Shown: piece after piece, positions 1-64,000 of the stretch | How positions within the stretch are numbered: the stretch's first letter is position 1 | Layout: the number at the start of each line of letters is the position of its first letter | IMG/VR virus record: IMGVR_UViG_3300005937_000014 | Span: 4,363-68,362 of that record | Strand: one strand, 5' to 3' | Length of the DNA stretch: 64,000 nucleotides | From: a virus | Taxonomy: Duplodnaviria > Caudoviricetes | Notes under the pieces: model-generated | What the model was told of the DNA's origin: nothing | What the model saw: only the letters and a program-made list of their open reading frames with translations | Databases searched by the model: none | Position numbers and translations under genes: made by a program

Positions 1-705
1 GGCGGGGTGGACAAGAGCACGCTCAAGTCGCAGCCGAAGCTTGGGGCGGTGCCGCGCAAGCGGGGCGTGCCGGAGGGCTTGAAGATCAAAGACCTGATCG
101 GTGTGCCGTGGCGGGTCGCCTTCGCGCTCCAGGACGATGGCTGGTGGCTGCGCCAGGCGTGCATCTGGCACAACGTCAACGCCCTGCCGGACGCGGCGGC
201 GGACCGGCCCACCTCCGACTATGAGACGGTGTTTATGCTGACGCGCTCGGCCTCGTACTTCTACAACGCCGCGGGGGTGAAGCAGGACGCGCTCTGGGAG
301 CGGTGGGGCAGGCAGACGGTGCCGAAGTACGAGGGCACGGAGACGGCGTCCGGCTGGATGCGTGAGCGCGAGGACTTCGACGCGCTCCGTAACGGCGGCA
401 AGAACCTGCGCTCGGTGTGGCCGATCCCGCACGCGCAGTACCCCGGCGAGCACGAGGCCGTGATGCCGGTGGAACTCGCCTCGCTCTGCATCGCCGCCTC
501 GACCCGGCCCGGCGATCTCGTGCTCGACCCGTTCGCGGGCACCGGCACGACGCTGATCGCCGCGCTCAGGCTCGGGCGTCGCGCCGTCGGCGTCGAGATC
601 AACCCGGCCTACGTCGAGCTTGCCAGGGCACGGCTGACGAAGTGGTGGGCGACCGAGCCGCAGTTGGTCGTCCGGCGCGAGCACCCGACCCTCTGGGACG
701 AGTGA
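1..705 (+). CDS. Site-specific DNA methyltransferase (N6-A/N4-C, beta class), probably 5'-truncated by the window edge
   Basis: Frame is open from base 1. Contains GVPWRVAFALQDDGWWLRQ..IW, KNLRSVW, H.AVMP, VLDPFAGTGTT (SAM-binding FxGxG) and GVEINPAY motifs typical of phage Mod-type MTases. Confidence 0.9.
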   Translation, partial: GGVDKSTLKSQPKLGAVPRKRGVPEGLKIKDLIGVPWRVAFALQDDGWWLRQACIWHNVNALPDAAADRPTSDYETVFMLTRSASYFYNAAGVKQDALWERWGRQTVPKYEGTETASGWMREREDFDALRNGGKNLRSVWPIPHAQYPGEHEAVMPVELASLCIAASTRPGDLVLDPFAGTGTTLIAALRLGRRAVGVEINPAYVELARARLTKWWATEPQLVVRREHPTLWDE

Positions 706-1109
706 AGCGGACGCCGCTCCGCCGCAAAACACGTCTCAGGCGCTCACAGACGCCGTTCTCCGCGATGCCGGAGGCGTGGCGGGACGACTGGGTCGCCTGG
801 AAGCGCGAGGTCACACGGGGCCGCAGGTGCATCGTGTGCAACCGCGGCGGCAAGCTCGACCCACATCACGTGCTCCCCGCCCGGCGCATCCTCGACTGGG
901 CGCGCGAGCGTCGCCTGGCGCTCGATGACCCGCAGGTGATCGGGCTGCTGTTCGACCCCGACAACGGCGTGCCCGTCTGCCGGGAGGATCACGAGGCGCA
1001 CGAGAACGGCTCGCGGCGCATCCCCTTCCGGCTGCTGCCGCTGGCGGCGCTGCGCTTCGCGGAGCGGCTGGATCTCGGACACGTGCTCGATAGGCTCTAC
1101 CCGCGGTGA
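702..1109 (+). CDS. HNH-like / NinG-like nuclease
   Basis: GTG overlaps the upstream stop. MKRTPLRRKT start, CIVC...LDPHH...NGVPVCREDHEAH (HNH/zinc-finger pattern). Confidence 0.65.
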   Translation: MKRTPLRRKTRLRRSQTPFSAMPEAWRDDWVAWKREVTRGRRCIVCNRGGKLDPHHVLPARRILDWARERRLALDDPQVIGLLFDPDNGVPVCREDHEAHENGSRRIPFRLLPLAALRFAERLDLGHVLDRLYPR

Positions 1110-1327
1110 GCGCCGAGTCCGACCTCCGGTACGACTACCCGGAGATCGACTGGGACGAGCCGGTGCCGGTGCGGCTGGTCGGCTACGAGGACGTGTTCTG
1201 GGTCTGCCGCGTCTGCATCGCGCTGCACGGCCTTCGGGCCGAGCGGATCACGAGCACGAACTACGCCTTCCGCCAGCGCGACCACGCGCGGCGACACATC
1301 GAGAGCACGCACCCCGCGTCCGGCTAG
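1106..1327 (+). CDS. Small hypothetical protein with CxxC
   Basis: GTGA overlap with the previous stop; CRVC...H motif; phage-like codon usage. Confidence 0.55.
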   Translation: MSAESDLRYDYPEIDWDEPVPVRLVGYEDVFWVCRVCIALHGLRAERITSTNYAFRQRDHARRHIESTHPASG

Positions 1328-1459
1328 AACAGGACGAGCGCACCTTCGCGATCCGGCAGACGCGCTGATCGTGTGGTAGCGTCCCGCGGTCACGAGACAA
1401 CCAGGGCGTCCCGGCTCCCTCATCGCCCACCCCGCCGGTCGTCCGTCCTCGTCCCCTAG

Positions 1460-2056
<597 letters not shown>

Positions 2057-2107
2057 GGAGTACGCTCGGACGCGACGTGCGCCGCGTCACCCTCGGCGCA
2101 CCACGCC

Positions 2108-2138
2108 TGCGGGGGGTTGGGGCACCCGGCCCCCCGCA
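2108..2138 (+). terminator. GC-rich hairpin after rpf
   Basis: TGCGGGGGG (2108-2116) and CCCCCCGCA (2130-2138) form an inverted repeat; no U-tract, which is common in Actinobacteria. Confidence 0.45.
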
Positions 2139-2218
2139 AGTGTCAGCACACGTCGTGTCTGTCCGGCCGAGCGCGTAGGGTCGGGACTCCCACGACCAAG
2201 GGGGTGCGCGTGACCTCG

Positions 2219-2608
2219 ATGGAAGATCAGGTCGCACGAGAGCAGGCCGAGTACGACCAGAACGGCAAGTCGCTGGAGGACGCCGCCGCGGAGGGCGAGG
2301 GGCTGGAGGACGACGGCACGATGCAACTCGTGCTGCCCGGCACCGCGGCGCGGCTGACGGCCACCGCGGGCGGCAAGCGGCCCACCTCGTCCATGTTCAA
2401 GATGCAGTCGATCTCGCTGCCGATCAGCGAGAACCAGCAACTCGACAAGGGCGAGACGATCTGGGTCGCCGTCGAGTGCCGGGTCCGCGGCACGCACTTC
2501 GATGACCAGTACGACGGGCGCGAGATCGGCGCTGTTGTGCGCACGCACGTGGCGAAGCCGATGGCTGTCATGGTGCTCGACGGCCCGCCGGAGGGCGCGG
2601 ACGAGTAG
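2219..2608 (+). CDS. Hypothetical phage protein
   Basis: TAGGGT -10 upstream (~2176), ATG at 2219, acidic protein with good codon bias. Confidence 0.6.
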   Translation: MEDQVAREQAEYDQNGKSLEDAAAEGEGLEDDGTMQLVLPGTAARLTATAGGKRPTSSMFKMQSISLPISENQQLDKGETIWVAVECRVRGTHFDDQYDGREIGAVVRTHVAKPMAVMVLDGPPEGADE

Positions 2609-2624
2609 CCGCGGGCCTGCTGCC

Positions 2625-2654
2625 TGGGGACAACCCTGGGGAAAGTGTGGACAA
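2625..2654 (-). promoter_or_regulatory. Cluster of three DnaA-box-like 9-mers
   Basis: TGGGGACAA (2625), TGGGGAAAG (2637) and TGTGGACAA (2646). The last is the reverse complement of the actinobacterial DnaA box TTGTCCACA. The cluster lies just upstream of the initiator gene promoter. Confidence 0.5.
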
Positions 2655-2728
2655 CCGGAGGGCGTTCGACAGAGCGCCCTTCGCGTTGTAGGGTCGCCTC
2701 CTCGCTCGCCCGACCAAGGAGGTGCCGC

Positions 2729-3514
2729 ATGAGTAACCGCGTGCTCAACGCCGTGTGGGAGCACTCGTCCTCGACTGGGAACGACCGCCTCGTCCTCCTC
2801 GTCCTCGCAGACGCCGCCAACCCCGAGCAGCGCGTCGCGTGGCCGAGCGTGAAGTTCATCGCGGAGCGGTGCGGCGGCATCGAGCCGCGCACCGTCCAGC
2901 GGTGTCTGCGCAGGCTGGAGCACGAGCTTCACGAGATCGAGACGGTGACCAACGGCGGTCACGTGGACGGCCGGAACCAAGCGACGACGTACCGCGTCAC
3001 GGTGGGGTGGCAATCTGACGCCCCCCGACAGGACGGTCAGGGGGAGGAGATGACGTTGCTGTCGGGAGGGGGTGACGCTGCTGTCGCCCCAACCCTAAGA
3101 GAACCCTCAACTACATCTACCTCCTCCTCCGGCACCGCGCGCGCGAGGCCCGGCTGGTTACCGCAGTCAGTCGGAGGGTTGCCGGTCACCGCGAAGGAGG
3201 CTGAGTGGACGGACTCGCTGCTCGACGTGTTCAACGAGGTGAGCGACAAACGCTTCTCCGGGAAGTCCTGGCGGGAGTCCATCGTCCGACGCTTACGCGA
3301 ACATCCAGAGATCGGACTGGATGAGCACGAGGCCATTGTCAGGGGTCAGTTCGAGCGTCCTTGGTGGAAAGGTGATCCGACGCCCAGTGTCATCTGGGGC
3401 AACGACCGCGTGTTCGACAGGGCACTCAACCGAGCACAAGGTCCGCGCCCCGAGCGCACGACGGGTTACAACCTCCCAGAAGATCACCCTCGTGCGTTCA
3501 CCGTCCGGCGGTAA
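2729..3514 (+). CDS. Phage replication initiator (N-terminal HTH_36-like domain)
   Basis: RBS AAGGAGG. L.LLVLADAANPE..VAWPSVKFIAERCG...RTVQRCLRRLE wHTH; PTLREPS motif; sits directly upstream of a DnaC-like gene. Confidence 0.8.
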   Translation: MSNRVLNAVWEHSSSTGNDRLVLLVLADAANPEQRVAWPSVKFIAERCGGIEPRTVQRCLRRLEHELHEIETVTNGGHVDGRNQATTYRVTVGWQSDAPRQDGQGEEMTLLSGGGDAAVAPTLREPSTTSTSSSGTARARPGWLPQSVGGLPVTAKEAEWTDSLLDVFNEVSDKRFSGKSWRESIVRRLREHPEIGLDEHEAIVRGQFERPWWKGDPTPSVIWGNDRVFDRALNRAQGPRPERTTGYNLPEDHPRAFTVRR

Positions 3515-3541
3515 AGATTCACGGACAATGCGAATGAATCG

Positions 3542-4336
3542 GTGTCGCGAGAGGGCATAGTGGACGCGATGGAGCGCCTCGATGTGAGCGAGATCGTGAA
3601 GGTACTCGGCAGTGGCCCCTGCTCGACCGACGCCTGTCCGAACACCGGGCGGCGCGTGCTGCTGTTCGGCAGCCTCGAAGTGGTCGAGCCATGCGTGTCC
3701 TGCCAGCAGGCTGCCGCCGCGGAGCGGGATGACGAGGAGCGAGCCGAGCGACTCGCTGCTCGGCTCCGCGGCGCAGGCTCTACGCCGCTCTACCTCGACT
3801 GGACGCTGGAGAGCTTCGCAGCCACGCGCACCGACGAGGCGGCGCTTGCGTTCGCCTGGGAGTGGATCGACCGGTACGTCGCCGGGGAGCGGATCAACGC
3901 CTTCATCTACGGGCCGCAGGGAGGCGGCAAGACCGGCCTGGCCTGGTCGATGATCCGGCACCTCGTAACCGAGGGCGACGTGGGCTGCAAGATCGCCACC
4001 TGGCGCGAGGCGCTCGACGTGATGCGCGACTCGTTCCGGCACTCCGAGCCGTCCCGGCAGATGGAGCGGCTGCGCGCCGTGCCGGTGCTCGTGCTCGATG
4101 ACGTGGGCAGCGAGCGGCCCACCGACTTCGCGCGGAGCGAACTCCTCTCGCTCGTGGACCGCCGGATGCTGAACAAGCGCCCGACGATCATCACCTCCAA
4201 CTTCGACCAGAACAGCCTGGCCGACCGGCTCGGCCACGACGACTCGATCATCGGTCGCCGGATCGTCAGCCGGATGTGCGGAGGCGGCACGATGCAACTG
4301 CATCTCGACGTGCCCGACCGCCGACTCGCAGCGTGA
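3542..4336 (+). CDS. DnaC/IstB-like AAA+ helicase loader
   Basis: Zn-binding Cys cluster, Walker A GPQGGGKT, Walker B VLVLDDVG, PTIITSN, RIVSR. An alternative start is ATG 3569. Confidence 0.88.
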   Translation: MSREGIVDAMERLDVSEIVKVLGSGPCSTDACPNTGRRVLLFGSLEVVEPCVSCQQAAAAERDDEERAERLAARLRGAGSTPLYLDWTLESFAATRTDEAALAFAWEWIDRYVAGERINAFIYGPQGGGKTGLAWSMIRHLVTEGDVGCKIATWREALDVMRDSFRHSEPSRQMERLRAVPVLVLDDVGSERPTDFARSELLSLVDRRMLNKRPTIITSNFDQNSLADRLGHDDSIIGRRIVSRMCGGGTMQLHLDVPDRRLAA

Positions 4337-4384
4337 TGCCGTCCGAGGCTACAGCTACGTTGTGTGCAGGCAGGAGGGTAGATC

Positions 4385-5011
4385 GTGAGCACTGTCATCG
4401 AGTTCGAGATTGCGGGGCATCCGACCACGCAGGGGTCGAAGCAGTCCCACACGCCGACCTACCGGAACGGCGAGCCGGTGCGTCGGCACCGGGCCGGATG
4501 CCCTGACCGCTACGCGCGCGAGCGCGCGACCTGCGCCTGTCCGATCCTGACGACCGTCCGCGAGCAGATGGGCGCGGCGCTGGAGCACTGGCGGCACGTG
4601 ATCGCCGCTCGCGCCCGCGAGGCGATGGCCGGGCGTCCGCTGCTCGACGGGCTGATCGAGGCGACCTTCGTGTTTGAGAAGCCGCGCCCGAAGTCCCACT
4701 ACGGGACCGGCCGGAACGCGGGCATCCTCAAGGACTCGGCCCCGGCCGCGCCGGGCAAGCGGCCGGACGGGTTGAAGCTCGCACGTGCCGTCGAGGACGC
4801 GCTGACGAAGATCGTCTACACCGACGACTCGCTGATCGTCACGCACCAGATCGGCAAGCGGTACTGCGACCGCCTGGCGGGCGAGCGGGTGCTCGTGCGC
4901 TTCCGGCTGCTCGACGCCCAGACGGTGGGCGACCTGGTTACGCTCGGCATCCTGGAGCTTCCGCGGCCGGGCGACGACGAGCAACTCGACCTGCTCGCGC
5001 TCGCCAGCTAG
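4385..5011 (+). CDS. rusA: RusA-like Holliday junction resolvase
   Basis: FEIAGHPTTQGSK and KRPDGLKLARAVEDALTKIVYTDDSLIV motifs of the RusA family. Confidence 0.8.
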   Translation: MSTVIEFEIAGHPTTQGSKQSHTPTYRNGEPVRRHRAGCPDRYARERATCACPILTTVREQMGAALEHWRHVIAARAREAMAGRPLLDGLIEATFVFEKPRPKSHYGTGRNAGILKDSAPAAPGKRPDGLKLARAVEDALTKIVYTDDSLIVTHQIGKRYCDRLAGERVLVRFRLLDAQTVGDLVTLGILELPRPGDDEQLDLLALAS

Positions 5012-5077
5012 CCACAGGTTCAACCAAGAGAAGGGGACGACCGGCGTGTGTACCGCCGCTCGATCCCCTGCGCCAGA

Positions 5078-5096
5078 ACACGATGTGTGCTAGGCT
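5078..5096 (+). promoter_or_regulatory. Repeated operator/-10 element (ACAC-gat-GTGT-gc-TAGGCT)
   Basis: Copy of the genome-wide motif ACAC-N3-GTGT-NN-TAnnnT. Confidence 0.7.
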
Positions 5097-5135
5097 TCCC
5101 GGCGTGTGTACCAACGACCTGGAGGTGAACGACCG

Positions 5136-5552
5136 ATGGATCTCGTGACGTGGCTGGAGAAGAACGGCTGCTACGAGGTGGAGCCGGTGCGCGTGAAGAT
5201 CGGACGGCTGACGTACGAAGGCGCGCGCTACAAGCAGGACCGGACCGCGCCCGCGGGGAGTCGCGCGGCGCTGGAGGGCCGCGCCGACTACACGGCGGAG
5301 GCGCTCTACCTGCTCGGGCCGCTGCCTGCGGCGTACCAGCGCACGAGCCGCGTCTGCTTCACGGGCGTGGACGAGCGCGAGTGGTACGTGTCGGGCTGGG
5401 TGTCCCCGAGCGCGGCGCGCGATCCGCTGACGCGCGACTACCACTTCGACGGCAACCAGGCGGTGATGCTCGCGCCGTGGTTCCTGGACGAGAAGATCGA
5501 CCAGCACGAGGAGACGCCCTACCGGCGGGTCCGCGTCCACGTCGAGCAGTGA
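5136..5552 (+). CDS. Hypothetical protein
   Basis: RBS GGAGGTG, ATG 5136, downstream of a motif promoter. Confidence 0.65.
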   Translation: MDLVTWLEKNGCYEVEPVRVKIGRLTYEGARYKQDRTAPAGSRAALEGRADYTAEALYLLGPLPAAYQRTSRVCFTGVDEREWYVSGWVSPSAARDPLTRDYHFDGNQAVMLAPWFLDEKIDQHEETPYRRVRVHVEQ

Positions 5553-6178
5553 CCGTCGAGCGCAAGCGGCGGGTCATCGACCTGCTGGTCGAGCGCGCCC
5601 CCTCCTACATCGCGCGGGACTACAAGGAGGGGGCGCGCTGCGTCGCCGCGACGCGGATCGCGTACGACGTGCTTCGCTACTTCGAGATCCGCAGCAAGGC
5701 GCTGCCGGTCGTCGCGATGGCTGCGAACGCGCAAGCCTACGCAGCGATGCTGGAGGCGCTCGACCTCGGCGGGCCGCTGCCGCGGGAGCGGCAGGAGAAG
5801 CTGGTCGAGGAGGGCGGCTGGTACGTCCAGATCGACACCGAGAGCACGAACGACGGCCGCTACGCCGCGCACCTCGTGCTCGGCATCGAGGAGCCGCTCT
5901 ACGAGGGCGACCGAGGCTTCGTGGATCTCGACCTCCAGCAGTTCCGGCGCGAGCCGAAGGGCATCCTGCTGCCGGGCGCGATCAGCGCGCGCGTGTTCCC
6001 CGAGTGGTGGGACGAGAGCGCCGAGGCGCGCTACCCGCTGGACGAGGGCGGCATCTTCGTGATCCAGCGGCTGCGCGAGTACCGGCCCTTCCAGCACACG
6101 CCGGACTGGAAGCGCAAGCACCCCTGCGTGGGGCCGCTGATTCGCGAGATCCGGGCCGAGCTAGCCGCGGGCGTCTGA
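5549..6178 (+). CDS. Hypothetical protein (possible transglutaminase-like fold)
   Basis: GTGA overlap. RCVAATRI...AHLVL...VDL resembles a Cys-His-Asp arrangement; this is a guess. Confidence 0.55.
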   Translation: MTVERKRRVIDLLVERAPSYIARDYKEGARCVAATRIAYDVLRYFEIRSKALPVVAMAANAQAYAAMLEALDLGGPLPRERQEKLVEEGGWYVQIDTESTNDGRYAAHLVLGIEEPLYEGDRGFVDLDLQQFRREPKGILLPGAISARVFPEWWDESAEARYPLDEGGIFVIQRLREYRPFQHTPDWKRKHPCVGPLIREIRAELAAGV

Positions 6179-6186
6179 GGGGCGCA

Positions 6187-6205
6187 ACACGATGTGTGCT
6201 ATACT
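6187..6205 (+). promoter_or_regulatory. Repeated operator/-10 element (ACAC-gat-GTGT-gc-TATACT)
   Basis: Perfect copy with a strong -10, followed by the conserved leader CGACAGGAGGTAGTCATG. Confidence 0.8.
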
Positions 6206-6239
6206 GTCGTCGTGTGTGTACGACCGACAGGAGGTAGTC

Positions 6240-6494
6240 ATGCCTGACAAGCACCACTTCGACGCCCTTCCGAACTGGGGCGTCATCGAGATGCGCTGCA
6301 TCGAGCCGGGCTGCGAGGCTCACGGCCCGATGCACGAGTGGACGGAGCGCAAGCGCAAGCGCCACCACGAGCAGCACGTGCGCGACGCCAAGCGCGCCAG
6401 CGAGGCCCGGCAGCGCCGCGAGGCGACCGCCCGGATTCGGGAGATCAACCGCGAGCGGGCGCTGGAGCGCCGGATGATCGGGAGCGCGTCATGA
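6240..6494 (+). CDS. Hypothetical protein (CxxxxC..H..H zinc-finger-like)
   Basis: RBS GGAGG, ATG 6240. Confidence 0.6.
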   Translation: MPDKHHFDALPNWGVIEMRCIEPGCEAHGPMHEWTERKRKRHHEQHVRDAKRASEARQRREATARIREINRERALERRMIGSAS

Positions 6495-6847
6495 TCGAGT
6501 TCACCTGCGAGGCCACGGTGGCGAACCTCCCGCGCGCGAACCAGTTGACGTGGGAGGGGATGTGCGAGCACGAGCGGGAGCGCGGCAGGCCCGAGCCGAT
6601 GCGCCAGGCGTTCGGCTACACGTCAACCGACGAGCACCGTCGAGTCCGCTTCACCCGGCTCGGCGTCCGCACCGACGAGATGGACTCGGGCCGGATGGAT
6701 CTCTCCTGCACCACGGCGTACGCGAGCGAGGCGCAGTTCGAGCGCGTGCTCGCGCTCCAGCCCGGCGACCGGGTGAAGCTGAGCGGCGTCCTCCACCACC
6801 ACAACGGGTTCTTCTACCCGCACATCCTCCGGGTGACGAAGCGATGA
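6491..6847 (+). CDS. Hypothetical protein (possible OB-fold)
   Basis: ATGA overlaps at both ends; LQPGDRVKLSGVLH segment. Confidence 0.55.
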   Translation: MIEFTCEATVANLPRANQLTWEGMCEHERERGRPEPMRQAFGYTSTDEHRRVRFTRLGVRTDEMDSGRMDLSCTTAYASEAQFERVLALQPGDRVKLSGVLHHHNGFFYPHILRVTKR

Positions 6848-8559
6848 GCGACGAGGACTACGAGGGCACTCGGGTGGTGATCAACGCGCGCGGCCCTGCC
6901 GCGAGGCAGACCGAGGCTCCGCTGCTCGACGGCGAGCGGCGCGGCGACGTGCTCTCCCAGCGGATCGTGGAGGCGAAGCTCGCGCAGTGGAAGGGGAGCG
7001 GCTCAAGCCCGGCGGACGCGAACGACGCGATGATCTCCGTCCCGCACGGGCTGATCTCGTGGCTCGCGGACGAGGCGCTGACGATGCGGGACGCCCACCG
7101 GCATCACGAGCACCTCGACTTCCAGATGCTCGACCGGACGAACCTACGTGCCCGGCACCTGGTCGGCGCGACCACCCGGATCTTCCGGCCGGACGGCAGC
7201 GACTTCTGCCGGGTCAAGTTCGCGCTCCGGCTCCTGGACGACCCGGAGGGCGAGCGGCCGTACGAGTTCTTCGCGGACGTGCCGAGCGAGGCGATGGGCA
7301 AGCTGCTCGACGCCGCCCGGCAGGACGAGAACGTCCCGGTGCGCTACAGCGTCGAGGCGGGCGGGCGGTACGGGACGCCGCGGATGGACGGGCGCACGCC
7401 GCGCTGGGCCGGGTCGCACAGCTTCGGTCCGGTGCTGGAGCAGGCCCGCAAGGTCAGCCGCGCGATCCCGATGCACCTCGGGGGAACGAACAACGCGCCG
7501 CGGCAGGTCATGGCGGTGGCCGAGGCGGGCGAGCTTGAGCGGGCGCACGTCGTGCGGATCGACCCCGAGCAGGTCGAGGTGCTGCCCGAGTGGGAGTCCG
7601 GCGAGGAACTGATCGAGTACGCCCTGGAGGCCGAGCTTCCGTTCGAGACGGTCTACTTCGACTTCGAGCGCGAGGGCGGACTCGCGCCCGGCGTGGGCTT
7701 CGACATGTACGGCAACCCGCTGACGCTGACCGGCGCGCTGATGTTCCGCCGGGTGGACACGGGCGCGCTCACCGTCGCCCCCATCGGCTGGCCGGAGGAC
7801 GCGCGCATCGAGCGCGGCAGCGAGACGTGGTCGCGCTACGAGACGACCGGCTGGTTCTGCTTCGACCGCGAGGTGCTGCGCAACGCGCGGGGCGACCTGA
7901 TCGCGGCCAGCACGATGCCGCTCGTGCTCAACGCCCTCGACGGAACCTCCGCGGACGCCACGATCCTCAGTGCCGACGGCTGTGCGAACTCGCTGGCGGG
8001 ACCGGGCGACGAGGAGAAGCCGATGCTGCCCTGGCCGGGCTACGCCGTGCTGCCGACCAACCGGCGCGACATGATCGTGACCTTCGGGGAGCAGGAGGCG
8101 GCTGAGCAACTGGTCTGGTGGGGCGACATGATCTGGGCGCTCGTGAAGAAGGCGATGGCGGCGCTGACCATCGTGGAGGCCGAGGAGTGCGTGCTCGTGG
8201 ACGCGCCGATGGAGAAGCGCGACCGCAAGCGGGCCGAGAAGCGCGGCTGGCCCATCGCGCAGCAGGTCGTGATCCGGCCGCGCCGCAAGTACGTCAACGA
8301 GCGCGAGCGCGTCCGGCGCGAGACGGAGGAGTCGCGCTACTCGCACCGCTTCTGGCGGCGCGGCACGCACGCGCACTACCCGCTCGGGACGCGGATGGCC
8401 GACACCCGGCCGGATCTCGTCAAGGCGTGCCCGCGGCTCGACCCGGAGACGAACTGTGGCTTCTGCCGCCGGGTCTGGCACCCGCCCTGCATCGTCGGGC
8501 CGGACGACAAGCCGCTCGTCCTCAAGACGCTGGTCACCAAGCGGGGGAAGGCGTCGTGA
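6844..8559 (+). CDS. Large hypothetical phage protein
   Basis: 571-aa ORF with strong codon bias. The C-terminal YSHRFWRRG..H...VWHPPCIVGPDDKPLVLK resembles a motif recurrent in actinophage proteins of unknown function. Confidence 0.7.
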   Translation: MSDEDYEGTRVVINARGPAARQTEAPLLDGERRGDVLSQRIVEAKLAQWKGSGSSPADANDAMISVPHGLISWLADEALTMRDAHRHHEHLDFQMLDRTNLRARHLVGATTRIFRPDGSDFCRVKFALRLLDDPEGERPYEFFADVPSEAMGKLLDAARQDENVPVRYSVEAGGRYGTPRMDGRTPRWAGSHSFGPVLEQARKVSRAIPMHLGGTNNAPRQVMAVAEAGELERAHVVRIDPEQVEVLPEWESGEELIEYALEAELPFETVYFDFEREGGLAPGVGFDMYGNPLTLTGALMFRRVDTGALTVAPIGWPEDARIERGSETWSRYETTGWFCFDREVLRNARGDLIAASTMPLVLNALDGTSADATILSADGCANSLAGPGDEEKPMLPWPGYAVLPTNRRDMIVTFGEQEAAEQLVWWGDMIWALVKKAMAALTIVEAEECVLVDAPMEKRDRKRAEKRGWPIAQQVVIRPRRKYVNERERVRRETEESRYSHRFWRRGTHAHYPLGTRMADTRPDLVKACPRLDPETNCGFCRRVWHPPCIVGPDDKPLVLKTLVTKRGKAS

Positions 8560-9479
8560 GCATCCGGCCCCCAGCGCCGCGGCCGTGCATCTCGTGCCCG
8601 TACCGGCGGGACGTGCCCTCCGGCCTCTGGTCGGAGACGGAGTACGAGAAGCTGCCGCCCTACGACGACGAGACGGCCTACCAGCCGCCGAGCGTGTTCA
8701 TGTGCCACCAGCAGGACGGCCGGATCTGCGCCGGGTGGGCGGGCACCCACGACATGGACGACGCGCTCGGGCTGCGGATCGCCGCGGCGATAGGCGAGGT
8801 CGCCCCCGAGGACGTGGACGCGGTGCGCGACTACCAGACCGACGTGCCGCTGTTCGGCTCCGGCGCGGAGGCCGCGGAGCACGGCCTGCGTGACCTGCTG
8901 GAGCCGGGCGTCGAGGCGCGGCGGATGGTCGAGAAGCTGGAGCGCAGCCTGAGCAGGCAACGTGCTAACGTTGTGTTCCGAAGCCCGCCCAGGAGAGACA
9001 GAGAGAGGACAGGGATGGCGCAGATCGAGCGGACAGGCAAGCCGCGCGCGATGAGGAAGTACGGGAACGGCGACTTCATGGGCACCCGTGAGGTGGCCGA
9101 GTTCCTGGGCGTCGAGCCGCCGAGGATCGGCCGCTGGCTCAAGCGCGAGGCGGAGGGCAAGACGAAGAAGCTGCCGACGCCGGTCGCCGTGCTCTACATG
9201 TCCCCGATCTGGTTGACCGAGCAGATCGAGGCGCTCAAGGACGGGACGCCAGCGGAGAAGATCAAGTCGCCGTGGCTCGACCTGGTCGGGACCGGCGAGG
9301 CGGCGGAGATCCTCGACATGAAGAAGGACCGGATCGGCGCGTGGCAGCGCGAGGGCGTGATGCCGCCCGTGGTCGCCCGGCTGCGCTCCGGCCCGCTCTG
9401 GTGGCGCACCGATGTGCGCAACCTGCGCCCCGAGCGCGAGCGTCGGCGTCGCAAGGCAGGGAGCGCGCAGGGCGAGTAG
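8556..9479 (+). CDS. DUF6283-like Cys-rich protein read in frame into a tandem AlpA/MerR-like HTH protein (second start ATG 9015)
   Basis: PRPCISCPYRRDVPSGLW..EYEKL..YD...VFMCHQ...CAGW, then two repeats of GTxEvAEiLg..r.r...W...G..P.PvA.L..gPlW. There is no stop between them, and the HTH part has its own purine-rich RBS at 9001-9014. Confidence 0.7.
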   Translation: MSIRPPAPRPCISCPYRRDVPSGLWSETEYEKLPPYDDETAYQPPSVFMCHQQDGRICAGWAGTHDMDDALGLRIAAAIGEVAPEDVDAVRDYQTDVPLFGSGAEAAEHGLRDLLEPGVEARRMVEKLERSLSRQRANVVFRSPPRRDRERTGMAQIERTGKPRAMRKYGNGDFMGTREVAEFLGVEPPRIGRWLKREAEGKTKKLPTPVAVLYMSPIWLTEQIEALKDGTPAEKIKSPWLDLVGTGEAAEILDMKKDRIGAWQREGVMPPVVARLRSGPLWWRTDVRNLRPERERRRRKAGSAQGE

Positions 9480-9518
9480 GCTGCCCCTCCGAACCGTTCG
9501 ACGGAAGGGAGGCGGGCA

Positions 9519-9686
9519 GTGACCGAGCAGGAGCAGACGCAGAACGCTCCCGGTGAGGCGGAGGAGGAGAGCCGCACGACCACCGAGACGACCACGACGA
9601 CGGAGACGCCGCCGGAGCCGTCTGAGCCGGGAGAGCCGGAGCCGTCGCCCGAGGGTGACGAGGACGGCGACGAAGAAGGCGCGTAA
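9519..9686 (+). CDS. Small acidic, low-complexity protein (55 aa)
   Basis: RBS GGGAGG, GTG 9519, TAA 9684. Not in the ORF track because it is under 60 aa. Confidence 0.5.
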   Translation: MTEQEQTQNAPGEAEEESRTTTETTTTTETPPEPSEPGEPEPSPEGDEDGDEEGA

Positions 9687-9715
9687 GCTCGCGCGTCTGA
9701 GGGGAGAGGGATCAC

Positions 9716-9742
9716 GTGGCCGGGAGCGCGCCTCCCGGCCAC
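9716..9742 (+). terminator. 11-bp hairpin
   Basis: GTGGCCGGGAG-cgcgc-CTCCCGGCCAC. Confidence 0.55.
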
Positions 9743-9795
9743 GGCCATTCTGAGCGCCGACCGGGCGCGTATCCTGTGCTGGGGTGACAGAGTGA

Positions 9796-10071
9796 GTGCT
9801 CGGGATCGCCAATCCCATCAACTGGGCTGGGTTCGCGGCGGTGCTTACGGCGTTCGCTGGGCTGATGGCGGCGTACGCGGCCGTCGTCAGGGCCAGGAGA
9901 GAGACGAAGCACCAGGCCGATGACGAGTGCCTCGAAAAGCTCAAGCTGGCTCGGGAGGACTTCGTGAAGTCGTCTGACGAGCTATACGAGTTGCGCAAGC
10001 AGCAGGCCATGTCGAGGGACGTGCGGCCCGAGGAGAACAACGACATGGAGCGGTGGTCGCACCTGCCATGA
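9796..10071 (+). CDS. Membrane protein (holin- or spanin-like)
   Basis: One N-terminal TM helix followed by a charged coiled-coil segment; upstream -10 TATCCT. Confidence 0.55.
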
Positions 10072-10430
10072 GGACGTGGTTCCTGACGATCCTCGGCCTC
10101 TCGTTCGCGAGCCTGGCGGGCATCCTCGCCGCCGTGGCGCTCGGCGTCACGAGCCAGCAGGAGCCGACCCAGACCGTCACCATCGACGTGGCGACCGGCC
10201 CGCAAGGCCCGCCCGGCGAGACGGGGCCACAGGGGCCAGCCGGTCCGGCCGGGCCGCAGGGCGAGACGGGGCCGCAGGGGCCGGTGGGGGAGACTGGACC
10301 AGTCGGACCAGCCGGGCCGCAGGGGCCAGCAGGTGACTTCTCGTGCCTCGCGGGCTACTCGCCGGGCATCCTGATCCTGAACGCGCCTGGGGGCCAGGTC
10401 AGGCTCTACACGTGCATCGCTAACCCATAG
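10068..10430 (+). CDS. Membrane-anchored collagen-like (Gly-X-Y) protein
   Basis: N-terminal TM helix, about 15 G-X-Y triplets ([13 protein letters not shown]...), C-terminal C...C motif. Confidence 0.7.
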
Positions 10431-10489
10431 CGCGCGCGGCCGTCCGACGGTGCTGGTACGTTGCGAGCACCTGACCGAGAGGAGCACGT

Positions 10490-10963
10490 ATGGCAGCCAG
10501 CATCAACGCGGTCGTAGTCGTGGGGAACCTGACGCGCGACCCCGAGCTACGTCACACCCCGTCCGGGATGCCGGTCTGCTCGATGCGGATTGCCGTCAAC
10601 GACCGGGCGAAGGACAACGCGACCGGCGACTGGGTTGACCGCCCATACTTCTTCAACTTGACCGTCTGGGGCCAGCAGGGCGAGTCCTGCGCCCAGTACC
10701 TCGCCAAAGGCCGCAAGGTCGGCGTCCACGGGAAGCTGACCTGGCGCGAGTGGGAGGACCGCGAGACGGGCAAGAAGCGCGAGGCCGTCGAGATCACTGC
10801 GCTCGACGTGCAGTTCCTCTCGCCGCGCGGCGAGGGCGACAACGGGGGCAGCTACCGCGGCGAGGACTACACGCCCGCCGGGGCCGGGAGCTACACCTCG
10901 ACGGCCGGGGGTGACAGCGACTTCGCGCCCGAGCACGATCCCAACTCGGACATCCCGTTTTAG
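10490..10963 (+). CDS. ssb: Single-stranded DNA-binding protein
   Basis: INAVVVVGNLTRDPELR, KGRKVGVHGKL..REWED, acidic tail ending SDIPF. Confidence 0.95.
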   Translation: MAASINAVVVVGNLTRDPELRHTPSGMPVCSMRIAVNDRAKDNATGDWVDRPYFFNLTVWGQQGESCAQYLAKGRKVGVHGKLTWREWEDRETGKKREAVEITALDVQFLSPRGEGDNGGSYRGEDYTPAGAGSYTSTAGGDSDFAPEHDPNSDIPF

Positions 10964-10965
10964 GG

Positions 10966-11226
10966 GTGCCGAGCTTCTACTACCTGACCAAGCCGCGACG
11001 GTTGGCGCTGGAGCGGCTGGACGAGGCCGGGAGGCCGGTGACGACACACGAGATCGGCGCGCTGCTCCGGCGTAGGCTGCCTGCCTCGGCGCGCGGCGAC
11101 TTCGGTCGCGCGAACTACACGCTACGCAAGCTGGCCGAGCACGGGCTGGTCGAGCGGCACAAGCAACCAGGGAGCGTCGCGACCTGGACGATCACCGAGA
11201 TCGGGAAAGGGGCGCTGGACACATGA
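10966..11226 (+). CDS. Winged-HTH protein
   Basis: VTTHEIG...ANYTLRKLAEHGLVERH....TWTITEIG wHTH pattern. Confidence 0.6.
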   Translation: MPSFYYLTKPRRLALERLDEAGRPVTTHEIGALLRRRLPASARGDFGRANYTLRKLAEHGLVERHKQPGSVATWTITEIGKGALDT

Positions 11227-11633
11227 GCAGCATCTTCGTGGGAGACACGATCACCGGCAGCGGCACGCTGCGCGTCACCGACTGCCCGACCTGCGGAGTC
11301 GTGTACGCGATCCCCGACGGCCTCTACAAGCGTGGGAAACGCTACAAGGAGAAGGTGTCGATCTACTGCCCGAACGGCCACACGTGGCACTACATGGGTA
11401 AGACGCACGAGCAGGAGCTACAGGGCTTGCGCGACGAAGTGGCCCGCGAGCGCGCGGCACGCGACCAGGCCGAGGCGAACGAGCGGGGTCAACGCGCGGC
11501 TGCCACGCGGGCGCGGAACGAGCGGGACCGGCTCAAGCAGCGCGGCGAGGCGGGGGTGTGCCCGCACTGCAACCGGACGTTCAAGCAGCTAGCCCGGCAC
11601 ATGCACTCGAAGCATCCCGAGCACGCGCGATAG
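11223..11633 (+). CDS. Zinc-finger/coiled-coil protein
   Basis: CPTC, CPNGH, and a C-terminal CPHC..TFKQLARHMHSKH (C2H2). Confidence 0.65.
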   Translation: MSSIFVGDTITGSGTLRVTDCPTCGVVYAIPDGLYKRGKRYKEKVSIYCPNGHTWHYMGKTHEQELQGLRDEVARERAARDQAEANERGQRAAATRARNERDRLKQRGEAGVCPHCNRTFKQLARHMHSKHPEHAR

Positions 11634-11675
11634 GGAGAGCGAACGCAGCCTGATCGAGTCCGGCGAGGAGCAGGG

Positions 11676-12179
11676 ATGACACGCAGGTATGCAGAGCGGA
11701 CGACCGTTCCGGTCGAGCGGTCGCGGAACGAGATCGAGCGCACGCTGGCGCGCTACGGCGCGGAGCAGTTCATGTACGGCTGGACGCGGCAGGGGGCGCT
11801 GATCGCGTTCGTGGTGACGCTGGAGTCCGGGCAGAAGCGGCAGGTGCGCTTTGAGCTTCCGCTGCCCTCACGTGACGAGCAGCGGTTCCAGTACCACTCG
11901 CGCGGCAAGCGCACCCCGGCGCAGGCCGAGGCGCTCTGGGAGCAGGCGTCGCGGTCGGCGTGGCGCGCGCTCGGCCTCGTGATCAAGGCGAAGCTCGAAG
12001 CCATCGCCGCCGGGATCGCCACGTTCGAGGACGAGTTCCTGGCCTACACGATGCTGCCCGACGGACAGACGGTCGGCTCGTGGCTCGGGCCACAGATGGA
12101 GGCGGCGTACGATCCCGACCGCGGCGTGATGCCGTCGGGCCTGCGCCTGGCGCTCCCGGCAGGCGACGACGAGGACTAG
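11676..12179 (+). CDS. Conserved hypothetical phage protein
   Basis: YAERTTVPVERSR.EIE...WRAL.LVIKAKLEAI..GIATFEDEFL, a widespread phage family of unknown function. Confidence 0.7.
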   Translation: MTRRYAERTTVPVERSRNEIERTLARYGAEQFMYGWTRQGALIAFVVTLESGQKRQVRFELPLPSRDEQRFQYHSRGKRTPAQAEALWEQASRSAWRALGLVIKAKLEAIAAGIATFEDEFLAYTMLPDGQTVGSWLGPQMEAAYDPDRGVMPSGLRLALPAGDDED

Positions 12180-12346
12180 AGTGTGACGTGCGTCCTGCCA
12201 CCCTTCCCCGAGGCCCGGCTCACCCTCAGCTTCTGCCGCAGGAGTCCGAGGACACGAACCCGCGAGCCGCGTCTCTCTCCCGGCGGGACGCTTACCCAGA
12301 GGGGCGCTACACCGCAGAAGCGCCCCTGCCGTCCGGTGGCGGGACT

Positions 12347-12365
12347 ACACTTTGTGTGCTACGGT
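12347..12365 (+). promoter_or_regulatory. Repeated operator/-10 element (ACAC-ttt-GTGT-gc-TACGGT) upstream of ku
   Basis: Palindrome arms are conserved while the central N3 changes to ttt. Confidence 0.75.
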
Positions 12366-12403
12366 GACCACCGTGTGTGAATCGACCAGGAGGTAGTCCA
12401 GGA

Positions 12404-13453
12404 ATGGCAAGCACGATCAGAACGATGATCCTGAACGTCGGGACGCTCAGCGTCCCCGTGGCGCTGCGGACGGCGTCCGAGAAGAAGCTGCCCGCGTTCT
12501 CGACCGCGTCTCCCTGGGGCCACCGGTTCGAGAAGCGCGCCGCCACGAACGGCGACGGCGACCTGCGTGAGAAGCTCGTGGAGTCGCTGGACGACGCCAA
12601 GGCCGTCGCGGAGGAACTGGGCACGAGCGCCGAGGCGGTGCTCGCGACCGCGAGCGCGCCGCAGTACGTCGATCTCGTGACCGGCGAGGTGTTCGCGGAG
12701 GAGCAGGTCCAGCGCGGCGTCTGGGACGGCGACACCTTCTACGCGCTCGACGGCGAGGAGATCCGCCGGATAGACGAATCGCTGGCGCAGCCCGACCTGA
12801 CGATCCAGCAGTTCGTGCCGCTCGGCTCGATCCCCTGGGAGCGCGTGAAGGGCGGCTACTACCTGATCCCGAACAAGGGCGCGGGCCTCAAGGCGCTGAA
12901 CCTGCTTCGCTGCGCGTTGGAGCAGACCGGCAAGGCGGGCGTCGCCCTGCTGATGCCGAAGTCACGTGTCCACCTGGCGATCATCTACGCGGCCCACGGC
13001 GGCGTGATCATCTCGACGCTCGCCTACGCCGAGGAGTGGAAGCAGGTGCGCGAGGGCGCGGCGACGCTCGAAGATCCGCGCGGCGAGCCGAGTGAGAAGG
13101 AACTCGACCTGGCGGTGGCGCTCGTGAACGCACTCTCCGAGGACGACGCCGAGGCGCTCGACCAGATCGTGGACCTCCAGGCGCAGGCGAAGGTCGAGTT
13201 GATCGAGCAGGCGAAGCTCGGGGAGCCGCTCACGCTCGACGCCCCGGCGTCGGCGGCGAAGGTCGGCGCGACCGAGCGCGGCGAGACGCTGCTGGAGCAG
13301 AAGCTCCGCGAGTCGCTGGCCGCAGCGGCGAAGGCGAAGGGCAAGGACAAGACCACCAAGACTCCGCGGGCGCGCAAGACGGCGAAGCCGAAGCCCGCGG
13401 GCAAGGCTCCCGCTACCTCCGGGAGTAGGGCGCGCCGCCCGGCTCGGGCGTGA
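12404..13453 (+). CDS. ku: Ku-like DNA end-binding protein (NHEJ Ku/Gam family)
   Basis: LNVGTLSVPVALRTASE N-terminus, YYLIP...L.LLR.AL...GKAGVA...KSR.HLAII core, Lys/Ala-rich basic tail. Confidence 0.75.
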   Translation: MASTIRTMILNVGTLSVPVALRTASEKKLPAFSTASPWGHRFEKRAATNGDGDLREKLVESLDDAKAVAEELGTSAEAVLATASAPQYVDLVTGEVFAEEQVQRGVWDGDTFYALDGEEIRRIDESLAQPDLTIQQFVPLGSIPWERVKGGYYLIPNKGAGLKALNLLRCALEQTGKAGVALLMPKSRVHLAIIYAAHGGVIISTLAYAEEWKQVREGAATLEDPRGEPSEKELDLAVALVNALSEDDAEALDQIVDLQAQAKVELIEQAKLGEPLTLDAPASAAKVGATERGETLLEQKLRESLAAAAKAKGKDKTTKTPRARKTAKPKPAGKAPATSGSRARRPARA

Positions 13454-13454
13454 C

Positions 13455-13561
13455 GTGCCAGGTCGGTTACACACCGGTTGGAGGCCCGCTACGGCGGGCC
13501 TTCGCCGTTCTGGGCAACACGGCGTGAGCCACCCCTGTAGAGTCGCGCGACCCTCTACAGG
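13455..13561 (+). other. Multi-hairpin intergenic element (candidate structured leader or ncRNA)
   Basis: AGGCCCGC-tacg-GCGGGCCT, CGCCGT-N10-ACGGCG, CCTGTAGAG(13534-42)...CTCTACAGG(13553-61). Confidence 0.35.
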
Positions 13562-13572
13562 AAGGAGTGGTC

Positions 13573-13722
13573 ATGAAGGCCACCGCCATCATCCTCGCCG
13601 TCGTCCTGCTCGTGCTGGCTGCCCTGCTGGGGCACGTCGGTGAGTACCGCACGCTCGCGCACGTCGGTGAATACTTCACGTGGGTCGGAGCGCACGTCGG
13701 TGAGTACCGGATCGCCCGCTAG
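13573..13722 (+). CDS. 49-aa secreted-type peptide with three (A/G)HVGEY repeats
   Basis: RBS GAAGGAG. MKATAIILAVVLLVLAALLG-HVGEYRTL-AHVGEYFTWVG-AHVGEYRIAR*. The repeats use varied codons (GAG/GAA). Confidence 0.65.
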   Translation: MKATAIILAVVLLVLAALLGHVGEYRTLAHVGEYFTWVGAHVGEYRIAR

Positions 13723-13858
13723 GCCGTTCCTGCTGCCGGTGCTGTGGGGCTACACGCGCGAGCGCGACCCCGACCTGCTCATCTACCCGGACGACGACTT
13801 CGACCAGCGGGCGCTGGCCGTGATCCGGGAGCACGTGCCGTCGCTTCGCTGACAGAGA

Positions 13859-13904
13859 ACTGAGGCCCGCCCTCGCGAAGCCCCCCTTCCAGGCGGGCCT
13901 CAGT
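13859..13904. terminator. 13-bp inverted repeat between convergent genes
   Basis: ACTGAGGCCCGCC ... GGCGGGCCTCAGT. Confidence 0.65.
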
Positions 13905-13913
13905 CCCTCCCCT

Positions 13914-14129
13914 CTAGCTGCGAACTGGGATGAGCAGCGTCACCGGCTTGTCGTACTTCCAGGGCCGAGACGGCTTGCCAGTCGCAAGGTCGATGGCCTC
14001 GACGCCTGCTGGCGCGCCCGTCCTGGTCACGAGGTACCGCTTGCCGTTCGTGGCCCCCTCGAACATGTCACCGGCCTGCGCGTCCGCGAGCGTCTTGCCC
14101 TCCAGCCGCACGTACGACGAGTGAGTCAT
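13914..14129 (-). CDS. 71-aa protein, paralog of the N-terminal domain of 60549-60947
   Basis: RBS GGAGG. MTHSSY.R.EG.TLA.A.AG..F.G...GK.YLVTRTGAPAG.EAIDLATGK...PW.Y is shared with the 60549 gene. Confidence 0.8.
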   Translation of the reverse strand: MTHSSYVRLEGKTLADAQAGDMFEGATNGKRYLVTRTGAPAGVEAIDLATGKPSRPWKYDKPVTLLIPVRS

Positions 14130-14158
14130 GTGATGCCTCCAGTGGTCGATCTCTCTGA

Positions 14159-14219
14159 GGGCTAGTGACTCCGGCGGCAAGGGCGCACAGCGGACGGCTT
14201 CGGCGGGTCAGTAGCTCGC
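14159..14219 (-). ncRNA. Conserved 61-nt 5' leader, copy A (candidate cis-regulatory RNA)
   Basis: 58/61 identical to 60460-60520; begins right after the -10 TACGGT; nested inverted repeats. Confidence 0.55.
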
Positions 14220-14329
14220 CTACCGTATCCGTCGCTCACGACGTGTGCCATCCCCCGCCTGGGGGAGTCTCACGCCGTGTCGTCCGCCCGGCGGTGTAGG
14301 GTCGGGTATCACCGACCGAGAGGGGCACC

Positions 14330-14767
14330 GTGAGCACCGAGGTAGCCGAACGCAAGACCGTGAAGGACCGCCGGGCCGACCTGGCGAGGTGGCGCGCGAA
14401 CGTCGAGTCGAGCACTGCGAGCTACGCGACCGGCGAGTGGAAGGCGAAGGCGCTGCGCACCGTCGAGCGGCGCGAGCGGCGACTCGCCTCGTTCCCCGAC
14501 GAGATGGCGCTGCTGACCTACAGCGAGGCGATGCGCTCGCCGCTGATCCTGCCGGTCGAGAAGGCGGCGATCCGCTGGCAGTACCGCTCCTCCTGGCAGC
14601 AGGGGTCGTTCTGGACGGCGCTCTGGGAGGCGATCTCGTGGGCCGACGAGGAGCACCTGACGAAGCTCGCGCTGGGCTACCCGACCGAGGTCGAGGCCGT
14701 CCGGCGCTGGCGCGACGAGCCGGGCTTCTCAGACATGGTCGAGGGGCTGCCGCTCGCGTTCGAGTAG
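14330..14767 (+). CDS. Hypothetical protein
   Basis: TAGGGT -10 (~14296), RBS GAGGGG, good codon bias. Confidence 0.65.
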   Translation: MSTEVAERKTVKDRRADLARWRANVESSTASYATGEWKAKALRTVERRERRLASFPDEMALLTYSEAMRSPLILPVEKAAIRWQYRSSWQQGSFWTALWEAISWADEEHLTKLALGYPTEVEAVRRWRDEPGFSDMVEGLPLAFE

Positions 14768-14784
14768 AAGTCGAGAGGAGGGGC

Positions 14785-15123
14785 ATGGCAACGACCGAGC
14801 AGGAGACGGGCAGGGGCAAGAAGGCGGACACGGCCGAGGACGCCGTCGTCGCCGCCGAGAGCGACGGGAAGTCCCGGCAGGAGACGCTCTACGTGATCCT
14901 GCACCAGCCCGAGGAGGGCGACACGTGGGTGCGGATCGAGGGGTACACCACGGCAACGAACAAGGACGCGGCGGTCAACGCCCACCTCGAAACGCTGCCG
15001 CCGCTCGGGGAGGGGAAGCGGAACGGGCGCTGGAAGGCGATCTCGTCGTCCGCCTGGCGTGGTGGAATCTCCATCGAGGAGATCACCGAGGTGCGCGCCA
15101 AGAAGTCGGAGATCAACGACTGA
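14785..15123 (+). CDS. Hypothetical protein
   Basis: RBS GAGGAGG, ATG 14785. Confidence 0.65.
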   Translation: MATTEQETGRGKKADTAEDAVVAAESDGKSRQETLYVILHQPEEGDTWVRIEGYTTATNKDAAVNAHLETLPPLGEGKRNGRWKAISSSAWRGGISIEEITEVRAKKSEIND

Positions 15124-15126
15124 GGG

Positions 15127-15465
15127 GTGGTGGAGGCCGCGCTGCGCGACAGCCGCGACCTGCGCGACCCCGAGCAGATCGGGCTGCGCCTGTTCACTCT
15201 CCGGGATGGGGACAGGCGCAGCCCGGCGCACGTGCTGGCGGACCGGCTCGACCGGGGCGGGCAGGTGCCGTCCTACCTGGAGGCGCGCCCCGAGGACGTG
15301 TTCCCGAACCTGCACACGCCGGGCGAGCGGGTCGCACGCGCCGCGCTGCTCGCCGCCGACGAGGAGCCGCTCGACCTCGCGGTCGCGATGTGCCCGAACT
15401 GTGGCAACGCCATCGAGGAGTGCCGGTGCGAGTCGAGTGCTGGGGCGGGCCGCTCGACGGTCTGA
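15127..15465 (+). CDS. Hypothetical protein with C-terminal CxxC
   Basis: Closely packed ORF; CPNC....C.C. Confidence 0.5.
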   Translation: MVEAALRDSRDLRDPEQIGLRLFTLRDGDRRSPAHVLADRLDRGGQVPSYLEARPEDVFPNLHTPGERVARAALLAADEEPLDLAVAMCPNCGNAIEECRCESSAGAGRSTV

Positions 15466-15719
15466 ACTTCGGCTCCTCGCTCGCCTCGCTCGGGTTCGTG
15501 TGGATGAGCAAGAGCGGGCGGGCCTACCGGCAACCCCGCGAGGGGATGCACCTGTACCGGCGGATGGGCCGGTCCGGCAGGGTCGTGATGTTCGGCTACG
15601 CCGGGCACACACACACCATCTGCGCCGCGTGCGGGGTGTTCACGCGCAAGACGCCGCGGCGACGCTGTGGCCTCTGCAACGCTGTTCTCGTAGGTGAGGG
15701 AGCGCACGACGAGGGGTAG
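15426..15719 (+). CDS. Hypothetical protein (WGGPLDG motif, zinc ribbon)
   Basis: GGPLDG start motif typical of small phage proteins; CAAC...CGLC. Confidence 0.45.
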   Translation: MRVECWGGPLDGLNFGSSLASLGFVWMSKSGRAYRQPREGMHLYRRMGRSGRVVMFGYAGHTHTICAACGVFTRKTPRRRCGLCNAVLVGEGAHDEG

Positions 15720-15729
15720 ACTCGGCGGC

Positions 15730-16335
15730 GTGGCGAGGCCGCGCGCGAAGTCCAAGAGCCTGGAGGGAGAGGCGAAGGCCCAGACCAAGGCGACGCGCTC
15801 GCCCAAGCCGCGTGCCGGTCGCAAGTACCTGACGCCCGCCCAGCTTGCCAAGCGCAACGCGGCCATCGTCAACGCGCGGATCGTGCTCGACTGGACGTGG
15901 ACGCGGATCGCCCACGAGTTCGGGATCGGGGAGCGCACCGCCCGCGGCGTCGTCGCGGACTACCGAGCCGAGAACCTGCTCGGGCTGGACGAGATCGAGG
16001 CGAACGCCGAGGTCTGGGAGATCCTCGCCGGGCACGACGCGCAACTGGAGCGGTACCGCAATCTGCTCGAACGCGCCCGCGCGAAGCACAACTACATGGC
16101 CGAGATCGCCGCCGAGAAGGGCATCCGCGACACGCGCCGCGAGCGCACGAACGTGCTCCAGGAGGTCGGGGCGCTGCCGAAGAACCTGGGCAAGCTCCAG
16201 GTCGAGCACGAGGTGCGCGTGGTCGTGCAGAAGGTGATGGGCGTGCTGGACGAGGTCGAGCGCGGCGACTTGCAACCCGGCGAGGCGAAGCGCAGGCTGG
16301 CCGAGATGATCGGCGCGGCCGTCACCCCGAACTGA
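15730..16335 (+). CDS. terS: Probable terminase small subunit (HTH)
   Basis: HTH WTRIAHEFGIGERTARGVV; position directly upstream of TerL with TGATG overlap; -10 TAGACT 7 nt before the GTG (leaderless). Confidence 0.65.
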   Translation: MARPRAKSKSLEGEAKAQTKATRSPKPRAGRKYLTPAQLAKRNAAIVNARIVLDWTWTRIAHEFGIGERTARGVVADYRAENLLGLDEIEANAEVWEILAGHDAQLERYRNLLERARAKHNYMAEIAAEKGIRDTRRERTNVLQEVGALPKNLGKLQVEHEVRVVVQKVMGVLDEVERGDLQPGEAKRRLAEMIGAAVTPN

Positions 16336-18173
16336 TGCGCTCCCGCGCGCCGCACCGGCCCGGTGGCTGGGCGAACGTCCGCTACCGCCGCTCCTCCGAC
16401 GGCGTGGACTACGAGGGCGTCAGCGTCGAGGATGCGCTGCGCGAGTCGCTCGCCATCGACCTGCGCGAGACGGAGAACCTGCGCCAGCCGTTCTTCCCCT
16501 GGGCAACGCGCATCCACGAGCCTAAGACCGGCCCGCTCGACTTCACGCGCTTCCCGTTCCAGCGCGAGCTTTACACCGACGAGTTCGCCTACGACGCCGA
16601 GGGCGTGATCAAGAAGGCGACGCAGGGCGGGCTGAGCGCCTGGCTGATCCGCTGGACGCTGTTCTTCCCGGACACGAAGGGCTGGACGAGCCTGTACGTG
16701 TTCCCGAAGGCGAAGCAACTCAACGAGTTCTCCGACCAGCGCGTCAAGCCGCTGATCGAGCGCAGCGAGTACCTGCGCGAGCGCGTGCCCTACGGGTACG
16801 TGAACAACAAGGGCTTGAAGCAGGTCGGCCTCGGCTTCGCGAACTACCGCGGCTCGCAGAACAAGGACGAGTTGGACTCGGTGGACGCCGACGTGATCGG
16901 CTTCGATGAGTACGACCGGCTCGTGCAGGAGAACATCCCGGACGCCGAGCAGCGGATCACCGGCTCGCCGCACGGACTGATCCGCCGGGTCGGGGTGCCG
17001 ACGATCCCGCGCCGCGGGATCGCGCGCCTGTACGACGAGAGCGACCGGCGCAAGTGGCTCGTCAGGTGCGAGCGGTGCCGGATCGGCTGGCAGGAGATCG
17101 ACTTCTGGCACAACGTTGCCCAGGACGGCGACCGCGTGCGGATCGTCTGCTCCGGCTGCCGCAGGCCGCTCGATGTGCGCGAGGGCGAGTGGGTGCCGGG
17201 CGTGACCGAGGTGCAGCGCCCGCGCGGCTACCACGTGCCGCGGCTGATCGTGCCCGGCACGAACCTGGCCCGGATCGTCCTGCACTCCAAGCAGCGCAAG
17301 CCGTACGAGATCACCCGCTTCTTCAACAAGGATCTCGGGCTGGAGTACGCCAACCCGGAAGGGTCGCTGAACGAGGCAGCCATCGAGGCGGCACAGACGG
17401 CCGGTGGCGGCTACGAGCTTCCGCAGGGCTACCGGGGGGAGCGCCCGGTCACGTGCGGGATCGACATGGCCTCGACGCGCGCCGCGACCGTGCGGATCTC
17501 CGAGCACTTGGACGAGGAGACGAAGCGGGCGCTCTGGATCGGGGAGGTGGACGGCCGCAACCTGCGCGAGTTCATCGGGCGGCTGTCCGACCTGATGACC
17601 CGCTACCGCGTGAACATGGCGAGCATCGACCACCTGCCGGACGGCCGGGTCGCGCGCACGTTCGCCAACATGTTCCCCGGCATCGTCTACGTGACGGCGC
17701 TCTCCGGCCGACAGCAGAAGCAGATCCTGCTCGTGGACGACCAGCTACTCCAGGCGTCGGTGAAGCGCACCGAGGCGCTCGACGCGATGATCTCGATGGT
17801 CCGCGAGCAGAAGAACCACCTGCCCGTGACGCTGCCGGAGGGCTACGTCGAGCAGATGTGCGCGCCGCAGCGGTTCGAGGAGGAGGACGAGGAGACGGGC
17901 GAGGTGGACGTGGGCTACCTCTCGACCGGCCCGGACGACTACGCGATGGCCGAGGTGTACGACATGATCGCGACCGAGTTGTGGTGGATGCGCCAGACCG
18001 TGCAGGGCTACTTCCAGAAGCGGACGACCACCCTGGAGGAGCACGTGCCGTTCGAGCGCAGCGACCTCGACACCTACGGCGAGGACTCCGAGTTCAGTCT
18101 CGGCCCCGAGCGCGACATGACCGACACCGAGGAGGACTGGAAGCCGCTGGACGAGGAGTGGCCGCGGTACTAG
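16335..18173 (+). CDS. terL: Terminase large subunit (GpA-like family)
   Basis: FPFQRELY, KATQGGLS (Walker A-like), IGFDEYD (Walker B), VGVPT, CERC/CSGC zinc finger, nuclease motif TCGIDMA and GPDDYAMA. Confidence 0.9.
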   Translation: MRSRAPHRPGGWANVRYRRSSDGVDYEGVSVEDALRESLAIDLRETENLRQPFFPWATRIHEPKTGPLDFTRFPFQRELYTDEFAYDAEGVIKKATQGGLSAWLIRWTLFFPDTKGWTSLYVFPKAKQLNEFSDQRVKPLIERSEYLRERVPYGYVNNKGLKQVGLGFANYRGSQNKDELDSVDADVIGFDEYDRLVQENIPDAEQRITGSPHGLIRRVGVPTIPRRGIARLYDESDRRKWLVRCERCRIGWQEIDFWHNVAQDGDRVRIVCSGCRRPLDVREGEWVPGVTEVQRPRGYHVPRLIVPGTNLARIVLHSKQRKPYEITRFFNKDLGLEYANPEGSLNEAAIEAAQTAGGGYELPQGYRGERPVTCGIDMASTRAATVRISEHLDEETKRALWIGEVDGRNLREFIGRLSDLMTRYRVNMASIDHLPDGRVARTFANMFPGIVYVTALSGRQQKQILLVDDQLLQASVKRTEALDAMISMVREQKNHLPVTLPEGYVEQMCAPQRFEEEDEETGEVDVGYLSTGPDDYAMAEVYDMIATELWWMRQTVQGYFQKRTTTLEEHVPFERSDLDTYGEDSEFSLGPERDMTDTEEDWKPLDEEWPRY

Positions 18174-18267
18174 GCTGACCGTCGGCCGCGCTCCACAATC
18201 CGGTGCTGTCGTGAGTTCGCGCTCGATGATAGGTCGGTGGCTCGGAGCGCGGCCCCTCCTGGTTAGT

Positions 18268-18286
18268 ACACGATGTGTGCTACACT
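18268..18286 (+). promoter_or_regulatory. Repeated operator/-10 element (ACAC-gat-GTGT-gc-TACACT)
   Basis: Perfect copy with the conserved leader. Confidence 0.8.
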
Positions 18287-18323
18287 GCCCTTGTGTGCAG
18301 AACCGACCAGTAGGAGGTAGTCG

Positions 18324-18494
18324 ATGGCGACGTGGACAGTGGTTGAGCGCAAGATGACGTACGACCGCGAGACGCGCGAGTGGACGACTCACGAGCGCGT
18401 GATCGCGACGGGCGTTACGCAATCGGAGGCCAACCGGCTGATGAAGGGGGACCACGACCGGTCGGCGTATCCCGAGCGGGAGCGCACAGAGTAG
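18324..18494 (+). CDS. 56-aa hypothetical protein
   Basis: RBS AGGAGG, ATG 18324, TAG 18492. Confidence 0.6.
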   Translation: MATWTVVERKMTYDRETREWTTHERVIATGVTQSEANRLMKGDHDRSAYPERERTE

Positions 18495-18495
18495 T

Positions 18496-18524
18496 TTGAC
18501 AGACCACACGACGTTAGCTACCCT
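18496..18524 (+). promoter_or_regulatory. Canonical sigma-A promoter TTGACA-17-TACCCT containing a degenerate operator (ACAC-gac-GTTA)
   Basis: TTGACA 18496-18501, 17-nt spacer, TACCCT 18519-18524. Confidence 0.8.
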
Positions 18525-18570
18525 GTGCGTCGTGTGTGAACCAACCGACCAGTAGGAGGTAGTCAGCATC

Positions 18571-19173
18571 ATGCAGCGCAAGCAGATCAAGATTGGCGAG
18601 GCGTACGCCGTCATCGCTTCCCGCGCACAGCGCGAGAGCCGGAAGGGGACGCCGGTCAAGGGGATCGTCGTCGGCTTCGACGGCGAATACTCGTACCACA
18701 AGAGCGACGGCTGGAGGGGCCGCACGGTGACGAAGCAGGACGGCATCGTCGTCCGCTTCGAGGAGCCGATGGTGCGGGCCTGGGACAAGTTCGAGCCGCT
18801 CGCGCAGATCGAGGCGCGGGCCGACCGGCTGGCCGACCACTACCTGGCGGAGTGCCGCGCGACCGCCGTCACCCAGACGGTGCTCCAGGCGGCGCAGATG
18901 GTGGTCGAGCCGTGGGCCGACCGCGAGGCGCGCGAGGCGATCTGGGCGGCGTCCACCCGGAAGCACGAGGAGAAGATGGATGCGATGGCCGACGAGGCCG
19001 CGGCCGAGCCGATCCTCGCGGCGATCCGGGAGAAGCTCGACACGCTCGGGATCACGCCGGACGTGAAGGAGCGCACGGTGCAGGGCGTCGAGCGGGAGCG
19101 CACGCTGGGCGCGAAGTTCACGTTCACCCATGACGAGGTCGCGAAGCTGCTCGGGATCGAGGTGACGGCATGA
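18571..19173 (+). CDS. Hypothetical protein
   Basis: Conserved leader/RBS, good codon bias. Confidence 0.7.
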   Translation: MQRKQIKIGEAYAVIASRAQRESRKGTPVKGIVVGFDGEYSYHKSDGWRGRTVTKQDGIVVRFEEPMVRAWDKFEPLAQIEARADRLADHYLAECRATAVTQTVLQAAQMVVEPWADREAREAIWAASTRKHEEKMDAMADEAAAEPILAAIREKLDTLGITPDVKERTVQGVERERTLGAKFTFTHDEVAKLLGIEVTA

Positions 19174-19466
19174 CCGCCGAGCACCTCACCGTCGAGAGTC
19201 TGACCGACTACCAGCGAGAGACGCTCGACAAGTTCCTCGCCATGCCGGGTGCGGAGCACGTCATGCACACCGTGCTCGTCGCGGAGAAGCTCGGCATGTC
19301 CAAGACGTTCACGACTGGCGACCGGCCGATGACCGTGCTGGTCGCGTACGACGACGACGCGCACATCTACCGGCACGCCATCGAGGGCATCGAGCAGGCC
19401 ATCAGCCTCGCAGGCTACGCCGCGCGCGAGGCGGCAGCCAACGACGAGAACGAGGAGCAGTCGTGA
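19170..19466 (+). CDS. Hypothetical protein
   Basis: ATGA overlap. Confidence 0.6.
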   Translation: MTAEHLTVESLTDYQRETLDKFLAMPGAEHVMHTVLVAEKLGMSKTFTTGDRPMTVLVAYDDDAHIYRHAIEGIEQAISLAGYAAREAAANDENEEQS

Positions 19467-19900
19467 CGACGACTGCTGAGATGATGGCCGCGCGGGCGAG
19501 GCTGGTCGAAGTCCCGCACGTGCAGACGACGACGCGCGTGTTCGTCGCCTACTACGGCGAGGGGCGAGCCGCATTGCCGCTCGGCGTGCTGACCTATTGC
19601 GAGACGCTGGAGGCCGTCGAACTGGTCTACGTGCAGGAGGGCTGCCGTCGCCTCGGGCTGGCGACCCGGCTGCTGGAGTTCGCGCGCGAGCGCACGGGCG
19701 CGCCGCTCGATCAGGACGGCGGCGACCGCTCTGCGGAGGGGCACGCCTGGGCGAACGCCGTCGGGCTGCGCGTCCAGGGCGGGATGCGGCGGCGCGCGCT
19801 CCCGCAGGTCGAGGCCGACGCCATCGGCAGCAGGCTGATGGCCGCGCTTTACGGCGTGCTCCCCGTCGAGGCAGACAACGAGAGACAGGAGATCGCATGA
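19463..19900 (+). CDS. GNAT-family acetyltransferase
   Basis: LVYVQEGCRRLGLATRLL (motif A) and SAEGHAWA. Confidence 0.7.
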   Translation: MTTTAEMMAARARLVEVPHVQTTTRVFVAYYGEGRAALPLGVLTYCETLEAVELVYVQEGCRRLGLATRLLEFARERTGAPLDQDGGDRSAEGHAWANAVGLRVQGGMRRRALPQVEADAIGSRLMAALYGVLPVEADNERQEIA

Positions 19901-20088
19901 CTACGCAGATCGAGCGGACGCGGCGGATCGTCTGGACGGACCCGCTCTCGAAGCAGCGGCTCACCTACGCCACGTTTCCGAAGGGGGCGCGCGCCGAGGT
20001 GAAGCACGAGATCCTCGACCGCATCCGCGAGGGAGTGCGCAACGCCCACGGCGACGAAGCCGCGGCGAGCGTCGCACTGAGCGACTAG
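19897..20088 (+). CDS. Small hypothetical protein
   Basis: ATGA overlap, RBS AGGAG. Confidence 0.55.
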   Translation: MTTQIERTRRIVWTDPLSKQRLTYATFPKGARAEVKHEILDRIREGVRNAHGDEAAASVALSD

Positions 20089-20191
20089 CCAGTGAGGACG
20101 CCCTTTCACGAGAAGGACGCGACCGTGCTCGGGGGCATCGGGCTACTCGTGTCTGTTCCGCTCGACCAAGACGCCGGGCGTCTACTACCGG

Positions 20192-20410
20192 ATGACCGGG
20201 GCCGACAACACCCCGGCGAACTGTCGGACGTTCCTCGGCACCGACGGGTGGCTCACGCGGGTCTGGTCGAACTACTCGCCGTACCCGCGGCGGTGCGTGA
20301 TCGAGTCCGACCTGGAGGTCGTCCGCATCTCCGTCTACACGAGGAGCGCCTCCTCGGGCAGCTTCCTGTGCGACGGGATGGAGGGGGACGGCTGGTACCG
20401 AGTCGGCTGA
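20192..20410 (+). CDS. Small hypothetical protein
   Basis: Codon bias is plausible; no clear RBS. Confidence 0.4.
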   Translation: MTGADNTPANCRTFLGTDGWLTRVWSNYSPYPRRCVIESDLEVVRISVYTRSASSGSFLCDGMEGDGWYRVG

Positions 20411-20495
20411 CCGCTCGACGCAGCACCGAGAGCCGACAGGTGCGGCTCTCCACGGTGCGCCGACCGGCGTTGCCACAACCCGACCAGGAGGTCAC

Positions 20496-20831
20496 ATGAA
20501 GCGCAGCATCATCCTGTTGGTGGCGATGCTCGCCCTTGCGGCGGGCTTGGCCTCAACCGCTCAGGCGGGGCCGTGGATTCCCGGCACGCCGACCTACGCC
20601 GAGGAGATGGACGCCTCGGATCTGCTCGAACGCACCTACGACCACGCCTACTGCCAGGGCATCCCGCGCTTCGGGCACCGGGGCGAGTTCCCCTACGAGG
20701 AGTTCGTCGTGTTCGAGTGCTCCATCGACCGGGACGACCTGTACTGCTACGACGTGCGCTACAAGGCCGTGAAGGGCAAGACGCGCGGCTGGTTCCGGCT
20801 CGTGAAGATCCGCAACGGCGACTGCATCTAA
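20496..20831 (+). CDS. Secreted Cys-containing protein
   Basis: RBS AGGAGG, signal peptide MKRSIILLVAMLALAAGLASTAQA, four Cys. Confidence 0.7.
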   Translation: MKRSIILLVAMLALAAGLASTAQAGPWIPGTPTYAEEMDASDLLERTYDHAYCQGIPRFGHRGEFPYEEFVVFECSIDRDDLYCYDVRYKAVKGKTRGWFRLVKIRNGDCI

Positions 20832-20898
20832 CCCGTTTCCGTCCTGAACGCCGGGCGGTTAGCGCCGCCCGGCGCGGGGCAGAGAGGAGTCCCCCCAA

Positions 20899-21192
20899 AT
20901 GGCACACCTGCTGTACGTCACGCTCCAGACGCCCGAGGGCATCGGCTACGACGACGCCTTCACCGAGCGGAATCGCATCTCGAACGCCGTCTGCCCGAAG
21001 GTCGAGGGAAGCGAGGACATCGGGGGCGGCAGCGAGATCCCGCCGCTCCGGGTCGATCTCGACTTCTCCGTGCCGGACGGCGTCTCCGGGGCGTTGCTGG
21101 TCCTGGAGGTCCAGCGCGAGCTTGCCGAGGGCTGGAGCATCGACCGGGTGAGCCTGCACCACGAGGAGTACGGCGAATCGCCGGATGCCTGA
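20899..21192 (+). CDS. Hypothetical protein
   Basis: RBS GAGGAG. Confidence 0.6.
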   Translation: MAHLLYVTLQTPEGIGYDDAFTERNRISNAVCPKVEGSEDIGGGSEIPPLRVDLDFSVPDGVSGALLVLEVQRELAEGWSIDRVSLHHEEYGESPDA

Positions 21193-21194
21193 GC

Positions 21195-21213
21195 ACACAT
21201 CGTGGACTAGACT
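21195..21213 (+). promoter_or_regulatory. Repeated operator/-10 element (ACAC-atc-GTGG-ac-TAGACT), leaderless start
   Basis: Same spacing as the other copies; GTG follows 6 nt after the -10. Confidence 0.65.
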
Positions 21214-21219
21214 GAGGAA

Positions 21220-21699
21220 GTGATGAACGCACAGAACGGAACGCACGTGGAACCTGAGATCGAGCCGACCCCGGAGGAGATCGCCGCGAGCATCGGGGAG
21301 CGGATCGAAGCCTTGCGCGAGCGGCGCGCGCAGATCGACTCGGAGATGACGATGCTCCGCCGGGCACAGCGCGACGTGCTGAGGGGCCGCGAGCCGGAGA
21401 AGCGGGCGCGGCGCGCCCGGCGTCAGCGGGTGACCCCGGAGCGCACGAGCGAGCGCCAGGCCGGGCCGGGCAACGTCGAGAAGGTGGCGGCGGCGCTTCG
21501 CTCGGCAGGTGGCCGGGCGACGCAGGCCGTGCTCACCGAGCGGACCGGCCTGAACTCTGGGACGATGACCTACGCGCTGCGCGCCTTGGAGGAGCGCGGT
21601 GCCGTACGGCGCACGGGCGAGTCGGTGCGTCGGTCGCCGGAGTTCGAGGAGGTCAAGGCGCGCCGGATCACGATGAAGCCGGGGAGCGCCGCGGCGTGA
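21220..21699 (+). CDS. Coiled-coil plus winged-HTH protein
   Basis: ATQAVLTERTGLNSGTMTYALRALEERGAVRR (MarR-like wHTH). Confidence 0.7.
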   Translation: MMNAQNGTHVEPEIEPTPEEIAASIGERIEALRERRAQIDSEMTMLRRAQRDVLRGREPEKRARRARRQRVTPERTSERQAGPGNVEKVAAALRSAGGRATQAVLTERTGLNSGTMTYALRALEERGAVRRTGESVRRSPEFEEVKARRITMKPGSAAA

Positions 21700-21896
21700 C
21701 GCAGTACGGCAAGCTGGTCGAGCGGGTCACGAGGGTCGTCGGCCCGCTCAAGCGGCGCGAGGTGTTCGAGGAGTACGGGGAGTCGGTCGTCCCGCGCTTC
21801 TCGCACCTGACGCTGTTCGGCACGCCCGGCGAGCGCGTGCTCGGCCGGGGGGTCGCGAGGCCCGACCGGCACGTCGAGCGCGTCTCTCAGTGGTGA
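21696..21896 (+). CDS. Small hypothetical protein
   Basis: GTGA overlap. Confidence 0.45.
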   Translation: MTQYGKLVERVTRVVGPLKRREVFEEYGESVVPRFSHLTLFGTPGERVLGRGVARPDRHVERVSQW

Positions 21897-21950
21897 GTCT
21901 GGGCCGGTAGCCGCTCGCGTTCGTCCGCCTGAGCGCGTACCTTGAGGGCC

Positions 21951-22382
21951 GTGAGCGCCGCGCCGCAGCTACGGCTCGCTCCGTCCACCGAGAGCTACCG
22001 CCGCCTCGCCTTCTACATCCGACTGACCGCCGACAAGCTCGCGCTCCGCGACCACGAGGTGACGCTCGACCAGCGCCCGGCGGTGCCCGGACGGATAGCC
22101 GAGTGCGAACTCTCGCCCTTCCGGCAGTCGATCACGGTGCGGGTCGGCGTCAACTTCTTCGACCTGCCGCGCGACCAGCAACGGCACGCCATCGTCCACG
22201 AGCTTGTCCACGCACATGTGGCCGCGGTCTGCGCGATGGTCGAGCAGAACGTGCCGCCCTGGATGCCGGTCAAGACCTGGGAGATGTTCCAGGGGATGTT
22301 CGAGCGCGACCTGGAGGTGCTCGTGGACACCATCGCTGTGCTGCTCTCGCCGGTCACCGACCTTCCGGCCTGGGAGGACTGA
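21951..22382 (+). CDS. Putative zincin metallopeptidase
   Basis: QRHAIVHELVHAH (HExxH) plus a downstream E. Confidence 0.6.
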   Translation: MSAAPQLRLAPSTESYRRLAFYIRLTADKLALRDHEVTLDQRPAVPGRIAECELSPFRQSITVRVGVNFFDLPRDQQRHAIVHELVHAHVAAVCAMVEQNVPPWMPVKTWEMFQGMFERDLEVLVDTIAVLLSPVTDLPAWED

Positions 22383-22409
22383 GCGCGCACAGAGCGGTAT
22401 TCTGGGCGC

Positions 22410-22904
22410 GTGGCGGAGGCCATCGGCAACCGCGTCGTGCGCGACCTGGAGATACCGTGCCCGGCAGGGGTGCCGATTGGCGAGACGCTGGCCGGGTCGG
22501 GCTGCCACTGCCGGATCGAGAACAGCGTGATCGTGAGCGCCCTTGACCCGAGCACGCTCGGCCGGTTCTGCACCCCGCGAGGCGGCTACCTGCTCTGCCC
22601 GACCTGGCAGGCCGAGAAGCACCGGATCTGGCAGGGGATCACGACCCCGCTGGTCGAGATGGAGCACCCCGAGGTGGTCGCGGCGCGCCGCGCAGCCGAG
22701 CACGTTCAGTCGTTCGGCTCGAACGGATCACCGAGGGCGGCTCGGAAGCGGCTGAGTGCGGCGGCGCGGCAGGCGCGGAACACCGAGATCCTGCACCTGC
22801 GCGAGCGGGGGCTGACCTACGAGGAGATCGGCAAGCGGGTCGGGGTGACGCGCGAGCGTGTTGGGCAGGTCGTGAAGCAGAGCCGGATCGTCGGGGCAGC
22901 GTAG
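22410..22904 (+). CDS. Cys-rich protein with C-terminal sigma70-region-4/LuxR-type HTH
   Basis: GLTYEEIGKRVGVTRERVGQV. Confidence 0.7.
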   Translation: MAEAIGNRVVRDLEIPCPAGVPIGETLAGSGCHCRIENSVIVSALDPSTLGRFCTPRGGYLLCPTWQAEKHRIWQGITTPLVEMEHPEVVAARRAAEHVQSFGSNGSPRAARKRLSAAARQARNTEILHLRERGLTYEEIGKRVGVTRERVGQVVKQSRIVGAA

Positions 22905-25034
22905 GTGGCGCGGCTGCCGCACCCGACCAGCCCGGCCGGTCGGCTGCTCGAACTGGCCGAGTCGGCGCTCGGCGTCGCAGTGCGCCCGACCGGGCAGGTG
23001 CGCGCCCTGGAGGAGCAGGCCGTCGAGTACGGCGCGCAGTCGCGGATGCTCGACCTGCTTGGCTGGAGCGTGCTCGACCACTTCTCCGGGCGCGAGCAGG
23101 AGGTCAAGTGGGAGTCGCGGAAGGTGATGGCGCGCAAGGCGCGGGTCGCCTGGATCAACGACCCGATGGTCGGCGGCGCGGTCGCGCTGATGAACGACTT
23201 TGTGCTCGGGCGTGGCATCCCGAAGCCGCGCTGCCGCGACGAGCTTGTCCAGGAGAAGGTCGATGAGGCGTGGGACGACCCCGACAACCGGCGCATCCTG
23301 ACCGACTTCCTGGCGCAGATCGCGCTGAACACCGACCTGTCGCTCCAGAGCAACGTCCTGTTCCTGCTCTTTGACGAGGGCGACGACGGGCGCGTGAAGA
23401 TCAGCACGCTCAACTACGACTCGGTCGAGGACGCTGTCACCGATCCCGAGAACCGCCACCGGGTGCTCTGGTACGTCGCGCGCCAGCGCAAGGCGAAGTG
23501 GGACTTCGAGAACGACCGCTGGGAGATCGACACTCAGGGCGACATCAGGGCCGAGAAGTGGTACTACGAGCACTGGCACAACGTCAAGGACGCCGAGGAC
23601 GAGGACCGCGCCGAGCCGCTGGACAAGCCGAAGGAGGACCGGGTCGGCAAGGGGCGCGTCCACCACGTCGCCCTGAACCGCACGAGCGAGATGGTCTTTG
23701 GCGTGCCCGAGTGGCAGCGGGTGCTCCGCTGGGCGACCGCCTACAACGACTTCATGAAGTCGCGGGTGGACATGGTCAAGGCGGCGGCGGCGTTCGTGCT
23801 CAAGAACAAGGTGACCGGCTCCCCGGCGCAGGTCGCCCGGCTAGCGGCGAAGGTCGTGTCGAGCCAGCGCCCGCTGGCCGGTGGGCAGTTCCCCATTGAC
23901 GTGGACGCGACCGATTACGGCATGGCTCCGCGCAGGCCCGGCGCGGTGCTGACCGAGAACGAGGCGTCGCAGTGGGAGAGCTTCAAGATCGACTCGGGCG
24001 CGGCGAACGCGCAGCTTGACGCGGCGAACCTGCGCTCCCAGTTCTCCGCCTCGACGCGCTGGCCGCAGCACTACCTGGGCGCGGGCGACGGGCCGGGCTT
24101 GGCGACGGCGACGGCGATGGAGCTTCCCGTGCTCAAGATGGTCGAGACGCGCATCGAGATCATCGAGGGCATCTACCGCTGGTTCATCGACCGGGTGATC
24201 GAGCGCGCGGTGGACGCCGGGACGATCCCCGAGGAGGTCGAGCCGGAGGCGACCGAGGAGCCGGGCGCTGCGCCCGCCCCGCTCGGCCTGGCGGCGGCGC
24301 TCCGCGAGGCGTCCGAGAACGGCGAGCGACTGGTCGGGGTCGTGCGCGTGCCGTCGCTGCGGGGCCGCAGGCGCGTGCTGCTCGCGACCCGCAACCTCGG
24401 ACGCGACGAGCACGTGAGCTACCGCGTGGTCTACGAGGCGCACGAGGACAAGACCGCCGACGAGGCGAACACCCAGCGCGACCTGGGCTACGACTTCAAG
24501 CTGACCTCGCCGCTGCGCCGGATGATGGGCGACCTGGTCAGCAGCGTCGCCAACATCGCGCGCACCTTCGACCCGAACAACACGAACCTCGAACTGTCGC
24601 GGACGCTCCTGTACGTGGCGCTCTCCGACGGCCTGGAGATGGAGAACGCGAGCGACCTCGTGGACGAGATCTTCCCGGAGGGCTACGTCGATCCGATGCT
24701 CGCGCAGGCGCAGGCGCAGGCGGAGGGCGAGCAGCCCGGCTCGCCCAACGGGCAGCCCAACTTCTTCGGGCCGGACTTCGCGCGCTTCATGGGGGCCGAG
24801 GGGGAGATGCACGGGCCGGAGAACCCGTACGGCGCGCCGATGCAGTCCACGCCGCCCGAGCGTGTGCGGACGCAGCAGGCCGTCGTGCGCGAGCTTCCCG
24901 ACGACGTGGCGGACGAGGTCACGACCGAGGAGAAGCGCACCGACAGCCTCTGGGCGGAGGTGGTGAGCGTCGTGCAGGACGAGCTTGCCGACCTCGCCAC
25001 GACGAACGGCAAAGCCGCCGAGAACGGGAGGTAA
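22905..25034 (+). CDS. Portal protein
   Basis: 709 aa, downstream of TerL and upstream of the MuF-like gene; AVALMNDFVLGRG, HVALNR.SE..FGVPE...W...YNDF..SR pattern typical of portals. Confidence 0.75.
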   Translation: MARLPHPTSPAGRLLELAESALGVAVRPTGQVRALEEQAVEYGAQSRMLDLLGWSVLDHFSGREQEVKWESRKVMARKARVAWINDPMVGGAVALMNDFVLGRGIPKPRCRDELVQEKVDEAWDDPDNRRILTDFLAQIALNTDLSLQSNVLFLLFDEGDDGRVKISTLNYDSVEDAVTDPENRHRVLWYVARQRKAKWDFENDRWEIDTQGDIRAEKWYYEHWHNVKDAEDEDRAEPLDKPKEDRVGKGRVHHVALNRTSEMVFGVPEWQRVLRWATAYNDFMKSRVDMVKAAAAFVLKNKVTGSPAQVARLAAKVVSSQRPLAGGQFPIDVDATDYGMAPRRPGAVLTENEASQWESFKIDSGAANAQLDAANLRSQFSASTRWPQHYLGAGDGPGLATATAMELPVLKMVETRIEIIEGIYRWFIDRVIERAVDAGTIPEEVEPEATEEPGAAPAPLGLAAALREASENGERLVGVVRVPSLRGRRRVLLATRNLGRDEHVSYRVVYEAHEDKTADEANTQRDLGYDFKLTSPLRRMMGDLVSSVANIARTFDPNNTNLELSRTLLYVALSDGLEMENASDLVDEIFPEGYVDPMLAQAQAQAEGEQPGSPNGQPNFFGPDFARFMGAEGEMHGPENPYGAPMQSTPPERVRTQQAVVRELPDDVADEVTTEEKRTDSLWAEVVSVVQDELADLATTNGKAAENGR

Positions 25035-25037
25035 GAC

Positions 25038-25229
25038 GTGAGTAGTCGCGTGCTGTCAGCCCTGTTGCTCACCGCAGCGGTCGTGTTCTTCATCATCAGC
25101 CTGCTGATCGGCTTCGACGTGATCGAGTCGAACGACGCGCTTGCGTGGTCGGCGCTCGGACTGGCGTGCTGGGCCGGGGCGGTGCTGATCGGCGTGATCG
25201 AGGGATGGCCGAGGACGCCTCCGCGGTAG
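25038..25229 (+). CDS. Small 2-TM membrane protein
   Basis: Two hydrophobic helices, RBS GGAGG. Confidence 0.6.
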   Translation: MSSRVLSALLLTAAVVFFIISLLIGFDVIESNDALAWSALGLACWAGAVLIGVIEGWPRTPPR

Positions 25230-25232
25230 CTC

Positions 25233-28200
25233 GTGGCTCCTCCCCGCCAGCCGCCGGTCGCCGCTACCACCGAGCCGCCGCCTCCGACTGACACCGCGAC
25301 CCCGACGGGGGTCGCTGCCGTCGTCGGCACGGGCGCGGCCGTCGGGACGACGCTCGCACCGGCAGCCGCGGGGACGGCCGCGGCGGCGCTGACCGCCGAG
25401 GCGATCAGGAAGGCGACCGCGAACATCCTCGGCGCGTTCGGGCGCTTCGCGACCCAGCGACAGGAGGTCTGGATCGAGGTGCTGCCGACGCGCGTGCAGC
25501 GGCGCTTCCCCGAGCGCACCCCGGAGGAGGTCAACACGCTCGTGCGCGAGGAGCGCGAGCGCGAGCGCGCCTTCCAGCGCAAGGCCCGCGTCCGGCTGGA
25601 GCGCGACCTGCCGCGTGCGCTGCGCACCGCCGACCCCGCCCGGCGGGTCGAGAAGGTGCAGCGCATCCTCGACCGCGAGCGGCGCTACCTGACCCAGCGC
25701 GAGGAGGCTGTTGCCGAGCGCGCCTACACGCGGATGGAGATGATCGACCTGGAGCGGCTCTCGCCGCAGGGCGCGTTCTGGAAGCTCTCCGAGGGCGTCC
25801 GCCAGCACACGCCCGGCTGCCTGGCGATGGGCAACAAGTTCTGGCCCTGGCCGGTCCTGCACCTGATCCACCCGCAGCTACACGCCGGGTGCGCGTGCCA
25901 CCTCTACACGCTCGACCAGGCGACCGAGCGCGGCTTCATGACCGAGGCGCAGGTGCCCGACGCGAAGGACGCGATGCGGCGCGCGAAGAAGGTGATCGCT
26001 CGGCTCTCCGACATCTACGAGACGGCGACGCCGGAGGAGATCGACGCCTTCCTGGAGGAAGTCGAGGACGGCGTCTGGGCCGAGGAGGCGTTCTACGGCA
26101 GGCAGGTGGGCGAGCGGTACGCCGCCGGGACGACGAAGGGCGGGCAGTTCCGGCCCCGCCGCGGCGCACGGCCGGGCAGGCCGACGATCCGCGGCAAGAT
26201 ACGCCGCTCGCTGCGCAAGCTCGTGCCCGACCTGCCAACCACCCCGGCGCAGGGCGCGCGAGCACGTGACGGCGACTGGATGTGGATGCGCGGCAACTTC
26301 GTGTTCGTGCCGCGTGACCGCGAGTTCAAGCGCGTGATCGACGGCGTCGAGTTCACGTCCCCGGCCGGGTCGGGGAACATCTACCGCAACGGCTACCTCG
26401 TCCACATCCCCGGCGAGAAGCCGCCCTGGCACAACGACCTCGACAAGCCGTCCGTCGTGGACGCCCGCAAGGTGCCCTCGACGCCGAAGATGCAGGAGCC
26501 GCTCCCGACCAAGCGGCGCGAGGCCATCGACCGGGCCACGGCCGAGATCCACAACGCCGAGTTCGAGCGCATCCACCAGCGGGTCGTCGCCGCGGTCGAG
26601 AACCAGGACGGCGAGCACCAGCCGGTCAAGATCGGGGACACGACGGCGACGGCCATCGAGGTGATGCGCGGCAACGCCTTCCAGCCGGTGCAGGTGACGA
26701 CCATCGAGCGGTACGACGAGGAGGGCAGGCAGGCGGCGCTCGCGGTCATGCGGCACGAGTCGGGCGCGGAGGTCGATGTGATCTCCGCCGGGGGCAAGGT
26801 GATCGACTGGAACTGGAGGCCGACGACCGAGGCCGAGGGGCACGTGCCGATGCCCGACTCGATCTCGAACATCGGGGAGTTCCGGCAGGCGCTCGCCGCG
26901 CTCGCGGAGGAGACGGCCGACCGCTACGGCAAGCCCGCGCCGCACCTGGTCGCGATCAGCCGCGACCCGCTGACCGACGACCACGCGGGCTACTACTCGC
27001 AGCGGGCTGGCGTGATCGTCGTCGGCGTGGACTCGTTCAAGGCGCTCGACACCTACTTCGATGCGAAGCGCGAGGATCGCCCGCTGACGAACTACGAGGC
27101 CGGTGACCTGTGGGCCGGGCTTGCCACGAGCGTTCACGAGGCCATGCACGCGGCCGACAACGTCCCGGCCGGGCTGTACGCCTACCCTGACTACAAGGCG
27201 TTCGAGGAGGCACTCAACGAGGAGTGGGCGCGGGTCGAGACGGCGCGGCTCGCGGAGCGGCTAGGGATCACCGAGGCGCTCCAGTTCCAGGCCGACTTTC
27301 CCGAGAACGTCTACTCGCGCGGGAGCTACGGCTACTACCGGCAGACGCTCGATCAACTGCTCTCGAACGCGAAGGTCGCACCCGAGGAGCGCGAGGAGTT
27401 CATCGAGAACCTGCGCTTCAACGTGCCGCGCGAGGACCGCAACCGGCTGATCGCGGAGCGGATGGTGCAAGGCGCGACCGCCGACTACTTTCCGCAGCTA
27501 CTCCCGCGCCCGCCCTGGGCCGAGCCGGACGAACCCGAGCAGACGCTCGAAGATCGGATCGCGGAGGCCAAGCGCATGGTGGAGGTGGCGCTCACGCGCT
27601 CCGAGGAGCGACGCGACAAGCGGCAGTTCGACCCGCTGCTCGCGCTCGACCTCACACAGCAGCCGAGCGCCCCCGAGGTGAACGGCGTGCCGGTCGTCCC
27701 CGGCGCGCTCGCCACGGTCGCCCTGGAGCCACGAGACGAGGCGGGCGCGCGCGAGGAGGTGAGCGGGGTGATCCGGCGCGTGATGCCCACCCCGACGACG
27801 TTCCTCACCGACGTGGATCTGGGCGACGGCCGCTCGGTGATGGTGGTGCCCGACAACCTCGTCCACGTCGATGGCGAGCCGCGCAGCTTCGAGCACGCAG
27901 GCCAGACCTTCCGGGTCGGGGACACGATCCGCTACGACCACCGGCTGGACGGCGGCTACTCGACCGCCGTGATCGAGCGGGTCGAGCCGACGGACCGGCC
28001 CGGCGCATGGGTGGCGCACGCGCGCACGACCGACGACTCGCTGAACCCCGGCAAGCTCGTGCGCCTGACGCCCGAGCGGATCAACGGCACGCTTCTCGCG
28101 CCACGGGCCGAGCCGCCCGCCCCGCGCGTGCCCGGCGAGCCGCAACGTGTGCCCGACGCCGTCCGCTCGACCGGCATTCCCGAGGCCGACCGGATGCCCG

Positions 28201-31200
28201 AGGTGCTGCGTGCGCTCGGTCTGCCGGACGACCTGGAGATCCGCGACGAGGGGCTGCGCGCGCTGCTTGCGAACGGCCGGGTGGACGTGCAGGTATTCCC
28301 GCACCGCGACGAGTACGGCCAGTCAGCCTGGTCGCTCGTGTACGGGCGACCGCGCAGCGACCGCTTCCAGGAGGTCGTGCTCCCGAAGGACAGGGACAGG
28401 CTGGAGGAGGGCGGCGCGAGGGCGGCGGCTGCCCCGCACTTCTTCGATCCCGAGATCGCGGAGATCGCCAACCCGGACTCGCAGGACAAGTACGGGCCGG
28501 ACGCGATGATGGTGCGTCCGAAGGCCGACGCGGGTGAGCGGTTCCTCCAGGATCTCGCGCCCTCCGAGGAGGGCTTCATGTACCGCGGCATGTCGGGCGA
28601 GGAGTACGAGGCGATCCAGCGCAGCGGGATCGTCCAGAGCATCGGGGACTACAACCTCGGCACCGAGCAGGAGGGGCTGACCTTCTTCGGTACGGACGTG
28701 GCGATGGCCGCGAGCTACGCGCACACTTACGCGCCGTACGCCTACAAGGCAACGCCCGAGCGGCCCGCCTACGTGATCAAGGTGCGCAAGCCCGCCGACG
28801 TGAAGCCGGACACGCGCGGCGAGATCGGGATGCCGGGCGCGTTGCCCGCCTCCGAGATCGTGGAGGTCTACGAGGGCCGCGTCTACGCGGTGCAGCCAGC
28901 CAACATCGACCTGGTCGCGAACAGCTACTCCCCGGCCGACGGCTATCGCAGCGGCTCCGGCTACGGCGGCGGCACGGACATCGTCTGGCGGAGGCTCGAC
29001 GTGGCTGCCGCCGCTGCTCCGGCCGAACCGCGCCCGGTCAGGTTCCGGGTGTCGCCGGGGATCGCGAACGAGATCGAGATGTTCGAGAACCTCGACACCG
29101 TCAACACCGAGGAGGACATCCTCCACTTCGCCCAGGAGTGGGGGAACAACGCGGCGGCGGAGCAGTTCGTGCGCGCCTGGGTGGCGGCGCGCGGGCGCAA
29201 GCGCGGCGACGGCTCGCTCGACCTGGAGTTGTCCCCGACGGCGACCAACTGGTTCACCACTCGCGCGCTCGACAACGCCATCGACATCTGGGAGGGCAAC
29301 GCCGACGTGGGCTACAACGCCCGCGCGAGCCGCGCGTTCATCCGGGCGGGCCGCTCGCTGATGACAAAGCTCCAGGCGGCGGCTGCGCGGGACGAGACGC
29401 TCTCGACGGGGATCGACACCGCGCAGGCACGGGCGCAACTCGACCGGGTCGAGCTACAGCAGATCATCGACGGCGAGCATCGGCGCGTGCATCTCGGCAA
29501 CACCGGCACCATCGAGCGCGCGCACGAGGCGGGCTGGAGCGACACCGAGGTGCTCCAGGTCGCGCGCGAGTTCACGGACGCGCTCGATGATTACGACGAG
29601 GTGCTGCAAGACCCGCGCTTCCAGCGGGTGCTGCGCTGGGGCCGGGACGGCAGGCTGGCCGACTCGGCGGCGGAGGGCTTGCTCAACCTCGGCACCAAGC
29701 GGGTCGGGATGACACTGCTCCGAGACGACAACCAGTCGCGCGACGGCTGGGGTGTCACAGACCTGAACGCCACCTCGGCTCGGGTAGACACGCGCAGGCC
29801 CGGCGTGCGGACGGCCGACACGCGCGACGAGCGGATCGGCAGCGAGTGGGCAGCCGACCCGCGCTACACGGCGATCCACGAGGCGCACCACATGCACGGC
29901 TCACGCACCGAGTTCGACCTGGGCAGCGAGGTTGCCTTCGCCTACCACGTCAACAAGCGGGGGCTGACCGGAGCGGGGCCGGACTCGATCAAGGTCGAGG
30001 TCGTCAATCGGCTGATCGGCGGCAAGGCTGGCGTGAACAGCCGCGCGTCCCGTGCGGTGCGGGCGCTGTTCGGTGACGACCTGCTCGATGAGTGGGCGCA
30101 GCTTCCCGGCTCGATCTACCGCGACCCGTTCCGGCGGCGCGTGCCGCCCCCGGTGGACAACAGCATCGCCGGGCGCGTGAACGACCTGAACGCCGTCGAG
30201 GGCATGGAGGCCAAGCTCGCCTGGCTGAGCGAGAAGCGCATGGAGGACGTGACCGGCCGGTCGTACGTGCGGCCCGTCGCGGAGGGCGAACGGGTGTTCA
30301 TGCGGATCAACGGCGAGTCGCTCGTGCTTCAGCCGGACGGCAGCGCGCGCGTGCTCGACAGCATGGACGACTACCTGACTCGCAGCGAGGGGATCGAGCG
30401 CGACCCGCTGGAGTTCGCGACCCGCGAGGCTGGCTTCCGCTCGCTCCAGGACGCCGCCTCCGAGATCGCCTTCCTCGACCAAGCCACGGAGATGTACCGC
30501 GACGCCGACGACGCGGCGCTCCTGGAGTTGCAGCGAACGTTCTCGCAGCTTGTCCACGGCAACTCGCTGATGGGGGTGACCGGCGCGCGCGAGGCGCTCC
30601 GCGACGCCGACATGGGGCGCTCCACCCTGACGGACCAGGAGCGGTCGATGCACGAGGGCCGCGAGGCCCGCTACCGCGAGATCAACACGCACGTGGCGAT
30701 GCGCAAGCGCAGCGCGAAGATCGCACGCGAGAAGCAGGCGCAGCGCGAGGCGGCGGAGAAGGGCGTGCTGACGGTCAGCGACGAGGAGTTCGCGGAGATG
30801 CTCGCGAACGCCGGGGACGTGTACGCCGACGCGGGCTACGTGGGCGAGTACAACCCGGACCTGTTCCGCACGAGCGACCTCTCCGGCCAGCCGATCCGCT
30901 ACTACATCACGCTCCCCGACGGCCGCGTCGCGCACCCCGACGAGCTACACGAGTCGCGCCGTCGCGGCAGGCTGGTGGTCGTCCACAACGTTGCCGCGCC
31001 GCTGGAGCGCCCGCGCTACGCCTCCGACGCCCTCTCGGACGGCGTCAAGCAGCGGGTCCGCGAGCGCGGCACGGTCGCCGTGCCCGAGCATGGTCCCTCC
31101 CTTGCTCCGCCGCGGCGAACGGCCGAGGAGGTGAGGCGCGCGGCCTCCATCGACGGGGACGCCGAGCGCCTTTCCTCGGCTGTCGCGGTGTTCTCCGAAG

Positions 31201-34200
31201 CCCTCCCGATAGAACACGATGTGCGCTATACTGAGGGCATGACCGACCAAGAGATCACACCCGTGGTTGAGCGCCCCCATCCGCTGACGACGATCACGCG
31301 GCGCGCTCGGCCTGAGCACCACGCCGCCTGGCGGCTCCGCCGCGACGCGACCGATGCCCGGTTCACCGCCAACGCCTCGAAGCAGTGGGACGGCGACGGC
31401 AACGTCATCGCGCAGGACAACGACCTTGAAGCCACTGCGAACACGGCCGAGCTTGCCGCCTCCGCCGCCGAGGCGCGTGTCGGCGGGCGCGTGTTCCGGT
31501 ACGACTCCTCGCAGCGCGCCAAGCTCGACGCGCAGATCGAGAAGCTCGCGAAGGCGGCGCGCAAGATCGGCCTCGATCCGCCCGTGGTCACCGACCTGGG
31601 CGACGAGACGGTCGAGCACCGCGAGAGCGAGATCGTCCCCGAGGGCGAGGGCGAGCAGCGCATCTACCAGTACGCGATGGTGAGCGGCTCCGAGCCGAAG
31701 ATCGCGGGCTGGGACTTCCTCGCCTCGCTCCAGAACGTCGAGGGGATGAACTTCATTCGCCGGATGCCCGGCTCCGACGAGTCGATCAACCTCGACGCCT
31801 TCCGCGACAGCGAGCCGGTCTGCGACTACTGCAAGACCAAGCGCGACCGCAAGATGACCTACGTCGTCACCAACGAGGAGGAGGGCGTCAAGCGCGTCGG
31901 CTCCTCGTGCATCCGCGACTTCCTCGGACACGGCGACCCGAACGCCATCGCCGCCTACATGGAGCGGTGGCAGGAGATGCTGGCCTTCTCGGACGAGGAG
32001 GACGACGAGGAGCGTGGCGGAGGCGGAGGCACGAGGCGGCTCGTGCCGACCGAGGCGTACCTGACGCACGTGGCGACGATGGTGCGCACGAATGGCTGGG
32101 TGTCCCGCTCGGCCATGAGCGGCCAGGCGACCGCCGACGAGGCCGACTCGAACTACTACCACTGGAGCCGCCAGAACACGAACAAGCAGGGCCAGCCGAT
32201 GTGGGTCGAGCCGACCGACGCCGACCGCGAGCGCGCGAAGGCGGCGCTGGCGTGGGTGCGCGAGCACATCGGCGCGAAGGTCCACCAGACGAGCGACGCG
32301 AGCGAGTTCGAGCACAACATGTACGTCGCCTCGCGCGGCGAGCACGTGCCGGAGCGCGGCTCGGGCTACCTCGCCTACGTGGTCGTCGCGCACGCCAAGC
32401 ACGAGGAGCGCGAGATCGAGCGGCGCAAGCGCGCCGAGGTCGAGGCCGACTCCAAGCACGTCGGCAGCGTGGGCGACCGGCTGAACGTGCGGGCCACGGT
32501 CATGTCCGTGTTCGAGCGCGACGGCGACTACGGCGTCACCTACATCACGAAGCTGATGGACGACGACGGCAACGTCTACAAGTGGTTCGGCTCCTCGGAG
32601 CTTGAGCGCGGCAAGGTCTACGAGGGCAAGTTCACGATCAAGAAGCACGACGAGTTCCGTGGCGTGAAGGAGACGGTGCTCACGCGCCCGAGCGGCCTGG
32701 GCCTGTACGACCCGGACGCTCCCCCGCCCGCCGAGAAGCCGACCAAGGTCGGGCAGCGGGTCGAGGTCAGCGTGTTCTCGAACCGGCTCGGTGGTGACGT
32801 GACGATCACGGTCGAGAAGCTCAAGTCGGGGTTCGCCGTCGAGTACGAGGGGCAGCGCGACGAGGAGGTCTACCGCACCTGGAAGAACGCGCAGGAGTGG
32901 GGCGCGGAGTTCGCTGGGGAAGTGAAGGCGCGCCGCGACTGGGCTGCGGAGAAGCTCGCCGGGCTGCCGGAGGGTACGACGATCAAGGGTGGCTGGCGGA
33001 ACCCGCATACGACGTACCGCGCGGCGACGGGCGGCTATGCCAAAGTGGGCGACCTGATCGCGGTGCGGCCGAAGCGGCCGGGCGAGTACGCGCCTGATAG
33101 CGAATGGGTGATCGCCAACCCGCGCGGCGGCGAGCCGACGCCGGAGGAGGTCAAGTGGGTTCCGGCCGAGATGCTCCCGAACGAGCGCGACCCGGAGAAC
33201 CCGCACATCGGCGTTACGCTCCCCGACGGTGTCACGCGCTGGCTGCCCGAGTCGGACGTGTACGTGCGGCCCTCCGACGTTGTGCGCAGCGAGGGGATCG
33301 AGCGCCCTGACTTCGATGCGGAGTGGGTGGCGAAGTACCGGGCGAAGCCTGCGCGGTCACGTGGGCGCACGCGCGCGAGCGACGTAGCTGGGTACGAGTT
33401 GATGCTGCGCGACCCCGATCTGTCTCACGAGGACAGGCTGCGCTACTCCGCGCGCATCTTGGAGATTCGTGGCGAGCAGGAGAAGGCGGACGCGATGCGC
33501 GAGCGGGCCGGTCTGCCGCGCAGCGAGGGGATCGACCTGCCGAAGTGGCAGGACACGCCCCAGCAGAAGAACGCGCTGCGCACGAACTCGGCTGCCCGGA
33601 AGGTGCGCGAGATGTACCCGTCCGGCACGCACGTGATCGTGACCCCCGGCGCTGGCGCGGAGCCGCGGCCGGGTGCGATGCAGGGCACGGTGCTTCGGCA
33701 CGTGCCGGGCCTGAACGCGCAGGGCGGGCACCTGAACGTCCGCTGGGAGAACGGCGTGGTCGGCAAGATCTCGCCCGGCAGCGTGCGGCCCACGGGGCCG
33801 AGCGTCCGCGAGCAGATCGCCGCCGCCTACGACCGTGGCGACTCGATCATGGCGATGGGCGCGCGGTTCGGCACGGACGAGCAGACGATTGCGCTGATCT
33901 CCTCGGTGACCGGCACGAGCCGCAAGCACCTGCGCGACGTGATGCACGCGCCCGAGATGCCCGCGCCTCCGCCCGCGCTGCTCGGGATGAGCGACGAGGA
34001 GATCAGGGAGCTTGGCGACGCCGACTTGCTGGAGCGTGAGCGCGCGTCGCTGGAGCGGCTGCTCGACACCCCGAACCGCGCGGCGGCTCGACGCGCGAAG
34101 GCGATCAACGACCAGGCCCGCGCCGAGCTTGACCGCCGGAAGATCGACTGGCAGGGGCTGACGCGCAGCGAGGGGCTGGAGCAGCAGCCGACGGAGCCGC

Positions 34201-37200
34201 GGCTGACCGCCAGGCAGCAGCAGATCCTCGACATGCTGCCGGGGCCGGAGGGCGGTACCTCCCCGACCGGCGGCACCCGTGCTGGGCTGGAAGCATCTGA
34301 ACTGGCCGGTCCGCTCGGGATGACCGACCGCGGCGTGCAGCAGGTGCTCTACGCGCTCGTGGATAAGGGGCTGGTCAACTACGACGAGGCGGGCTACTAC
34401 GCGCGTGAGCAGCCGCTGCCTCGGGTCGAGTCCGAGGGACTGCCGCTGCCGGACGCGCCGCCGCTCTCGAACCCGGCGTCGGCGGCGCGCGAGAGCTACC
34501 GCATCGTGTCGCCGGTCATCGGGCCGGACGTGGGCATCCGGGCGCAGGTGCCCGGCGCGGAGATGACGACCGAGACGCTCCGCGACCAGCAGTGGGGCAC
34601 GCGCGGCGACGGCTTCTTCGGCTCCGGCGCATACTTCGCGTCGAGTGCCGACGCGATCCCGAGCCTAGCAAGGGGGCGGGATCTCGTCGGCCTCGACCTG
34701 TCCGGCAAGAAGCTCTACATGCCGCCGAGCGAGGAGAACGCCGACCGGTTGCACAGGTGGCTCGGGGACGTGAACTACTACGCGACCCACGGGGGGATGG
34801 AGGACGACCTGCTGGCCCGCGAGGAGCGGAGCTTCAACGACCCGGAGCTACAGAAGCTCTACGGCGGCGAGCAGGAGGGAACCGCCATCGCAGAGAAGCT
34901 CGCACGCAGCGCGCCGTACGGCCTCTGGCGGCGCGTGAACCCGCCGATGATCGCGGGCGTGATCGAGGCGTCGCGTGCCGACCTGCGGGCCGGTCGGCTG
35001 GACCGCGACACGCCGAGCACGAGGATCATGCGCGCGCTCGGGTACGACGGCGTGGACACCCGGCACCTCCCCGCCCTCGACAACAGCCGCTTCGGCTCGG
35101 TGCTCTACCGCGACCCGGTGTTCCACGAGCCGGTCCCGGTGGACGAGCCGCCGCCCGAGCGCGAGCCGACGCTCCAGCGGCTCACGCACGAGATGCTCGA
35201 CGGGCTGATCGGCGGCAGCGAGCCGGGCGCGCGCGGCAAGGTGATGGACGGCGTCACCTACACCCCGAAGCTCAAGCGGCCGGTGACCGCGCTTGACTTC
35301 CAGGAGCGCGGCGAGATGTGGGTCGGCCCGAGGTTCTACGCGCTCAGCGCAGCCCAGCGCCGCAACGCGCTCGTGAGCGAGTTCGCCCGCGAGATCCGCA
35401 AGGGGGTCGAGGACCAGGAGTGGTTCAACGACCGCTCGAACTGGCCGGACGAGGTCGAGGGCTTCGACGCGGAGGCCGTCTACGAGGAGGCGTTCGACCC
35501 CGTCGCGCCCGAGCGCAGGTGGTCGTGGCTGGAGTCACCGGCAGGCCGCGGGATCATCGCGGAGGCGATCCACCAGGGCTTCCCGGTCGCGCCCGAGGTC
35601 GAGCAGCGGCTCGCGCACGGCGGCGACCCGACGCCCGAGCCGCCCGAGCCGCCGCCCGCGCCCGACCCGGACACGAACGACGCCGAGTTCGAGCAGATGC
35701 TCCAGCAGTTCCGCGACACCGGGCGCGCCTACGTCGCCATCAACGTCCTGTCCGGCGACGTGAAGGGCATGGATCTCGGCTTTCACCGGGTCGAGTACGA
35801 CGGCAGCTACAACCCGCCCGACGAGCCGGTGAACGTCGTCTACCGGCGTGACGTGTTCCGCAACTTCGACACCGGCCAGACCGTCGTGGTCGTCTCCGAC
35901 AACGACGCGATCATCAGCATCGACGGCACGACGGCGAGCACGAACCTGCCGAGCAACCCCGCGCCCGGCACGGCCGAGCACGTGGCCGCGTCCGTCCTAG
36001 AGCAGCCGCTGCGGAGTGCGCGCGCGCTGCTCGGGGAGGAGGGGTTCCAGCCTGGCGAGAAGTACGGCAAGTGGACGCGCTGGGTGAACCCGGACGGCCG
36101 GGCCATCGTCATGCGGCACGACAGGAAGATCGACGCGGCCTACCCGGATGTGCCGACCAGGCAGGAGGTCGAGTGGGCGCTCTCGCAGTTCGTGCAGGAG
36201 GACGACTTCGGCGGCTACCGGGTCGGCGTCAACTTCGCTGACCACCACGACGCGCTGGACGACATCGACTCGGGCTGGACGATGAGCGACTTCACGCCCG
36301 ACCCCGGCGGCAACGTCTACACCTATCGGCACGAGGAGAAGGCCGCGATCAGGATTCGCGTTGCCTCCGACGGCACCGTGGCGCAGATCGGCAGGCCCGA
36401 CCTGAGCGACACGCTGCGGATCGTCTCCGACAACGAGTACCAGCAGATGCTCCTGGCACGTGACGAGCAGGCCGACACCGCCGAGGCGTTCGCGCAGACG
36501 CTCGTCGGCCTCTCCCGCCAGCAGTTGTACGAGCGCCGGGAGTTCCAGTCGGGCTTCGGGGAGGAGTTGAACCGGCCGTACTACCACGGCGTGCTCGGGC
36601 CGGTCAGCGGCAACCAGCCGGGCACCGCGGTCTACTTCAACCACGGGGCGGGGCGCTCGCTGACGCTGGAGTTCGACAACGCGGGCTTCATCACGAGCGC
36701 GAGCGGCAGCGAGTTCAGCTACCCGACCGGGCACGAGATCGGCGGCGGCACGAGCAGGGGCGAGGAGATCGCGGACAACCTGCGCGGGAACCCCTACCCG
36801 CAGGACCGGCGCTCGTTCGCGTACTACCTGACCTCGAACGGCTACGAACTCTCGTCGGGGAGCGGCGGCGAGGGCGGCGCGTGGGAACGCTGGATTCACC
36901 CGCAGCGCGGCGACAGCATCCTCACCGAAGCCGCAGGCCCGCCGCTCCGCGAGGGCGACCCGGACTGGCAGGCAGGGACGCTCTCAGCGATCTACGCGAC
37001 CGAGGACACCCCGGCCGTGATGCTCACCCGCGCACGCGGCAGCCGCTACCGCTACCACCCCGAGGAGATGGTCGGGCAGCCGCACACCGAGGTCGTGGCG
37101 GCGCTCAACGTGAGCCAGTACCGGAAGGTCAGCGAGGCGCTCGGCGGCGACCCGAACGTCCACGAGTTCTCCGCCCAGAACGGCAGCGAGGTGCTCCGCT

Positions 37201-39284
37201 ACCGCTGGCACGTGGACACCGAGGGGGTCATCGACAAGGTCGGCTTCCCCGACCCCGACAACGCGACGGCGATTCTCACTGAGGAGGAGTTCAAGGCGAA
37301 GCGCCGGGCTGCGGCGAGTGCGCAGGCGGAGGCGCAGGCGAAGGCAGCCGCTGAGGCCGACCTGCGCCGGGCCGCGCGGCAGGAGAAGATCGACGCCCGG
37401 CAAGCGCCGGTCGAGATCGGGGAGCCGGGCAACGCGACGGTCCGCCTGATGCGCTCCGAGCACGGCTTCTCGGTCCAGTCGCGCAAGCGCGTTCGCTACA
37501 CGAAGCAGGAGTGGGCGGAGAAGGTCGCGGCGAAGCTCGGCAGGCCCGTGAGCGACCTGTCCGAGCGCGAACTCGGCAGGCCGGGGTTCCGCGGCTACTC
37601 CTACGTGCTGCGCGACTCGAACGGCCACACGCTCTCTCTGCGCGTGGACAGCCTCGTCCCCGAGGGTGCGACCTGGCTGGGGATGCCGATGAGCAAGAGC
37701 GACGGCGTGATCTCGCGAGTCGAGTGGAAGCCCGCGAAGGCCGTCGGCCGCGACCGGCTGCCGGAGGGCACGTTCGCGACCAGCCTGGACGAGATGATCG
37801 CGGACGGCCTCGGGCGCACCGACGAACTCGGGGAGCGGTACGGCGCGAAGGTGGACGTGCCGACGGTGATCACCACCTCCGGCAAGCAGGACCACTCCGC
37901 TCACCATGAGTGGAACGGCACCATCGTGTTCGGGCAGGGGATCGCCCCGGCGATGAAGGTCGCGATGGACAAGGTCGCGAGGGGCGAGCCGCTCACCGAC
38001 GAGGAGGCCGGGGACGCCTACTCGGCCTGGCACGTGTACCAGCACGAGATCAACCACGGCGTCAACCCGCTCCGCTCCGGCGAGTACGGCAAGAACAGCC
38101 CGCAGGTCGCGATGGAGGAGTCGCTGACCGAGGAGCTAGCGCACCCGCTCGCCATCGAGTGGCTCAAGACGATGGGGCCGGGCGGCGAGCAGATCCTCCA
38201 GTGGGCGGCGGCGAACCCGAGGAGCTACCAGAGGCTCGGCACCTACCGGCGGCACCGGCTGAACCTGCGCCGCGCGCTCACCGAGGCGGGCGTCCCCGAG
38301 GACGAGTGGCGCGAGACGATGACCCGGATGAAGTTCAACATGAGCCAGCCGGAGCGGTTCCAGTTCCTCGGGCGCAAGATCGCGGAGCAGACCGGCTCGG
38401 ACGAGGAGAGCGGCATCCGGCGCGTGCGCTCACTGCTTCAGCCGACCAAGGCGGGCCTGCACAAGACCGAGGGCGTCGGCAACGACTTCCAGCCGCTGCT
38501 TGACGTGACGCCCGACCTGGAGGGGATCGAGCCGCGCGCGAGCGAGCTAACCGTCCAGAACGGCGTGGCCTCGGTCAACACGAACGTCGAGGTGCCCGAC
38601 CCGCCGCCGGAGTGGCCCGCCCAGACGCGCTACTCGGTCAAGGGCGTCGATCCGAAGGGCGACCGCGTCGCCGTCCACGTGGGCAACCTCGGCACGCAGT
38701 GGATCGACGCCGGGCGTGTGCGCGTGCCGCCGATGACCGTGCAGCCCGAGTGGTCAACCAGGCGGACGTTCACGGTCGAGGCGGACGACGAGGTGCTGCT
38801 CAAGGACGGCCGGATCGTGCGCGTGACCGAACTGATCCCGACCGGCTACATCACCGACTACCGGTTCCGCGGCATCCCGCGCTCCGAGGAGGAGGAGGGC
38901 GGCGAAGGACTCGTGTTCGCCTACCAGCAGAAAGACATCGTCCGCAAGGTCGAGCCGCTCAAGGAGGACGACTTCGGCAACTCGGGCAGGGAGATCGTGG
39001 TGGGCGGTCGGCCGGTGCTGGTCGGGGATCTGCTGGTCGGCAAGCCGACACCGGTCGGGCGCTGGCAGGGCAACCGCGACCGCGAGTACCACTTCATCGC
39101 GAAGTACGGCGACACCGACCGGGCGGGGATCTACGGCTACCACGACGAGCAGCCGCGCCCGCTTGTCTCGGGGATGGTGCTCGGGGAATGGAACCCCGAC
39201 GAGCCGGGCAGGGTGCTCGAACTCGTGTTCCCGGTGGAGGGGTTGCGACGCCCGACCGAGACGATGATCGCGGAAGCCGCCTAG
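25233..39284 (+). CDS. Giant (4683 aa) MuF-like head-morphogenesis protein fused to polyvalent effector domains
   Basis: Follows the portal. N-terminal WKLS...HTPGC.....HP.LHAGCAC.L is the MuF signature. Three HExxH motifs (~27133, ~29875, ~38040), two ART-like segments (~28570 YRGMS, ~34600 GFFGSGAYF...GYDGV), a wHTH (~34200) and SH3/KOW-like modules. Confidence 0.8.
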   Translation: MAPPRQPPVAATTEPPPPTDTATPTGVAAVVGTGAAVGTTLAPAAAGTAAAALTAEAIRKATANILGAFGRFATQRQEVWIEVLPTRVQRRFPERTPEEVNTLVREERERERAFQRKARVRLERDLPRALRTADPARRVEKVQRILDRERRYLTQREEAVAERAYTRMEMIDLERLSPQGAFWKLSEGVRQHTPGCLAMGNKFWPWPVLHLIHPQLHAGCACHLYTLDQATERGFMTEAQVPDAKDAMRRAKKVIARLSDIYETATPEEIDAFLEEVEDGVWAEEAFYGRQVGERYAAGTTKGGQFRPRRGARPGRPTIRGKIRRSLRKLVPDLPTTPAQGARARDGDWMWMRGNFVFVPRDREFKRVIDGVEFTSPAGSGNIYRNGYLVHIPGEKPPWHNDLDKPSVVDARKVPSTPKMQEPLPTKRREAIDRATAEIHNAEFERIHQRVVAAVENQDGEHQPVKIGDTTATAIEVMRGNAFQPVQVTTIERYDEEGRQAALAVMRHESGAEVDVISAGGKVIDWNWRPTTEAEGHVPMPDSISNIGEFRQALAALAEETADRYGKPAPHLVAISRDPLTDDHAGYYSQRAGVIVVGVDSFKALDTYFDAKREDRPLTNYEAGDLWAGLATSVHEAMHAADNVPAGLYAYPDYKAFEEALNEEWARVETARLAERLGITEALQFQADFPENVYSRGSYGYYRQTLDQLLSNAKVAPEEREEFIENLRFNVPREDRNRLIAERMVQGATADYFPQLLPRPPWAEPDEPEQTLEDRIAEAKRMVEVALTRSEERRDKRQFDPLLALDLTQQPSAPEVNGVPVVPGALATVALEPRDEAGAREEVSGVIRRVMPTPTTFLTDVDLGDGRSVMVVPDNLVHVDGEPRSFEHAGQTFRVGDTIRYDHRLDGGYSTAVIERVEPTDRPGAWVAHARTTDDSLNPGKLVRLTPERINGTLLAPRAEPPAPRVPGEPQRVPDAVRSTGIPEADRMPEVLRALGLPDDLEIRDEGLRALLANGRVDVQVFPHRDEYGQSAWSLVYGRPRSDRFQEVVLPKDRDRLEEGGARAAAAPHFFDPEIAEIANPDSQDKYGPDAMMVRPKADAGERFLQDLAPSEEGFMYRGMSGEEYEAIQRSGIVQSIGDYNLGTEQEGLTFFGTDVAMAASYAHTYAPYAYKATPERPAYVIKVRKPADVKPDTRGEIGMPGALPASEIVEVYEGRVYAVQPANIDLVANSYSPADGYRSGSGYGGGTDIVWRRLDVAAAAAPAEPRPVRFRVSPGIANEIEMFENLDTVNTEEDILHFAQEWGNNAAAEQFVRAWVAARGRKRGDGSLDLELSPTATNWFTTRALDNAIDIWEGNADVGYNARASRAFIRAGRSLMTKLQAAAARDETLSTGIDTAQARAQLDRVELQQIIDGEHRRVHLGNTGTIERAHEAGWSDTEVLQVAREFTDALDDYDEVLQDPRFQRVLRWGRDGRLADSAAEGLLNLGTKRVGMTLLRDDNQSRDGWGVTDLNATSARVDTRRPGVRTADTRDERIGSEWAADPRYTAIHEAHHMHGSRTEFDLGSEVAFAYHVNKRGLTGAGPDSIKVEVVNRLIGGKAGVNSRASRAVRALFGDDLLDEWAQLPGSIYRDPFRRRVPPPVDNSIAGRVNDLNAVEGMEAKLAWLSEKRMEDVTGRSYVRPVAEGERVFMRINGESLVLQPDGSARVLDSMDDYLTRSEGIERDPLEFATREAGFRSLQDAASEIAFLDQATEMYRDADDAALLELQRTFSQLVHGNSLMGVTGAREALRDADMGRSTLTDQERSMHEGREARYREINTHVAMRKRSAKIAREKQAQREAAEKGVLTVSDEEFAEMLANAGDVYADAGYVGEYNPDLFRTSDLSGQPIRYYITLPDGRVAHPDELHESRRRGRLVVVHNVAAPLERPRYASDALSDGVKQRVRERGTVAVPEHGPSLAPPRRTAEEVRRAASIDGDAERLSSAVAVFSEALPIEHDVRYTEGMTDQEITPVVERPHPLTTITRRARPEHHAAWRLRRDATDARFTANASKQWDGDGNVIAQDNDLEATANTAELAASAAEARVGGRVFRYDSSQRAKLDAQIEKLAKAARKIGLDPPVVTDLGDETVEHRESEIVPEGEGEQRIYQYAMVSGSEPKIAGWDFLASLQNVEGMNFIRRMPGSDESINLDAFRDSEPVCDYCKTKRDRKMTYVVTNEEEGVKRVGSSCIRDFLGHGDPNAIAAYMERWQEMLAFSDEEDDEERGGGGGTRRLVPTEAYLTHVATMVRTNGWVSRSAMSGQATADEADSNYYHWSRQNTNKQGQPMWVEPTDADRERAKAALAWVREHIGAKVHQTSDASEFEHNMYVASRGEHVPERGSGYLAYVVVAHAKHEEREIERRKRAEVEADSKHVGSVGDRLNVRATVMSVFERDGDYGVTYITKLMDDDGNVYKWFGSSELERGKVYEGKFTIKKHDEFRGVKETVLTRPSGLGLYDPDAPPPAEKPTKVGQRVEVSVFSNRLGGDVTITVEKLKSGFAVEYEGQRDEEVYRTWKNAQEWGAEFAGEVKARRDWAAEKLAGLPEGTTIKGGWRNPHTTYRAATGGYAKVGDLIAVRPKRPGEYAPDSEWVIANPRGGEPTPEEVKWVPAEMLPNERDPENPHIGVTLPDGVTRWLPESDVYVRPSDVVRSEGIERPDFDAEWVAKYRAKPARSRGRTRASDVAGYELMLRDPDLSHEDRLRYSARILEIRGEQEKADAMRERAGLPRSEGIDLPKWQDTPQQKNALRTNSAARKVREMYPSGTHVIVTPGAGAEPRPGAMQGTVLRHVPGLNAQGGHLNVRWENGVVGKISPGSVRPTGPSVREQIAAAYDRGDSIMAMGARFGTDEQTIALISSVTGTSRKHLRDVMHAPEMPAPPPALLGMSDEEIRELGDADLLERERASLERLLDTPNRAAARRAKAINDQARAELDRRKIDWQGLTRSEGLEQQPTEPRLTARQQQILDMLPGPEGGTSPTGGTRAGLEASELAGPLGMTDRGVQQVLYALVDKGLVNYDEAGYYAREQPLPRVESEGLPLPDAPPLSNPASAARESYRIVSPVIGPDVGIRAQVPGAEMTTETLRDQQWGTRGDGFFGSGAYFASSADAIPSLARGRDLVGLDLSGKKLYMPPSEENADRLHRWLGDVNYYATHGGMEDDLLAREERSFNDPELQKLYGGEQEGTAIAEKLARSAPYGLWRRVNPPMIAGVIEASRADLRAGRLDRDTPSTRIMRALGYDGVDTRHLPALDNSRFGSVLYRDPVFHEPVPVDEPPPEREPTLQRLTHEMLDGLIGGSEPGARGKVMDGVTYTPKLKRPVTALDFQERGEMWVGPRFYALSAAQRRNALVSEFAREIRKGVEDQEWFNDRSNWPDEVEGFDAEAVYEEAFDPVAPERRWSWLESPAGRGIIAEAIHQGFPVAPEVEQRLAHGGDPTPEPPEPPPAPDPDTNDAEFEQMLQQFRDTGRAYVAINVLSGDVKGMDLGFHRVEYDGSYNPPDEPVNVVYRRDVFRNFDTGQTVVVVSDNDAIISIDGTTASTNLPSNPAPGTAEHVAASVLEQPLRSARALLGEEGFQPGEKYGKWTRWVNPDGRAIVMRHDRKIDAAYPDVPTRQEVEWALSQFVQEDDFGGYRVGVNFADHHDALDDIDSGWTMSDFTPDPGGNVYTYRHEEKAAIRIRVASDGTVAQIGRPDLSDTLRIVSDNEYQQMLLARDEQADTAEAFAQTLVGLSRQQLYERREFQSGFGEELNRPYYHGVLGPVSGNQPGTAVYFNHGAGRSLTLEFDNAGFITSASGSEFSYPTGHEIGGGTSRGEEIADNLRGNPYPQDRRSFAYYLTSNGYELSSGSGGEGGAWERWIHPQRGDSILTEAAGPPLREGDPDWQAGTLSAIYATEDTPAVMLTRARGSRYRYHPEEMVGQPHTEVVAALNVSQYRKVSEALGGDPNVHEFSAQNGSEVLRYRWHVDTEGVIDKVGFPDPDNATAILTEEEFKAKRRAAASAQAEAQAKAAAEADLRRAARQEKIDARQAPVEIGEPGNATVRLMRSEHGFSVQSRKRVRYTKQEWAEKVAAKLGRPVSDLSERELGRPGFRGYSYVLRDSNGHTLSLRVDSLVPEGATWLGMPMSKSDGVISRVEWKPAKAVGRDRLPEGTFATSLDEMIADGLGRTDELGERYGAKVDVPTVITTSGKQDHSAHHEWNGTIVFGQGIAPAMKVAMDKVARGEPLTDEEAGDAYSAWHVYQHEINHGVNPLRSGEYGKNSPQVAMEESLTEELAHPLAIEWLKTMGPGGEQILQWAAANPRSYQRLGTYRRHRLNLRRALTEAGVPEDEWRETMTRMKFNMSQPERFQFLGRKIAEQTGSDEESGIRRVRSLLQPTKAGLHKTEGVGNDFQPLLDVTPDLEGIEPRASELTVQNGVASVNTNVEVPDPPPEWPAQTRYSVKGVDPKGDRVAVHVGNLGTQWIDAGRVRVPPMTVQPEWSTRRTFTVEADDEVLLKDGRIVRVTELIPTGYITDYRFRGIPRSEEEEGGEGLVFAYQQKDIVRKVEPLKEDDFGNSGREIVVGGRPVLVGDLLVGKPTPVGRWQGNRDREYHFIAKYGDTDRAGIYGYHDEQPRPLVSGMVLGEWNPDEPGRVLELVFPVEGLRRPTETMIAEAA
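31214..31232 (+). promoter_or_regulatory. Operator/-10 element inside the giant ORF (ACAC-gat-GTGC-gc-TATACT) with an in-frame ATG at 31239
   Basis: Same motif as the intergenic copies; ATG 6 nt after the -10 and in frame with 25233. Confidence 0.7.
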
Positions 39285-39295
39285 CCCTCCCCCAC

Positions 39296-39526
39296 CTGAC
39301 CAGGGGGGAGTGGTTCGACCTCGCGCGGGTGTTCTTCTGGCTCATCCTCGTCGTGCCCGCCTACCTGCTCGGCTGGCTGAACATCGTCGTGTTCGTCTCG
39401 CTGCTAAGCCTCTGGGCGCTTGTGGAGACGGCCTGGGCGGCGTTCCGGGGCGGCAACGAGAAGTCGCTCCGCCGGATCGAGGAGCGGCTGGAGCGGATCG
39501 AGGAGATGCTGCGCGACCGCTCTTGA
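39296..39526 (+). CDS. Small membrane protein, start codon uncertain
   Basis: FFWLILVVPAYLLGWLNIVVFVSLLSLWALVETAWAAF plus a coiled coil. No in-frame ATG/GTG/TTG nearby (CTG 39296, or ATG 39188 overlapping the giant ORF). Confidence 0.45.
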   Translation: MTRGEWFDLARVFFWLILVVPAYLLGWLNIVVFVSLLSLWALVETAWAAFRGGNEKSLRRIEERLERIEEMLRDRS

Positions 39527-39534
39527 CGGCGACC

Positions 39535-39553
39535 ACACGATGTGTGCTATCCT
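39535..39553 (+). promoter_or_regulatory. Repeated operator/-10 element (ACAC-gat-GTGT-gc-TATCCT)
   Basis: Perfect copy, TTGACG upstream, conserved leader downstream. Confidence 0.8.
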
Positions 39554-39586
39554 ACGGGCGTGTGTACGACCGACCAGGAGGTAGTC

Positions 39587-39988
39587 ATGGATGAGCAGAG
39601 GGACTTCGCGGAGGAGCGGTTCAACGAGCGCCTCCAGTACGAGGACGCGAGCAACGCCGAGTTGATCGCGGCCCTGGCCGACGCGCCCGAGGAGCGCCGG
39701 GCGAGCTACCAGCGCGAGCTTGAGGCGCGCGGCTTCGAGTTCACGGAGGAGGAGGACGAGCCGGTGGTCGCCACCAGCGTCTACTTCGCCGTGCCGGACG
39801 ACTACACCATCGGCACCCCGTTCGCGACGTACGAGGAGGCCGAGGCGTACGCGCGCTCGACCATCAAGCCGCTCGGGCTGGCCGCGTACAACCACGGCAT
39901 CGAGCGGTACACCCGCGCGTACGTGGACGTGCGCGTCAAGGACGCCAGCGGCGACCACCCGGTTCACCGGATCGAGGTCCGGGCGTGA
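39587..39988 (+). CDS. Hypothetical protein
   Basis: Leader GACCAGGAGGTAGTC-ATG. Confidence 0.7.
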   Translation: MDEQRDFAEERFNERLQYEDASNAELIAALADAPEERRASYQRELEARGFEFTEEEDEPVVATSVYFAVPDDYTIGTPFATYEEAEAYARSTIKPLGLAAYNHGIERYTRAYVDVRVKDASGDHPVHRIEVRA

Positions 39989-40374
39989 GCGCCTGGGCCT
40001 CTGAGCAGGAGGCGCGCCAGCACTTCCTCGACTCGACGTTCGAGGACGCCGAGGAGCGCGCCTACTTCGAGCGGTTCGGGTTCGTCGCCAGGCTGCTCGT
40101 GCAGCACCGCTTCGATGACGGCGAGGAGCTTGTCCGGCTGCGCTTCATCCACCGGGGCGGCACCGTCGAGGAGCGCGAGTTCATGCACCTGCGCGCCTGG
40201 GAGGACGCGGCGAGCTACGTCCACGCGATGGAGGAGAGCGCCGAGCGGCACGCCGAGGCCGAGCGCCTGTCGGCCAAGCTCGGCCGCGAGGTTCACCCGC
40301 TGGAGATCGCGTTCGCGGAGTTCGGCCCTGAGTGGGAGCGCGAGCAGCAGGAGCGCCGAGAGGGTGGGTTCTGA
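39985..40374 (+). CDS. Hypothetical protein
   Basis: GTGA overlap, codon bias. Confidence 0.6.
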   Translation: MSAWASEQEARQHFLDSTFEDAEERAYFERFGFVARLLVQHRFDDGEELVRLRFIHRGGTVEEREFMHLRAWEDAASYVHAMEESAERHAEAERLSAKLGREVHPLEIAFAEFGPEWEREQQERREGGF

Positions 40375-40533
40375 TGGAGACGCCCGAGATCGTCTGGCGC
40401 TGGAACGATGAGGCACACGCTGTGTGCCACGAGTGCGGTAGGTTCGTGACCGGCGCATGGACGTGCTGGCTCAAGAACAAGTTGCGCTGGATCAGGCAGG
40501 TGTGCGGCCCGTGCGCAGAGGCGGCGTGAGCGG

Positions 40534-40818
40534 ATGGGCACCTACCGCAGCACGCGCAGGCCAGCAGGCCCGGACAGCCCGATCTACGGGCGGATGCATC
40601 TCGCGATGACCGAGCCGATCACCGACTTCGAGCTAGAGGTGCTCCGCCACCTTGACGACGACTACGTGAGCCTGCGCGTGATCGCTGACCGCTGCGGCTA
40701 CACGCTGTCCGGCTCCGGCTGGGAGACTGCCGCCGACTCGCTCGTCGTGCGCGGGCTGGCGCAGATGATCCGCGACCCGCACGCGCCGATGGGCAAGCGG
40801 TACCGGAGGTCGCCATGA
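40534..40818 (+). CDS. Small wHTH-like protein
   Basis: ITDFELEVLRHL...SLRVIA...DSLVVRGL. Confidence 0.5.
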   Translation: MGTYRSTRRPAGPDSPIYGRMHLAMTEPITDFELEVLRHLDDDYVSLRVIADRCGYTLSGSGWETAADSLVVRGLAQMIRDPHAPMGKRYRRSP

Positions 40819-41108
40819 AGGGGCGCGAGGGGCAGCTTCGCCTCGACCAGTTGACCTTCGAGGGCTACTGGCCGGAAGGCTCGCCGGAGGTCGTGCGCGA
40901 GTTCCTGCGCACCCAGTACAACCCGGCGACGATGCCGCAGTTGCACGTTGCCCTCGTGGACGGCAAGTACCACCTGCTCGGCTGGAGGCAGAAGCCCGGC
41001 CAGCCGGGACTGCTGGAGGCCGCGCGCGGCTGGGCGCTGACCGCCGACGAGGCACGGTGGGTCGAGGTCTGGCCCGACATCGCGGACATCAAGTGGGAGG
41101 CGCGATGA
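40815..41108 (+). CDS. Hypothetical protein
   Basis: RBS GGAGG, ATGA overlap. Confidence 0.55.
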   Translation: MKGREGQLRLDQLTFEGYWPEGSPEVVREFLRTQYNPATMPQLHVALVDGKYHLLGWRQKPGQPGLLEAARGWALTADEARWVEVWPDIADIKWEAR

Positions 41109-41286
41109 AGGGCAAGGAAGTCTGCGGGCACACGACGAGCGGCAATGGGTTCACGTTCGTCTGCGGTCTAGCGAGGGGCCACACGACCCTGCACAAGCAG
41201 CGGACGAAGCTGCGCGACCACACCTCGGTCACGACCTGGGGCGACGACGGACGCGCGCCCTGGGCGACGACAGACCCGAGACGCGC

Positions 41287-41562
41287 GTGAGGCTGACGCC
41301 GCGCCAGCAGGAGGTGTTGCTGCTCTGCGCCGAGGGCCGTCCCGGCTGGCGCGCGACGAACCGCGTCGGCCTGGCCGCGACGCTGCACTCGCTGCGCCGC
41401 CGCAAGCTGATCACGGGCGACTCGGAGAAGCCGATGCTGACCGCCGAGGGCGCACGGCTGGCCGACTCGATCCGCACACTCCAGGGGATGGCGCAGCCGA
41501 AGCTGCTCGTGCCGGTCCGGTTCAGCGACGAGGACGGAAGGGGGGAGTGGTCATACGTGTGA
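41287..41562 (+). CDS. Small wHTH-like protein
   Basis: MRLTPRQQEVL...TLHSLRRRKLI.....MLTAEG. Confidence 0.55.
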   Translation: MRLTPRQQEVLLLCAEGRPGWRATNRVGLAATLHSLRRRKLITGDSEKPMLTAEGARLADSIRTLQGMAQPKLLVPVRFSDEDGRGEWSYV

Positions 41563-41939
41563 GGCCCGTGAAGCTGTGGAAGGTCTGGTGCGTCGTGCGC
41601 GGGCACGAGCCGGGCGAGTTGGAGCCGGGCATCACCTCCGTCCGTCGCTGCGTCCGCTGCGGCCAGGAGTTGGCGTACAGCGGGCGTGTCGTCTCGCCCG
41701 CGGAGGAACATCTGCGCGGCGAGCTTGAACTGCGCGACGACCTGCTGCGCGAGATCGGCCGCAACGAGACGGCGATGCGTGTGCTCGACACCGCGCAGCT
41801 ACCCGGCAGCGGGACGATGGGCGCGCTGATCCGCACGCTCGTGCAGGTCGAGGTGCCGCCGTTCGTGGACACGAAGGGACAGGCTCCGCCGCTCGGGGCC
41901 GAGTGGGCGAAGGAGGAGGAGGGTTCCGGTGGCACGTGA
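41559..41939 (+). CDS. Hypothetical protein (DUF1660-like C..GH...C.RCG)
   Basis: WCVVRGHE...CVRCG. Confidence 0.5.
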   Translation: MRPVKLWKVWCVVRGHEPGELEPGITSVRRCVRCGQELAYSGRVVSPAEEHLRGELELRDDLLREIGRNETAMRVLDTAQLPGSGTMGALIRTLVQVEVPPFVDTKGQAPPLGAEWAKEEEGSGGT

Positions 41940-42364
41940 GGACGACCGCGGGCCGGTCGAGGCGTGGGTGGCCGACGTGCTCGTGCGCGAGGGCGGCATG
42001 GTCAGCATCACGTGCGAAACCAGCCGCATCGAGGTCACGTTCGGACAGGAGGCGCGGCTGATCGTTCGGCCCGACGGCGAGGGCGCGCTCGCCTACGAAC
42101 TGGTGCGCGGCTGATGCGGCAACGACGGCCGTCCTACCCGCGCCGACCGGCGCGTCCCGCGCCGCCCGAGCCGCAGCAGCGCACGTCCGAACTGCCGGAC
42201 GGCGTGACGAGGAGCGAGTGGTCGTTCGACGGCGGCACCACCTGGGAGCTACCCGTCTACCACGACACCCAGGGGCGCGTGCTGGTCTGCCAGCACCGGG
42301 TGCCGCGCGGGCACGGGTTCACGGTCGGCTGCTCACAGCGGATGGGCCATCCGGGGCCGTGCGG

Positions 42365-42835
42365 GTGATCGGCCGGGCCGTCTGCTTCGTGCTCGGTCAC
42401 GCGCGCCCGGAGAGGCACGAGGACAAGCTCGGCGCGGCCTGGGATGTGTGCCCGCGCTGCGGGACGGTGACGGCCTCGGCTAGCTGGCACGGCGGCAGGC
42501 CGTGGGAGCGCGAGCAGCAGCGCAAGGAGATCGGCCCGAACGGCTGGACGTGCATGTGCTGCTCGGACTACCGGCCGGACGCGGTCATCTCCGTCGTCAG
42601 CCGCCAGCGCGTCTACGGCAACGTCGTGATGGTCGAGAACGTCCGCTACTGCAACGACCGGCCGTTCTGCACCGAGCGGGCGCACCTGCTGGCCCGGCGC
42701 TGCGCGCGGAACACCCTGGCCGGGCAGTGCGACCAGGAGGCGACCCGGCAGGTGCCGATGCCAGACGGCACCGTTGCCGTGATGTGCCCCCAGCACGCCG
42801 ACGAGTTCGCGACGGAAGGGCATGGGCTTCGTTGA
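42365..42835 (+). CDS. Cys-rich hypothetical protein
   Basis: CFVLGH...CPRCG, CMCC, YCND...C, MCPQH. Confidence 0.5.
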   Translation: MIGRAVCFVLGHARPERHEDKLGAAWDVCPRCGTVTASASWHGGRPWEREQQRKEIGPNGWTCMCCSDYRPDAVISVVSRQRVYGNVVMVENVRYCNDRPFCTERAHLLARRCARNTLAGQCDQEATRQVPMPDGTVAVMCPQHADEFATEGHGLR

Positions 42836-42986
42836 GCGGTACCTCATGCAGACGATCATCGTCGTGCTGGCGATGGTGCTGACCGTGCTGGGCGCGGTGC
42901 ATGACGAGCCGTGGGTGACGGCAACCGGCGGCTTCACCCTCGGGCTGATGGTCGCCGTGCTGATCCGTGACTGGAGACGGCAGTGA
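42822..42986 (+). CDS. Small 2-TM membrane protein (54 aa)
   Basis: RBS GGAAGGG, hydrophobic sequence. Confidence 0.5.
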   Translation: MGFVERYLMQTIIVVLAMVLTVLGAVHDEPWVTATGGFTLGLMVAVLIRDWRRQ

Positions 42987-43333
42987 GCGCGGTCAACCTG
43001 GACGACGCCAAGCTGACCGCGGCCATCGACTTCATCGGGCGGACGCAGGGCGCGAGGCAGGTGCAGATCCGCTACTCCGATGACGAGCAGCCGGTCGTGT
43101 GGTTCGTCGTCGCCCTGTACGACGGCGGTGGCTGGGAGGCCGACGCTGCGCCTGAGCCGGTCCGGGCGGCACTCAGGCTCTGTGAGCGGCTGGCCGACGG
43201 CGGGCGATGCACGCACTGCGGTAGACCGACCGGTCTTGACCCCGACACGCTGGAGACGATGCCGCTCAACGAGTTGATCTGCTGGTACCAGATGGACCCC
43301 GGCACCAAACGGTTCACGAGGGGCTGCGCATGA
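42983..43333 (+). CDS. Hypothetical protein with CxxC
   Basis: GTGA overlap; CTHCG...C..C. Confidence 0.6.
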   Translation: MSAVNLDDAKLTAAIDFIGRTQGARQVQIRYSDDEQPVVWFVVALYDGGGWEADAAPEPVRAALRLCERLADGGRCTHCGRPTGLDPDTLETMPLNELICWYQMDPGTKRFTRGCA

Positions 43334-44142
43334 GCGTGGAGCGCCCGACGGGGCAGTGGCCCGCCTGGATGGACGACCTGCTCGCCTACGGGCCGCTGGC
43401 CGAGCTTGAGCCGGAGTGGCGCGCTGAGATCGGGGACGCGATCACGCTCGTGCTGGACGAGCGCGCGCTGGCAGTGGCGCGGGCGCGGCGGCAGCAGGAG
43501 GAGTCGTGAGCGAGCGGGCCAAGACGTACGCCGAGGTCGAGGAGGAGACGACCCAGCGGCTTCTGGGCGCGCTGGTCGCCCGCTACGGCTGGACGCTCGA
43601 CCAGGAGAACGACGCCCGCATCCTCGCCTTCGTCGCGCTCGCCCCGGTGCGGACGCTGATCGAGGCGAACGAGGAGCGCGCGTGAAGCGGCTGCTCGTCA
43701 ACCGCGAGCAGGTGCAGGACCAGGCGAAGAAGGCGACCCGCTACTTCGCCCGCATCCTGGAGGAGAACGACGCGCACATCTTCGCCGTCGAGTTCGAGGG
43801 GGCCATGCTGATCGTCGCCCGCGACAAGCAGGTCGAGAAGATCCGCGAGGCGTTCATCCGCGAGGGCATCCTCGAAGGCGTCGAGCAGGCCGAGGAGGAG
43901 AGCACGTGACCGAGAGGATCAGCTACCGCGACTACCTGATCTGGACGGCGTCGCACACGGCAGCGTCGCTCAGCGAGGCGGTGCGCATCGCCATCGACAT
44001 GGGGGACGACGAGGACTTCGCTGTCCGACACCTGGAACACAAGCTCGACGTGGCACGGGAGCTTGCCAAGTATGGCAACTACAACTCCGACCGGGTCGAG
44101 CCGCGACCGGCAACGACAGAGCCGGAGATGGAGGGGCGATGA
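43330..44142 (+). other. Run of four tightly overlapping tiny genes (43330-43509, 43506-43685, 43682-43909, 43906-44142)
   Basis: Each start overlaps the previous stop ((A/G)TGA); good codon bias. Confidence 0.55.
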
Positions 44143-44284
44143 GCGAGCCGACCGGCGAGTGCGTCCATGTCTGGCGTCCGCTCGGCTCCCCCGTCCGGCG
44201 GATGGACGGCTGGGGCTACTGGCACCGCGTCCTGGAGTGGTACTGCGAGCGATGCCGCAAGACCGAGTGGAGGGCGCTGGACTG

Positions 44285-44578
44285 ATGAGCGACGACGCAC
44301 AGACGATCCGCGAGCGGGCAGCACGGGAGTCGCTGGGCGTGGATATCAGCGACTACAGTGACGAGTTCTGTGCGGGGTTCCTGGCCGGACAGGTCAACGT
44401 GTTCGACTTCCTAGCCGCTCGTCCCGCCGCACCAGACGCGGCGCGAGAGGCGCTGGAAGCCGTCGGACGGGAACTAGAGCGGGCTTCGGACGTGCGGGCG
44501 AACCGCACGAAGATCATCGGCAACGCATACCTCATCGTTCAGGCCGCTCTCCGAGGCTCGCACACGGAGCAGGGATGA
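44285..44578 (+). CDS. Hypothetical protein
   Basis: ATG 44285; ends ...SHTEQG* inside direct repeat 1. Confidence 0.55.
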   Translation: MSDDAQTIRERAARESLGVDISDYSDEFCAGFLAGQVNVFDFLAARPAAPDAAREALEAVGRELERASDVRANRTKIIGNAYLIVQAALRGSHTEQG

Positions 44579-45084
44579 GCGACTACGACTCCCGGCCCGA
44601 GACGCGAGAGCACATCGACCGGGTGCGCTTCTTCATCGACCGGGCGATCTCCAGCCTCACGCATCGGCGCGCCCGACACGACGCTTCCAAGCTGGTCGAG
44701 CCGGAGCTATCCGCCTTCAACATCGCCACGCCGAAGCTCGCCACGCTGGAGTACGGGTCGGAGGAGTACAGGCGGTCGCTGCGCGACCTCGGGCCTGCGC
44801 TCGATCACCACTTCGAACACAACGACCACCACCCGGAGCACTACCCAAACGGTGTGCGCGGCATGAACCTGATGGCGCTTATCGAGATGCTCTGCGACTG
44901 GCGGGCTGCGTCTGAGCGGGTCAAGCAGCGCACCGACGACCCCGCGAAGGTTGGAACGTTCGAGACGGGGTTGCTGCACAACAAGGAGCGGTTCGGGATC
45001 TCCGACGACCTGTACGAGATCCTGCTCAATACGGCTCGTGAACTGGACATGCTGGGCCGCGACTCGCACACGGAGCAGGGATGA
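44557..45084 (+). repeat. 22-bp direct repeat CTCGCACACGGAGCAGGGATGA flanking one gene (44557-44578 and 45063-45084)
   Basis: Both copies read directly from the sequence and are identical. Confidence 0.85.
44575..45084 (+). CDS. DUF5662-like (HD-related) protein
   Basis: HDASKL..PE...YGSEEY...L.PALDHH...NDHHPEHY.NG..GM.L..LIEMLCDW.AAS.R. Confidence 0.7.
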   Translation: MSDYDSRPETREHIDRVRFFIDRAISSLTHRRARHDASKLVEPELSAFNIATPKLATLEYGSEEYRRSLRDLGPALDHHFEHNDHHPEHYPNGVRGMNLMALIEMLCDWRAASERVKQRTDDPAKVGTFETGLLHNKERFGISDDLYEILLNTARELDMLGRDSHTEQG

Positions 45085-45293
45085 TCCATGTGTTCCTCGC
45101 GGAGAACTGCCCGTGGTGCTGGTGGGTGTCGCTGCGCTGGAGCGACTATGCCCGCTGGGGCGAGTGGGCCTGGGTCGGCCGGGAGTATCCGGCGTGACCT
45201 CCCACGACCTGCTCGTGCTCGCGCTGATCGTGCTCTTGATCCTCGCGCTGCTCGGGGCGGCGCGGCTACTGCCCTACACGTAAGGAGGCCGAG

Positions 45294-45626
45294 ATGACCG
45301 AGAGACTCGTGTGCGACTCGTGCGGCGACCTGATTGACGAGGAGCAGCCGCACTTCCTCGTGACCGCGCAGAAGATGATCGTCCAGAACGCCAACGACCC
45401 GACCACGATCAACGTGCCGGAGTTGGAGCTAATCCCGCGCACCCTGCACTACCACGACGGACACCAGCCCGAGTTGGTGGCCTCGGGGGAGGCGTCGCAA
45501 CTGCCGGTGTTGCCGGAGGAGCCGGGCGGGGAGGAGCCGGTGGAGGAACCGACCGGGCCGGAGCCGCCCATCGAGCCGCCCGCCGGGCCACCGATCCAGC
45601 CGCCCGGCGCGCAGGCCCGTGAGTGA
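45294..45626 (+). CDS. Hypothetical protein, N-terminal CxxC and Pro/Glu-rich tail
   Basis: RBS AAGGAGG. Confidence 0.6.
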   Translation: MTERLVCDSCGDLIDEEQPHFLVTAQKMIVQNANDPTTINVPELELIPRTLHYHDGHQPELVASGEASQLPVLPEEPGGEEPVEEPTGPEPPIEPPAGPPIQPPGAQARE

Positions 45627-45801
45627 GGACAGGCTGTTCGATATGGACGCCGAGCCGCCGCAACCGCTGCGCGAAGGCCGCGTCGAGTTCATCGCCGGGA
45701 TGCTCGCGCAGATGACCTGGGGCGACGAGAAGCGCACCGTCGCTCAGCGCGAGCGGAGCATCGAGGTCGCCCGCGAGGCGCTGGAGAAGCTGCGCTCGTG
45801 A
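45619..45801 (+). CDS. Small hypothetical protein
   Basis: Overlapping start, codon bias. Confidence 0.45.
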   Translation: MSEDRLFDMDAEPPQPLREGRVEFIAGMLAQMTWGDEKRTVAQRERSIEVAREALEKLRS

Positions 45802-46089
45802 CCGCCGTGCGCGGGCCGGGCATCACCTGCTGCGGGTGCGGCTGCGTGGTCCAGGCGGTGGTTGTCGGCGTCGTCACGTTCGTCCTGGCCCGGCGGCGGC
45901 GCACGTGAGCGACGACCCGATCCCGGCCTCGCAGGCCCGAGCGCACCTGCGCCCGTTGCCCCGCTGCCGGGTGTGCGAGAGGCCCGCCGTCGAGGCGCTC
46001 TACAACGGGCGGAACGACTACATGGGGGTCTACTGCCATCGCCATGCCAGGGCGGCGTTGAAGCGGTACAAGCTGGAGGGGCGGCTGAC

Positions 46090-46323
46090 GTGATCGGGCC
46101 GGTCGAGATCATCGGGCAGGAGATGGAGCGCGTGGGCATCCGTAAGCCAGACTGGGCGCTCGCGTTCATGTGGGGCTACCTGCTCGGCGCAGCCAAGCAC
46201 GAGCAGCCGGGTCTGCTGCACGACGAGGAGAGGCTGCGCCAGTGGTGCCGGATGACCTTCGTCGGACGCCGTAACCAGAACGGCACACTTCGCGCGAGCG
46301 AGCGACGTAGGCTCGGTCTGTGA
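46090..46323 (+). CDS. Small hypothetical protein
   Basis: RBS GGAGG, GTGA overlap. Confidence 0.45.
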   Translation: MIGPVEIIGQEMERVGIRKPDWALAFMWGYLLGAAKHEQPGLLHDEERLRQWCRMTFVGRRNQNGTLRASERRRLGL

Positions 46324-46440
46324 CCGGCGGGCAGGCGGTGTTCCTGATCACGTGCGCGGCACTGCTCGCGTTCGTGGTCGCGATGCTCGCCGCAGCCTGG
46401 CTCGGCTGAGGCTCGCCGCCGTCCGGCGTACACTCCTCGC

Positions 46441-47163
46441 GTGGCGCTGGCCGAGTGGATCGAGCGCGTCGAAGGCTCCATCGCTGACGAGGACATGCTG
46501 CACGTGCTCGGCGCGGAGGCCGAGGCCGACACCACGCTGAACGCACACGACCGCGCCCAGGTGATCGGCCGGGTCGAGCGGTACCTGGAGAGCTTCGATG
46601 ACATGCGCGCCGGGAAGCTCGTGAGCGCCGCGGAGTTCGCGCTCGGCGGGCCGGTCCTGGACGACGACGTGCCGGACTTCGACCTGGGCGACGATGACCG
46701 GAGCGACTCGCCGCTCTCCGAGGCGCTCGCTGAGGTGCTGGCCGAGGCGGTCTGGGAGGAGCGGCTGCACCCGCGCAACCGGCTCGGCAAGTGGATCGAG
46801 AAGCTGCGCAAGCTCGGAGGGGCGAAGGGGCTGCGCGAGCGCGGCGGCAAGGCGGGCCAGGCCGTCAACCGGCGGCTCGCCCGCAGCACGCTCGTGGCGA
46901 TGCCCCCGCTGGTGCTCTCGCAGCTACACACCTTCCTCGACCGCTTCGACGCGGGCTACCTGTTCGATCCCGAGTTCTGGACGCCGGGGCCGTCGCCGCC
47001 GAGCACGATCTACGGGCAGTTCCCGGAACTGATCACCTGGCTGGCGACGCAGGCGAACCCCGAGGTGCTGATGTCGCTCGTCCACCTGATCGCCTCCGAG
47101 GACCAGGCCGAGCGCGACGAGGGGAAGGCGCTGATCGAGGCGGTGCTGCGTGAGCGTCGGTAG
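46441..47163 (+). CDS. LHPR-tagged protein (probable virion/ejected component)
   Basis: AEAVWEERLHPRNRLGKWI; -10 TACACT about 6 nt upstream of the GTG (leaderless). Confidence 0.65.
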   Translation: MALAEWIERVEGSIADEDMLHVLGAEAEADTTLNAHDRAQVIGRVERYLESFDDMRAGKLVSAAEFALGGPVLDDDVPDFDLGDDDRSDSPLSEALAEVLAEAVWEERLHPRNRLGKWIEKLRKLGGAKGLRERGGKAGQAVNRRLARSTLVAMPPLVLSQLHTFLDRFDAGYLFDPEFWTPGPSPPSTIYGQFPELITWLATQANPEVLMSLVHLIASEDQAERDEGKALIEAVLRERR

Positions 47164-50100
47164 CTACGTCGAGCACCTTCACCCGCGCGACCGCTACGGC
47201 AAGTGGCGCGACGTGCCCGACCTGCCGCGGACGCCCATCATCGACCTGCGCGACGACCCGCGCGGGTTCGCCGCGATCTATGACGGGTTCGAGCACGGCG
47301 GCATCGAGGCGCACGTGAACGGCACTACCGTGGACGCCGACGCGCGCGCGACGACGATCTGGGGGACGTTCGAGCACGACCCCGGCGACGGCGGCGGGCC
47401 GATCACGGTCGGCAACTTCGAGCACACCCTGTACGACGACGACGGCCCGGTGATCACCCGCGACCTGATCGAGCTACACCCTGACTTCCGCGAGCGCGGC
47501 TTCGCGACGGCCTTCTACGCGCACGAGGAGCAGCAGGCGCTCCGCCACGGCGTGACCAGGATCGAGTTGACGGCGGCGATGGAGACGGGTGGCTACGCCT
47601 GGGCGCGGGCCGGGTTCGAGTTCGACCTGGGGCCGGTCGCCGGGCCGAAGATGCTCTGGGAAGCGTACGCCGAGTACGGCAAGCCGGATCGCAAGCAGCA
47701 GCTTCGCGAGATCCAGGGCCACGTCGGGCCGCAGGCATGGGCGGCGTTCGAGGACAAGTTCCCGCACGACGAGGAGTGGCCGAGCGCGCGCGTCCGGCGC
47801 GAGGAGGGGATCGAGGCCGATCCCGACTGGTTCACCTCTCCGGCGGAGATCGCCGCCTACGGCCGCGACGGCCCGCACTGGAGCGAGGGTGGTCACGACC
47901 TGTGGCTCGGCAAGGCGTTCCTGCTCGGCTCCGGGTGGAACGGCGTGAAGTGGCTCAGGACGCCACAGGAGGCGATCTCCGAGGCCGACGACACCGTGCG
48001 ACTGACGACCCTCGTTACAGCACTTCATGCGCTCTGGGCTGCACAGGGAGCCGTACACGTGCCTCCAGACGAGATCGCTGGGGACGACGATGCCGGATTC
48101 TGGGACGCGGTCGAGCGGGCCGCTGCACGCATCCAGGAGGCGAGCGCATACGTCGAGCGGCTCCACCCTCGTGAGCGGACAGGGAAGTGGCGGAGCAAGC
48201 TCGGTCTAGGCCGGGCCGTGCGTGCCGAGGTGGCGGCACGCCCCCGCCTGCCCGAGATCCAGAGACGCGACCGCCCGCTCGCCTCCGGGATGGCCTTCCG
48301 GCGTGCCCGCACCCGCCCGGCGCTGATGCGCGAGACGGGCACCCACGGCGACGAGTTCATGTTCGAGATGGCGACCGACCTCGGCTACGCCGGACGGCCG
48401 ACGCGCGTCCCGAGCGGCGAGGTGGACGCCGCCGTCGCCGCCGGGGGCACCGAGGTCTGGCGGGGCGTCTCCGACGAGACGTACGCCGAGGCGCTCGTGA
48501 CCGGCCCCTACTACGCCGGACAGGGCTTCCGAGGCTCCGGCATCTACGTGGCGCACGGCGAGGACGGCCGCACGCGGGCGGTCAGCTACGCGCAGGCACC
48601 GCCGACCCGTGGGATCGCCGCCAAGACGGACCGGCCGACCGTCCAGCGGATGGCGCTCCACCCGCAGGCGAACGTCGTGGAGTACGAGGAGATCCGCGGC
48701 CGGGCGGAGGCCGAGCACAAGCGGCTGGCCGAGAAGCTTCGCTCGCCGGGCCTCTCCGAGAAGGCCAGCGAGGAGGAGGTGCTGGCCGAGGTCGCGCGTG
48801 ACCCGGCGCGCTACGCGATGAGCCAGGGGTACGACGCCATCCGCATCAACGACGCCGAGATGAACGTCCTGAACCGCACGGCGCTGCTCGTGGACGAGGC
48901 GTTCGAGGAGGCGGGCACGAGCGTCGTCCGGCGGGGGCGCGCGGCCGTCGAGGCCGAGTACGAGGAGCACCTCCACCCGCGGGGCCGCGGTGGGCGCTGG
49001 ATTCGCAGGCTCGCCATCGAGCGTGCGTTCGCGATGCGCGACCTGCCGGGCCAGGGGACGATGCGTACGCGCACGACCGAACCGGTCGAGAGCGAGCGGA
49101 AGATCAAGGCGTCTCGGATCAAGCCGGGCGACGACTTCTGGCTGGAGCCGCCGAAGGGCGAGCGCCGCCAGCGCGTCCACGCCCAGCACGTGATCCAGAC
49201 GCCGGGCAACGTCGTGAAGGTGCAGACCCGCCGCGGCGAGGAGGTCACGTACGGGCCGAACGAGCCGGTCACGCGGATCGACACGCAGCCGGGTCTGCGG
49301 GACGCGCTGCTGATCCAGGCGCGCGAGGCGTTCGCTGGCGAGGGGCAGCCGATCACGCCCAGGCCGTTCGAGTACCTGCGGCTCGTGATCCCAGAGGGGC
49401 CGGGCGGCGGCGTGGTGCGCTACGAGCCTCGCGCCGGGCGGGTGCCGAGCGAGGTGTTGCGCGGGCTGCCCAAGGGGGCGCAAGTGGGGATCGGCTCCGA
49501 CCTGCGGCCGTTCGAGCGCGAGCAACTCGGCATCGAGATCGAGCCGGGCGACCTGGTCACGGTGCCCGCCCACGGCGTCACCAAGAGAGGCCGCGTGGTC
49601 AGCGTCGGCCGCAAGAACGTGAAGGTCGAGATCGACGTGAGGGGCAAGCCGCGCATCCTGACGAGACTCCCCTCCGACCTGACGATCACGGCGAAGGCTC
49701 CGAGCGAGGACGAGATCCTGAGCCGCTACGCCGACTGGACGCGCGAGCGGCTCCGCAACCTGACCAGCCGCGAGTCCGGCGCGAAGGTCGCGGTGCGCAT
49801 GAACTCGGGCGGGCTGCCGACGCTGCTCGATGAGGGCCGGATGCGGAACGCCCACCACGGCTCCTCCTACGACGATCCCGAGCGGGGCACTCGCGGCGAG
49901 TCATACGAGCGGCACCGGGCCGAACTGGAGCGCGCCTGGTTCCACATCGACACGTCGGAGACGGCCGACCCGGATGCCTACCCGGTGTACGGCTACGTGA
50001 CGACCGACCAGGAGGATCTCGGCAAGACCGAGCGCGGCAGCTTCTCGCAGGCTGTCCACGGCTTCGGGGACGTGAAGCTGACGCTCCGCGATCACGTGCG

Positions 50101-52576
50101 CGAGCGCACCACCGTCACCTTCTCCGACTCGAACTACATCGCCGGGAGCGAGCACACGAACGCGGTCGCCTCCCCGATTGACGACCCGTCCGAGTTGAGC
50201 GTCTCGCACTTCCAGAACCTGCGCGGGATCGAGAAGCCGGTCTACGAGTACGGCGACGAGCCGCGTCCCTACCCGGAGTTCACGCCGGAGGAGCGCGAGC
50301 GGATCAGGCGGGCGGGCGAGGCGTACTACTCGAATCCCGAGGACGCGGAGGAGGCTCGCGAGGCGAAGCGCATGGAGATCGCGGAGGAGAGGGGCTGGCG
50401 GCGCTGGCGGCACGGCGACTTCATCGAGGCGCAGATCCACGGCACCGTCCGCATCCCCGAGGACGTGGAGCGGATCGACTTCACGACTCCGGCCGACCCG
50501 GAGATCAAGCGACGCTTGGACGAACTCGGCGTGCCCTACTTCGAGCACAATCTCCCCGAGGTGGTCGAGGCGTTCGAGGAACATCTGCACCCGCGCGGTC
50601 GGGGTGGGCGCTGGATTCGCCGCATGTGGCATCTGGCTCCGGCGACCTCGACCCAGTCGATCAAGCAGCACGGCCTCCAGCACGAGCGCGGCGGCGAGCG
50701 GCGCGTGACGCAGCCGGGCACCTACCTGTGGGACAACCCCGAGGACGCCGAGAAGTACCGGCGCTTCTGGGGCGGCAGGGACATGCGGCTCTACCAGGTC
50801 GAGACGGTCGGCCTGGACCTCCAGCCCGACCCGCTCGGCGTGCCGGGCGCGTTCGTCACCAAGGAGACGATCCCGCCGGAGGCCATCGAGCCGGTGGACG
50901 AGCACGGCGACCTGGTCCGGCGGGCGCTGTGGTCGTGGGTCGGCTGGCCCTCCGACATGCGCATCCACATGGCGGACGAGATCGCCGGAGCACCGGAGCC
51001 GTCGAGCGGCAGCGGCAAGGATCGGCGCGAGCAGGCGCGGACGCTGCTGGCCGAGCTTCGCGAGCGCGGCAGGCCGAACGACAAGCCGCTCTACCGGGGC
51101 GCGAGCAAGGGGCACGAGCCGAGCACCGAGCTTCCGAGTTCGTGGAGCGAGCGGCTGGCGGTCGCGCGCAAGTGGGCGGGCAAGGACGGGACGGTCGAGA
51201 CGCTCAAGAAGGGAGCCGGGCACGGGATCAAGATGGGCGACTACGTCGAGTCGCAGCAGGACGACCAAGAGCGGCAGTGGTTGATCCTGCCCGACCGCGT
51301 CGAGTCGGAGGGGATCGAGGACTACCGCGGCCTCCACCGCGCGCCCGAGCGCGGCGAGGAGAGCGAGGGGTCGAGTCTCGACAACCCGACGATGATGTTC
51401 GGCGGCGACGACATCTACGGGCCGCACGCGCTGCGCTACTTCGGCAGCGGTGGCCCCAGTCCGTCACAAGACCCGGAGACGCAGGCGTGGGCGCGCCGGG
51501 CGCAGCAGGCGGATCGGGAGAGCCTCGCGGCGATCAAGGCGGCACGCGGCAAGCCGGATCACGTGGTGACCATCTACCGCGGTGTGCCGAAGGGCGTGAC
51601 GGAGATCCAGCCGGGCGACTGGGTGACGCTGTCGAGGACGTACGCGGAGCTTCACGGCGAGTCGAACCTGGAGGCTCCCGGCGGCGGCTACGAGGAGCCG
51701 TCCGAGTTCGAGGTGCTGTCGAGGCAAGTGCGCGCGGGCGACCTGTACACCGACGGCGACCTCAACGAGTGGGGCTGGAGTCCGGGTGCCCGCGTCGAGT
51801 CGCCGGGCCTGGAGTTGACCGACGAGGAGGAGGCGGAGTTGGCCGCGGAGGACGAGGCGTTCGCCAAGGCGCTCTCGAAGCTCGGCCCGGCCCGGCCGAC
51901 CGAGCCGGTCGAGGCTCCGAACCGGCACGCCGAGTGGCTTGCGGCCCTCGACCGCAGCGTGATCAAGGACGTGCCCGAGATCCCCGAGGGCGTGACGCTG
52001 TTCACCTCGGAGGGCCAGAACCCGCTGACGCACGGGCAGGCGCGCAGACACCTGGCCGATCTCGCGCTCGTGCCCGAACCGGCGATGGAGAAGCTCCGCG
52101 GGAGCGGCGTCGAGTGGCTGATCGGTGACGGGCCGGTCCCCGCCGCGCCGGGCTACTCGTACCTAACGACCGAGAAGCCGCGCGGGTGGGGCGGCGGCTG
52201 GACGTGGAAGAACGTCGCCGGGATGTACGACCAGCACCGCAACAAGGTGATCTCCGGGGTCGGGAGGCACGGAGCCAAGAGCCTCGTGCTGCACGAGACG
52301 GGCCACGCGCTCGCGCGCAAGCTGAACCTGATCGGTCAGTCCGACTTCTGGGTCGAGGAGCCGGAGCACCAGGCGCTGATCGCGCACCACAAGCGGCTGT
52401 ACCGCAAGCTCGACTCCTACGAGAAGCAGCGGTCGCGCGGCGGCAGCGGCAACTACCACGGCCGCGACGAGATGGCGGCGACTGGCTTCGAGTGGCTGCT
52501 CAAGGAGGGCCGGGAGGCGACGGTCGAGCGGTACGACGAGGAGTTCGTGGCCTGGCTGGAGGAGAAGCTCTCGTGA
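47150..52576 (+). CDS. 1808-aa polyvalent effector protein (GNAT, several ART-like domains, DUF3626-like domain, zincin peptidase)
   Basis: GNAT (PDFRERGFATAFY...GGYAWARAGF). ART-like segments VWRGV..GSGIYVA..GYDAI, WHLAP..SIKQHGL, LYRGA..SSWS and TIYRGVP..GDWVTLS. PVYGYV..FIEAQIHG (DUF3626-like). LHETGH. Four LHPR tags. Confidence 0.8.
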   Translation: MSVGSYVEHLHPRDRYGKWRDVPDLPRTPIIDLRDDPRGFAAIYDGFEHGGIEAHVNGTTVDADARATTIWGTFEHDPGDGGGPITVGNFEHTLYDDDGPVITRDLIELHPDFRERGFATAFYAHEEQQALRHGVTRIELTAAMETGGYAWARAGFEFDLGPVAGPKMLWEAYAEYGKPDRKQQLREIQGHVGPQAWAAFEDKFPHDEEWPSARVRREEGIEADPDWFTSPAEIAAYGRDGPHWSEGGHDLWLGKAFLLGSGWNGVKWLRTPQEAISEADDTVRLTTLVTALHALWAAQGAVHVPPDEIAGDDDAGFWDAVERAAARIQEASAYVERLHPRERTGKWRSKLGLGRAVRAEVAARPRLPEIQRRDRPLASGMAFRRARTRPALMRETGTHGDEFMFEMATDLGYAGRPTRVPSGEVDAAVAAGGTEVWRGVSDETYAEALVTGPYYAGQGFRGSGIYVAHGEDGRTRAVSYAQAPPTRGIAAKTDRPTVQRMALHPQANVVEYEEIRGRAEAEHKRLAEKLRSPGLSEKASEEEVLAEVARDPARYAMSQGYDAIRINDAEMNVLNRTALLVDEAFEEAGTSVVRRGRAAVEAEYEEHLHPRGRGGRWIRRLAIERAFAMRDLPGQGTMRTRTTEPVESERKIKASRIKPGDDFWLEPPKGERRQRVHAQHVIQTPGNVVKVQTRRGEEVTYGPNEPVTRIDTQPGLRDALLIQAREAFAGEGQPITPRPFEYLRLVIPEGPGGGVVRYEPRAGRVPSEVLRGLPKGAQVGIGSDLRPFEREQLGIEIEPGDLVTVPAHGVTKRGRVVSVGRKNVKVEIDVRGKPRILTRLPSDLTITAKAPSEDEILSRYADWTRERLRNLTSRESGAKVAVRMNSGGLPTLLDEGRMRNAHHGSSYDDPERGTRGESYERHRAELERAWFHIDTSETADPDAYPVYGYVTTDQEDLGKTERGSFSQAVHGFGDVKLTLRDHVRERTTVTFSDSNYIAGSEHTNAVASPIDDPSELSVSHFQNLRGIEKPVYEYGDEPRPYPEFTPEERERIRRAGEAYYSNPEDAEEAREAKRMEIAEERGWRRWRHGDFIEAQIHGTVRIPEDVERIDFTTPADPEIKRRLDELGVPYFEHNLPEVVEAFEEHLHPRGRGGRWIRRMWHLAPATSTQSIKQHGLQHERGGERRVTQPGTYLWDNPEDAEKYRRFWGGRDMRLYQVETVGLDLQPDPLGVPGAFVTKETIPPEAIEPVDEHGDLVRRALWSWVGWPSDMRIHMADEIAGAPEPSSGSGKDRREQARTLLAELRERGRPNDKPLYRGASKGHEPSTELPSSWSERLAVARKWAGKDGTVETLKKGAGHGIKMGDYVESQQDDQERQWLILPDRVESEGIEDYRGLHRAPERGEESEGSSLDNPTMMFGGDDIYGPHALRYFGSGGPSPSQDPETQAWARRAQQADRESLAAIKAARGKPDHVVTIYRGVPKGVTEIQPGDWVTLSRTYAELHGESNLEAPGGGYEEPSEFEVLSRQVRAGDLYTDGDLNEWGWSPGARVESPGLELTDEEEAELAAEDEAFAKALSKLGPARPTEPVEAPNRHAEWLAALDRSVIKDVPEIPEGVTLFTSEGQNPLTHGQARRHLADLALVPEPAMEKLRGSGVEWLIGDGPVPAAPGYSYLTTEKPRGWGGGWTWKNVAGMYDQHRNKVISGVGRHGAKSLVLHETGHALARKLNLIGQSDFWVEEPEHQALIAHHKRLYRKLDSYEKQRSRGGSGNYHGRDEMAATGFEWLLKEGREATVERYDEEFVAWLEEKLS

Positions 52577-53283
52577 CCTTGAAGCCGGTACGGGTCGTCG
52601 GGCCGGGCTACGTCGCGGACGCCTGGATGGAAGATCCCGAGGACGAGTTCGCAGAGTTCGAGGGCGAGGTCGAGGAAGCCCGCTTCGAGGAGCGCCTGCA
52701 CCCCCGCGGGCGCGAAGGCCAGTGGATCAAGAAGCTCGGGAAGTTCGTCCCAGCCCAGGTGCCGACGGAGGAGAAGGTCGAGGAGAAGGACTGGCACGTG
52801 CCGCCCCCGCCGGTCGGCAAGGGCGAGCGCGGCGGCAAGGGCTACTCCTCCGACGAGGCGTACGGGACGAACACCGCGCTCGGGCACGTCGGGGAGGAGG
52901 CGTTCGTGCAGATCCTCGGCGGGCGCATCCTGCACCCCGAGGGCAAGGGCGCGCAGTCGCCGCTCGACGTTCACTACGACGGCTACGGCTTCGAGGTCAA
53001 AGCAGTCTCGACCAAGAGCACCGCGTACAAGGCGACCCCGAAGCGGTACGAGATCGAGCAGAAGCAGGCGGCGGCGGACGAGCTAGGCGTGAAGGCGGCG
53101 CTCGCCATCGTCGTGCTCGACTCCGAGAAGGGCGAGGCGCACGCCTACTACCGAGACGGCCTGCAAGGCGGCAGGCTGTCCGAGCGCACCGGCTGGAAGT
53201 ACCTCGGCTCCACGAAGCTCGCTGACCAGGCCGAGGTCGAGCGAGCGCACGAGCAGCCGACCATCGGTGCGGACGGCAGCTAA
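52573..53283 (+). CDS. LHPR-tagged PD-(D/E)xK restriction-endonuclease-fold protein
   Basis: FEERLHPRGREGQWI tag; GHVGEE...PLDV...GFEVKA (E...D...ExK). Confidence 0.7.
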   Translation: MTLKPVRVVGPGYVADAWMEDPEDEFAEFEGEVEEARFEERLHPRGREGQWIKKLGKFVPAQVPTEEKVEEKDWHVPPPPVGKGERGGKGYSSDEAYGTNTALGHVGEEAFVQILGGRILHPEGKGAQSPLDVHYDGYGFEVKAVSTKSTAYKATPKRYEIEQKQAAADELGVKAALAIVVLDSEKGEAHAYYRDGLQGGRLSERTGWKYLGSTKLADQAEVERAHEQPTIGADGS

Positions 53284-53431
53284 GGCTGCCCTCCTGAGAC
53301 GACGAAGCCCCGCACGTGGCGGAGCCTCGTCTTGTCACGTTGACCCTTTGGCCCCCGCGGCACGCCGCAGGAGGATCGAGGTCGAGTCTAGCCTCCAGTA
53401 CGCTGTGAGCCTCATGGCGGAGGAGTCGAGG

Positions 53432-53620
53432 ATGGTCAGCCTGGAAGCGCCACCGACTTCGCGTGCTCGCAGCCGGTGGTCAATCCATCCCGACTCCTAC
53501 CGTCGTGAGGACCGGCTGCTGGCGCTGATCCTCAAGGCGGCGTTCGTGTTCGGGGTCGTCGCCATCGAGGTCATCGTGATCGCCGCGTTCGCCTACCTCG
53601 TCTGGACGTTCGTCACGTGA
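53432..53620 (+). CDS. Small membrane protein
   Basis: RBS GGAGGAG, C-terminal TM helix. Confidence 0.45.
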   Translation: MVSLEAPPTSRARSRWSIHPDSYRREDRLLALILKAAFVFGVVAIEVIVIAAFAYLVWTFVT

Positions 53621-53802
53621 GCAGGCCCGCGCCCAGCCCTGAGTGGAGCCGCAAGGCGGCGGCGCTGATGAACTCGCCCGAGGTCGAGGCGCTCGACCCC
53701 GAGCAGTTCTGGGCGCTCCGGCACGTGCTCGACGGCGACGCGGAGCCGGACACGTTGACCGGCGAGGCGAAGGCGATCTGGGAGAAGTCCGGCCTCCAGT
53801 GA
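53617..53802 (+). CDS. Small hypothetical protein
   Basis: GTGA overlap. Confidence 0.45.
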   Translation: MSRPAPSPEWSRKAAALMNSPEVEALDPEQFWALRHVLDGDAEPDTLTGEAKAIWEKSGLQ

Positions 53803-53943
53803 GGCCCGCCGTGCCGGACTGCCGCCTCTACTCGTGGAACCACGCGCACCGGCCCCAGGAGCGAAGTGCGCTTGCGGGAGTGACCCGGCACGGCGTCGGC
53901 GGAGCTTAGCTAACTGACGCACATCGTGTAGGATCAGCCTTCG

Positions 53944-54684
53944 GTGCCCGACCAAGAGGCAGAGCGGCTGTTCGAGCTAGACGAGATCGAGGAAGTGCCG
54001 CTGCTGCGACCGATGCCGCGGCGGCGCTCCCAGGGGGACGTTCGCTTCCGGGGCGAGTACCCGCTCGACTGGAACCGCTGCACCCTCTGCGGCGGCAACT
54101 ACGTGAACACGATGGGTGAGCCGTGCCCGCGCTGCCTGGGGATGGGGAGCGTGAAGGCGCGCGTGCGCCTGGAGGCGGACCATCGCTGCCTGCGCTGCCA
54201 GCACCCGTACATCCCGAAGGCCGACGCGAAGATCCTCGGCAAGAAGCCGTCCTGGAGGCCGGAGGGCTGGTCGAACTGCGACGAGCGGTGCGTCCACAAG
54301 GGGCCGATCCGCGCGGCCGGGGAACTGCTCGACAGCATCGAGGATGCCCGCACGCTCGCGAAGGTGATGGAGTGGAAGCGCAGGCTCGGAGAGGAAGTCC
54401 CGCGCGTCTGGATCGAGGCGCAGTGGCGCGTGCTGACCGTCCACCACGCCGACGGTGACAAGGCCAACCTGGCCTGGTGGAACCTGCTCGCGCTCTGCCA
54501 GCGGTGTCACCTGGAGATCCAGCACAAGGTCGTGATGGAGCGCATCTGGCCGCACGAGCACTCGGCGTGGTTCAAGCCCTTCGTGGCGGGCTACTACGCC
54601 TGGGTCTACCTCGGTGAGCAGTTGCCACGCGAGGAGACGATGGGACGGCTGGAGGAGCTTCTCGCGCTGGAGCGCGCCGCCTGA
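53944..54684 (+). CDS. HNH endonuclease with zinc fingers
   Basis: CTLC..CPRC..CLRC and LTVHHADGDKANLAWWNLLALCQRCHL. Confidence 0.8.
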   Translation: MPDQEAERLFELDEIEEVPLLRPMPRRRSQGDVRFRGEYPLDWNRCTLCGGNYVNTMGEPCPRCLGMGSVKARVRLEADHRCLRCQHPYIPKADAKILGKKPSWRPEGWSNCDERCVHKGPIRAAGELLDSIEDARTLAKVMEWKRRLGEEVPRVWIEAQWRVLTVHHADGDKANLAWWNLLALCQRCHLEIQHKVVMERIWPHEHSAWFKPFVAGYYAWVYLGEQLPREETMGRLEELLALERAA

Positions 54685-54795
54685 TGCAGTACGTGACCGT
54701 GACGCCAGGGAGCAGCTTGCCGCCGGGGCCGGGCAGATCCGGCTGTTGCCCGAGGTCGCGGGGCAGAACCGGATGGAGGAGACGCTCCTGACGCT

Positions 54796-55549
54796 ATGAG
54801 GGTGCTACTGCGGGGAGTGCGGGCCGTCGCCTTCGACCACTACCCGGTCGTGCGCGAGGTGACCGAGCGGCGCGGCAAACTTCCGCAGGTGGGCGACGAG
54901 GTGATCGTGCAGTACCGCGGGCGCGTGAAGCTCGTGGCCGGGGACGAGGTCGAGGTGATCTTCGATGAGCACGCGCTGCCGGAGATCGTCGCGATCAACC
55001 GGGTGAAGAAGCAGTGACGATCCGGCAACTCGTGCGGCGCGGGATCGAGCGGGCACGCGACCGTGAGCGTCAGCACCCGATGGTGGCGGGCACGCTGACC
55101 GGGGCGATGCGTCAGTTCGACGCGCGGCTGCCCGAGTCGCTCCGGCCACGCCGGACGGCGCTGCGTTGCTACCGGATCGTCGGCCCCGGCATGAGCCAGT
55201 GCAACGAGCCGCTCTACCAGTGGCCGGGCAGCAGCCACCTGTTCTGCTACGAACACGGCCAGGTGACGCGGTGACGACGCTGCTCGTGTTCGCGGGCCTG
55301 CTCGGCTACGGGTTGCTCGTGCTCGCGCTCGTGCGGCGCGGCGGCGCGAGGGTTCACCGAAGGCGGGAGGAGCAGCAGTTCGCGGAGATGCTTCTGGCCG
55401 TGCGGCGAGCGGAGCAGTCGATCCAGGCGCTCGGCAAGTCCTTCGCGGCGATGCTCCCGGCGATGCAGCGGGCCGCGCGAGCGTTCGAGGCGTTCCAGGC
55501 AGCACAGACTGACCAGGACTACGGCCCAGACGACCCGAGGCTGTGCTGA
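54796..55549 (+). other. Three tiny overlapping genes (54796-55017, 55014-55274, 55271-55549 with TM helix)
   Basis: Overlapping start/stop codons, codon bias. Confidence 0.5.
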
Positions 55550-55561
55550 TAGAACCGATGG

Positions 55562-55918
55562 GTGGCCTGCGTCGCCGTCGCCTGGCTCGCCCTCGCCCTC
55601 GCCATGCCGGTCAGCAAGTGCGACCTCGGGAACGGGATCGCCGGGCAGTCGGTGTGGTGGGAGGCACCTCGCATCTTCATCGACCGGGACTACTATCCGC
55701 GCACGTGGGAGGCGGATGTGGCGACAGCGAAGGCGACCTACGTGATCGCGCACGAGCTAGGTCACATCCGCCTTCGCACCCCGGCCGAAGGTGAGGCCGA
55801 CGCCTGGGCGCGGGCGAACTGGTGCCTGGTCGTGAACAAGCTGCGGCCCCGCCAGCCGCGGATGCCCACCTGCTTCCGGCTCTGGCGGCTGCTGCCGCGC
55901 GCCTGGAGGACACAGTGA
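55562..55918 (+). CDS. Putative secreted zincin (HExxH)
   Basis: Hydrophobic N-terminus, YVIAHELGH, EGEADAWA. Confidence 0.55.
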   Translation: MACVAVAWLALALAMPVSKCDLGNGIAGQSVWWEAPRIFIDRDYYPRTWEADVATAKATYVIAHELGHIRLRTPAEGEADAWARANWCLVVNKLRPRQPRMPTCFRLWRLLPRAWRTQ

Positions 55919-56385
55919 GCGCCTACCCGCTCTTTCCGACCTGGCCGCAGGTGCGCTGCGCATCTTGCGGGCTGCTCTACCGGTTCGAGCACGGCGTCTG
56001 CCCGGACTGCGGCATCGAGCGGTTCTACACGCAGATGGACGTGCCGGTCGGCTTCGAGGTCACGACCGTGAGCTTCGGCACACCGTCCGACGCGGTCGGG
56101 CATGATCGGCGCGGTGTCCGAGACGCTCACGAGATGGCCCGCCGGACGGAGGTCACGCGACGACTGGCGGTGGAAGCAGATCGAGAAGCAGGAGTGCCGG
56201 ACAACCTGCGGCTGGCACGGGTGCGGCTGGTCGGTCGAGGGGAGGCACATCGAGAACCTGGCGCGCCTTGACCGCCACCGGCTGCGCGCCCACCCCGACT
56301 TTGTCCCCTACAAGCGCCCGCGCGTGCCGCGCGCGGCCAGGGTCGGCGCGCGAACCATCCTCTGAGGCGGCGTACACTCTGGGCC

Positions 56386-56589
56386 GTGCGCATCACCGCA
56401 CAGAGTCTCGACGGCCGCTACCTCGTGATCGACGGGGAGCGCGTGCTCGACACGCACGAGCGCACGCTCTCGCAGCCGAAGTCGTCCGCCGACCTCGGGA
56501 CCGGCTGGCACCCCTACCGCGGCCCGCAGAACCTCGCCCGGCGGCTCCGCGACGTGGACCCGGTCGATGAAGTGAGCGTGACGACGTGA
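56386..56589 (+). CDS. Small hypothetical protein
   Basis: -10 TACACT about 7 nt upstream of the GTG (leaderless). Confidence 0.5.
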   Translation: MRITAQSLDGRYLVIDGERVLDTHERTLSQPKSSADLGTGWHPYRGPQNLARRLRDVDPVDEVSVTT

Positions 56590-58190
56590 GCATGGTCGTC
56601 ACCGACCTGGAGAATCTGCGTGACGAGATCGAGCGCACCGCCGCACGTGACGACCTGACCAGCGAGGAGCGCCGGGCGCTGTTGACCGCACTCCGCGCCC
56701 GGCTGACCGAGGCGACCGGCCTCTGCGACCGCTACCTGGCCGACGAGGATCGTGTCCGTGAGGGCGAGGCGCAGATCGCCTGGGAGCAGCGCGAGCGCCT
56801 GTACGCGAACGCCGACCTGCGCGCCCAGCTACTCGACCGCGGCCTGGCGACCGAGGACGAACTCGACAACCTCGGCTACTTCTCGCACGCCGATCTGGAG
56901 AAGCTCAGCGAGGCCGGGCGGCTGGAGGAGGCCGTCGAGTGGCTGGAGAAGCTGCACCCGCGCGAGCGGACCGGCAAGTTCAAGGAGAAGTTCGGCTCGT
57001 GGCTCCGCAGCAACCTGCGGTTCAAGTCCCCACCGAAGGAGCCGCTGGTTGGCCCACGCCGCCGACCGCGCACCCCGGAGGCTCCGTCCGCACCCTCTCC
57101 TCCGACGGAGCCACCGGAGGTGCCGGACGAGTTCGCGCAGAAGCGGACAGCGATGGAGAAGCGGGTGGCCGACTTCGTTGCCAGCGGGCTGGAGCGCGCG
57201 AAGCTGACCGACGCCGAGCAGCACTTCAACGAGGCGGGCGCAGTCAGCCAGCGGACGCTGCTCCAGTACGTCAACGACGCGGCGACGCAGCCGCGGAGCA
57301 TCGACCGCTACTCGACCGTGGACGCGAACGGCGTGCGCACCTGGGACGAGTCGCGGCGCGATCTGCACGAGGCGATCATCGACATGTTCCTGCGCCAGCG
57401 GGTGTTCAACCCGGACGGCGACGGCGGCAAGGGGACGTGGGAGTTGTCGGCCGAGGCACCGCCGCTGGAGGGCGTCGAGAACCCGGAGGTGCTGTTCTCG
57501 GGAGGCGGCTACGCGGCCGGGAAGTCGAGCGTGCTCAAGATCAACCGCGCCGCCGGGAAGGAGCCGGAGTCCGGGTACGACGGGCCGACGCTCGTGCTCG
57601 ACCCGGACATGATCAAGGCGCAGCTACCCGAGTTCCAGGCGCTGCTCGGCTCCGACCCGGAGGCGAACCTGCTCGTCTACGAGGAGGCGTGGCTGATCGC
57701 CCAGGAGATCCAGGCGCGCGCCCAGGAGCGGAAGCTGAACATGGTCGTGGACGGGATCTCGGACACCTCGCCGGACGAGATGATCCAGCGGGCGCAGAGC
57801 TTCTTCGACAACGGCTACACGGGCAAGGCGATCTACGTGGACATCCCGACCGAGGAGGCGATGCGCCGGGCGGAGAACCGCGCCCGCAACGCGAAGGACG
57901 ACTCGGACAAGCGGCACATCCCCGAGGTGATCATGCGCGCCGTCCACCGCGACGTGAGCGCGACCGTGCCGAACATGCTCCGGCGACTGGCCGAGGACAA
58001 CATCCCGCTGGAGGTCGAGGTGTGGGACAACGACCAGGGGAAGGACGAGCAGGGATCGTTCCGCCCGCCGAAGCGGCACATGCACTACGTGCCCGGCACG
58101 GGCGAGAACGTCGAGGACGAGTTCCTCTGGGGGCGCTTCAAGGGGAAGGCCCAGGAGGAGATCAAGCTGCCCGGCGGCACCACGGCGTGA
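56586..58190 (+). CDS. LHPR-tagged zeta-toxin-like P-loop kinase
   Basis: WLEKLHPRERTGKF tag; LFSGGGYAAGKSS (Walker A), VLDPDMIK, NMVVDG, RA.NRA...RHIPE (zeta/AAA_33 pattern). Confidence 0.8.
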   Translation: MSMVVTDLENLRDEIERTAARDDLTSEERRALLTALRARLTEATGLCDRYLADEDRVREGEAQIAWEQRERLYANADLRAQLLDRGLATEDELDNLGYFSHADLEKLSEAGRLEEAVEWLEKLHPRERTGKFKEKFGSWLRSNLRFKSPPKEPLVGPRRRPRTPEAPSAPSPPTEPPEVPDEFAQKRTAMEKRVADFVASGLERAKLTDAEQHFNEAGAVSQRTLLQYVNDAATQPRSIDRYSTVDANGVRTWDESRRDLHEAIIDMFLRQRVFNPDGDGGKGTWELSAEAPPLEGVENPEVLFSGGGYAAGKSSVLKINRAAGKEPESGYDGPTLVLDPDMIKAQLPEFQALLGSDPEANLLVYEEAWLIAQEIQARAQERKLNMVVDGISDTSPDEMIQRAQSFFDNGYTGKAIYVDIPTEEAMRRAENRARNAKDDSDKRHIPEVIMRAVHRDVSATVPNMLRRLAEDNIPLEVEVWDNDQGKDEQGSFRPPKRHMHYVPGTGENVEDEFLWGRFKGKAQEEIKLPGGTTA

Positions 58191-58209
58191 GCTTGTAGCG
58201 CACGTCGTC

Positions 58210-58238
58210 TTGACACGATGTGAGTCACGTGAGAGCAT
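58210..58238 (+). promoter_or_regulatory. Promoter of the RAMP/array locus (TTGACA-17-GAGCAT) with a degenerate operator ACAC-gat-GTGA over the -35
   Basis: TTGACA 58210-58215, ACACGATGTGA 58213-58223. Confidence 0.5.
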
Positions 58239-58294
58239 CGCGTGCTGACTCCACCAAGCCTCGGTAACAGGCGAGGCGGGAAGGACAGCACACG

Positions 58295-58900
58295 ATGAAG
58301 CTCTACCTCGTGGCCGACGGCCGCGCAGAGTCGGGCGGGTCGCCGCTGATCATGCACAGCGACCGGCTCGTAGATCCTCTCGATGAGTGGACGCGCAAGA
58401 TCGCGGCGCTCACCAGCAAGCGCAAAAGGACCGAGGAGGATCACGTCGCCATCGGTCGGCTGGAGTTCGAGGGCGGCATGTACCAGAACGGCAACGGGCC
58501 GTGCGTCCCGGCCCTCAACATCCTGCGCTGCTTGCAGGAGGCGGCATCGCGGCATAAGCGGGGCAAGGACGTGAAGCGCGGTGTCTACCCGCGCGAGCAG
58601 CACGCAGACCTCCAGTACGAGGGGCCGCGTGACGTGGACGAGTTGTGGAAGGCGGGCACGTTCGCGCTCCGCAAGCCCGTCGGCGTGAACCGGGGCCAGT
58701 CGCGCACGGTGCGCACCCGGCCGATCTTCCAGGACTGGCAGCTTCGGTTCCTGATCGAAGTCGATCCGCTGATCTTCGACCGGGACGCCATTGTGCAGTT
58801 CTGGCGGGAGGCGGGGGTTTATGAGGGGCTGGGCGACATGCGCCCGATCTACGGCAGGTTCAAGGGCGATGTCCAGGACGCTCCCAAGGACGCGGTATGA
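58295..58900 (+). CDS. Stand-alone Cas7/RAMP-like protein (Vipr-like candidate)
   Basis: N-terminal beta strand plus SPLIMH, central P..NI..CL.EAA, R..F.DW.L.F.I, and a C-terminal Gly-rich loop GLGDMRPIYGRF characteristic of RAMP/Cas7-group proteins. No other cas genes nearby. Confidence 0.72.
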   Translation: MKLYLVADGRAESGGSPLIMHSDRLVDPLDEWTRKIAALTSKRKRTEEDHVAIGRLEFEGGMYQNGNGPCVPALNILRCLQEAASRHKRGKDVKRGVYPREQHADLQYEGPRDVDELWKAGTFALRKPVGVNRGQSRTVRTRPIFQDWQLRFLIEVDPLIFDRDAIVQFWREAGVYEGLGDMRPIYGRFKGDVQDAPKDAV

Positions 58901-59091
58901 GCCATCCCTACGACCAGTTCGTACACGTGCTGACGCGAATCGCGCAGGCGACGAGCATCAAGCGCGTGATGACCGAGGACGAGATCCGCTTCCAGCGGAA
59001 CGGCGGGCCGACGGCGGAGTTGATCGAGCGGGTGACGGCGGAGTTGCCGAAGCTCGAAGCGATTGCGCGGCGGCTGGAGGCCGACCTCTGA
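58897..59091 (+). CDS. 64-aa accessory protein between the RAMP gene and the array
   Basis: ATGA overlap with the RAMP gene; its stop codon abuts the first pentamer. Confidence 0.6.
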   Translation: MSHPYDQFVHVLTRIAQATSIKRVMTEDEIRFQRNGGPTAELIERVTAELPKLEAIARRLEADL

Positions 59092-60059
59092 GGCGCGGCG
59101 AGGCAAGGCTCCCCTTACTGGGCGTGGCGAGGCTCCCCTGCTCCGTCCGACGGAGCGAGCACGAAGCCAGGCGGTACCCGGCATGGCATGGCCCGGCTAG
59201 ACCAGGCTCGGTGTGACTAGGCAGACCACGTGCTCGGCTTGGCGCGGCATGGTTGGGCATGGCACGGTTCGGCTGGGCGTGGCAAGGCTTCCCTGCTCCG
59301 TTCGACGGAGCGAGCAGCCCGGCGGGGCGAGGCGAGGCTTGGTGCGGCGTGGTAGGGCATGGCGTGGCGCGGCAAGGCTCCCCTTGGCGGTGCCGGGCTT
59401 GGCTTGGCGCGGCGGGGCAAGGCTCGGCCAGGCACGGCTTGGCGAGGCTCCCCTCTGGCGCGGCAGGACTTGGCATGGCCCGGCAAGGCTCGGTACGGCT
59501 TGGCAGGACTCGGCTGGGCAAGGCTTCCCTCTCGGCTGGTCTGGGCAACGGCGGGGCATGGCGCGACCGGGCCGGGCTGGGCACGGCAGGACTTGGCTCC
59601 CCTCTCGGCGCGGCAGGTCTTGGTCGGGCGTGGCCGGGCATGGCACGGCTTGGCGAGGCAGGGCGAGGCTCCCCTCTCGGGGCTGGGCGTGGCGCGGCAG
59701 AGCACGGCAGGTCGTGGCAGGTCGCGGCGGGACTAGGCGGGTTCGGCTTGGCAGATCGTGGCTCAGCAGGGCAGGACAAGGCTCCCCTCGTGGCTAGCCG
59801 AGGCCCGGCAAGGCGTGGCCTGTCCGGGCAGGACGTGGCTGGTCGGGGCAAGGCGAGGCCCGGCCTGGCGCGGCACGGCTTGGCCTGGCACGGCCTGGCA
59901 TGGCGCGGCTCGGCTCGACTAGGCGCGGCGTGGCTCCCCTCTCGTGGCTAGGCTCGGCTTGGCCTGGCGCGGCCAGGTATGGCATGGCTCGGCTCGGCAA
60001 GGCGAGGCCCGGCTAGGTACGGCCTGACACGGCTTGGCGGGGCTGGGCAAGGCTTCCCT
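59092..60059 (+). repeat. Array of phased GG(C/T)-NN pentamers in about 10 units delimited by GGCT(C/T)CCCT (candidate guide-RNA array)
   Basis: Delimiters at 59107, 59131, 59286, 59376, 59446, 59522, 59595, 59667, 59780, 59932, 60051. In-phase runs of 10, 11, 12, 13, 12, 28 and 21 pentamers. Two GCTCCGT-(C/T)CG-ACGGAGC hairpins. Confidence 0.9.
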
Positions 60060-60074
60060 AACGGGCGGCTCGTG

Positions 60075-60353
60075 ATGATGCGAGCCGCCCACCCTCCTAC
60101 ACTGGTGCGCGTGAGGCTGTACGAGATCGTCCGCGAGGACGAATTCGGGGTCGCCGTCGCGGAGGCCGTCGAGTTCGAGAATGGCTCCGTCGCCGTCGGG
60201 CCGTACATGCTGTCCGACCCGCCGAATGTGAGCGTGTTCGCCAGTCTGGACGACATGCTGCTCGTCCACGAGCGGCGCGGCGAGCGGCGCGTGGTCGGCC
60301 GGGAGACGCCGGACGACTTCCTCGGCGGGGATGACCTGACGCCAGCGGCGTAG
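60075..60353 (+). CDS. Conserved small actinophage protein
   Basis: GVAVAEAVEFENGSVAV...SVFASLDDM...H motif. Confidence 0.6.
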   Translation: MMRAAHPPTLVRVRLYEIVREDEFGVAVAEAVEFENGSVAVGPYMLSDPPNVSVFASLDDMLLVHERRGERRVVGRETPDDFLGGDDLTPAA

Positions 60354-60459
60354 ACTGCCGCCGGGCGGCGGGGTTACCTTCGACGGGACACGCCGCCCTC
60401 TCCGCGAGATTCCCCCGTTCGGGTGAGCGCACGCTGTTCGATTCTGGCGTAGGGTGAGC

Positions 60460-60520
60460 GCGAGCTACTGACCCGCCGAAGTCGTCCGCTATGCGCACTT
60501 GCCGCCGGAGTCACTAGCCC
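60460..60520 (+). ncRNA. Conserved 61-nt 5' leader, copy B (candidate cis-regulatory RNA)
   Basis: 58/61 identical to the reverse complement of 14159-14219; follows the -10 TAGGGT (60450-60455). Confidence 0.55.
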
Positions 60521-60548
60521 CAGCAGACTCACTAGCACCGGAGGCTTC

Positions 60549-60947
60549 ATGACTCACTCGTCGTACGACCGGCGCGAGGGCGGCACGCTCGCGGAGGCCC
60601 GTGCCGGAAACAAGTTCATTGGCATCAGGGACGGCAAGGAGTATCTCGTGACCAGGACCGGCGCTCCGGCGGGGCTGGAGGCCATCGACCTCGCGACCGG
60701 CAAGGCGCGCAAGCCCTGGGCGTACACCACCAAGGTGGCGGCGCTGCTCACCCCGACGCCGGACACGGACTGGGTCGGCGTCTACGAGGCGGCGGAGATC
60801 CTCGGGATCGAGCGGTCGCGCTTCCCGAAGTGGATCGCCGCGGGGATCGTGCCCGAGCCAGCCGCGAGGCTTGCCTGCGGGCCGGTCTGGTTCCGCTGGC
60901 AGATCGAGGCCGTGCGGATCGAGCGCGAGCGGCGGCGCAACCGGTAG
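60549..60947 (+). CDS. MTHSSY-domain protein fused to an AlpA/MerR-like HTH
   Basis: N-terminus paralogous to 13914-14129; C-terminal VGVYEAAEILGIERSR...W...G..PEPAARLACGPVW matches the HTH repeats in 9015-9479. Confidence 0.75.
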   Translation: MTHSSYDRREGGTLAEARAGNKFIGIRDGKEYLVTRTGAPAGLEAIDLATGKARKPWAYTTKVAALLTPTPDTDWVGVYEAAEILGIERSRFPKWIAAGIVPEPAARLACGPVWFRWQIEAVRIERERRRNR

Positions 60948-60951
60948 CGAA

Positions 60952-60967
60952 TCCCCCGTTCGGGGGG
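60952..60967 (+). terminator. Hairpin after the HTH gene
   Basis: CCCCCG-tt-CGGGGG. Confidence 0.4.
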
Positions 60968-61127
60968 CTGCGCATGTCGTGTCGTCAGGTAGGGTGCCGC
61001 CCACGACAACGCCCTCCGACGGCCGCGCCCACGGGGCGGCACGATGGGCGCGCCGCACCTGTGTTGTCGAGGGGGCGGAGGCTTCGGTGTCCGGGCGGGC
61101 GTCCGAAGCTCCCGCCCCCGCTCCCCC

Positions 61128-61156
61128 TTGACAGGTCGCTCACGTCGGACTACCGT
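61128..61156 (+). promoter_or_regulatory. Canonical promoter TTGACA-17-TACCGT
   Basis: TTGACA 61128-61133, TACCGT 61151-61156; preceded by a long GC hairpin (61071-61119). Confidence 0.7.
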
Positions 61157-61232
61157 TCGCCGCTCCGACGGCGGCTGGATTCGCTCACACCGTGTGACCG
61201 AACGACGCCGCTCCGATGGAGAGGAGGTAGTC

Positions 61233-61892
61233 GTGGCAATCGTGTCTGCGTTCAAGGCCGCGGTAGAGGCCAAGCGCGACGAGTGGCGCGAAGCTGCCGG
61301 GTGGCTGGACGTGGCCGGGAAGTTGGATTCAGGCAAGCTGATCAACTTCCTGTTCGATGCCGTGGCCGCGAAGGCGGTCGTGACAGGCGACAAGCCGGAG
61401 AAGCAGAAGGCCGAGAAGGCCATTCCCCGGCTCGACCTGTTCTACCAGGCGTACCCGAACCTCCCGACACTCGGGAGCGAGGGGTACGACGATCTCGATG
61501 AGATCGAGCACAATGCGTACGCGAAGTGCAAGGGCGACGTGATGAACGTCCTCCAGCCCGACGTGCGCAAGCAGATCCAGAAGGTCACGGGCATCAAGAT
61601 GCCCGGCTTCGTGTTCTGCCGGGCGGTCGTGGATCAGGGCGGTGTCGAGACTGACGCTGTCTACCTCACGGACAACCCGAAGCTGATCATGGCCGACTTC
61701 GCCTTCGTCCTGCGTGACGCGGTCCGCAAGGCGGCGGAGAAGGAGGCTCAGAACCTCGGGATGGTCATGGTTCGCCGTCCCGAGATGACCGGCAAGCTCC
61801 GCAAGGAGCTTGAGACGAGCCTGACCAACGCTACGAACTTCGCCCGCAGCACGCTCGCATTGTCGAGCGGCTCGTCGGACGACGAATCGTAA
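61233..61892 (+). CDS. Hypothetical protein
   Basis: RBS GAGGAGGTAGTC-GTG, the same leader end as the motif-driven genes. Confidence 0.7.
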   Translation: MAIVSAFKAAVEAKRDEWREAAGWLDVAGKLDSGKLINFLFDAVAAKAVVTGDKPEKQKAEKAIPRLDLFYQAYPNLPTLGSEGYDDLDEIEHNAYAKCKGDVMNVLQPDVRKQIQKVTGIKMPGFVFCRAVVDQGGVETDAVYLTDNPKLIMADFAFVLRDAVRKAAEKEAQNLGMVMVRRPEMTGKLRKELETSLTNATNFARSTLALSSGSSDDES

Positions 61893-61981
61893 GCAGCAGT
61901 CGGGTTCGGAGAGGGGCGGCGCACATCCGGCGGCAACCAAGGGTGCGCGCCGCCCCCTCACTCGGAGAGGAGAGCGTAGCG

Positions 61982-62644
61982 GTGGACGAGCAGGAGGTGC
62001 GCACGCGCGTCGCGGGCATGTCCCGGACGAAGCGGGCGATCTACGAGAGCTTGGAGAAGGACGGCCCGCTGGCGGCGTTCGAGCTTGCCAAGCCGCTCGG
62101 GCGCGGCGACGGGCTGACGAAGGAACTGCGCGGGATGCTGCGCGAGGGCGTGATCCGGCGGGCCACGGCCAGGCGCTGGACGGGCCGGTCCGAGTCGGTC
62201 GCCTACGAGGTGACGCCGTTCGAGCAGGTCGAGCAGGAGCGCGAGCAGGAGGTCGCCCGGCAGAAGCAGGAGCGGCGCAAGCCGAAGGCGGGCGGCGTCC
62301 CGTACGCGGAGCAGGCGCACGAGTTGCGCAAGCTCGTCCAGGGCGGCAACGCCTCCGAGTGGATCAAGACGCGCCTGCGCGTGCTCGACTCGTTCCCGAT
62401 CCTGCGCAACGTGAGCGAGATGTCGTTCTGGGCGAACGTCCCCTGGGACGAGTTGGAGTACGTCCTGGAGGAGATGCGCGCGGTGCGCGAGGCGGTCGCG
62501 GAGTCGATCACGAGCCTGGAGCGGCGCAAGGAGATCGAGGACACGATGCGCAAGATCGAGAAGCTGGAGTCCACGAACGGCCGCACCGAGGAGGAGGCGG
62601 CGGCGTTCAAGGCGAAGGCGCGGGAGATGCGGCGGAGCCTGTAA
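61982..62644 (+). CDS. wHTH protein with a C-terminal DUF2786-like helix
   Basis: AIYESLEKDGPLAAFELAKPLG...LRGMLREGVIRR; KIEKLES....EEEAAAFKAKAREM. Confidence 0.6.
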   Translation: MDEQEVRTRVAGMSRTKRAIYESLEKDGPLAAFELAKPLGRGDGLTKELRGMLREGVIRRATARRWTGRSESVAYEVTPFEQVEQEREQEVARQKQERRKPKAGGVPYAEQAHELRKLVQGGNASEWIKTRLRVLDSFPILRNVSEMSFWANVPWDELEYVLEEMRAVREAVAESITSLERRKEIEDTMRKIEKLESTNGRTEEEAAAFKAKAREMRRSL

Positions 62645-62659
62645 CCGAGGGAGGATCAG

Positions 62660-62866
62660 ATGAGGCAAGCATCGAACATGCAGGCGCGCGAGCGGACGGC
62701 GGACGACGTGATCAAGCACCTGCTCGACTTCGCAGGGGACGTGTTCGACAACATCGGCGCGACGCGGCAGTTCAACAACGAGCGGCTGCGCCAGCGGGCC
62801 GGGAGCATCATCGACGCCTACGAGCCTGAGTACAGCCTCAGAACGACCGGGAGGCTCCCGGCGTAG
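62660..62866 (+). CDS. Small hypothetical protein
   Basis: RBS GGGAGG. Confidence 0.55.
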   Translation: MRQASNMQARERTADDVIKHLLDFAGDVFDNIGATRQFNNERLRQRAGSIIDAYEPEYSLRTTGRLPA

Positions 62867-63157
62867 ATGGCCGACCGCCGCAGTACGCTACGACCGGTGA
62901 GCGAGGAGATCACGCGCATCATCTCGCGCCCGGCCGATCCCCCGTCGGAGGAGATCCTGGCCGAGCCGATGGTCGGTCCGCCGTGGGCGTGGGTGTACGC
63001 GCTCTGGCGTCCGATCCACCTGTTCGCCGGGATGCTCGCCGTCGCGCTCGTCGCGGCCGTCGATCACTGGTTCGGCGGCTGGTGGGCGCTCGGTGTCGGG
63101 ATCGGCGGGCCGCTGCTCGGCGCGGCGCTCAGCGAGTACCAGAAGGACGACGGATGA
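62867..63157 (+). CDS. 2-TM membrane protein
   Basis: Two hydrophobic segments. Confidence 0.55.
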   Translation: MADRRSTLRPVSEEITRIISRPADPPSEEILAEPMVGPPWAWVYALWRPIHLFAGMLAVALVAAVDHWFGGWWALGVGIGGPLLGAALSEYQKDDG

Positions 63158-63483
63158 GCACGCCCGAGGACAAGCCGCCCGAGCCGGAGAAGCCGAAGCC
63201 GAAGGCCGAGGAGCCGGAGGAGGAGGGGGAGCGCGAGATCGAGATTCGGCCGGGCATGAACGAGGACGAGATCCGCGCCGCGGGCCTCGCCATCGAGGTG
63301 CCCTACGAGTCCGGCGAGCCGAAGCCGCAGCGCCTCCAGTACGCCGACCTGGGCGAGGAGTACCGCTGGACGCCGCCGCCGGGCTTCGACCCGCGCGCCC
63401 CTGGGCAGGTCGCGACGACGACCGACACGATTGACGGCGGCGAGGAGACGCCCGACGAGGAGACGGGAGGGACGAGCACGTGA
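63154..63483 (+). CDS. Acidic Pro/Glu-rich protein
   Basis: ATGA overlap, codon bias. Confidence 0.55.
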   Translation: MSTPEDKPPEPEKPKPKAEEPEEEGEREIEIRPGMNEDEIRAAGLAIEVPYESGEPKPQRLQYADLGEEYRWTPPPGFDPRAPGQVATTTDTIDGGEETPDEETGGTST

Positions 63484-63689
63484 TCCACCGGCTGCTCCAC
63501 GGTCACTGGCCGCGCTGGTTCCGCGCCGACTACGACTTCCTGACGTGGCGGTACCGCTGCGCGATCTGTGAGCCGACGCACAGGGACGCTCCGTGACGCT
63601 CGTGAAGGTGGCGGCGGGCGTCGTGATTCTCGCGGCGCTGGTCGCGCTCGTGCGCTGGTTCCTCTCCCCCCGACCTGCGTGAGGCCCGG

Positions 63690-63962
63690 ATGCCGACGCT
63701 CGCGCCGCGACCCTTCTGGCTCGACGGCGGCTACGACTTCGAGTCGGTGCGGGCCTGCCCCTACCACCCCGAGCACCGCTGGGTCACGCTGCGGCTGGGG
63801 GACGTGCTCGTGCCCGAGCGGGTGCGCGACCCCGACGAGCGACTGACGATCTGCCGGGCCTGCTACGTGCCGCGCTGCGGCATGACCGGCGACATCGACC
63901 GCTGCACGCTGTGGCGGCACCACCGTGTCAAGCACATCCTGGAGTCCGGCACGAGACTGTGA
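63690..63962 (+). CDS. Cys/His-rich hypothetical protein
   Basis: CPYH, ICRACYVPRCG, C..W.HH. Confidence 0.55.
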   Translation: MPTLAPRPFWLDGGYDFESVRACPYHPEHRWVTLRLGDVLVPERVRDPDERLTICRACYVPRCGMTGDIDRCTLWRHHRVKHILESGTRL

Positions 63963-64000
63963 CGCGCTGAGGGGGGAGAGGGATCGCGGCTCGGCTGCTG

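Follow-up and report, generated by a model that had tools for sequence, protein, structure and literature searches.

A 61-nt block that precedes two paralogous genes of an uncultivated soil phage is probably a regulatory element, and our tentative reading is that it is transcribed as a leader and bound by a factor acting in trans. The block was analysed in a window of 64,000 nt (the whole stretch of contig DNA studied here; 70% GC), and it occurs exactly twice in the entire 68,362-nt record; a blastn search with the element at a word size of 7 gave no further match better than E = 0.066 (23 nt). A repeat search and an alignment confirmed the claim of the first-pass annotation that the block is found at both loci with 58 of 61 positions identical, the differences between copy 1 and copy 2 being located at positions 23 (C/T), 32 (G/A) and 38 (C/A). 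Conservation is uniform across the 61 bp, a pattern that a DNA site would fit equally well. The features of both loci are compiled in Table 1.

Table 1. Features of the two loci carrying the 61-nt element, in coordinates of the window.
Feature	Position	Strand	Remarks
Element copy 1, 61 nt	14159..14219	-	imperfect palindrome, arms at positions 5-16 and 47-59, dyad near position 32
Element copy 2, 61 nt	60460..60520	+	58/61 identical to copy 1
Putative promoter, copy 1	14222..14250	-	TGGCAC 14250-14245, 17 nt, TACGGT 14227-14222
Putative promoter, copy 2	60427..60455	+	GCGCAC 60427-60432, 17 nt, TAGGGT 60450-60455
Upstream motif GAGACTCCCCC	14261..14271	-	first arm of a small inverted repeat (TCCCCC..GGGGGA)
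Upstream motif GAGATTCCCCC	60406..60416	+	copy 2 counterpart of GAGACTCCCCC
SD GGAGG of P0001	14136..14140	-	pairs with element positions 42-49 (GCCGCCGG) in the minimum-free-energy fold of the full UTR
SD GGAGG of P0002	60540..60544	+	equivalent alternative pairing with the element possible
P0001, 71 aa	13914..14129	-	SH3-like small beta-barrel domain alone
P0002, 132 aa	60549..60947	+	N-terminal P0001-type domain and C-terminal HTH_17/excisionase-like helix-turn-helix, the latter below the Pfam cut-off
GC-rich hairpin, 12 bp (CTGAGGCCCGCC / GGCGGGCCTCAG)	13861..13903		where P0001 and the upstream plus-strand ORF converge, between their ends
Cassette, 364 nt	13905..14268	-	upstream motif, promoter, element, SD and P0001; absent from one source-sample contig

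The element is non-coding relative to P0001 and P0002 and is placed between a plausible promoter and the SD. At copy 1, TACGGT is followed by a gap of 2 nt, the element and 29 nt up to the ATG at 14129; at copy 2 the gap after TAGGGT amounts to 4 nt, and 28 nt separate the element from the ATG at 60549. These distances bear out the proposed spacing of 2-4 nt past a -10 box and about 30 nt before the start codon; the boxes themselves fared less well, as they match only the loose pattern TANNNT. A scan with the sigma-70 consensus gave a promoter at neither locus, so that the transcription start is putative. The similarity of the two loci starts at the upstream motif GAGACTCCCCC and extends over approximately 330 nt.

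P0001 and P0002 are paralogous, with 63% amino acid identity over 72 columns, and their SH3-like domain is also embedded in giant phage proteins of 2,100-3,200 aa; a Foldseek search with the beta-rich domain recovered no significant match among solved structures (best E 0.064). Matches to HTH_17 recur in P0002 and two homologues with E-values of 0.067, 0.0031 and 1.1e-5, the last one at 26 bits versus a cut-off of 27 bits. Copy 2 of the element heads a plus-strand gene run that extends to the contig end. P0001 is the sole non-overlapped minus-strand ORF passing the GC3 filter, and its cassette is inverted relative to the two plus-strand operons that flank it. Judged by its sequence, the hairpin behind P0001 is probably a bidirectional terminator; the 61-nt segment at 13853 is among the 25 most stable of the record, and the terminator scan missed the hairpin because its loop is longer than 8 nt. 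A single diverged contig of depth 4.2 lacks exactly the cassette (joint 13904 to 14269, shorter side 37 nt), which indicates that promoter, element and gene move together. Morons are autonomous promoter-gene-terminator inserts in phage genomes, and the P0001 cassette resembles them in its own putative promoter, its single small gene, the terminator hairpin and the reverse orientation, as well as in being missing from this variant contig; the concept, however, covers the vehicle and not the 61-nt element.

Segment identities and synonymous-site divergence agree that, as had been noted before, conservation of the element greatly exceeds that of the flanking and coding sequences. Between the loci, 63/152 positions are identical far upstream, 29/54 in the promoter block, 58/61 in the element, 8/19 (with an indel) in the spacer and 27/30 from the SD to ATG+19, and the coding sequences of P0001 and P0002 share 146 of 198 nt (pS 0.341). 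If the synonymous-site divergence of the two genes is assumed, three or fewer differences in 61 nt have a probability of 4.9e-8; with their overall coding divergence, the value is 1.6e-5. The excess conservation is real, and the element is thus either under constraint at the nucleotide level or has been homogenised recently. That it is present twice is explained by shared descent, since both copies precede paralogues.

Folding predictions were made for the isolated element and for the full UTRs. The helix put forward in the first-pass annotation (positions 5-16 with 47-59, and an inner pairing of 28-30 with 34-36) is contained in the minimum-free-energy fold of the isolated 61-mer for both copies. 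The accompanying claim of a structured 5' UTR was not supported, as folding of the sense strand is unremarkable compared with shuffles and with genome windows: the 61-mers reach -17.7 and -19.1 kcal/mol (z -0.52 and -1.17 versus shuffles) and are less stable than 78% and 68% of the 61-nt strand-windows in the same genome, and the whole UTRs yield z values of +0.85 and +0.27. A folding energy clearly below that of shuffles was found on the transcribed strand neither for the 61-mers nor for the full UTRs. The complementary-strand 61-mers fold with -30.2 and -32.5 kcal/mol (z -2.80 and -4.65), are equalled by 4/200 and 0/200 shuffles and belong to the top 4.5% and 2% of genome windows by stability; because the complementary strand folds better, the block is regarded as an imperfect palindrome. 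Across the only two sequences available for the tested fold, 17 of the 18 pairs are invariant, one shows a one-sided change and none a double change, and the single substitution within the fold retains its pair (C23-G42 to U23-G42). In the minimum-free-energy folds of the full UTRs, positions 42-53 of the element are paired with the SD region in both copies despite the differing spacers. Closed hairpin and SD-pairing state are nearly isoenergetic (-25.4 versus -25.7 and -25.8 versus -26.9 kcal/mol for the two UTRs), and the probability of the closed hairpin is unequal between the copies (about 0.83 versus about 0.1-0.16). On these results, the structured-RNA reading is no more than possible.

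The element matches no Rfam family, in agreement with the earlier remark that it fits no riboswitch consensus. The Rfam 15 covariance-model search of the whole window gave no matches, and in the copy 1 region no match covering the element was found at E-values up to 10; Atu_At1 (14194-14282, minus strand) overlaps only the first 26 nt of the element, with 16.8 bits versus a threshold of 60, and all remaining matches of that region lie outside the element. Homologues were detected in none of the collections searched, and the element is known from this record only. A riboswitch was considered and rejected, since in the collections searched the element is confined to this record and the SH3-like and HTH genes downstream have no metabolic link.

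Operators of phage repressors and Cro-like proteins, like the stoperators of Cluster A mycobacteriophages, measure 13-25 bp and as a rule are numerous or overlap the -35/-10 region. The element resembles such sites, which control transcription from positions near the promoter or within the transcribed region, in its conservation, its location and its repetition in a phage genome, but it differs in being 61 bp long, wholly downstream of the candidate -10 and present only twice. Stoperators are mentioned in PMC3203893, which deals with the extended start-associated sequences (ESAS) of Cluster K mycobacteriophages. In ESAS, arms of 17 bp enclose a spacer that is mostly 4-13 bp long, and the repeat adjoins the 13-bp SAS containing the SD; 11-19 SAS are found per genome, about half of them with ESAS, in front of unrelated gene families (PMC3203893). 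Compared by architecture and context, both ESAS and the element are actinophage-specific, gene-oriented imperfect inverted repeats shortly before the ribosome-binding region and the start codon, and both are suspected of acting on expression; our element, however, has arms of 12-13 nt that are 30 nt apart, and it is located 28-29 nt from the ATG. An ESAS-like start-associated repeat was rejected because there are only two copies, both before paralogues and with a variable spacer of 28-29 nt to the ATG.

According to the transcribed-leader reading, selection would maintain the block as a control element close to the promoter, within a small expression cassette (weak promoter, element, variable spacer, SD and SH3-like ORF) of which the phage has two. 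One copy would serve the HTH-bearing P0002 and the other the stand-alone domain of P0001 in a reversed, moron-like insert. The element would most likely act post-transcriptionally, at the 5' end of both mRNAs, where a long imperfect hairpin starting a few nucleotides from the transcript 5' end could form, whose 3' arm (GCCGCCGGAGUC) could alternatively engage the SD region. A trans-acting factor, be it a phage or host protein or RNA polymerase, might read the near-invariant loops and bulges of the element, and the outcome would be a common post-initiation control for both paralogues. The sharp onset of conservation 2-4 nt after the candidate -10, roughly at the expected first base of a transcript and next to a poorly conserved promoter, is what a role at the RNA level predicts; for a DNA site, such a boundary lacks an evident cause. 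It is quite unlikely that the element is a new translational or transcriptional RNA operator bound by the SH3/KOW-like barrel itself, with P0001 and P0002 feeding back on their own mRNAs through a 3'-arm switch between the closed hairpin and an SD-sequestering state.

A DNA operator, which we consider possible if somewhat doubtful, is a close rival of the transcribed leader. Here, a DNA-binding protein of the phage (or the host), possibly P0002 by way of its helix-turn-helix, would occupy the 61-bp imperfect palindrome just past the promoter and block or loop promoter-proximal DNA, thereby co-regulating the paralogues. The dyad symmetry with its 12-13-nt arms centred on position 32 is consistent with such a site, as are the start of the block 2-4 nt after the candidate -10, directly adjoining the promoter, the conservation of every position including those unpaired in the RNA model, the ordinary stability of the sense RNA and the recurrent weak HTH_17 matches in P0002 and two homologues; the HTH-less truncated paralogue would suit a regulator/anti-regulator pair. 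However, 30 bp lie between the arms, the block exceeds the usual length of a single operator, the usual target of repressors (the -35/-10 region) is conserved at only 29/54 positions, and conservation sets in right at the predicted start of the transcript. In addition, no further promoter is marked by either half-site or by the internal direct repeat: GTCACTAGC with at most one mismatch has 9 matches versus 12.6 expected, and CCGCCGRAG has 13 matches, four in the two elements and the other nine without pattern. Recent homogenisation without function, through a gene-conversion patch between the paralogous loci or a recombination joint left by acquisition of the cassette from a related phage, is unlikely. 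The restriction to two copies in loci homologous over about 330 nt would agree with it, as would the mosaicism of phage genomes, the polymorphism of the cassette in the source sample and the lack of a homologue elsewhere that would demonstrate long-term conservation. Yet the highly similar tract is exactly the self-complementary unit, its three differences indicate that it is not brand new, and the divergent spacer of 19 columns (8 identities, with an indel) splits it from the second conserved patch around the SD and start codon. This argues against a single conversion tract; two short independent tracts would be needed, both of them barely long enough for homologous recombination.

The superior folding of the antisense 61-mers (z -2.80 and -4.65), in which G.U pairs take the place of two A.C mismatches in the sense hairpin, raises the question of whether the antisense strand is the functional one, as a stable hairpin RNA or hairpin ssDNA that serves, for example, as a terminator or insulator against converging transcription or as part of a cis-antisense RNA. 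We regard this as very unlikely, because there is no credible gene on the antisense strand at copy 2, no U-tract follows the hairpin at either locus, and two G.U pairs on one strand would be expected by chance half of the time for an imperfect palindrome. Even less credible is processive antitermination of the put/nut type, with the nascent RNA modifying RNA polymerase at two promoter-proximal sites. Its genomic logic would be that of HK022 putL and putR, which PMC9378689 describes as a pair of similar elements, each about 70 nt long, that follow two promoters, putL directly after PL, and whose RNAs form two stem-loops and act on long operons. Our element shares with them the pairing of similar elements of about 60-70 nt past two promoters of one phage, one directly after its promoter, and copy 2 precedes the plus-strand gene run to the contig end. 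On the other hand, a single rod-like hairpin is predicted rather than two stem-loops, the copy 1 unit comprises one 71-aa gene with a terminator hairpin at its end and no further minus-strand genes, no Rfam match was obtained, and the host is a high-GC actinobacterium-like organism instead of E. coli; moreover, duplication accounts for the pair, as both copies precede paralogues. Translation of the block, as an N-terminal extension or a short upstream ORF, is the least probable of the readings. All three substitutions share one codon phase, and frame +3, read as ELLTRRSRPLCALAAGVTS in both copies, makes each of them synonymous; at copy 2 that frame is continuous with the ATG of P0002, and an 8-codon uORF with a GTG/ATG start is present in frame +2 of both copies. 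Downstream of the preceding stop, however, frame +3 offers no ATG, GTG or TTG start in either copy; at copy 1 it is not in register with P0001, and its GC3 is 13/19 versus 0.8-0.98 for the genes of the record; the chance of the pattern of phase and synonymy is estimated at about 0.05-0.08 and is not compelling.

The element is a single-genome orphan without comparative support, and is of value chiefly as a clearly bounded target for a simple reporter experiment. It belongs to a lineage of uncultivated high-GC phages with almost no characterised relatives. If functional, promoter, 61-nt element and SD would constitute a compact, portable control module, which could show co-regulation of a DNA-binding protein and its truncated paralogue in such phages, and the previously unnamed SH3-like domain of giant phage proteins would gain a defined regulatory context.

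The two copies of the 61-nt element described by the first-pass annotation are the only ones in the record and are identical at 58 of 61 positions, with differences at element positions 23, 32 and 38. A TANNNT hexamer precedes the start of the element by 2 nt in copy 1 (TACGGT) and by 4 nt in copy 2 (TAGGGT), each with a GCAC-containing hexamer 17 nt further upstream, and the element ends 29 nt before the ATG of P0001 (71 aa, copy 1) and 28 nt before that of P0002 (132 aa, copy 2). Segment identities were scored on an alignment of both loci, in which the far-upstream segment (63/152 columns identical) represents background. The region running from GAGAYTCCCCC up to the element is identical at 29/54 positions, the spacer 3' of the element at 8/19 with an additional indel, and the stretch from the Shine-Dalgarno sequence (SD) to ATG+19 at 27/30. 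The two genes, compared over 66 codons, show a pS of 0.34, a dS of 0.455 and a dN of 0.28. At their synonymous rate the probability of three or fewer differences in 61 nt is 4.9e-8, which indicates that the excess conservation is real; the element is thus, as had been claimed, significantly more conserved than its flanks or the coding sequences. Within the copy 2 spacer, CTCACTAGC nearly repeats the 3' arm of the element (GTCACTAGC; positions 47-59, the partner of positions 5-16 in the outer helix of the proposed hairpin), and a GACTCAC-type word is also found within the first codons of P0001 and P0002 (ATGACTCACTCG).

Coordinates of the element, its downstream genes and further features of the window
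Feature	Position	Strand	Basis or remark
ACACGATGTGTGCTATACTG-like motif, three copies (repeat family D15)	6176-6217; 18257-18298; 39524-39565		each just 5' of a plus-strand ORF
Ku homologue	12377-13453		Pfam Ku, E 4.2e-19; directly upstream of the P0001 cassette
GC-rich hairpin, 12 bp	13861-13903		end of the P0001 unit
P0001 cassette	13905-14268	-	upstream motif, promoter, element, SD, P0001
P0001	13914-14129	-	71 aa
Element, copy 1	14159-14219	-	61 nt
gpA-type large terminase	15897-18173		Pfam/PHROGs
Portal	22905-25034		Pfam/PHROGs
Giant ORF, 4683 aa	25233-39284		Pfam matches nearly absent
Giant ORF, 1808 aa	47150-52576		Pfam matches nearly absent
Zeta_toxin-type kinase/P-loop protein, 534 aa	56586-58190		Pfam, E 1.9e-18
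GGCNN array	59100-60060	+	about 950 bp
Element, copy 2	60460-60520	+	61 nt
CTCACTAGC	60528-60536		spacer of copy 2
P0002	60549-60947	+	132 aa
SSB, RusA, DnaC/IstB-like ATPase			Pfam/PHROGs
Sigma-70 region-4 protein; MarR-like protein			Pfam/PHROGs

All three substitutions are in the same codon phase, and none alters the encoded residue in frame +3. In neither copy does a canonical start follow the upstream stop in this frame, which agrees with that of the main ATG in copy 2 only and has a GC3 of 13/19 (manual count) compared with 0.8-0.98 for the genes of the record. The pattern of phase and synonymy is treated here as a coincidence with a chance of very roughly 0.05-0.08. A promoter within the element, used by a host or phage sigma factor, was rejected as the main reading, as no convincing hexamers were found by eye and there are only two copies.

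No homologues of the element were found with blastn in phage and plasmid collections, and four exact or gapped patterns retrieved 7 loci (6 + 1) from IMG/VR, all unrelated on inspection. A single locus matching the gapped pattern in genome_contigs lies within a coding region and was attributed to chance, as were three marginal blastn matches (22-37 nt, in GC-rich repetitive or coding sequence) among 401 sampled Actinomycetota genomes; one 19-nt blastn match in related viral records (E 0.21) was also dismissed. A covariance model of the element had no match in 4 related viral records. Only the probable source sample is represented among the sequencing runs containing the stretch, none of which is an RNA run.

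The first-pass annotation interpreted the element as a candidate new structured RNA leader. A search of the window against Rfam returned no family at gathering thresholds, and one of the copy 1 region at E values up to 10 gave nothing relevant to the element. The structural part of the proposal holds only in so far as the outer helix forms in the isolated 61-mers of both copies (-17.7 and -19.1 kcal/mol), whereas the stability of the sense fold is ordinary and lends it no thermodynamic support. Compared with dinucleotide shuffles, the sense 61-mers have z-scores of only -0.52 and -1.17, and the complete 5' UTRs have z-scores of +0.85 and +0.27; of 9,758 61-nt windows from both strands of the record (mean -21.4 ± 5.0 kcal/mol), 78% and 68% fold more stably than the sense element. 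The complementary strand reaches -30.2 and -32.5 kcal/mol (z -2.80 and -4.65), since G.U pairs on that strand take the place of two A.C mismatches in the sense hairpin. An imperfect palindrome is the best description of the element, and the sense RNA is not singled out by thermodynamics. In the minimum-free-energy structure, compared between two copies only, 17 of 18 pairs are invariant, one C-G pair is changed to U-G, and two-sided changes are absent.

In the minimum-free-energy fold of the full UTR, positions 42-53 of the element (GCCGCCGGAGUC) pair in both copies with the SD region (C[C/U]GGAGGC plus a GAC 5' of it), and this pairing is the same despite differing spacers. Enforcing the closed hairpin in the full UTRs costs only 0.3 and 1.1 kcal/mol, so that a switch between SD-free and SD-sequestered states is possible in these models, which in such GC-rich sequence constitute weak evidence. 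The ensemble probability of the closed hairpin is, however, very unequal, at approximately 0.83 in one copy and 0.1-0.16 in the other.

The best reading of these data is that the element is probably functional and constrained at the nucleotide level, an estimate that sums over the conceivable mechanisms. As to the mechanism itself, we tentatively suggest a transcribed leader that would be recognised by a trans-acting factor: conservation sets in at the expected transcript start, the promoter itself being poorly conserved, the orientation of the element follows the gene, and its 3' arm is complementary to both the 5' arm and the SD. A DNA operator is a close rival, in itself rather doubtful, which is favoured by the dyad symmetry of the element, its uniform conservation, the ordinary folding of the sense strand and the fact that one of the downstream genes codes for an HTH protein; the evidence for action as RNA and as DNA is close to balanced. 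The less likely alternative to a functional element, short conversion tracts, would need two separate patches flanking a divergent spacer. A metabolite riboswitch is unlikely, because the element is confined to a single genome, the genes downstream are of a phage regulatory type, and its fold is not unusually stable.

Neither P0001 nor P0002 has close relatives among 5.8 billion clusters, and the only cluster match, P0003, covers the HTH part alone. In an exhaustive profile search, 13 further proteins matched the N-terminal domain (E <= 0.001), mostly as an internal domain of giant proteins; five of the 13 comprise 2,140-3,223 aa with the domain internal, and a few others are small. This SH3-like domain of about 60 aa (motif GD.F.G..NGK.Y.VT.TGA.SG..A.DL.TGK.S.PW.Y) has no Pfam family and recurs inside the 2,140-3,223-aa proteins (set P0004-P0009), and weak EF-P KOW-like and Phage_attach matches are additionally present in two of the giant proteins carrying it. 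When the domain alignment was used to search for loci, IMG/VR and genome_contigs yielded none and metagenomes two, without usable upstream DNA: one within a giant ORF at the edge of its contig, the other a weak match judged spurious. The HTH alignment retrieved one viral locus homologous to the C-terminal part of P0002, where the promoter-ATG arrangement is short and apparently leaderless and the element is absent.

P0001 was confidently modelled (AlphaFold2, 10-row alignment, pLDDT 87.9) as an all-beta protein of six strands. Foldseek matched this model to no solved structure at E <= 0.001, its weak top rows being SH3-like small barrels (EF-P/eIF5A domain I, FeoA, SH3 and TraI translocation-signal domains), and the P0002 sequence gave nothing meaningful against solved structures. 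Sub-threshold HTH_17/MerR-like matches occur in the C-terminal half of P0002 and in two homologues (E 0.067, 0.0031 and 1.1e-5), and a weak PHROG match of P0002 is annotated 'excisionase and transcriptional regulator'. P0002 probably binds DNA; P0001 consists of the same domain as the N-terminal part of P0002 and lacks the HTH.

The phage is an uncultivated, high-GC virus from a rhizosphere metagenome with few near relatives; its portal is only 22-27% identical to those of the nearest cultured phages. The linear IMG/VR record spans 68,362 nt, of which bases 4363-68362 form the window; it is 56% complete by CheckV estimate and has a G+C content of 70%. A GC3-based ORF filter places nearly all credible genes, annotated by Pfam and PHROGs, on the plus strand. 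The two giant ORFs and their neighbours resemble polyvalent phage proteins, and the 1808-aa ORF and ORFs next to it contain repeated E-x-LHPR-x(4-5)-GKW-like motifs (repeat families D3, D8). The 534-aa protein also has a weak 'minor head protein' PHROG match. Each ACACGATGTGTGCTATACTG-like copy resembles a promoter, with a -10 of TATACT type followed within a few nt by a start codon, perhaps leaderless. In L017, a related viral contig, GTGTGCTACTCT lies 6 nt from the start codon (ATG) of the HTH gene.

Among minus-strand ORFs free of overlap, P0001 alone passed the GC3-based filter. The contigs of the one run containing the stretch, probably the source sample, were compared with it. In one diverged contig of depth 4.2, position 13904 is joined to 14269 with three other letters between, and 364 nt including copy 1 are thus absent; the 209-nt left-hand piece of this contig has 15 other letters and 6 gaps. 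The missing piece starts 3 nt into the upstream motif at which the resemblance to the P0002 locus begins, and stops 9 nt beyond the P0001 stop codon. If real, this absence, seen in one low-depth contig with 37 nt on the shorter side, would make promoter, element, SD and domain gene a discrete moron-like unit of strain-variable presence. The array of pentanucleotide GGCNN units (TRF periods 10, 15, 20 and 40) yielded no credible gene call and stops about 400 nt before copy 2; iterons or an origin and a protein-filament binding array are possibilities. It contains 12 copies of a AGGCTCCCCTC-like motif, every one in plus orientation and within 59106-60060, and this punctuation motif loosely resembles the GAGAYTCCCCC upstream of both elements.

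The nearest analogues on record are the ESAS inverted repeats, located 5' of start codons in Cluster K mycobacteriophages and likewise of unknown function (PMC3203893), and HK022 putL/putR (PMC9378689); the element shows the defining features of neither. It is a new orphan in the general class of conserved, gene-proximal leader or operator elements of phages.

What the first reader, a model, noticed from the sequence alone, without database searches (positions are those of the whole stretch)
58210..60059. Stand-alone Cas7/RAMP-like gene plus a GG(C/T)-NN pentamer array: candidate RNA-guided system with a dinucleotide guide code
Seen: a promoter, a 201-aa ORF ending in the Gly-rich loop GLGDMRPIYGRF, a 64-aa ORF, and then 968 bp of strictly 5-nt-phased GGC/GGT (occasionally GAC/GTC) triplets, each followed by a freely varying dinucleotide. 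The constant positions stay fixed while NN is near-random, so this is not a simple microsatellite and the information must lie in the NN. Established: a C-terminal G-rich loop and RRM-type strands define RAMP/Cas7-family proteins, which polymerise along guide RNAs with fixed periodicity. Inference: each unit is a guide RNA, one protein subunit binds each GGY, and the NN pairs read a target non-contiguously, plausibly in competing phages. From memory, this matches phage systems recently named VIPR (Vipr protein plus GGY/NN RNAs); I cannot verify that here. There are no cas1/cas2/cas3 genes and no CRISPR repeat-spacer array.
Basis: partly seen in the sequence, partly recalled or inferred. Interest (0 to 1): 0.95.

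Follow-up and report, generated by a model that had tools for sequence, protein, structure and literature searches.

The report
VIPR guide-RNA locus in an actinophage
This stretch of an uncultured high-GC phage carries a genuine VIPR system, a kind first published in April 2026: a small Cas7-like protein plus an array of GGY-NN guide RNAs that phages use to silence rival mobile elements. It is a new example of a known kind, not a new kind.

Summary

Downstream, 59092-60059 holds 116 in-register GGY-NN pentamers. Entropy is 0.07/0.57/0.36 bits at GGY and 1.96/1.98 bits at NN. Eleven GGCT(C/T)CCCT tails divide the tract into units. No such tract occurs elsewhere in the 68-kb phage contig.

All 22 relatives examined carry same-strand arrays beside the gene. 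A 64-aa ORF that overlaps the vipr stop codon is conserved in the closest relatives.

VIPR was published in April 2026 (bioRxiv 10.64898/2026.04.26.720920), so this is a new member of a known kind.

Differences from SUSP1:
- a 9-nt unstructured tail instead of a ~40-nt pseudoknot tail;
- three over-long (19-28 repeat) units, probably fused;
- a tiny accessory protein with no family.

No natural target was found. There is no self-targeting. One 24/26 metagenome match, in an RHH-MazF antitoxin gene, is borderline.

Side finding: four cultured actinophage relatives end their guide RNAs with tRNA-like minihelices, which none of the four VIPR papers read here mentions.

The parts
58278..58285 (+). 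Shine-Dalgarno-like GGGAAGGA, 9 nt before the vipr ATG
   Evidence: Read directly from the sequence. The promoter upstream was not confirmed by the consensus scan.
58295..58900 (+). vipr gene: 201-aa minimal RAMP (RRM core, helical bundle about residues 23-61, thumb hairpin 124-145 with R142, G-loop 174-189)
58897..59091 (+). 64-aa accessory ORF (candidate vap); its ATG overlaps the vipr TGA as ATGA
   Evidence: Homologues lie directly after vipr in L005, L013 and L010 (38-40% identity, E 3e-7 to 2e-6) and weakly in L011. No Pfam or PHROG family.
59092..59139 (+). two truncated mini-units (3 and 2 repeats), each with a GGCTCCCCT tail
59140..59161 (+). 7-bp hairpin GCTCCGT/ACGGAGC plus GAGCA after tail 2; duplicated at 59295-59316
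   Evidence: 44-nt duplication at 93% identity. It folds, but z is only -1.3.
59180..59224 (+). tail-less GGY-NN tract (7 perfect and 2 imperfect repeats)
59236..59294 (+). vrRNA unit g1: 10 repeats (11 counting TGCtc at 59231) plus tail GGCTTCCCT
59295..59316 (+). second copy of the post-tail hairpin (loop TTCGA)
59321..59384 (+). vrRNA unit g2: 11 repeats plus tail
59386..59454 (+). vrRNA unit g3: 12 repeats plus tail
59457..59530 (+). vrRNA unit g4: 13 repeats plus tail
59550..59603 (+). vrRNA unit g5: 9 repeats plus tail, preceded by 17 out-of-phase nt
59607..59675 (+). vrRNA unit g6: 12 repeats plus tail; shares its first three repeats with g4
59681..59788 (+). degenerate long unit (about 19 repeats with a 1-nt phase slip near 59741) plus tail
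59792..59940 (+). unit g7: 28 repeats plus tail; probably two fused units (internal GGCAAGGCGAGGCCCGGC at 59847-59864)
   Evidence: the same 18-mer recurs in g8
59946..60059 (+). unit g8: 21 repeats plus tail; probably two fused units (same 18-mer at 59996-60013)
60063..60090 (+). 11-bp GC-rich hairpin closing the array; candidate terminator without a U-tract
   Evidence: -26 kcal/mol, z -2.9. Not called by the consensus terminator scan.

Best explanation
This is a VIPR (Viral Interference Programmable Repeat) locus on an uncultured, probably actinobacterial, phage.

Proposed mechanism:
- vipr and a translationally coupled 64-aa accessory gene are transcribed together with a downstream array of about 9-11 vrRNAs.
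- Each vrRNA is a run of GGY-NN pentamers ending in the constant tail GGCT(C/T)CCCT.
- By homology with SUSP1 Vipr, protomers polymerise along each vrRNA, one per repeat.
- The thumb (R142) and the G-loop (D181, R183) sequester each GGY and present the NN pairs.
- The NN pairs base-pair with double-stranded DNA, skipping every third target base. This forms an R-loop triplex that blocks transcription of a rival mobile element.

Shown here: protein homology, the fold, array statistics, co-occurrence of gene and array, absence of self-targets, and the phage context.

Inferred: transcription, RNA processing, filament assembly, the 1-nt-skip rule in this clade, and the targets.
For: - Sequence: the window protein matches PDB 36pp 'SUSP1 Vipr protein' at E 4.1e-19 over residues 13-194. 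The family profile matches at 2.6e-61, full length.
- Contact residues: SUSP1 H17, R138, D177 and R179 (paper 720927) align to H21, R142, D181 and R183. R142 is invariant and R183 nearly invariant in 148 relatives.
- Array: entropy and periodicity statistics and 11 constant tails.
- Co-occurrence: 4 cultured actinophages and 18 IMG/VR relatives all carry GGY-NN tracts next to the gene. Every tract is on the gene's strand, and six loci share the GGCTCCCCT tail.
- Phage context: TerL, portal, and an IMG/VR virus record.
- Self-targeting: best 1-nt-skip scores on the phage's own contig equal the shuffled-guide null, as the papers report for VIPR.
Against: - No natural target was found, so the code is untested here.
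- Some SUSP1 contact residues differ: W178 to M182, K33 to A37, E71/M72 to L74/N75.
- The tail is 9 nt and shows no structure beyond shuffles. In SUSP1 a ~40-nt pseudoknot caps the filament, and assembly appears to proceed 3' to 5' from it.
- Units of 19-28 repeats exceed the published 9-16 range, and mini-units of 2-3 repeats suggest some decay.
- No promoter was confirmed.
Confidence: 0.93

Rival explanations
1. It is a VIPR relative that uses a different recognition rule or substrate from SUSP1, for example another skip length or RNA targets. The published 1-nt-skip dsDNA code would then not apply to this clade.
For: The Y-pocket and skip-base contact residues differ from SUSP1 (W178 to M, E71/M72 to L/N, K33 to A). 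No 1-nt-skip target was found. The tail architecture differs.
Against: The G1/G2 contacts H21, R142, D181 and R183 are conserved. The repeat is canonical GGY-NN with a 5-nt period. The paper reports the same code across all seven types. My target searches covered very little of the relevant sequence space, and the host is unknown.
Confidence: 0.08
2. The locus is a decaying or partly inactive VIPR. The protein is intact, but much of the array is eroded (fused, truncated or frameshifted units) and no longer yields working guides.
For: Two mini-units of 2-3 repeats, one tail-less tract, one unit with a 1-nt slip, and two units of 21 and 28 repeats with an internal shared 18-mer that looks like a mutated tail. 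Non-GGY scaffolds (GAC, GTC, AGC, TGC, GCC) occur in about 10% of repeats.
Against: Six units have 9-13 clean repeats with perfect tails. The papers describe frequent internal degeneracy in working vrRNAs. The vipr and accessory ORFs are intact and coupled.
Confidence: 0.06
3. The 968-bp tract is a protein-coding low-complexity repeat (for example the 232-aa + strand or 297-aa - strand ORFs across it) or an inert slippage minisatellite, unrelated to the upstream gene.
For: Long ORFs run through the tract on both strands.
Against: - A 5-nt period rotates through all three codon phases, so protein selection cannot hold positions 1-3 fixed while 4-5 vary freely.
- A slippage satellite would copy the NN too, yet NN entropy is 3.9 of 4 bits.
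- Gene and array co-occur on the same strand in 22 of 22 relatives despite unrelated NN content.
Confidence: 0.01

Closest known systems
SUSP1 / Pseudomonas fulva VIPR systems (type II VIPR; bioRxiv 10.64898/2026.04.26.720920 and 720927; PDB 36pp)
   Same: - A homologous Vipr protein of about 200 aa: 30-31% identity to SUSP1-type and 39% to Pseudomonas phage copies.
- GGY-NN pentamer repeats, 9-13 per clean unit.
- A constant 3' tail and a downstream array on the gene's strand.
- A two-gene operon carried on a phage.
- No self-targets.
   Different: - The tail is 9 nt (GGCTCCCCT) with 1-5 nt before the next unit. SUSP1 has a ~40-nt pseudoknot tail.
- No vrRNA lies upstream of the gene.
- There are 11 tails, against 4 vrRNAs in SUSP1.
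- Three units have 19-28 repeats.
- The accessory protein is 64 aa, against a 146-aa gene after vipr in a SUSP1-like coliphage.
- The Y-pocket residues and W178 are not conserved.
- The VIPR type could not be assigned because the type tables are not held.
- The compact layout may correspond to the paper's 'staggered arrays' (fig. S18), which I could not see.
VIPR loci of cultured actinophages (Mycobacterium phage LittleE gp34, prophiBWHA-1 gp43, Gordonia phages Trine gp41 and MakoManhole gp78)
   Same: The closest cultured relatives of the protein (39-43% identity), with GGY-NN tracts on the same strand flanking the gene and an actinobacterial host range.
   Different: - Their tails are tRNA-like minihelices of about 45 nt (T-loop GGTTCGANTCC plus an acceptor-like stem). 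That motif is absent from the window's contig.
- Their accessory gene is 179-267 aa.
- Their arrays lie on both sides of the gene.
Class 1 CRISPR backbone RAMPs (Cas7 family: Csm3, Cmr4, type VII Cas7, gRAMP domains)
   Different: - Sequence identity is 8-16%.
- The RRM is single, with no partner subunits (Cas10, Cas5, Cas11).
- There is no CRISPR repeat-spacer array, and no cas genes among the ORFs scanned.
- The period is 5 nt, not 6.
- The guide is read non-contiguously.

Membership tests
VIPR system | Vipr protein: sequence homologue of characterised Vipr proteins | tested here: met
   PDB 36pp_D SUSP1 Vipr: E 4.1e-19 (residues 13-194 against 9-190) alone, and 2.6e-61 with the family profile. 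tblastn hits 130 phage records, including Felixounavirus-type phages.
VIPR system | Conservation of the residues that contact GGY in SUSP1 (H17, R138, D177, W178, R179) | tested here: met
   Four of five are kept: H21, R142, D181 and R183. W178 is M182 here. The skip-base contact K33 is A37, with R34 and K35 adjacent. Y-pocket residues E71/M72 are L74/N75.
VIPR system | vrRNA: at least 4 tandem YNNGG repeats with conserved GGY and hypervariable NN | tested here: met
   116 in-register pentamers. Entropy is 0.07/0.57/0.36 bits against 1.96/1.98 bits, and all 16 NN occur. Six clean units have 9-13 repeats.
VIPR system | Constant 3' tail after each repeat tract | tested here: met
   GGCT(C/T)CCCT occurs 11 times and is shared with relatives L005, L006, L010, L012, L013 and L019. 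It is much shorter than the SUSP1 tail, and no conserved fold was detected.
VIPR system | Gene and array co-occur across relatives | tested here: met
   22 of 22 related loci have GGY-NN runs beside the gene, all on its strand and none on the opposite strand.
VIPR system | Minimal locus without cas genes or a CRISPR array, usually on a virus or provirus | tested here: met
   The neighbours are a zeta-toxin-domain protein and a small phage ORF. The contig has TerL and portal and is an IMG/VR virus record. Rfam finds nothing in 58000-60600. A dedicated cas-gene scan of the whole contig was not run.
VIPR system | Accessory vap gene (vap1-6) | tested here: inconclusive
   A 64-aa ORF coupled to vipr is conserved in 3-4 close relatives but has no family. 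It could not be compared with vap1-6 because those sequences are not held.
VIPR system | No self-targeting under the 1-nt-skip rule | tested here: met
   The best xNN score on the phage's own contig equals the shuffled-guide null for all 8 guides, for example g4 at 16/26 against a null of 16.4.
VIPR system | Natural targets (at least 80% NN match, 1-nt skip) in rival mobile elements | tested here: inconclusive
   There is no convergent target. One 24/26 match to g4 lies in metagenome contig L080 (RHH antitoxin of a MazF pair), with roughly 0.14 chance after 33 seed hits. Nothing was found in 301 Mycobacteriales genomes or in the viral scans.
VIPR system | vrRNAs are expressed and co-purify with Vipr; programmable repression | not testable with these tools
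   Needs small-RNA sequencing, pull-down and reporter assays.
CRISPR-Cas class 1 effector (type III/VII Cas7) | CRISPR repeat-spacer array and partner cas genes (cas10, cas5, cas6, cas11) | tested here: not met
   There is no repeat-spacer array: the repeats are 5-nt GGY-NN units. No cas family appeared among the ORFs scanned. Only the fold is shared.

The most novel reading that the evidence does not exclude
The window and its closest relatives may form a VIPR sub-type that the published papers do not describe. Its features would be compact arrays whose guides end in a 9-nt unstructured C-rich tail rather than a pseudoknot, ribozyme or other structured cap, together with a 64-aa helical accessory protein. 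In the sister clade in cultured actinophages, guides would instead be matured by host tRNA-processing enzymes through tRNA-like minihelix tails. The window's two post-tail hairpins (loop TTCGA, 3' GAGCA) would then be relics of such minihelices.
Probability: 0.3. Interest if true: 0.5.

Novelty: new member of a known kind. Interest (0 to 1): 0.3.

Why it matters
VIPR is a months-old discovery studied so far in coliphage SUSP1 and a Pseudomonas prophage. This locus and its 22 relatives show that the same machinery is common in high-GC, probably actinobacterial, phages, including cultured and genetically tractable ones (LittleE on M. smegmatis; Trine and MakoManhole on Gordonia).

Tail architecture varies sharply even among proteins that are 40-60% identical. 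In SUSP1 the tail is where filament assembly appears to start, so a 9-nt tail and a tRNA-like tail are natural experiments on how guides are matured and how filaments nucleate.

Tried and rejected
- Single-sequence AlphaFold failed (pLDDT 33). A 148-row alignment solved it.
- The search for related loci with the single protein, and with the deep alignment A1, returned nothing. The closer alignment A2 worked in viral contigs but found nothing in genome contigs.
- There is no megablast relative of the phage among deposited phages, and the best TerL match is 29% identity, so the host is inferred only from Rpf and GC content.
- Target searches:
  - exact seeds of 18-20 fixed bases for g1-g4 and g6 in IMG/VR;
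  - one metagenome scan;
  - g4 with up to 3 mismatches in 301 Mycobacteriales genomes;
  - all guides at skip 0-3 against the phage's own contig and 22 related loci.
  These gave only chance-level results, apart from the borderline L080 match. L088 (19/20 for g1) was rejected: it is a 35% GC contig and only 1 of 2 positions beyond the seed matches.
- Rfam found no family in the locus, so no hammerhead ribozyme and no tRNA, and none in the actinophage loci. ARAGORN found no tRNA in the window.
- The protein atlas and the word-based homologue search gave nothing usable for the 64-aa protein.
- The VIPR type could not be assigned, because figures and data tables are not held.

Full report
**Observation**

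The region reads as described.
- A 201-aa ORF (58295-58900) follows an AAGGA-type ribosome-binding site.
- A 64-aa ORF (58897-59091) has its ATG overlapping the first gene's TGA.
- A tract from 59092 to 60059 is made of GGY-NN pentamers.

Identity autocorrelation in the tract peaks at lags 5, 10, 15 and 20 (0.49-0.54, against about 0.25 at other lags). Over 116 in-register pentamers, entropy is 0.07, 0.57 and 0.36 bits at positions 1-3 and 1.96 and 1.98 bits at positions 4-5. All 16 dinucleotides occur. NN is 47% GC in a 70% GC window.

Perfect runs of five or more units total 86 units in the tract. There are none anywhere else in the 68,362-bp contig on either strand. Markov-1 surrogates of the region average 0.01 units.

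- The phase is strict only within units. It resets at each of 11 GGCT(C/T)CCCT delimiters.
- The promoter was not confirmed by a consensus scan.

**Anatomy**

The delimiters split the array as follows:
- two truncated mini-units (3 and 2 repeats);
- a tail-less tract;
- six clean units of 9-13 repeats (g1-g6);
- one unit of about 19 repeats with a 1-nt slip;
- two long units of 28 and 21 repeats.

Both long units contain the same in-phase 18-mer GGCAAGGCGAGGCCCGGC (59847 and 59996) where a tail would be expected. They are therefore probably fused pairs whose parts fall in or near the published 9-16 repeat range (inference).

The last NN before a tail is usually (A/G)A. Two tails are followed by a 7-bp hairpin plus GAGCA, as part of a 44-nt duplication at 93% identity. 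An 11-bp GC hairpin closes the array. Tails plus linkers are only 10-14 nt, so the units abut.

**The protein**

Pfam finds nothing, but phrog_4652, a family of unknown function, matches at 3e-41. The family is large: 2,202 clusters at 50% identity.

The solved-structure sequence search is decisive. PDB 36pp, 'SUSP1 Vipr protein', matches the window protein at E 4.1e-19 and a 148-sequence family profile at 2.6e-61, end to end.

The cryo-EM paper lists the SUSP1 residues that hold the two guanines. They map as follows:
- H17, R138, D177 and R179 align to H21, R142, D181 and R183.
- R142 is invariant in the 148-sequence alignment, and R183 is nearly invariant.
- W178, K33 and the pyrimidine-pocket residues E71/M72 are not conserved.

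**Context and relatives**

The contig is an IMG/VR virus record with an estimated completeness of 56%. It carries a large terminase, a portal, a Ku-like protein and a secreted Rpf-type transglycosylase. The Rpf relatives found were in Corynebacterium, Mycobacterium, Rhodococcus and Micrococcus genomes. Together with the GC content, this points to an actinobacterial host.

tblastn finds the protein in 130 deposited phages. I examined four cultured actinophages and 18 IMG/VR relatives. Every one has GGY-NN tracts beside the gene, always on the gene's strand. Six share the GGCTCCCCT tail, and others have clade-specific short tails.

The 64-aa ORF has homologues directly after vipr in the closest relatives. 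It has no recognisable family. More distant relatives carry a different, larger accessory gene.

**Comparison with the literature**

VIPR was described in April 2026. It consists of a minimal RAMP, an accessory vap gene, and vrRNAs of 9-16 YNNGG repeats with a constant 3' tail. It is mostly viral. It recognises dsDNA by pairing the NN bases while skipping one target base. It is used against satellites and rival prophages.

Structures show one protomer per repeat and apparent 3'-to-5' assembly from the tail.

The window meets every sequence-level criterion I could test (see the membership table).

**Targets**

I followed the published rule: GGY is replaced by one wildcard, both strands are searched, and at least 80% NN match is required.
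- No guide matches the phage's own contig or the related loci better than shuffled guides do. This agrees with the reported absence of self-targeting.
- Exact interior seeds in IMG/VR gave 0-1 hits each.
- One metagenome scan gave 33 seed hits. One of them, L080, extends to 24 of 26 positions. It lies inside a ribbon-helix-helix antitoxin gene upstream of a MazF/PemK toxin gene.
- I estimate that extension has about a 0.14 probability by chance. The skipped bases fall on codon position 1 rather than the wobble position. It is a lead only.
- g4 with up to 3 mismatches was not found in the 301 Mycobacteriales genomes searched.

The host is unknown and the searchable space was small, so the lack of targets says little.

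**Side finding**

In LittleE, prophiBWHA-1, Trine and MakoManhole, each repeat tract is followed by a tail of about 45 nt. The tail contains GGTTCGANTCC within a 6-bp stem, enclosed by an acceptor-like stem.

Across ten copies, 8 of 11 predicted pairs show compensatory changes on both sides, and the T-stem is never broken. Rfam and ARAGORN do not call these as tRNAs.

None of the four VIPR papers read mentions tRNA. No paper in the library holds both 'vrRNA' and 'tRNA-like'. I could not see the figures.

These look like tRNA-like minihelices that could recruit RNase P or RNase Z to cut the arrays (inference). The window lacks the motif. Its two post-tail hairpins, with loop T(C/T)CGA and 3' GAGCA, may be collapsed relics of it (inference).

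**Verdict**

This is a real and correctly interpreted VIPR locus. It is a new member of a published kind, with a distinctive compact short-tail array and a small accessory gene. Its interest is modest.

Noticed in passing
L001:1650-1699, 2983-3032, 3101-3150; L002:2726-2775, 2861-2910, 4325-4374; L003:3563-3612, 3684-3733, 3793-3842; L004:2848-2897: In four cultured actinophages, the VIPR repeat tracts end in tRNA-like minihelices (T-loop GGTTCGANTCC, a 6-bp T-stem and an acceptor-like stem). Compensatory changes occur in 8 of 11 pairs. None of the VIPR papers read mentions them. They may be RNase P/Z processing signals.
   Followed up: partly
L080:4711-4748 (-), metagenome contig Ga0326727_10049759: Guide g4 matches 24 of 26 informative positions under the 1-nt-skip rule, inside a ribbon-helix-helix antitoxin gene directly upstream of a MazF/PemK toxin gene. 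Significance is borderline (about 0.14), and the skip base is at codon position 1.
   Followed up: partly
window 59847-59864 and 59996-60013: The same in-phase 18-mer GGCAAGGCGAGGCCCGGC sits inside both over-long units, where a tail would be expected. It may be a mutated tail marking fused vrRNAs.
   Followed up: partly
window 59457-59471 and 59607-59621: Units g4 and g6 start with the same three repeats (GGCgc GGCag GNCtt). GGCAG followed by GAC or GTC recurs through the array. This may be a conserved 5' element or recent duplication.
   Followed up: no
window 56586-58190 (+): The gene just upstream of vipr encodes a 534-aa protein with a C-terminal zeta-toxin/AAA kinase domain (PF06414, 1.9e-18). 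It also matches a PHROG 'minor head protein' family.
   Followed up: no
window 1475-2056 (+) and 12377-13453 (+): The phage encodes an Rpf-type transglycosylase (PF06737, 1.6e-27) and a Ku-like end-binding protein (PF02735, 4e-19). Both fit an actinobacterial host.
   Followed up: partly
window 25233-39284 (+): A single 4,683-aa ORF lies directly after the portal gene. It was not examined here.
   Followed up: no
window 59092-60059: The NN positions are 47% GC in a 70% GC genome. This would fit targets read at codon positions 1-2 of high-GC genes, or AT-richer targets. Not tested.
   Followed up: no
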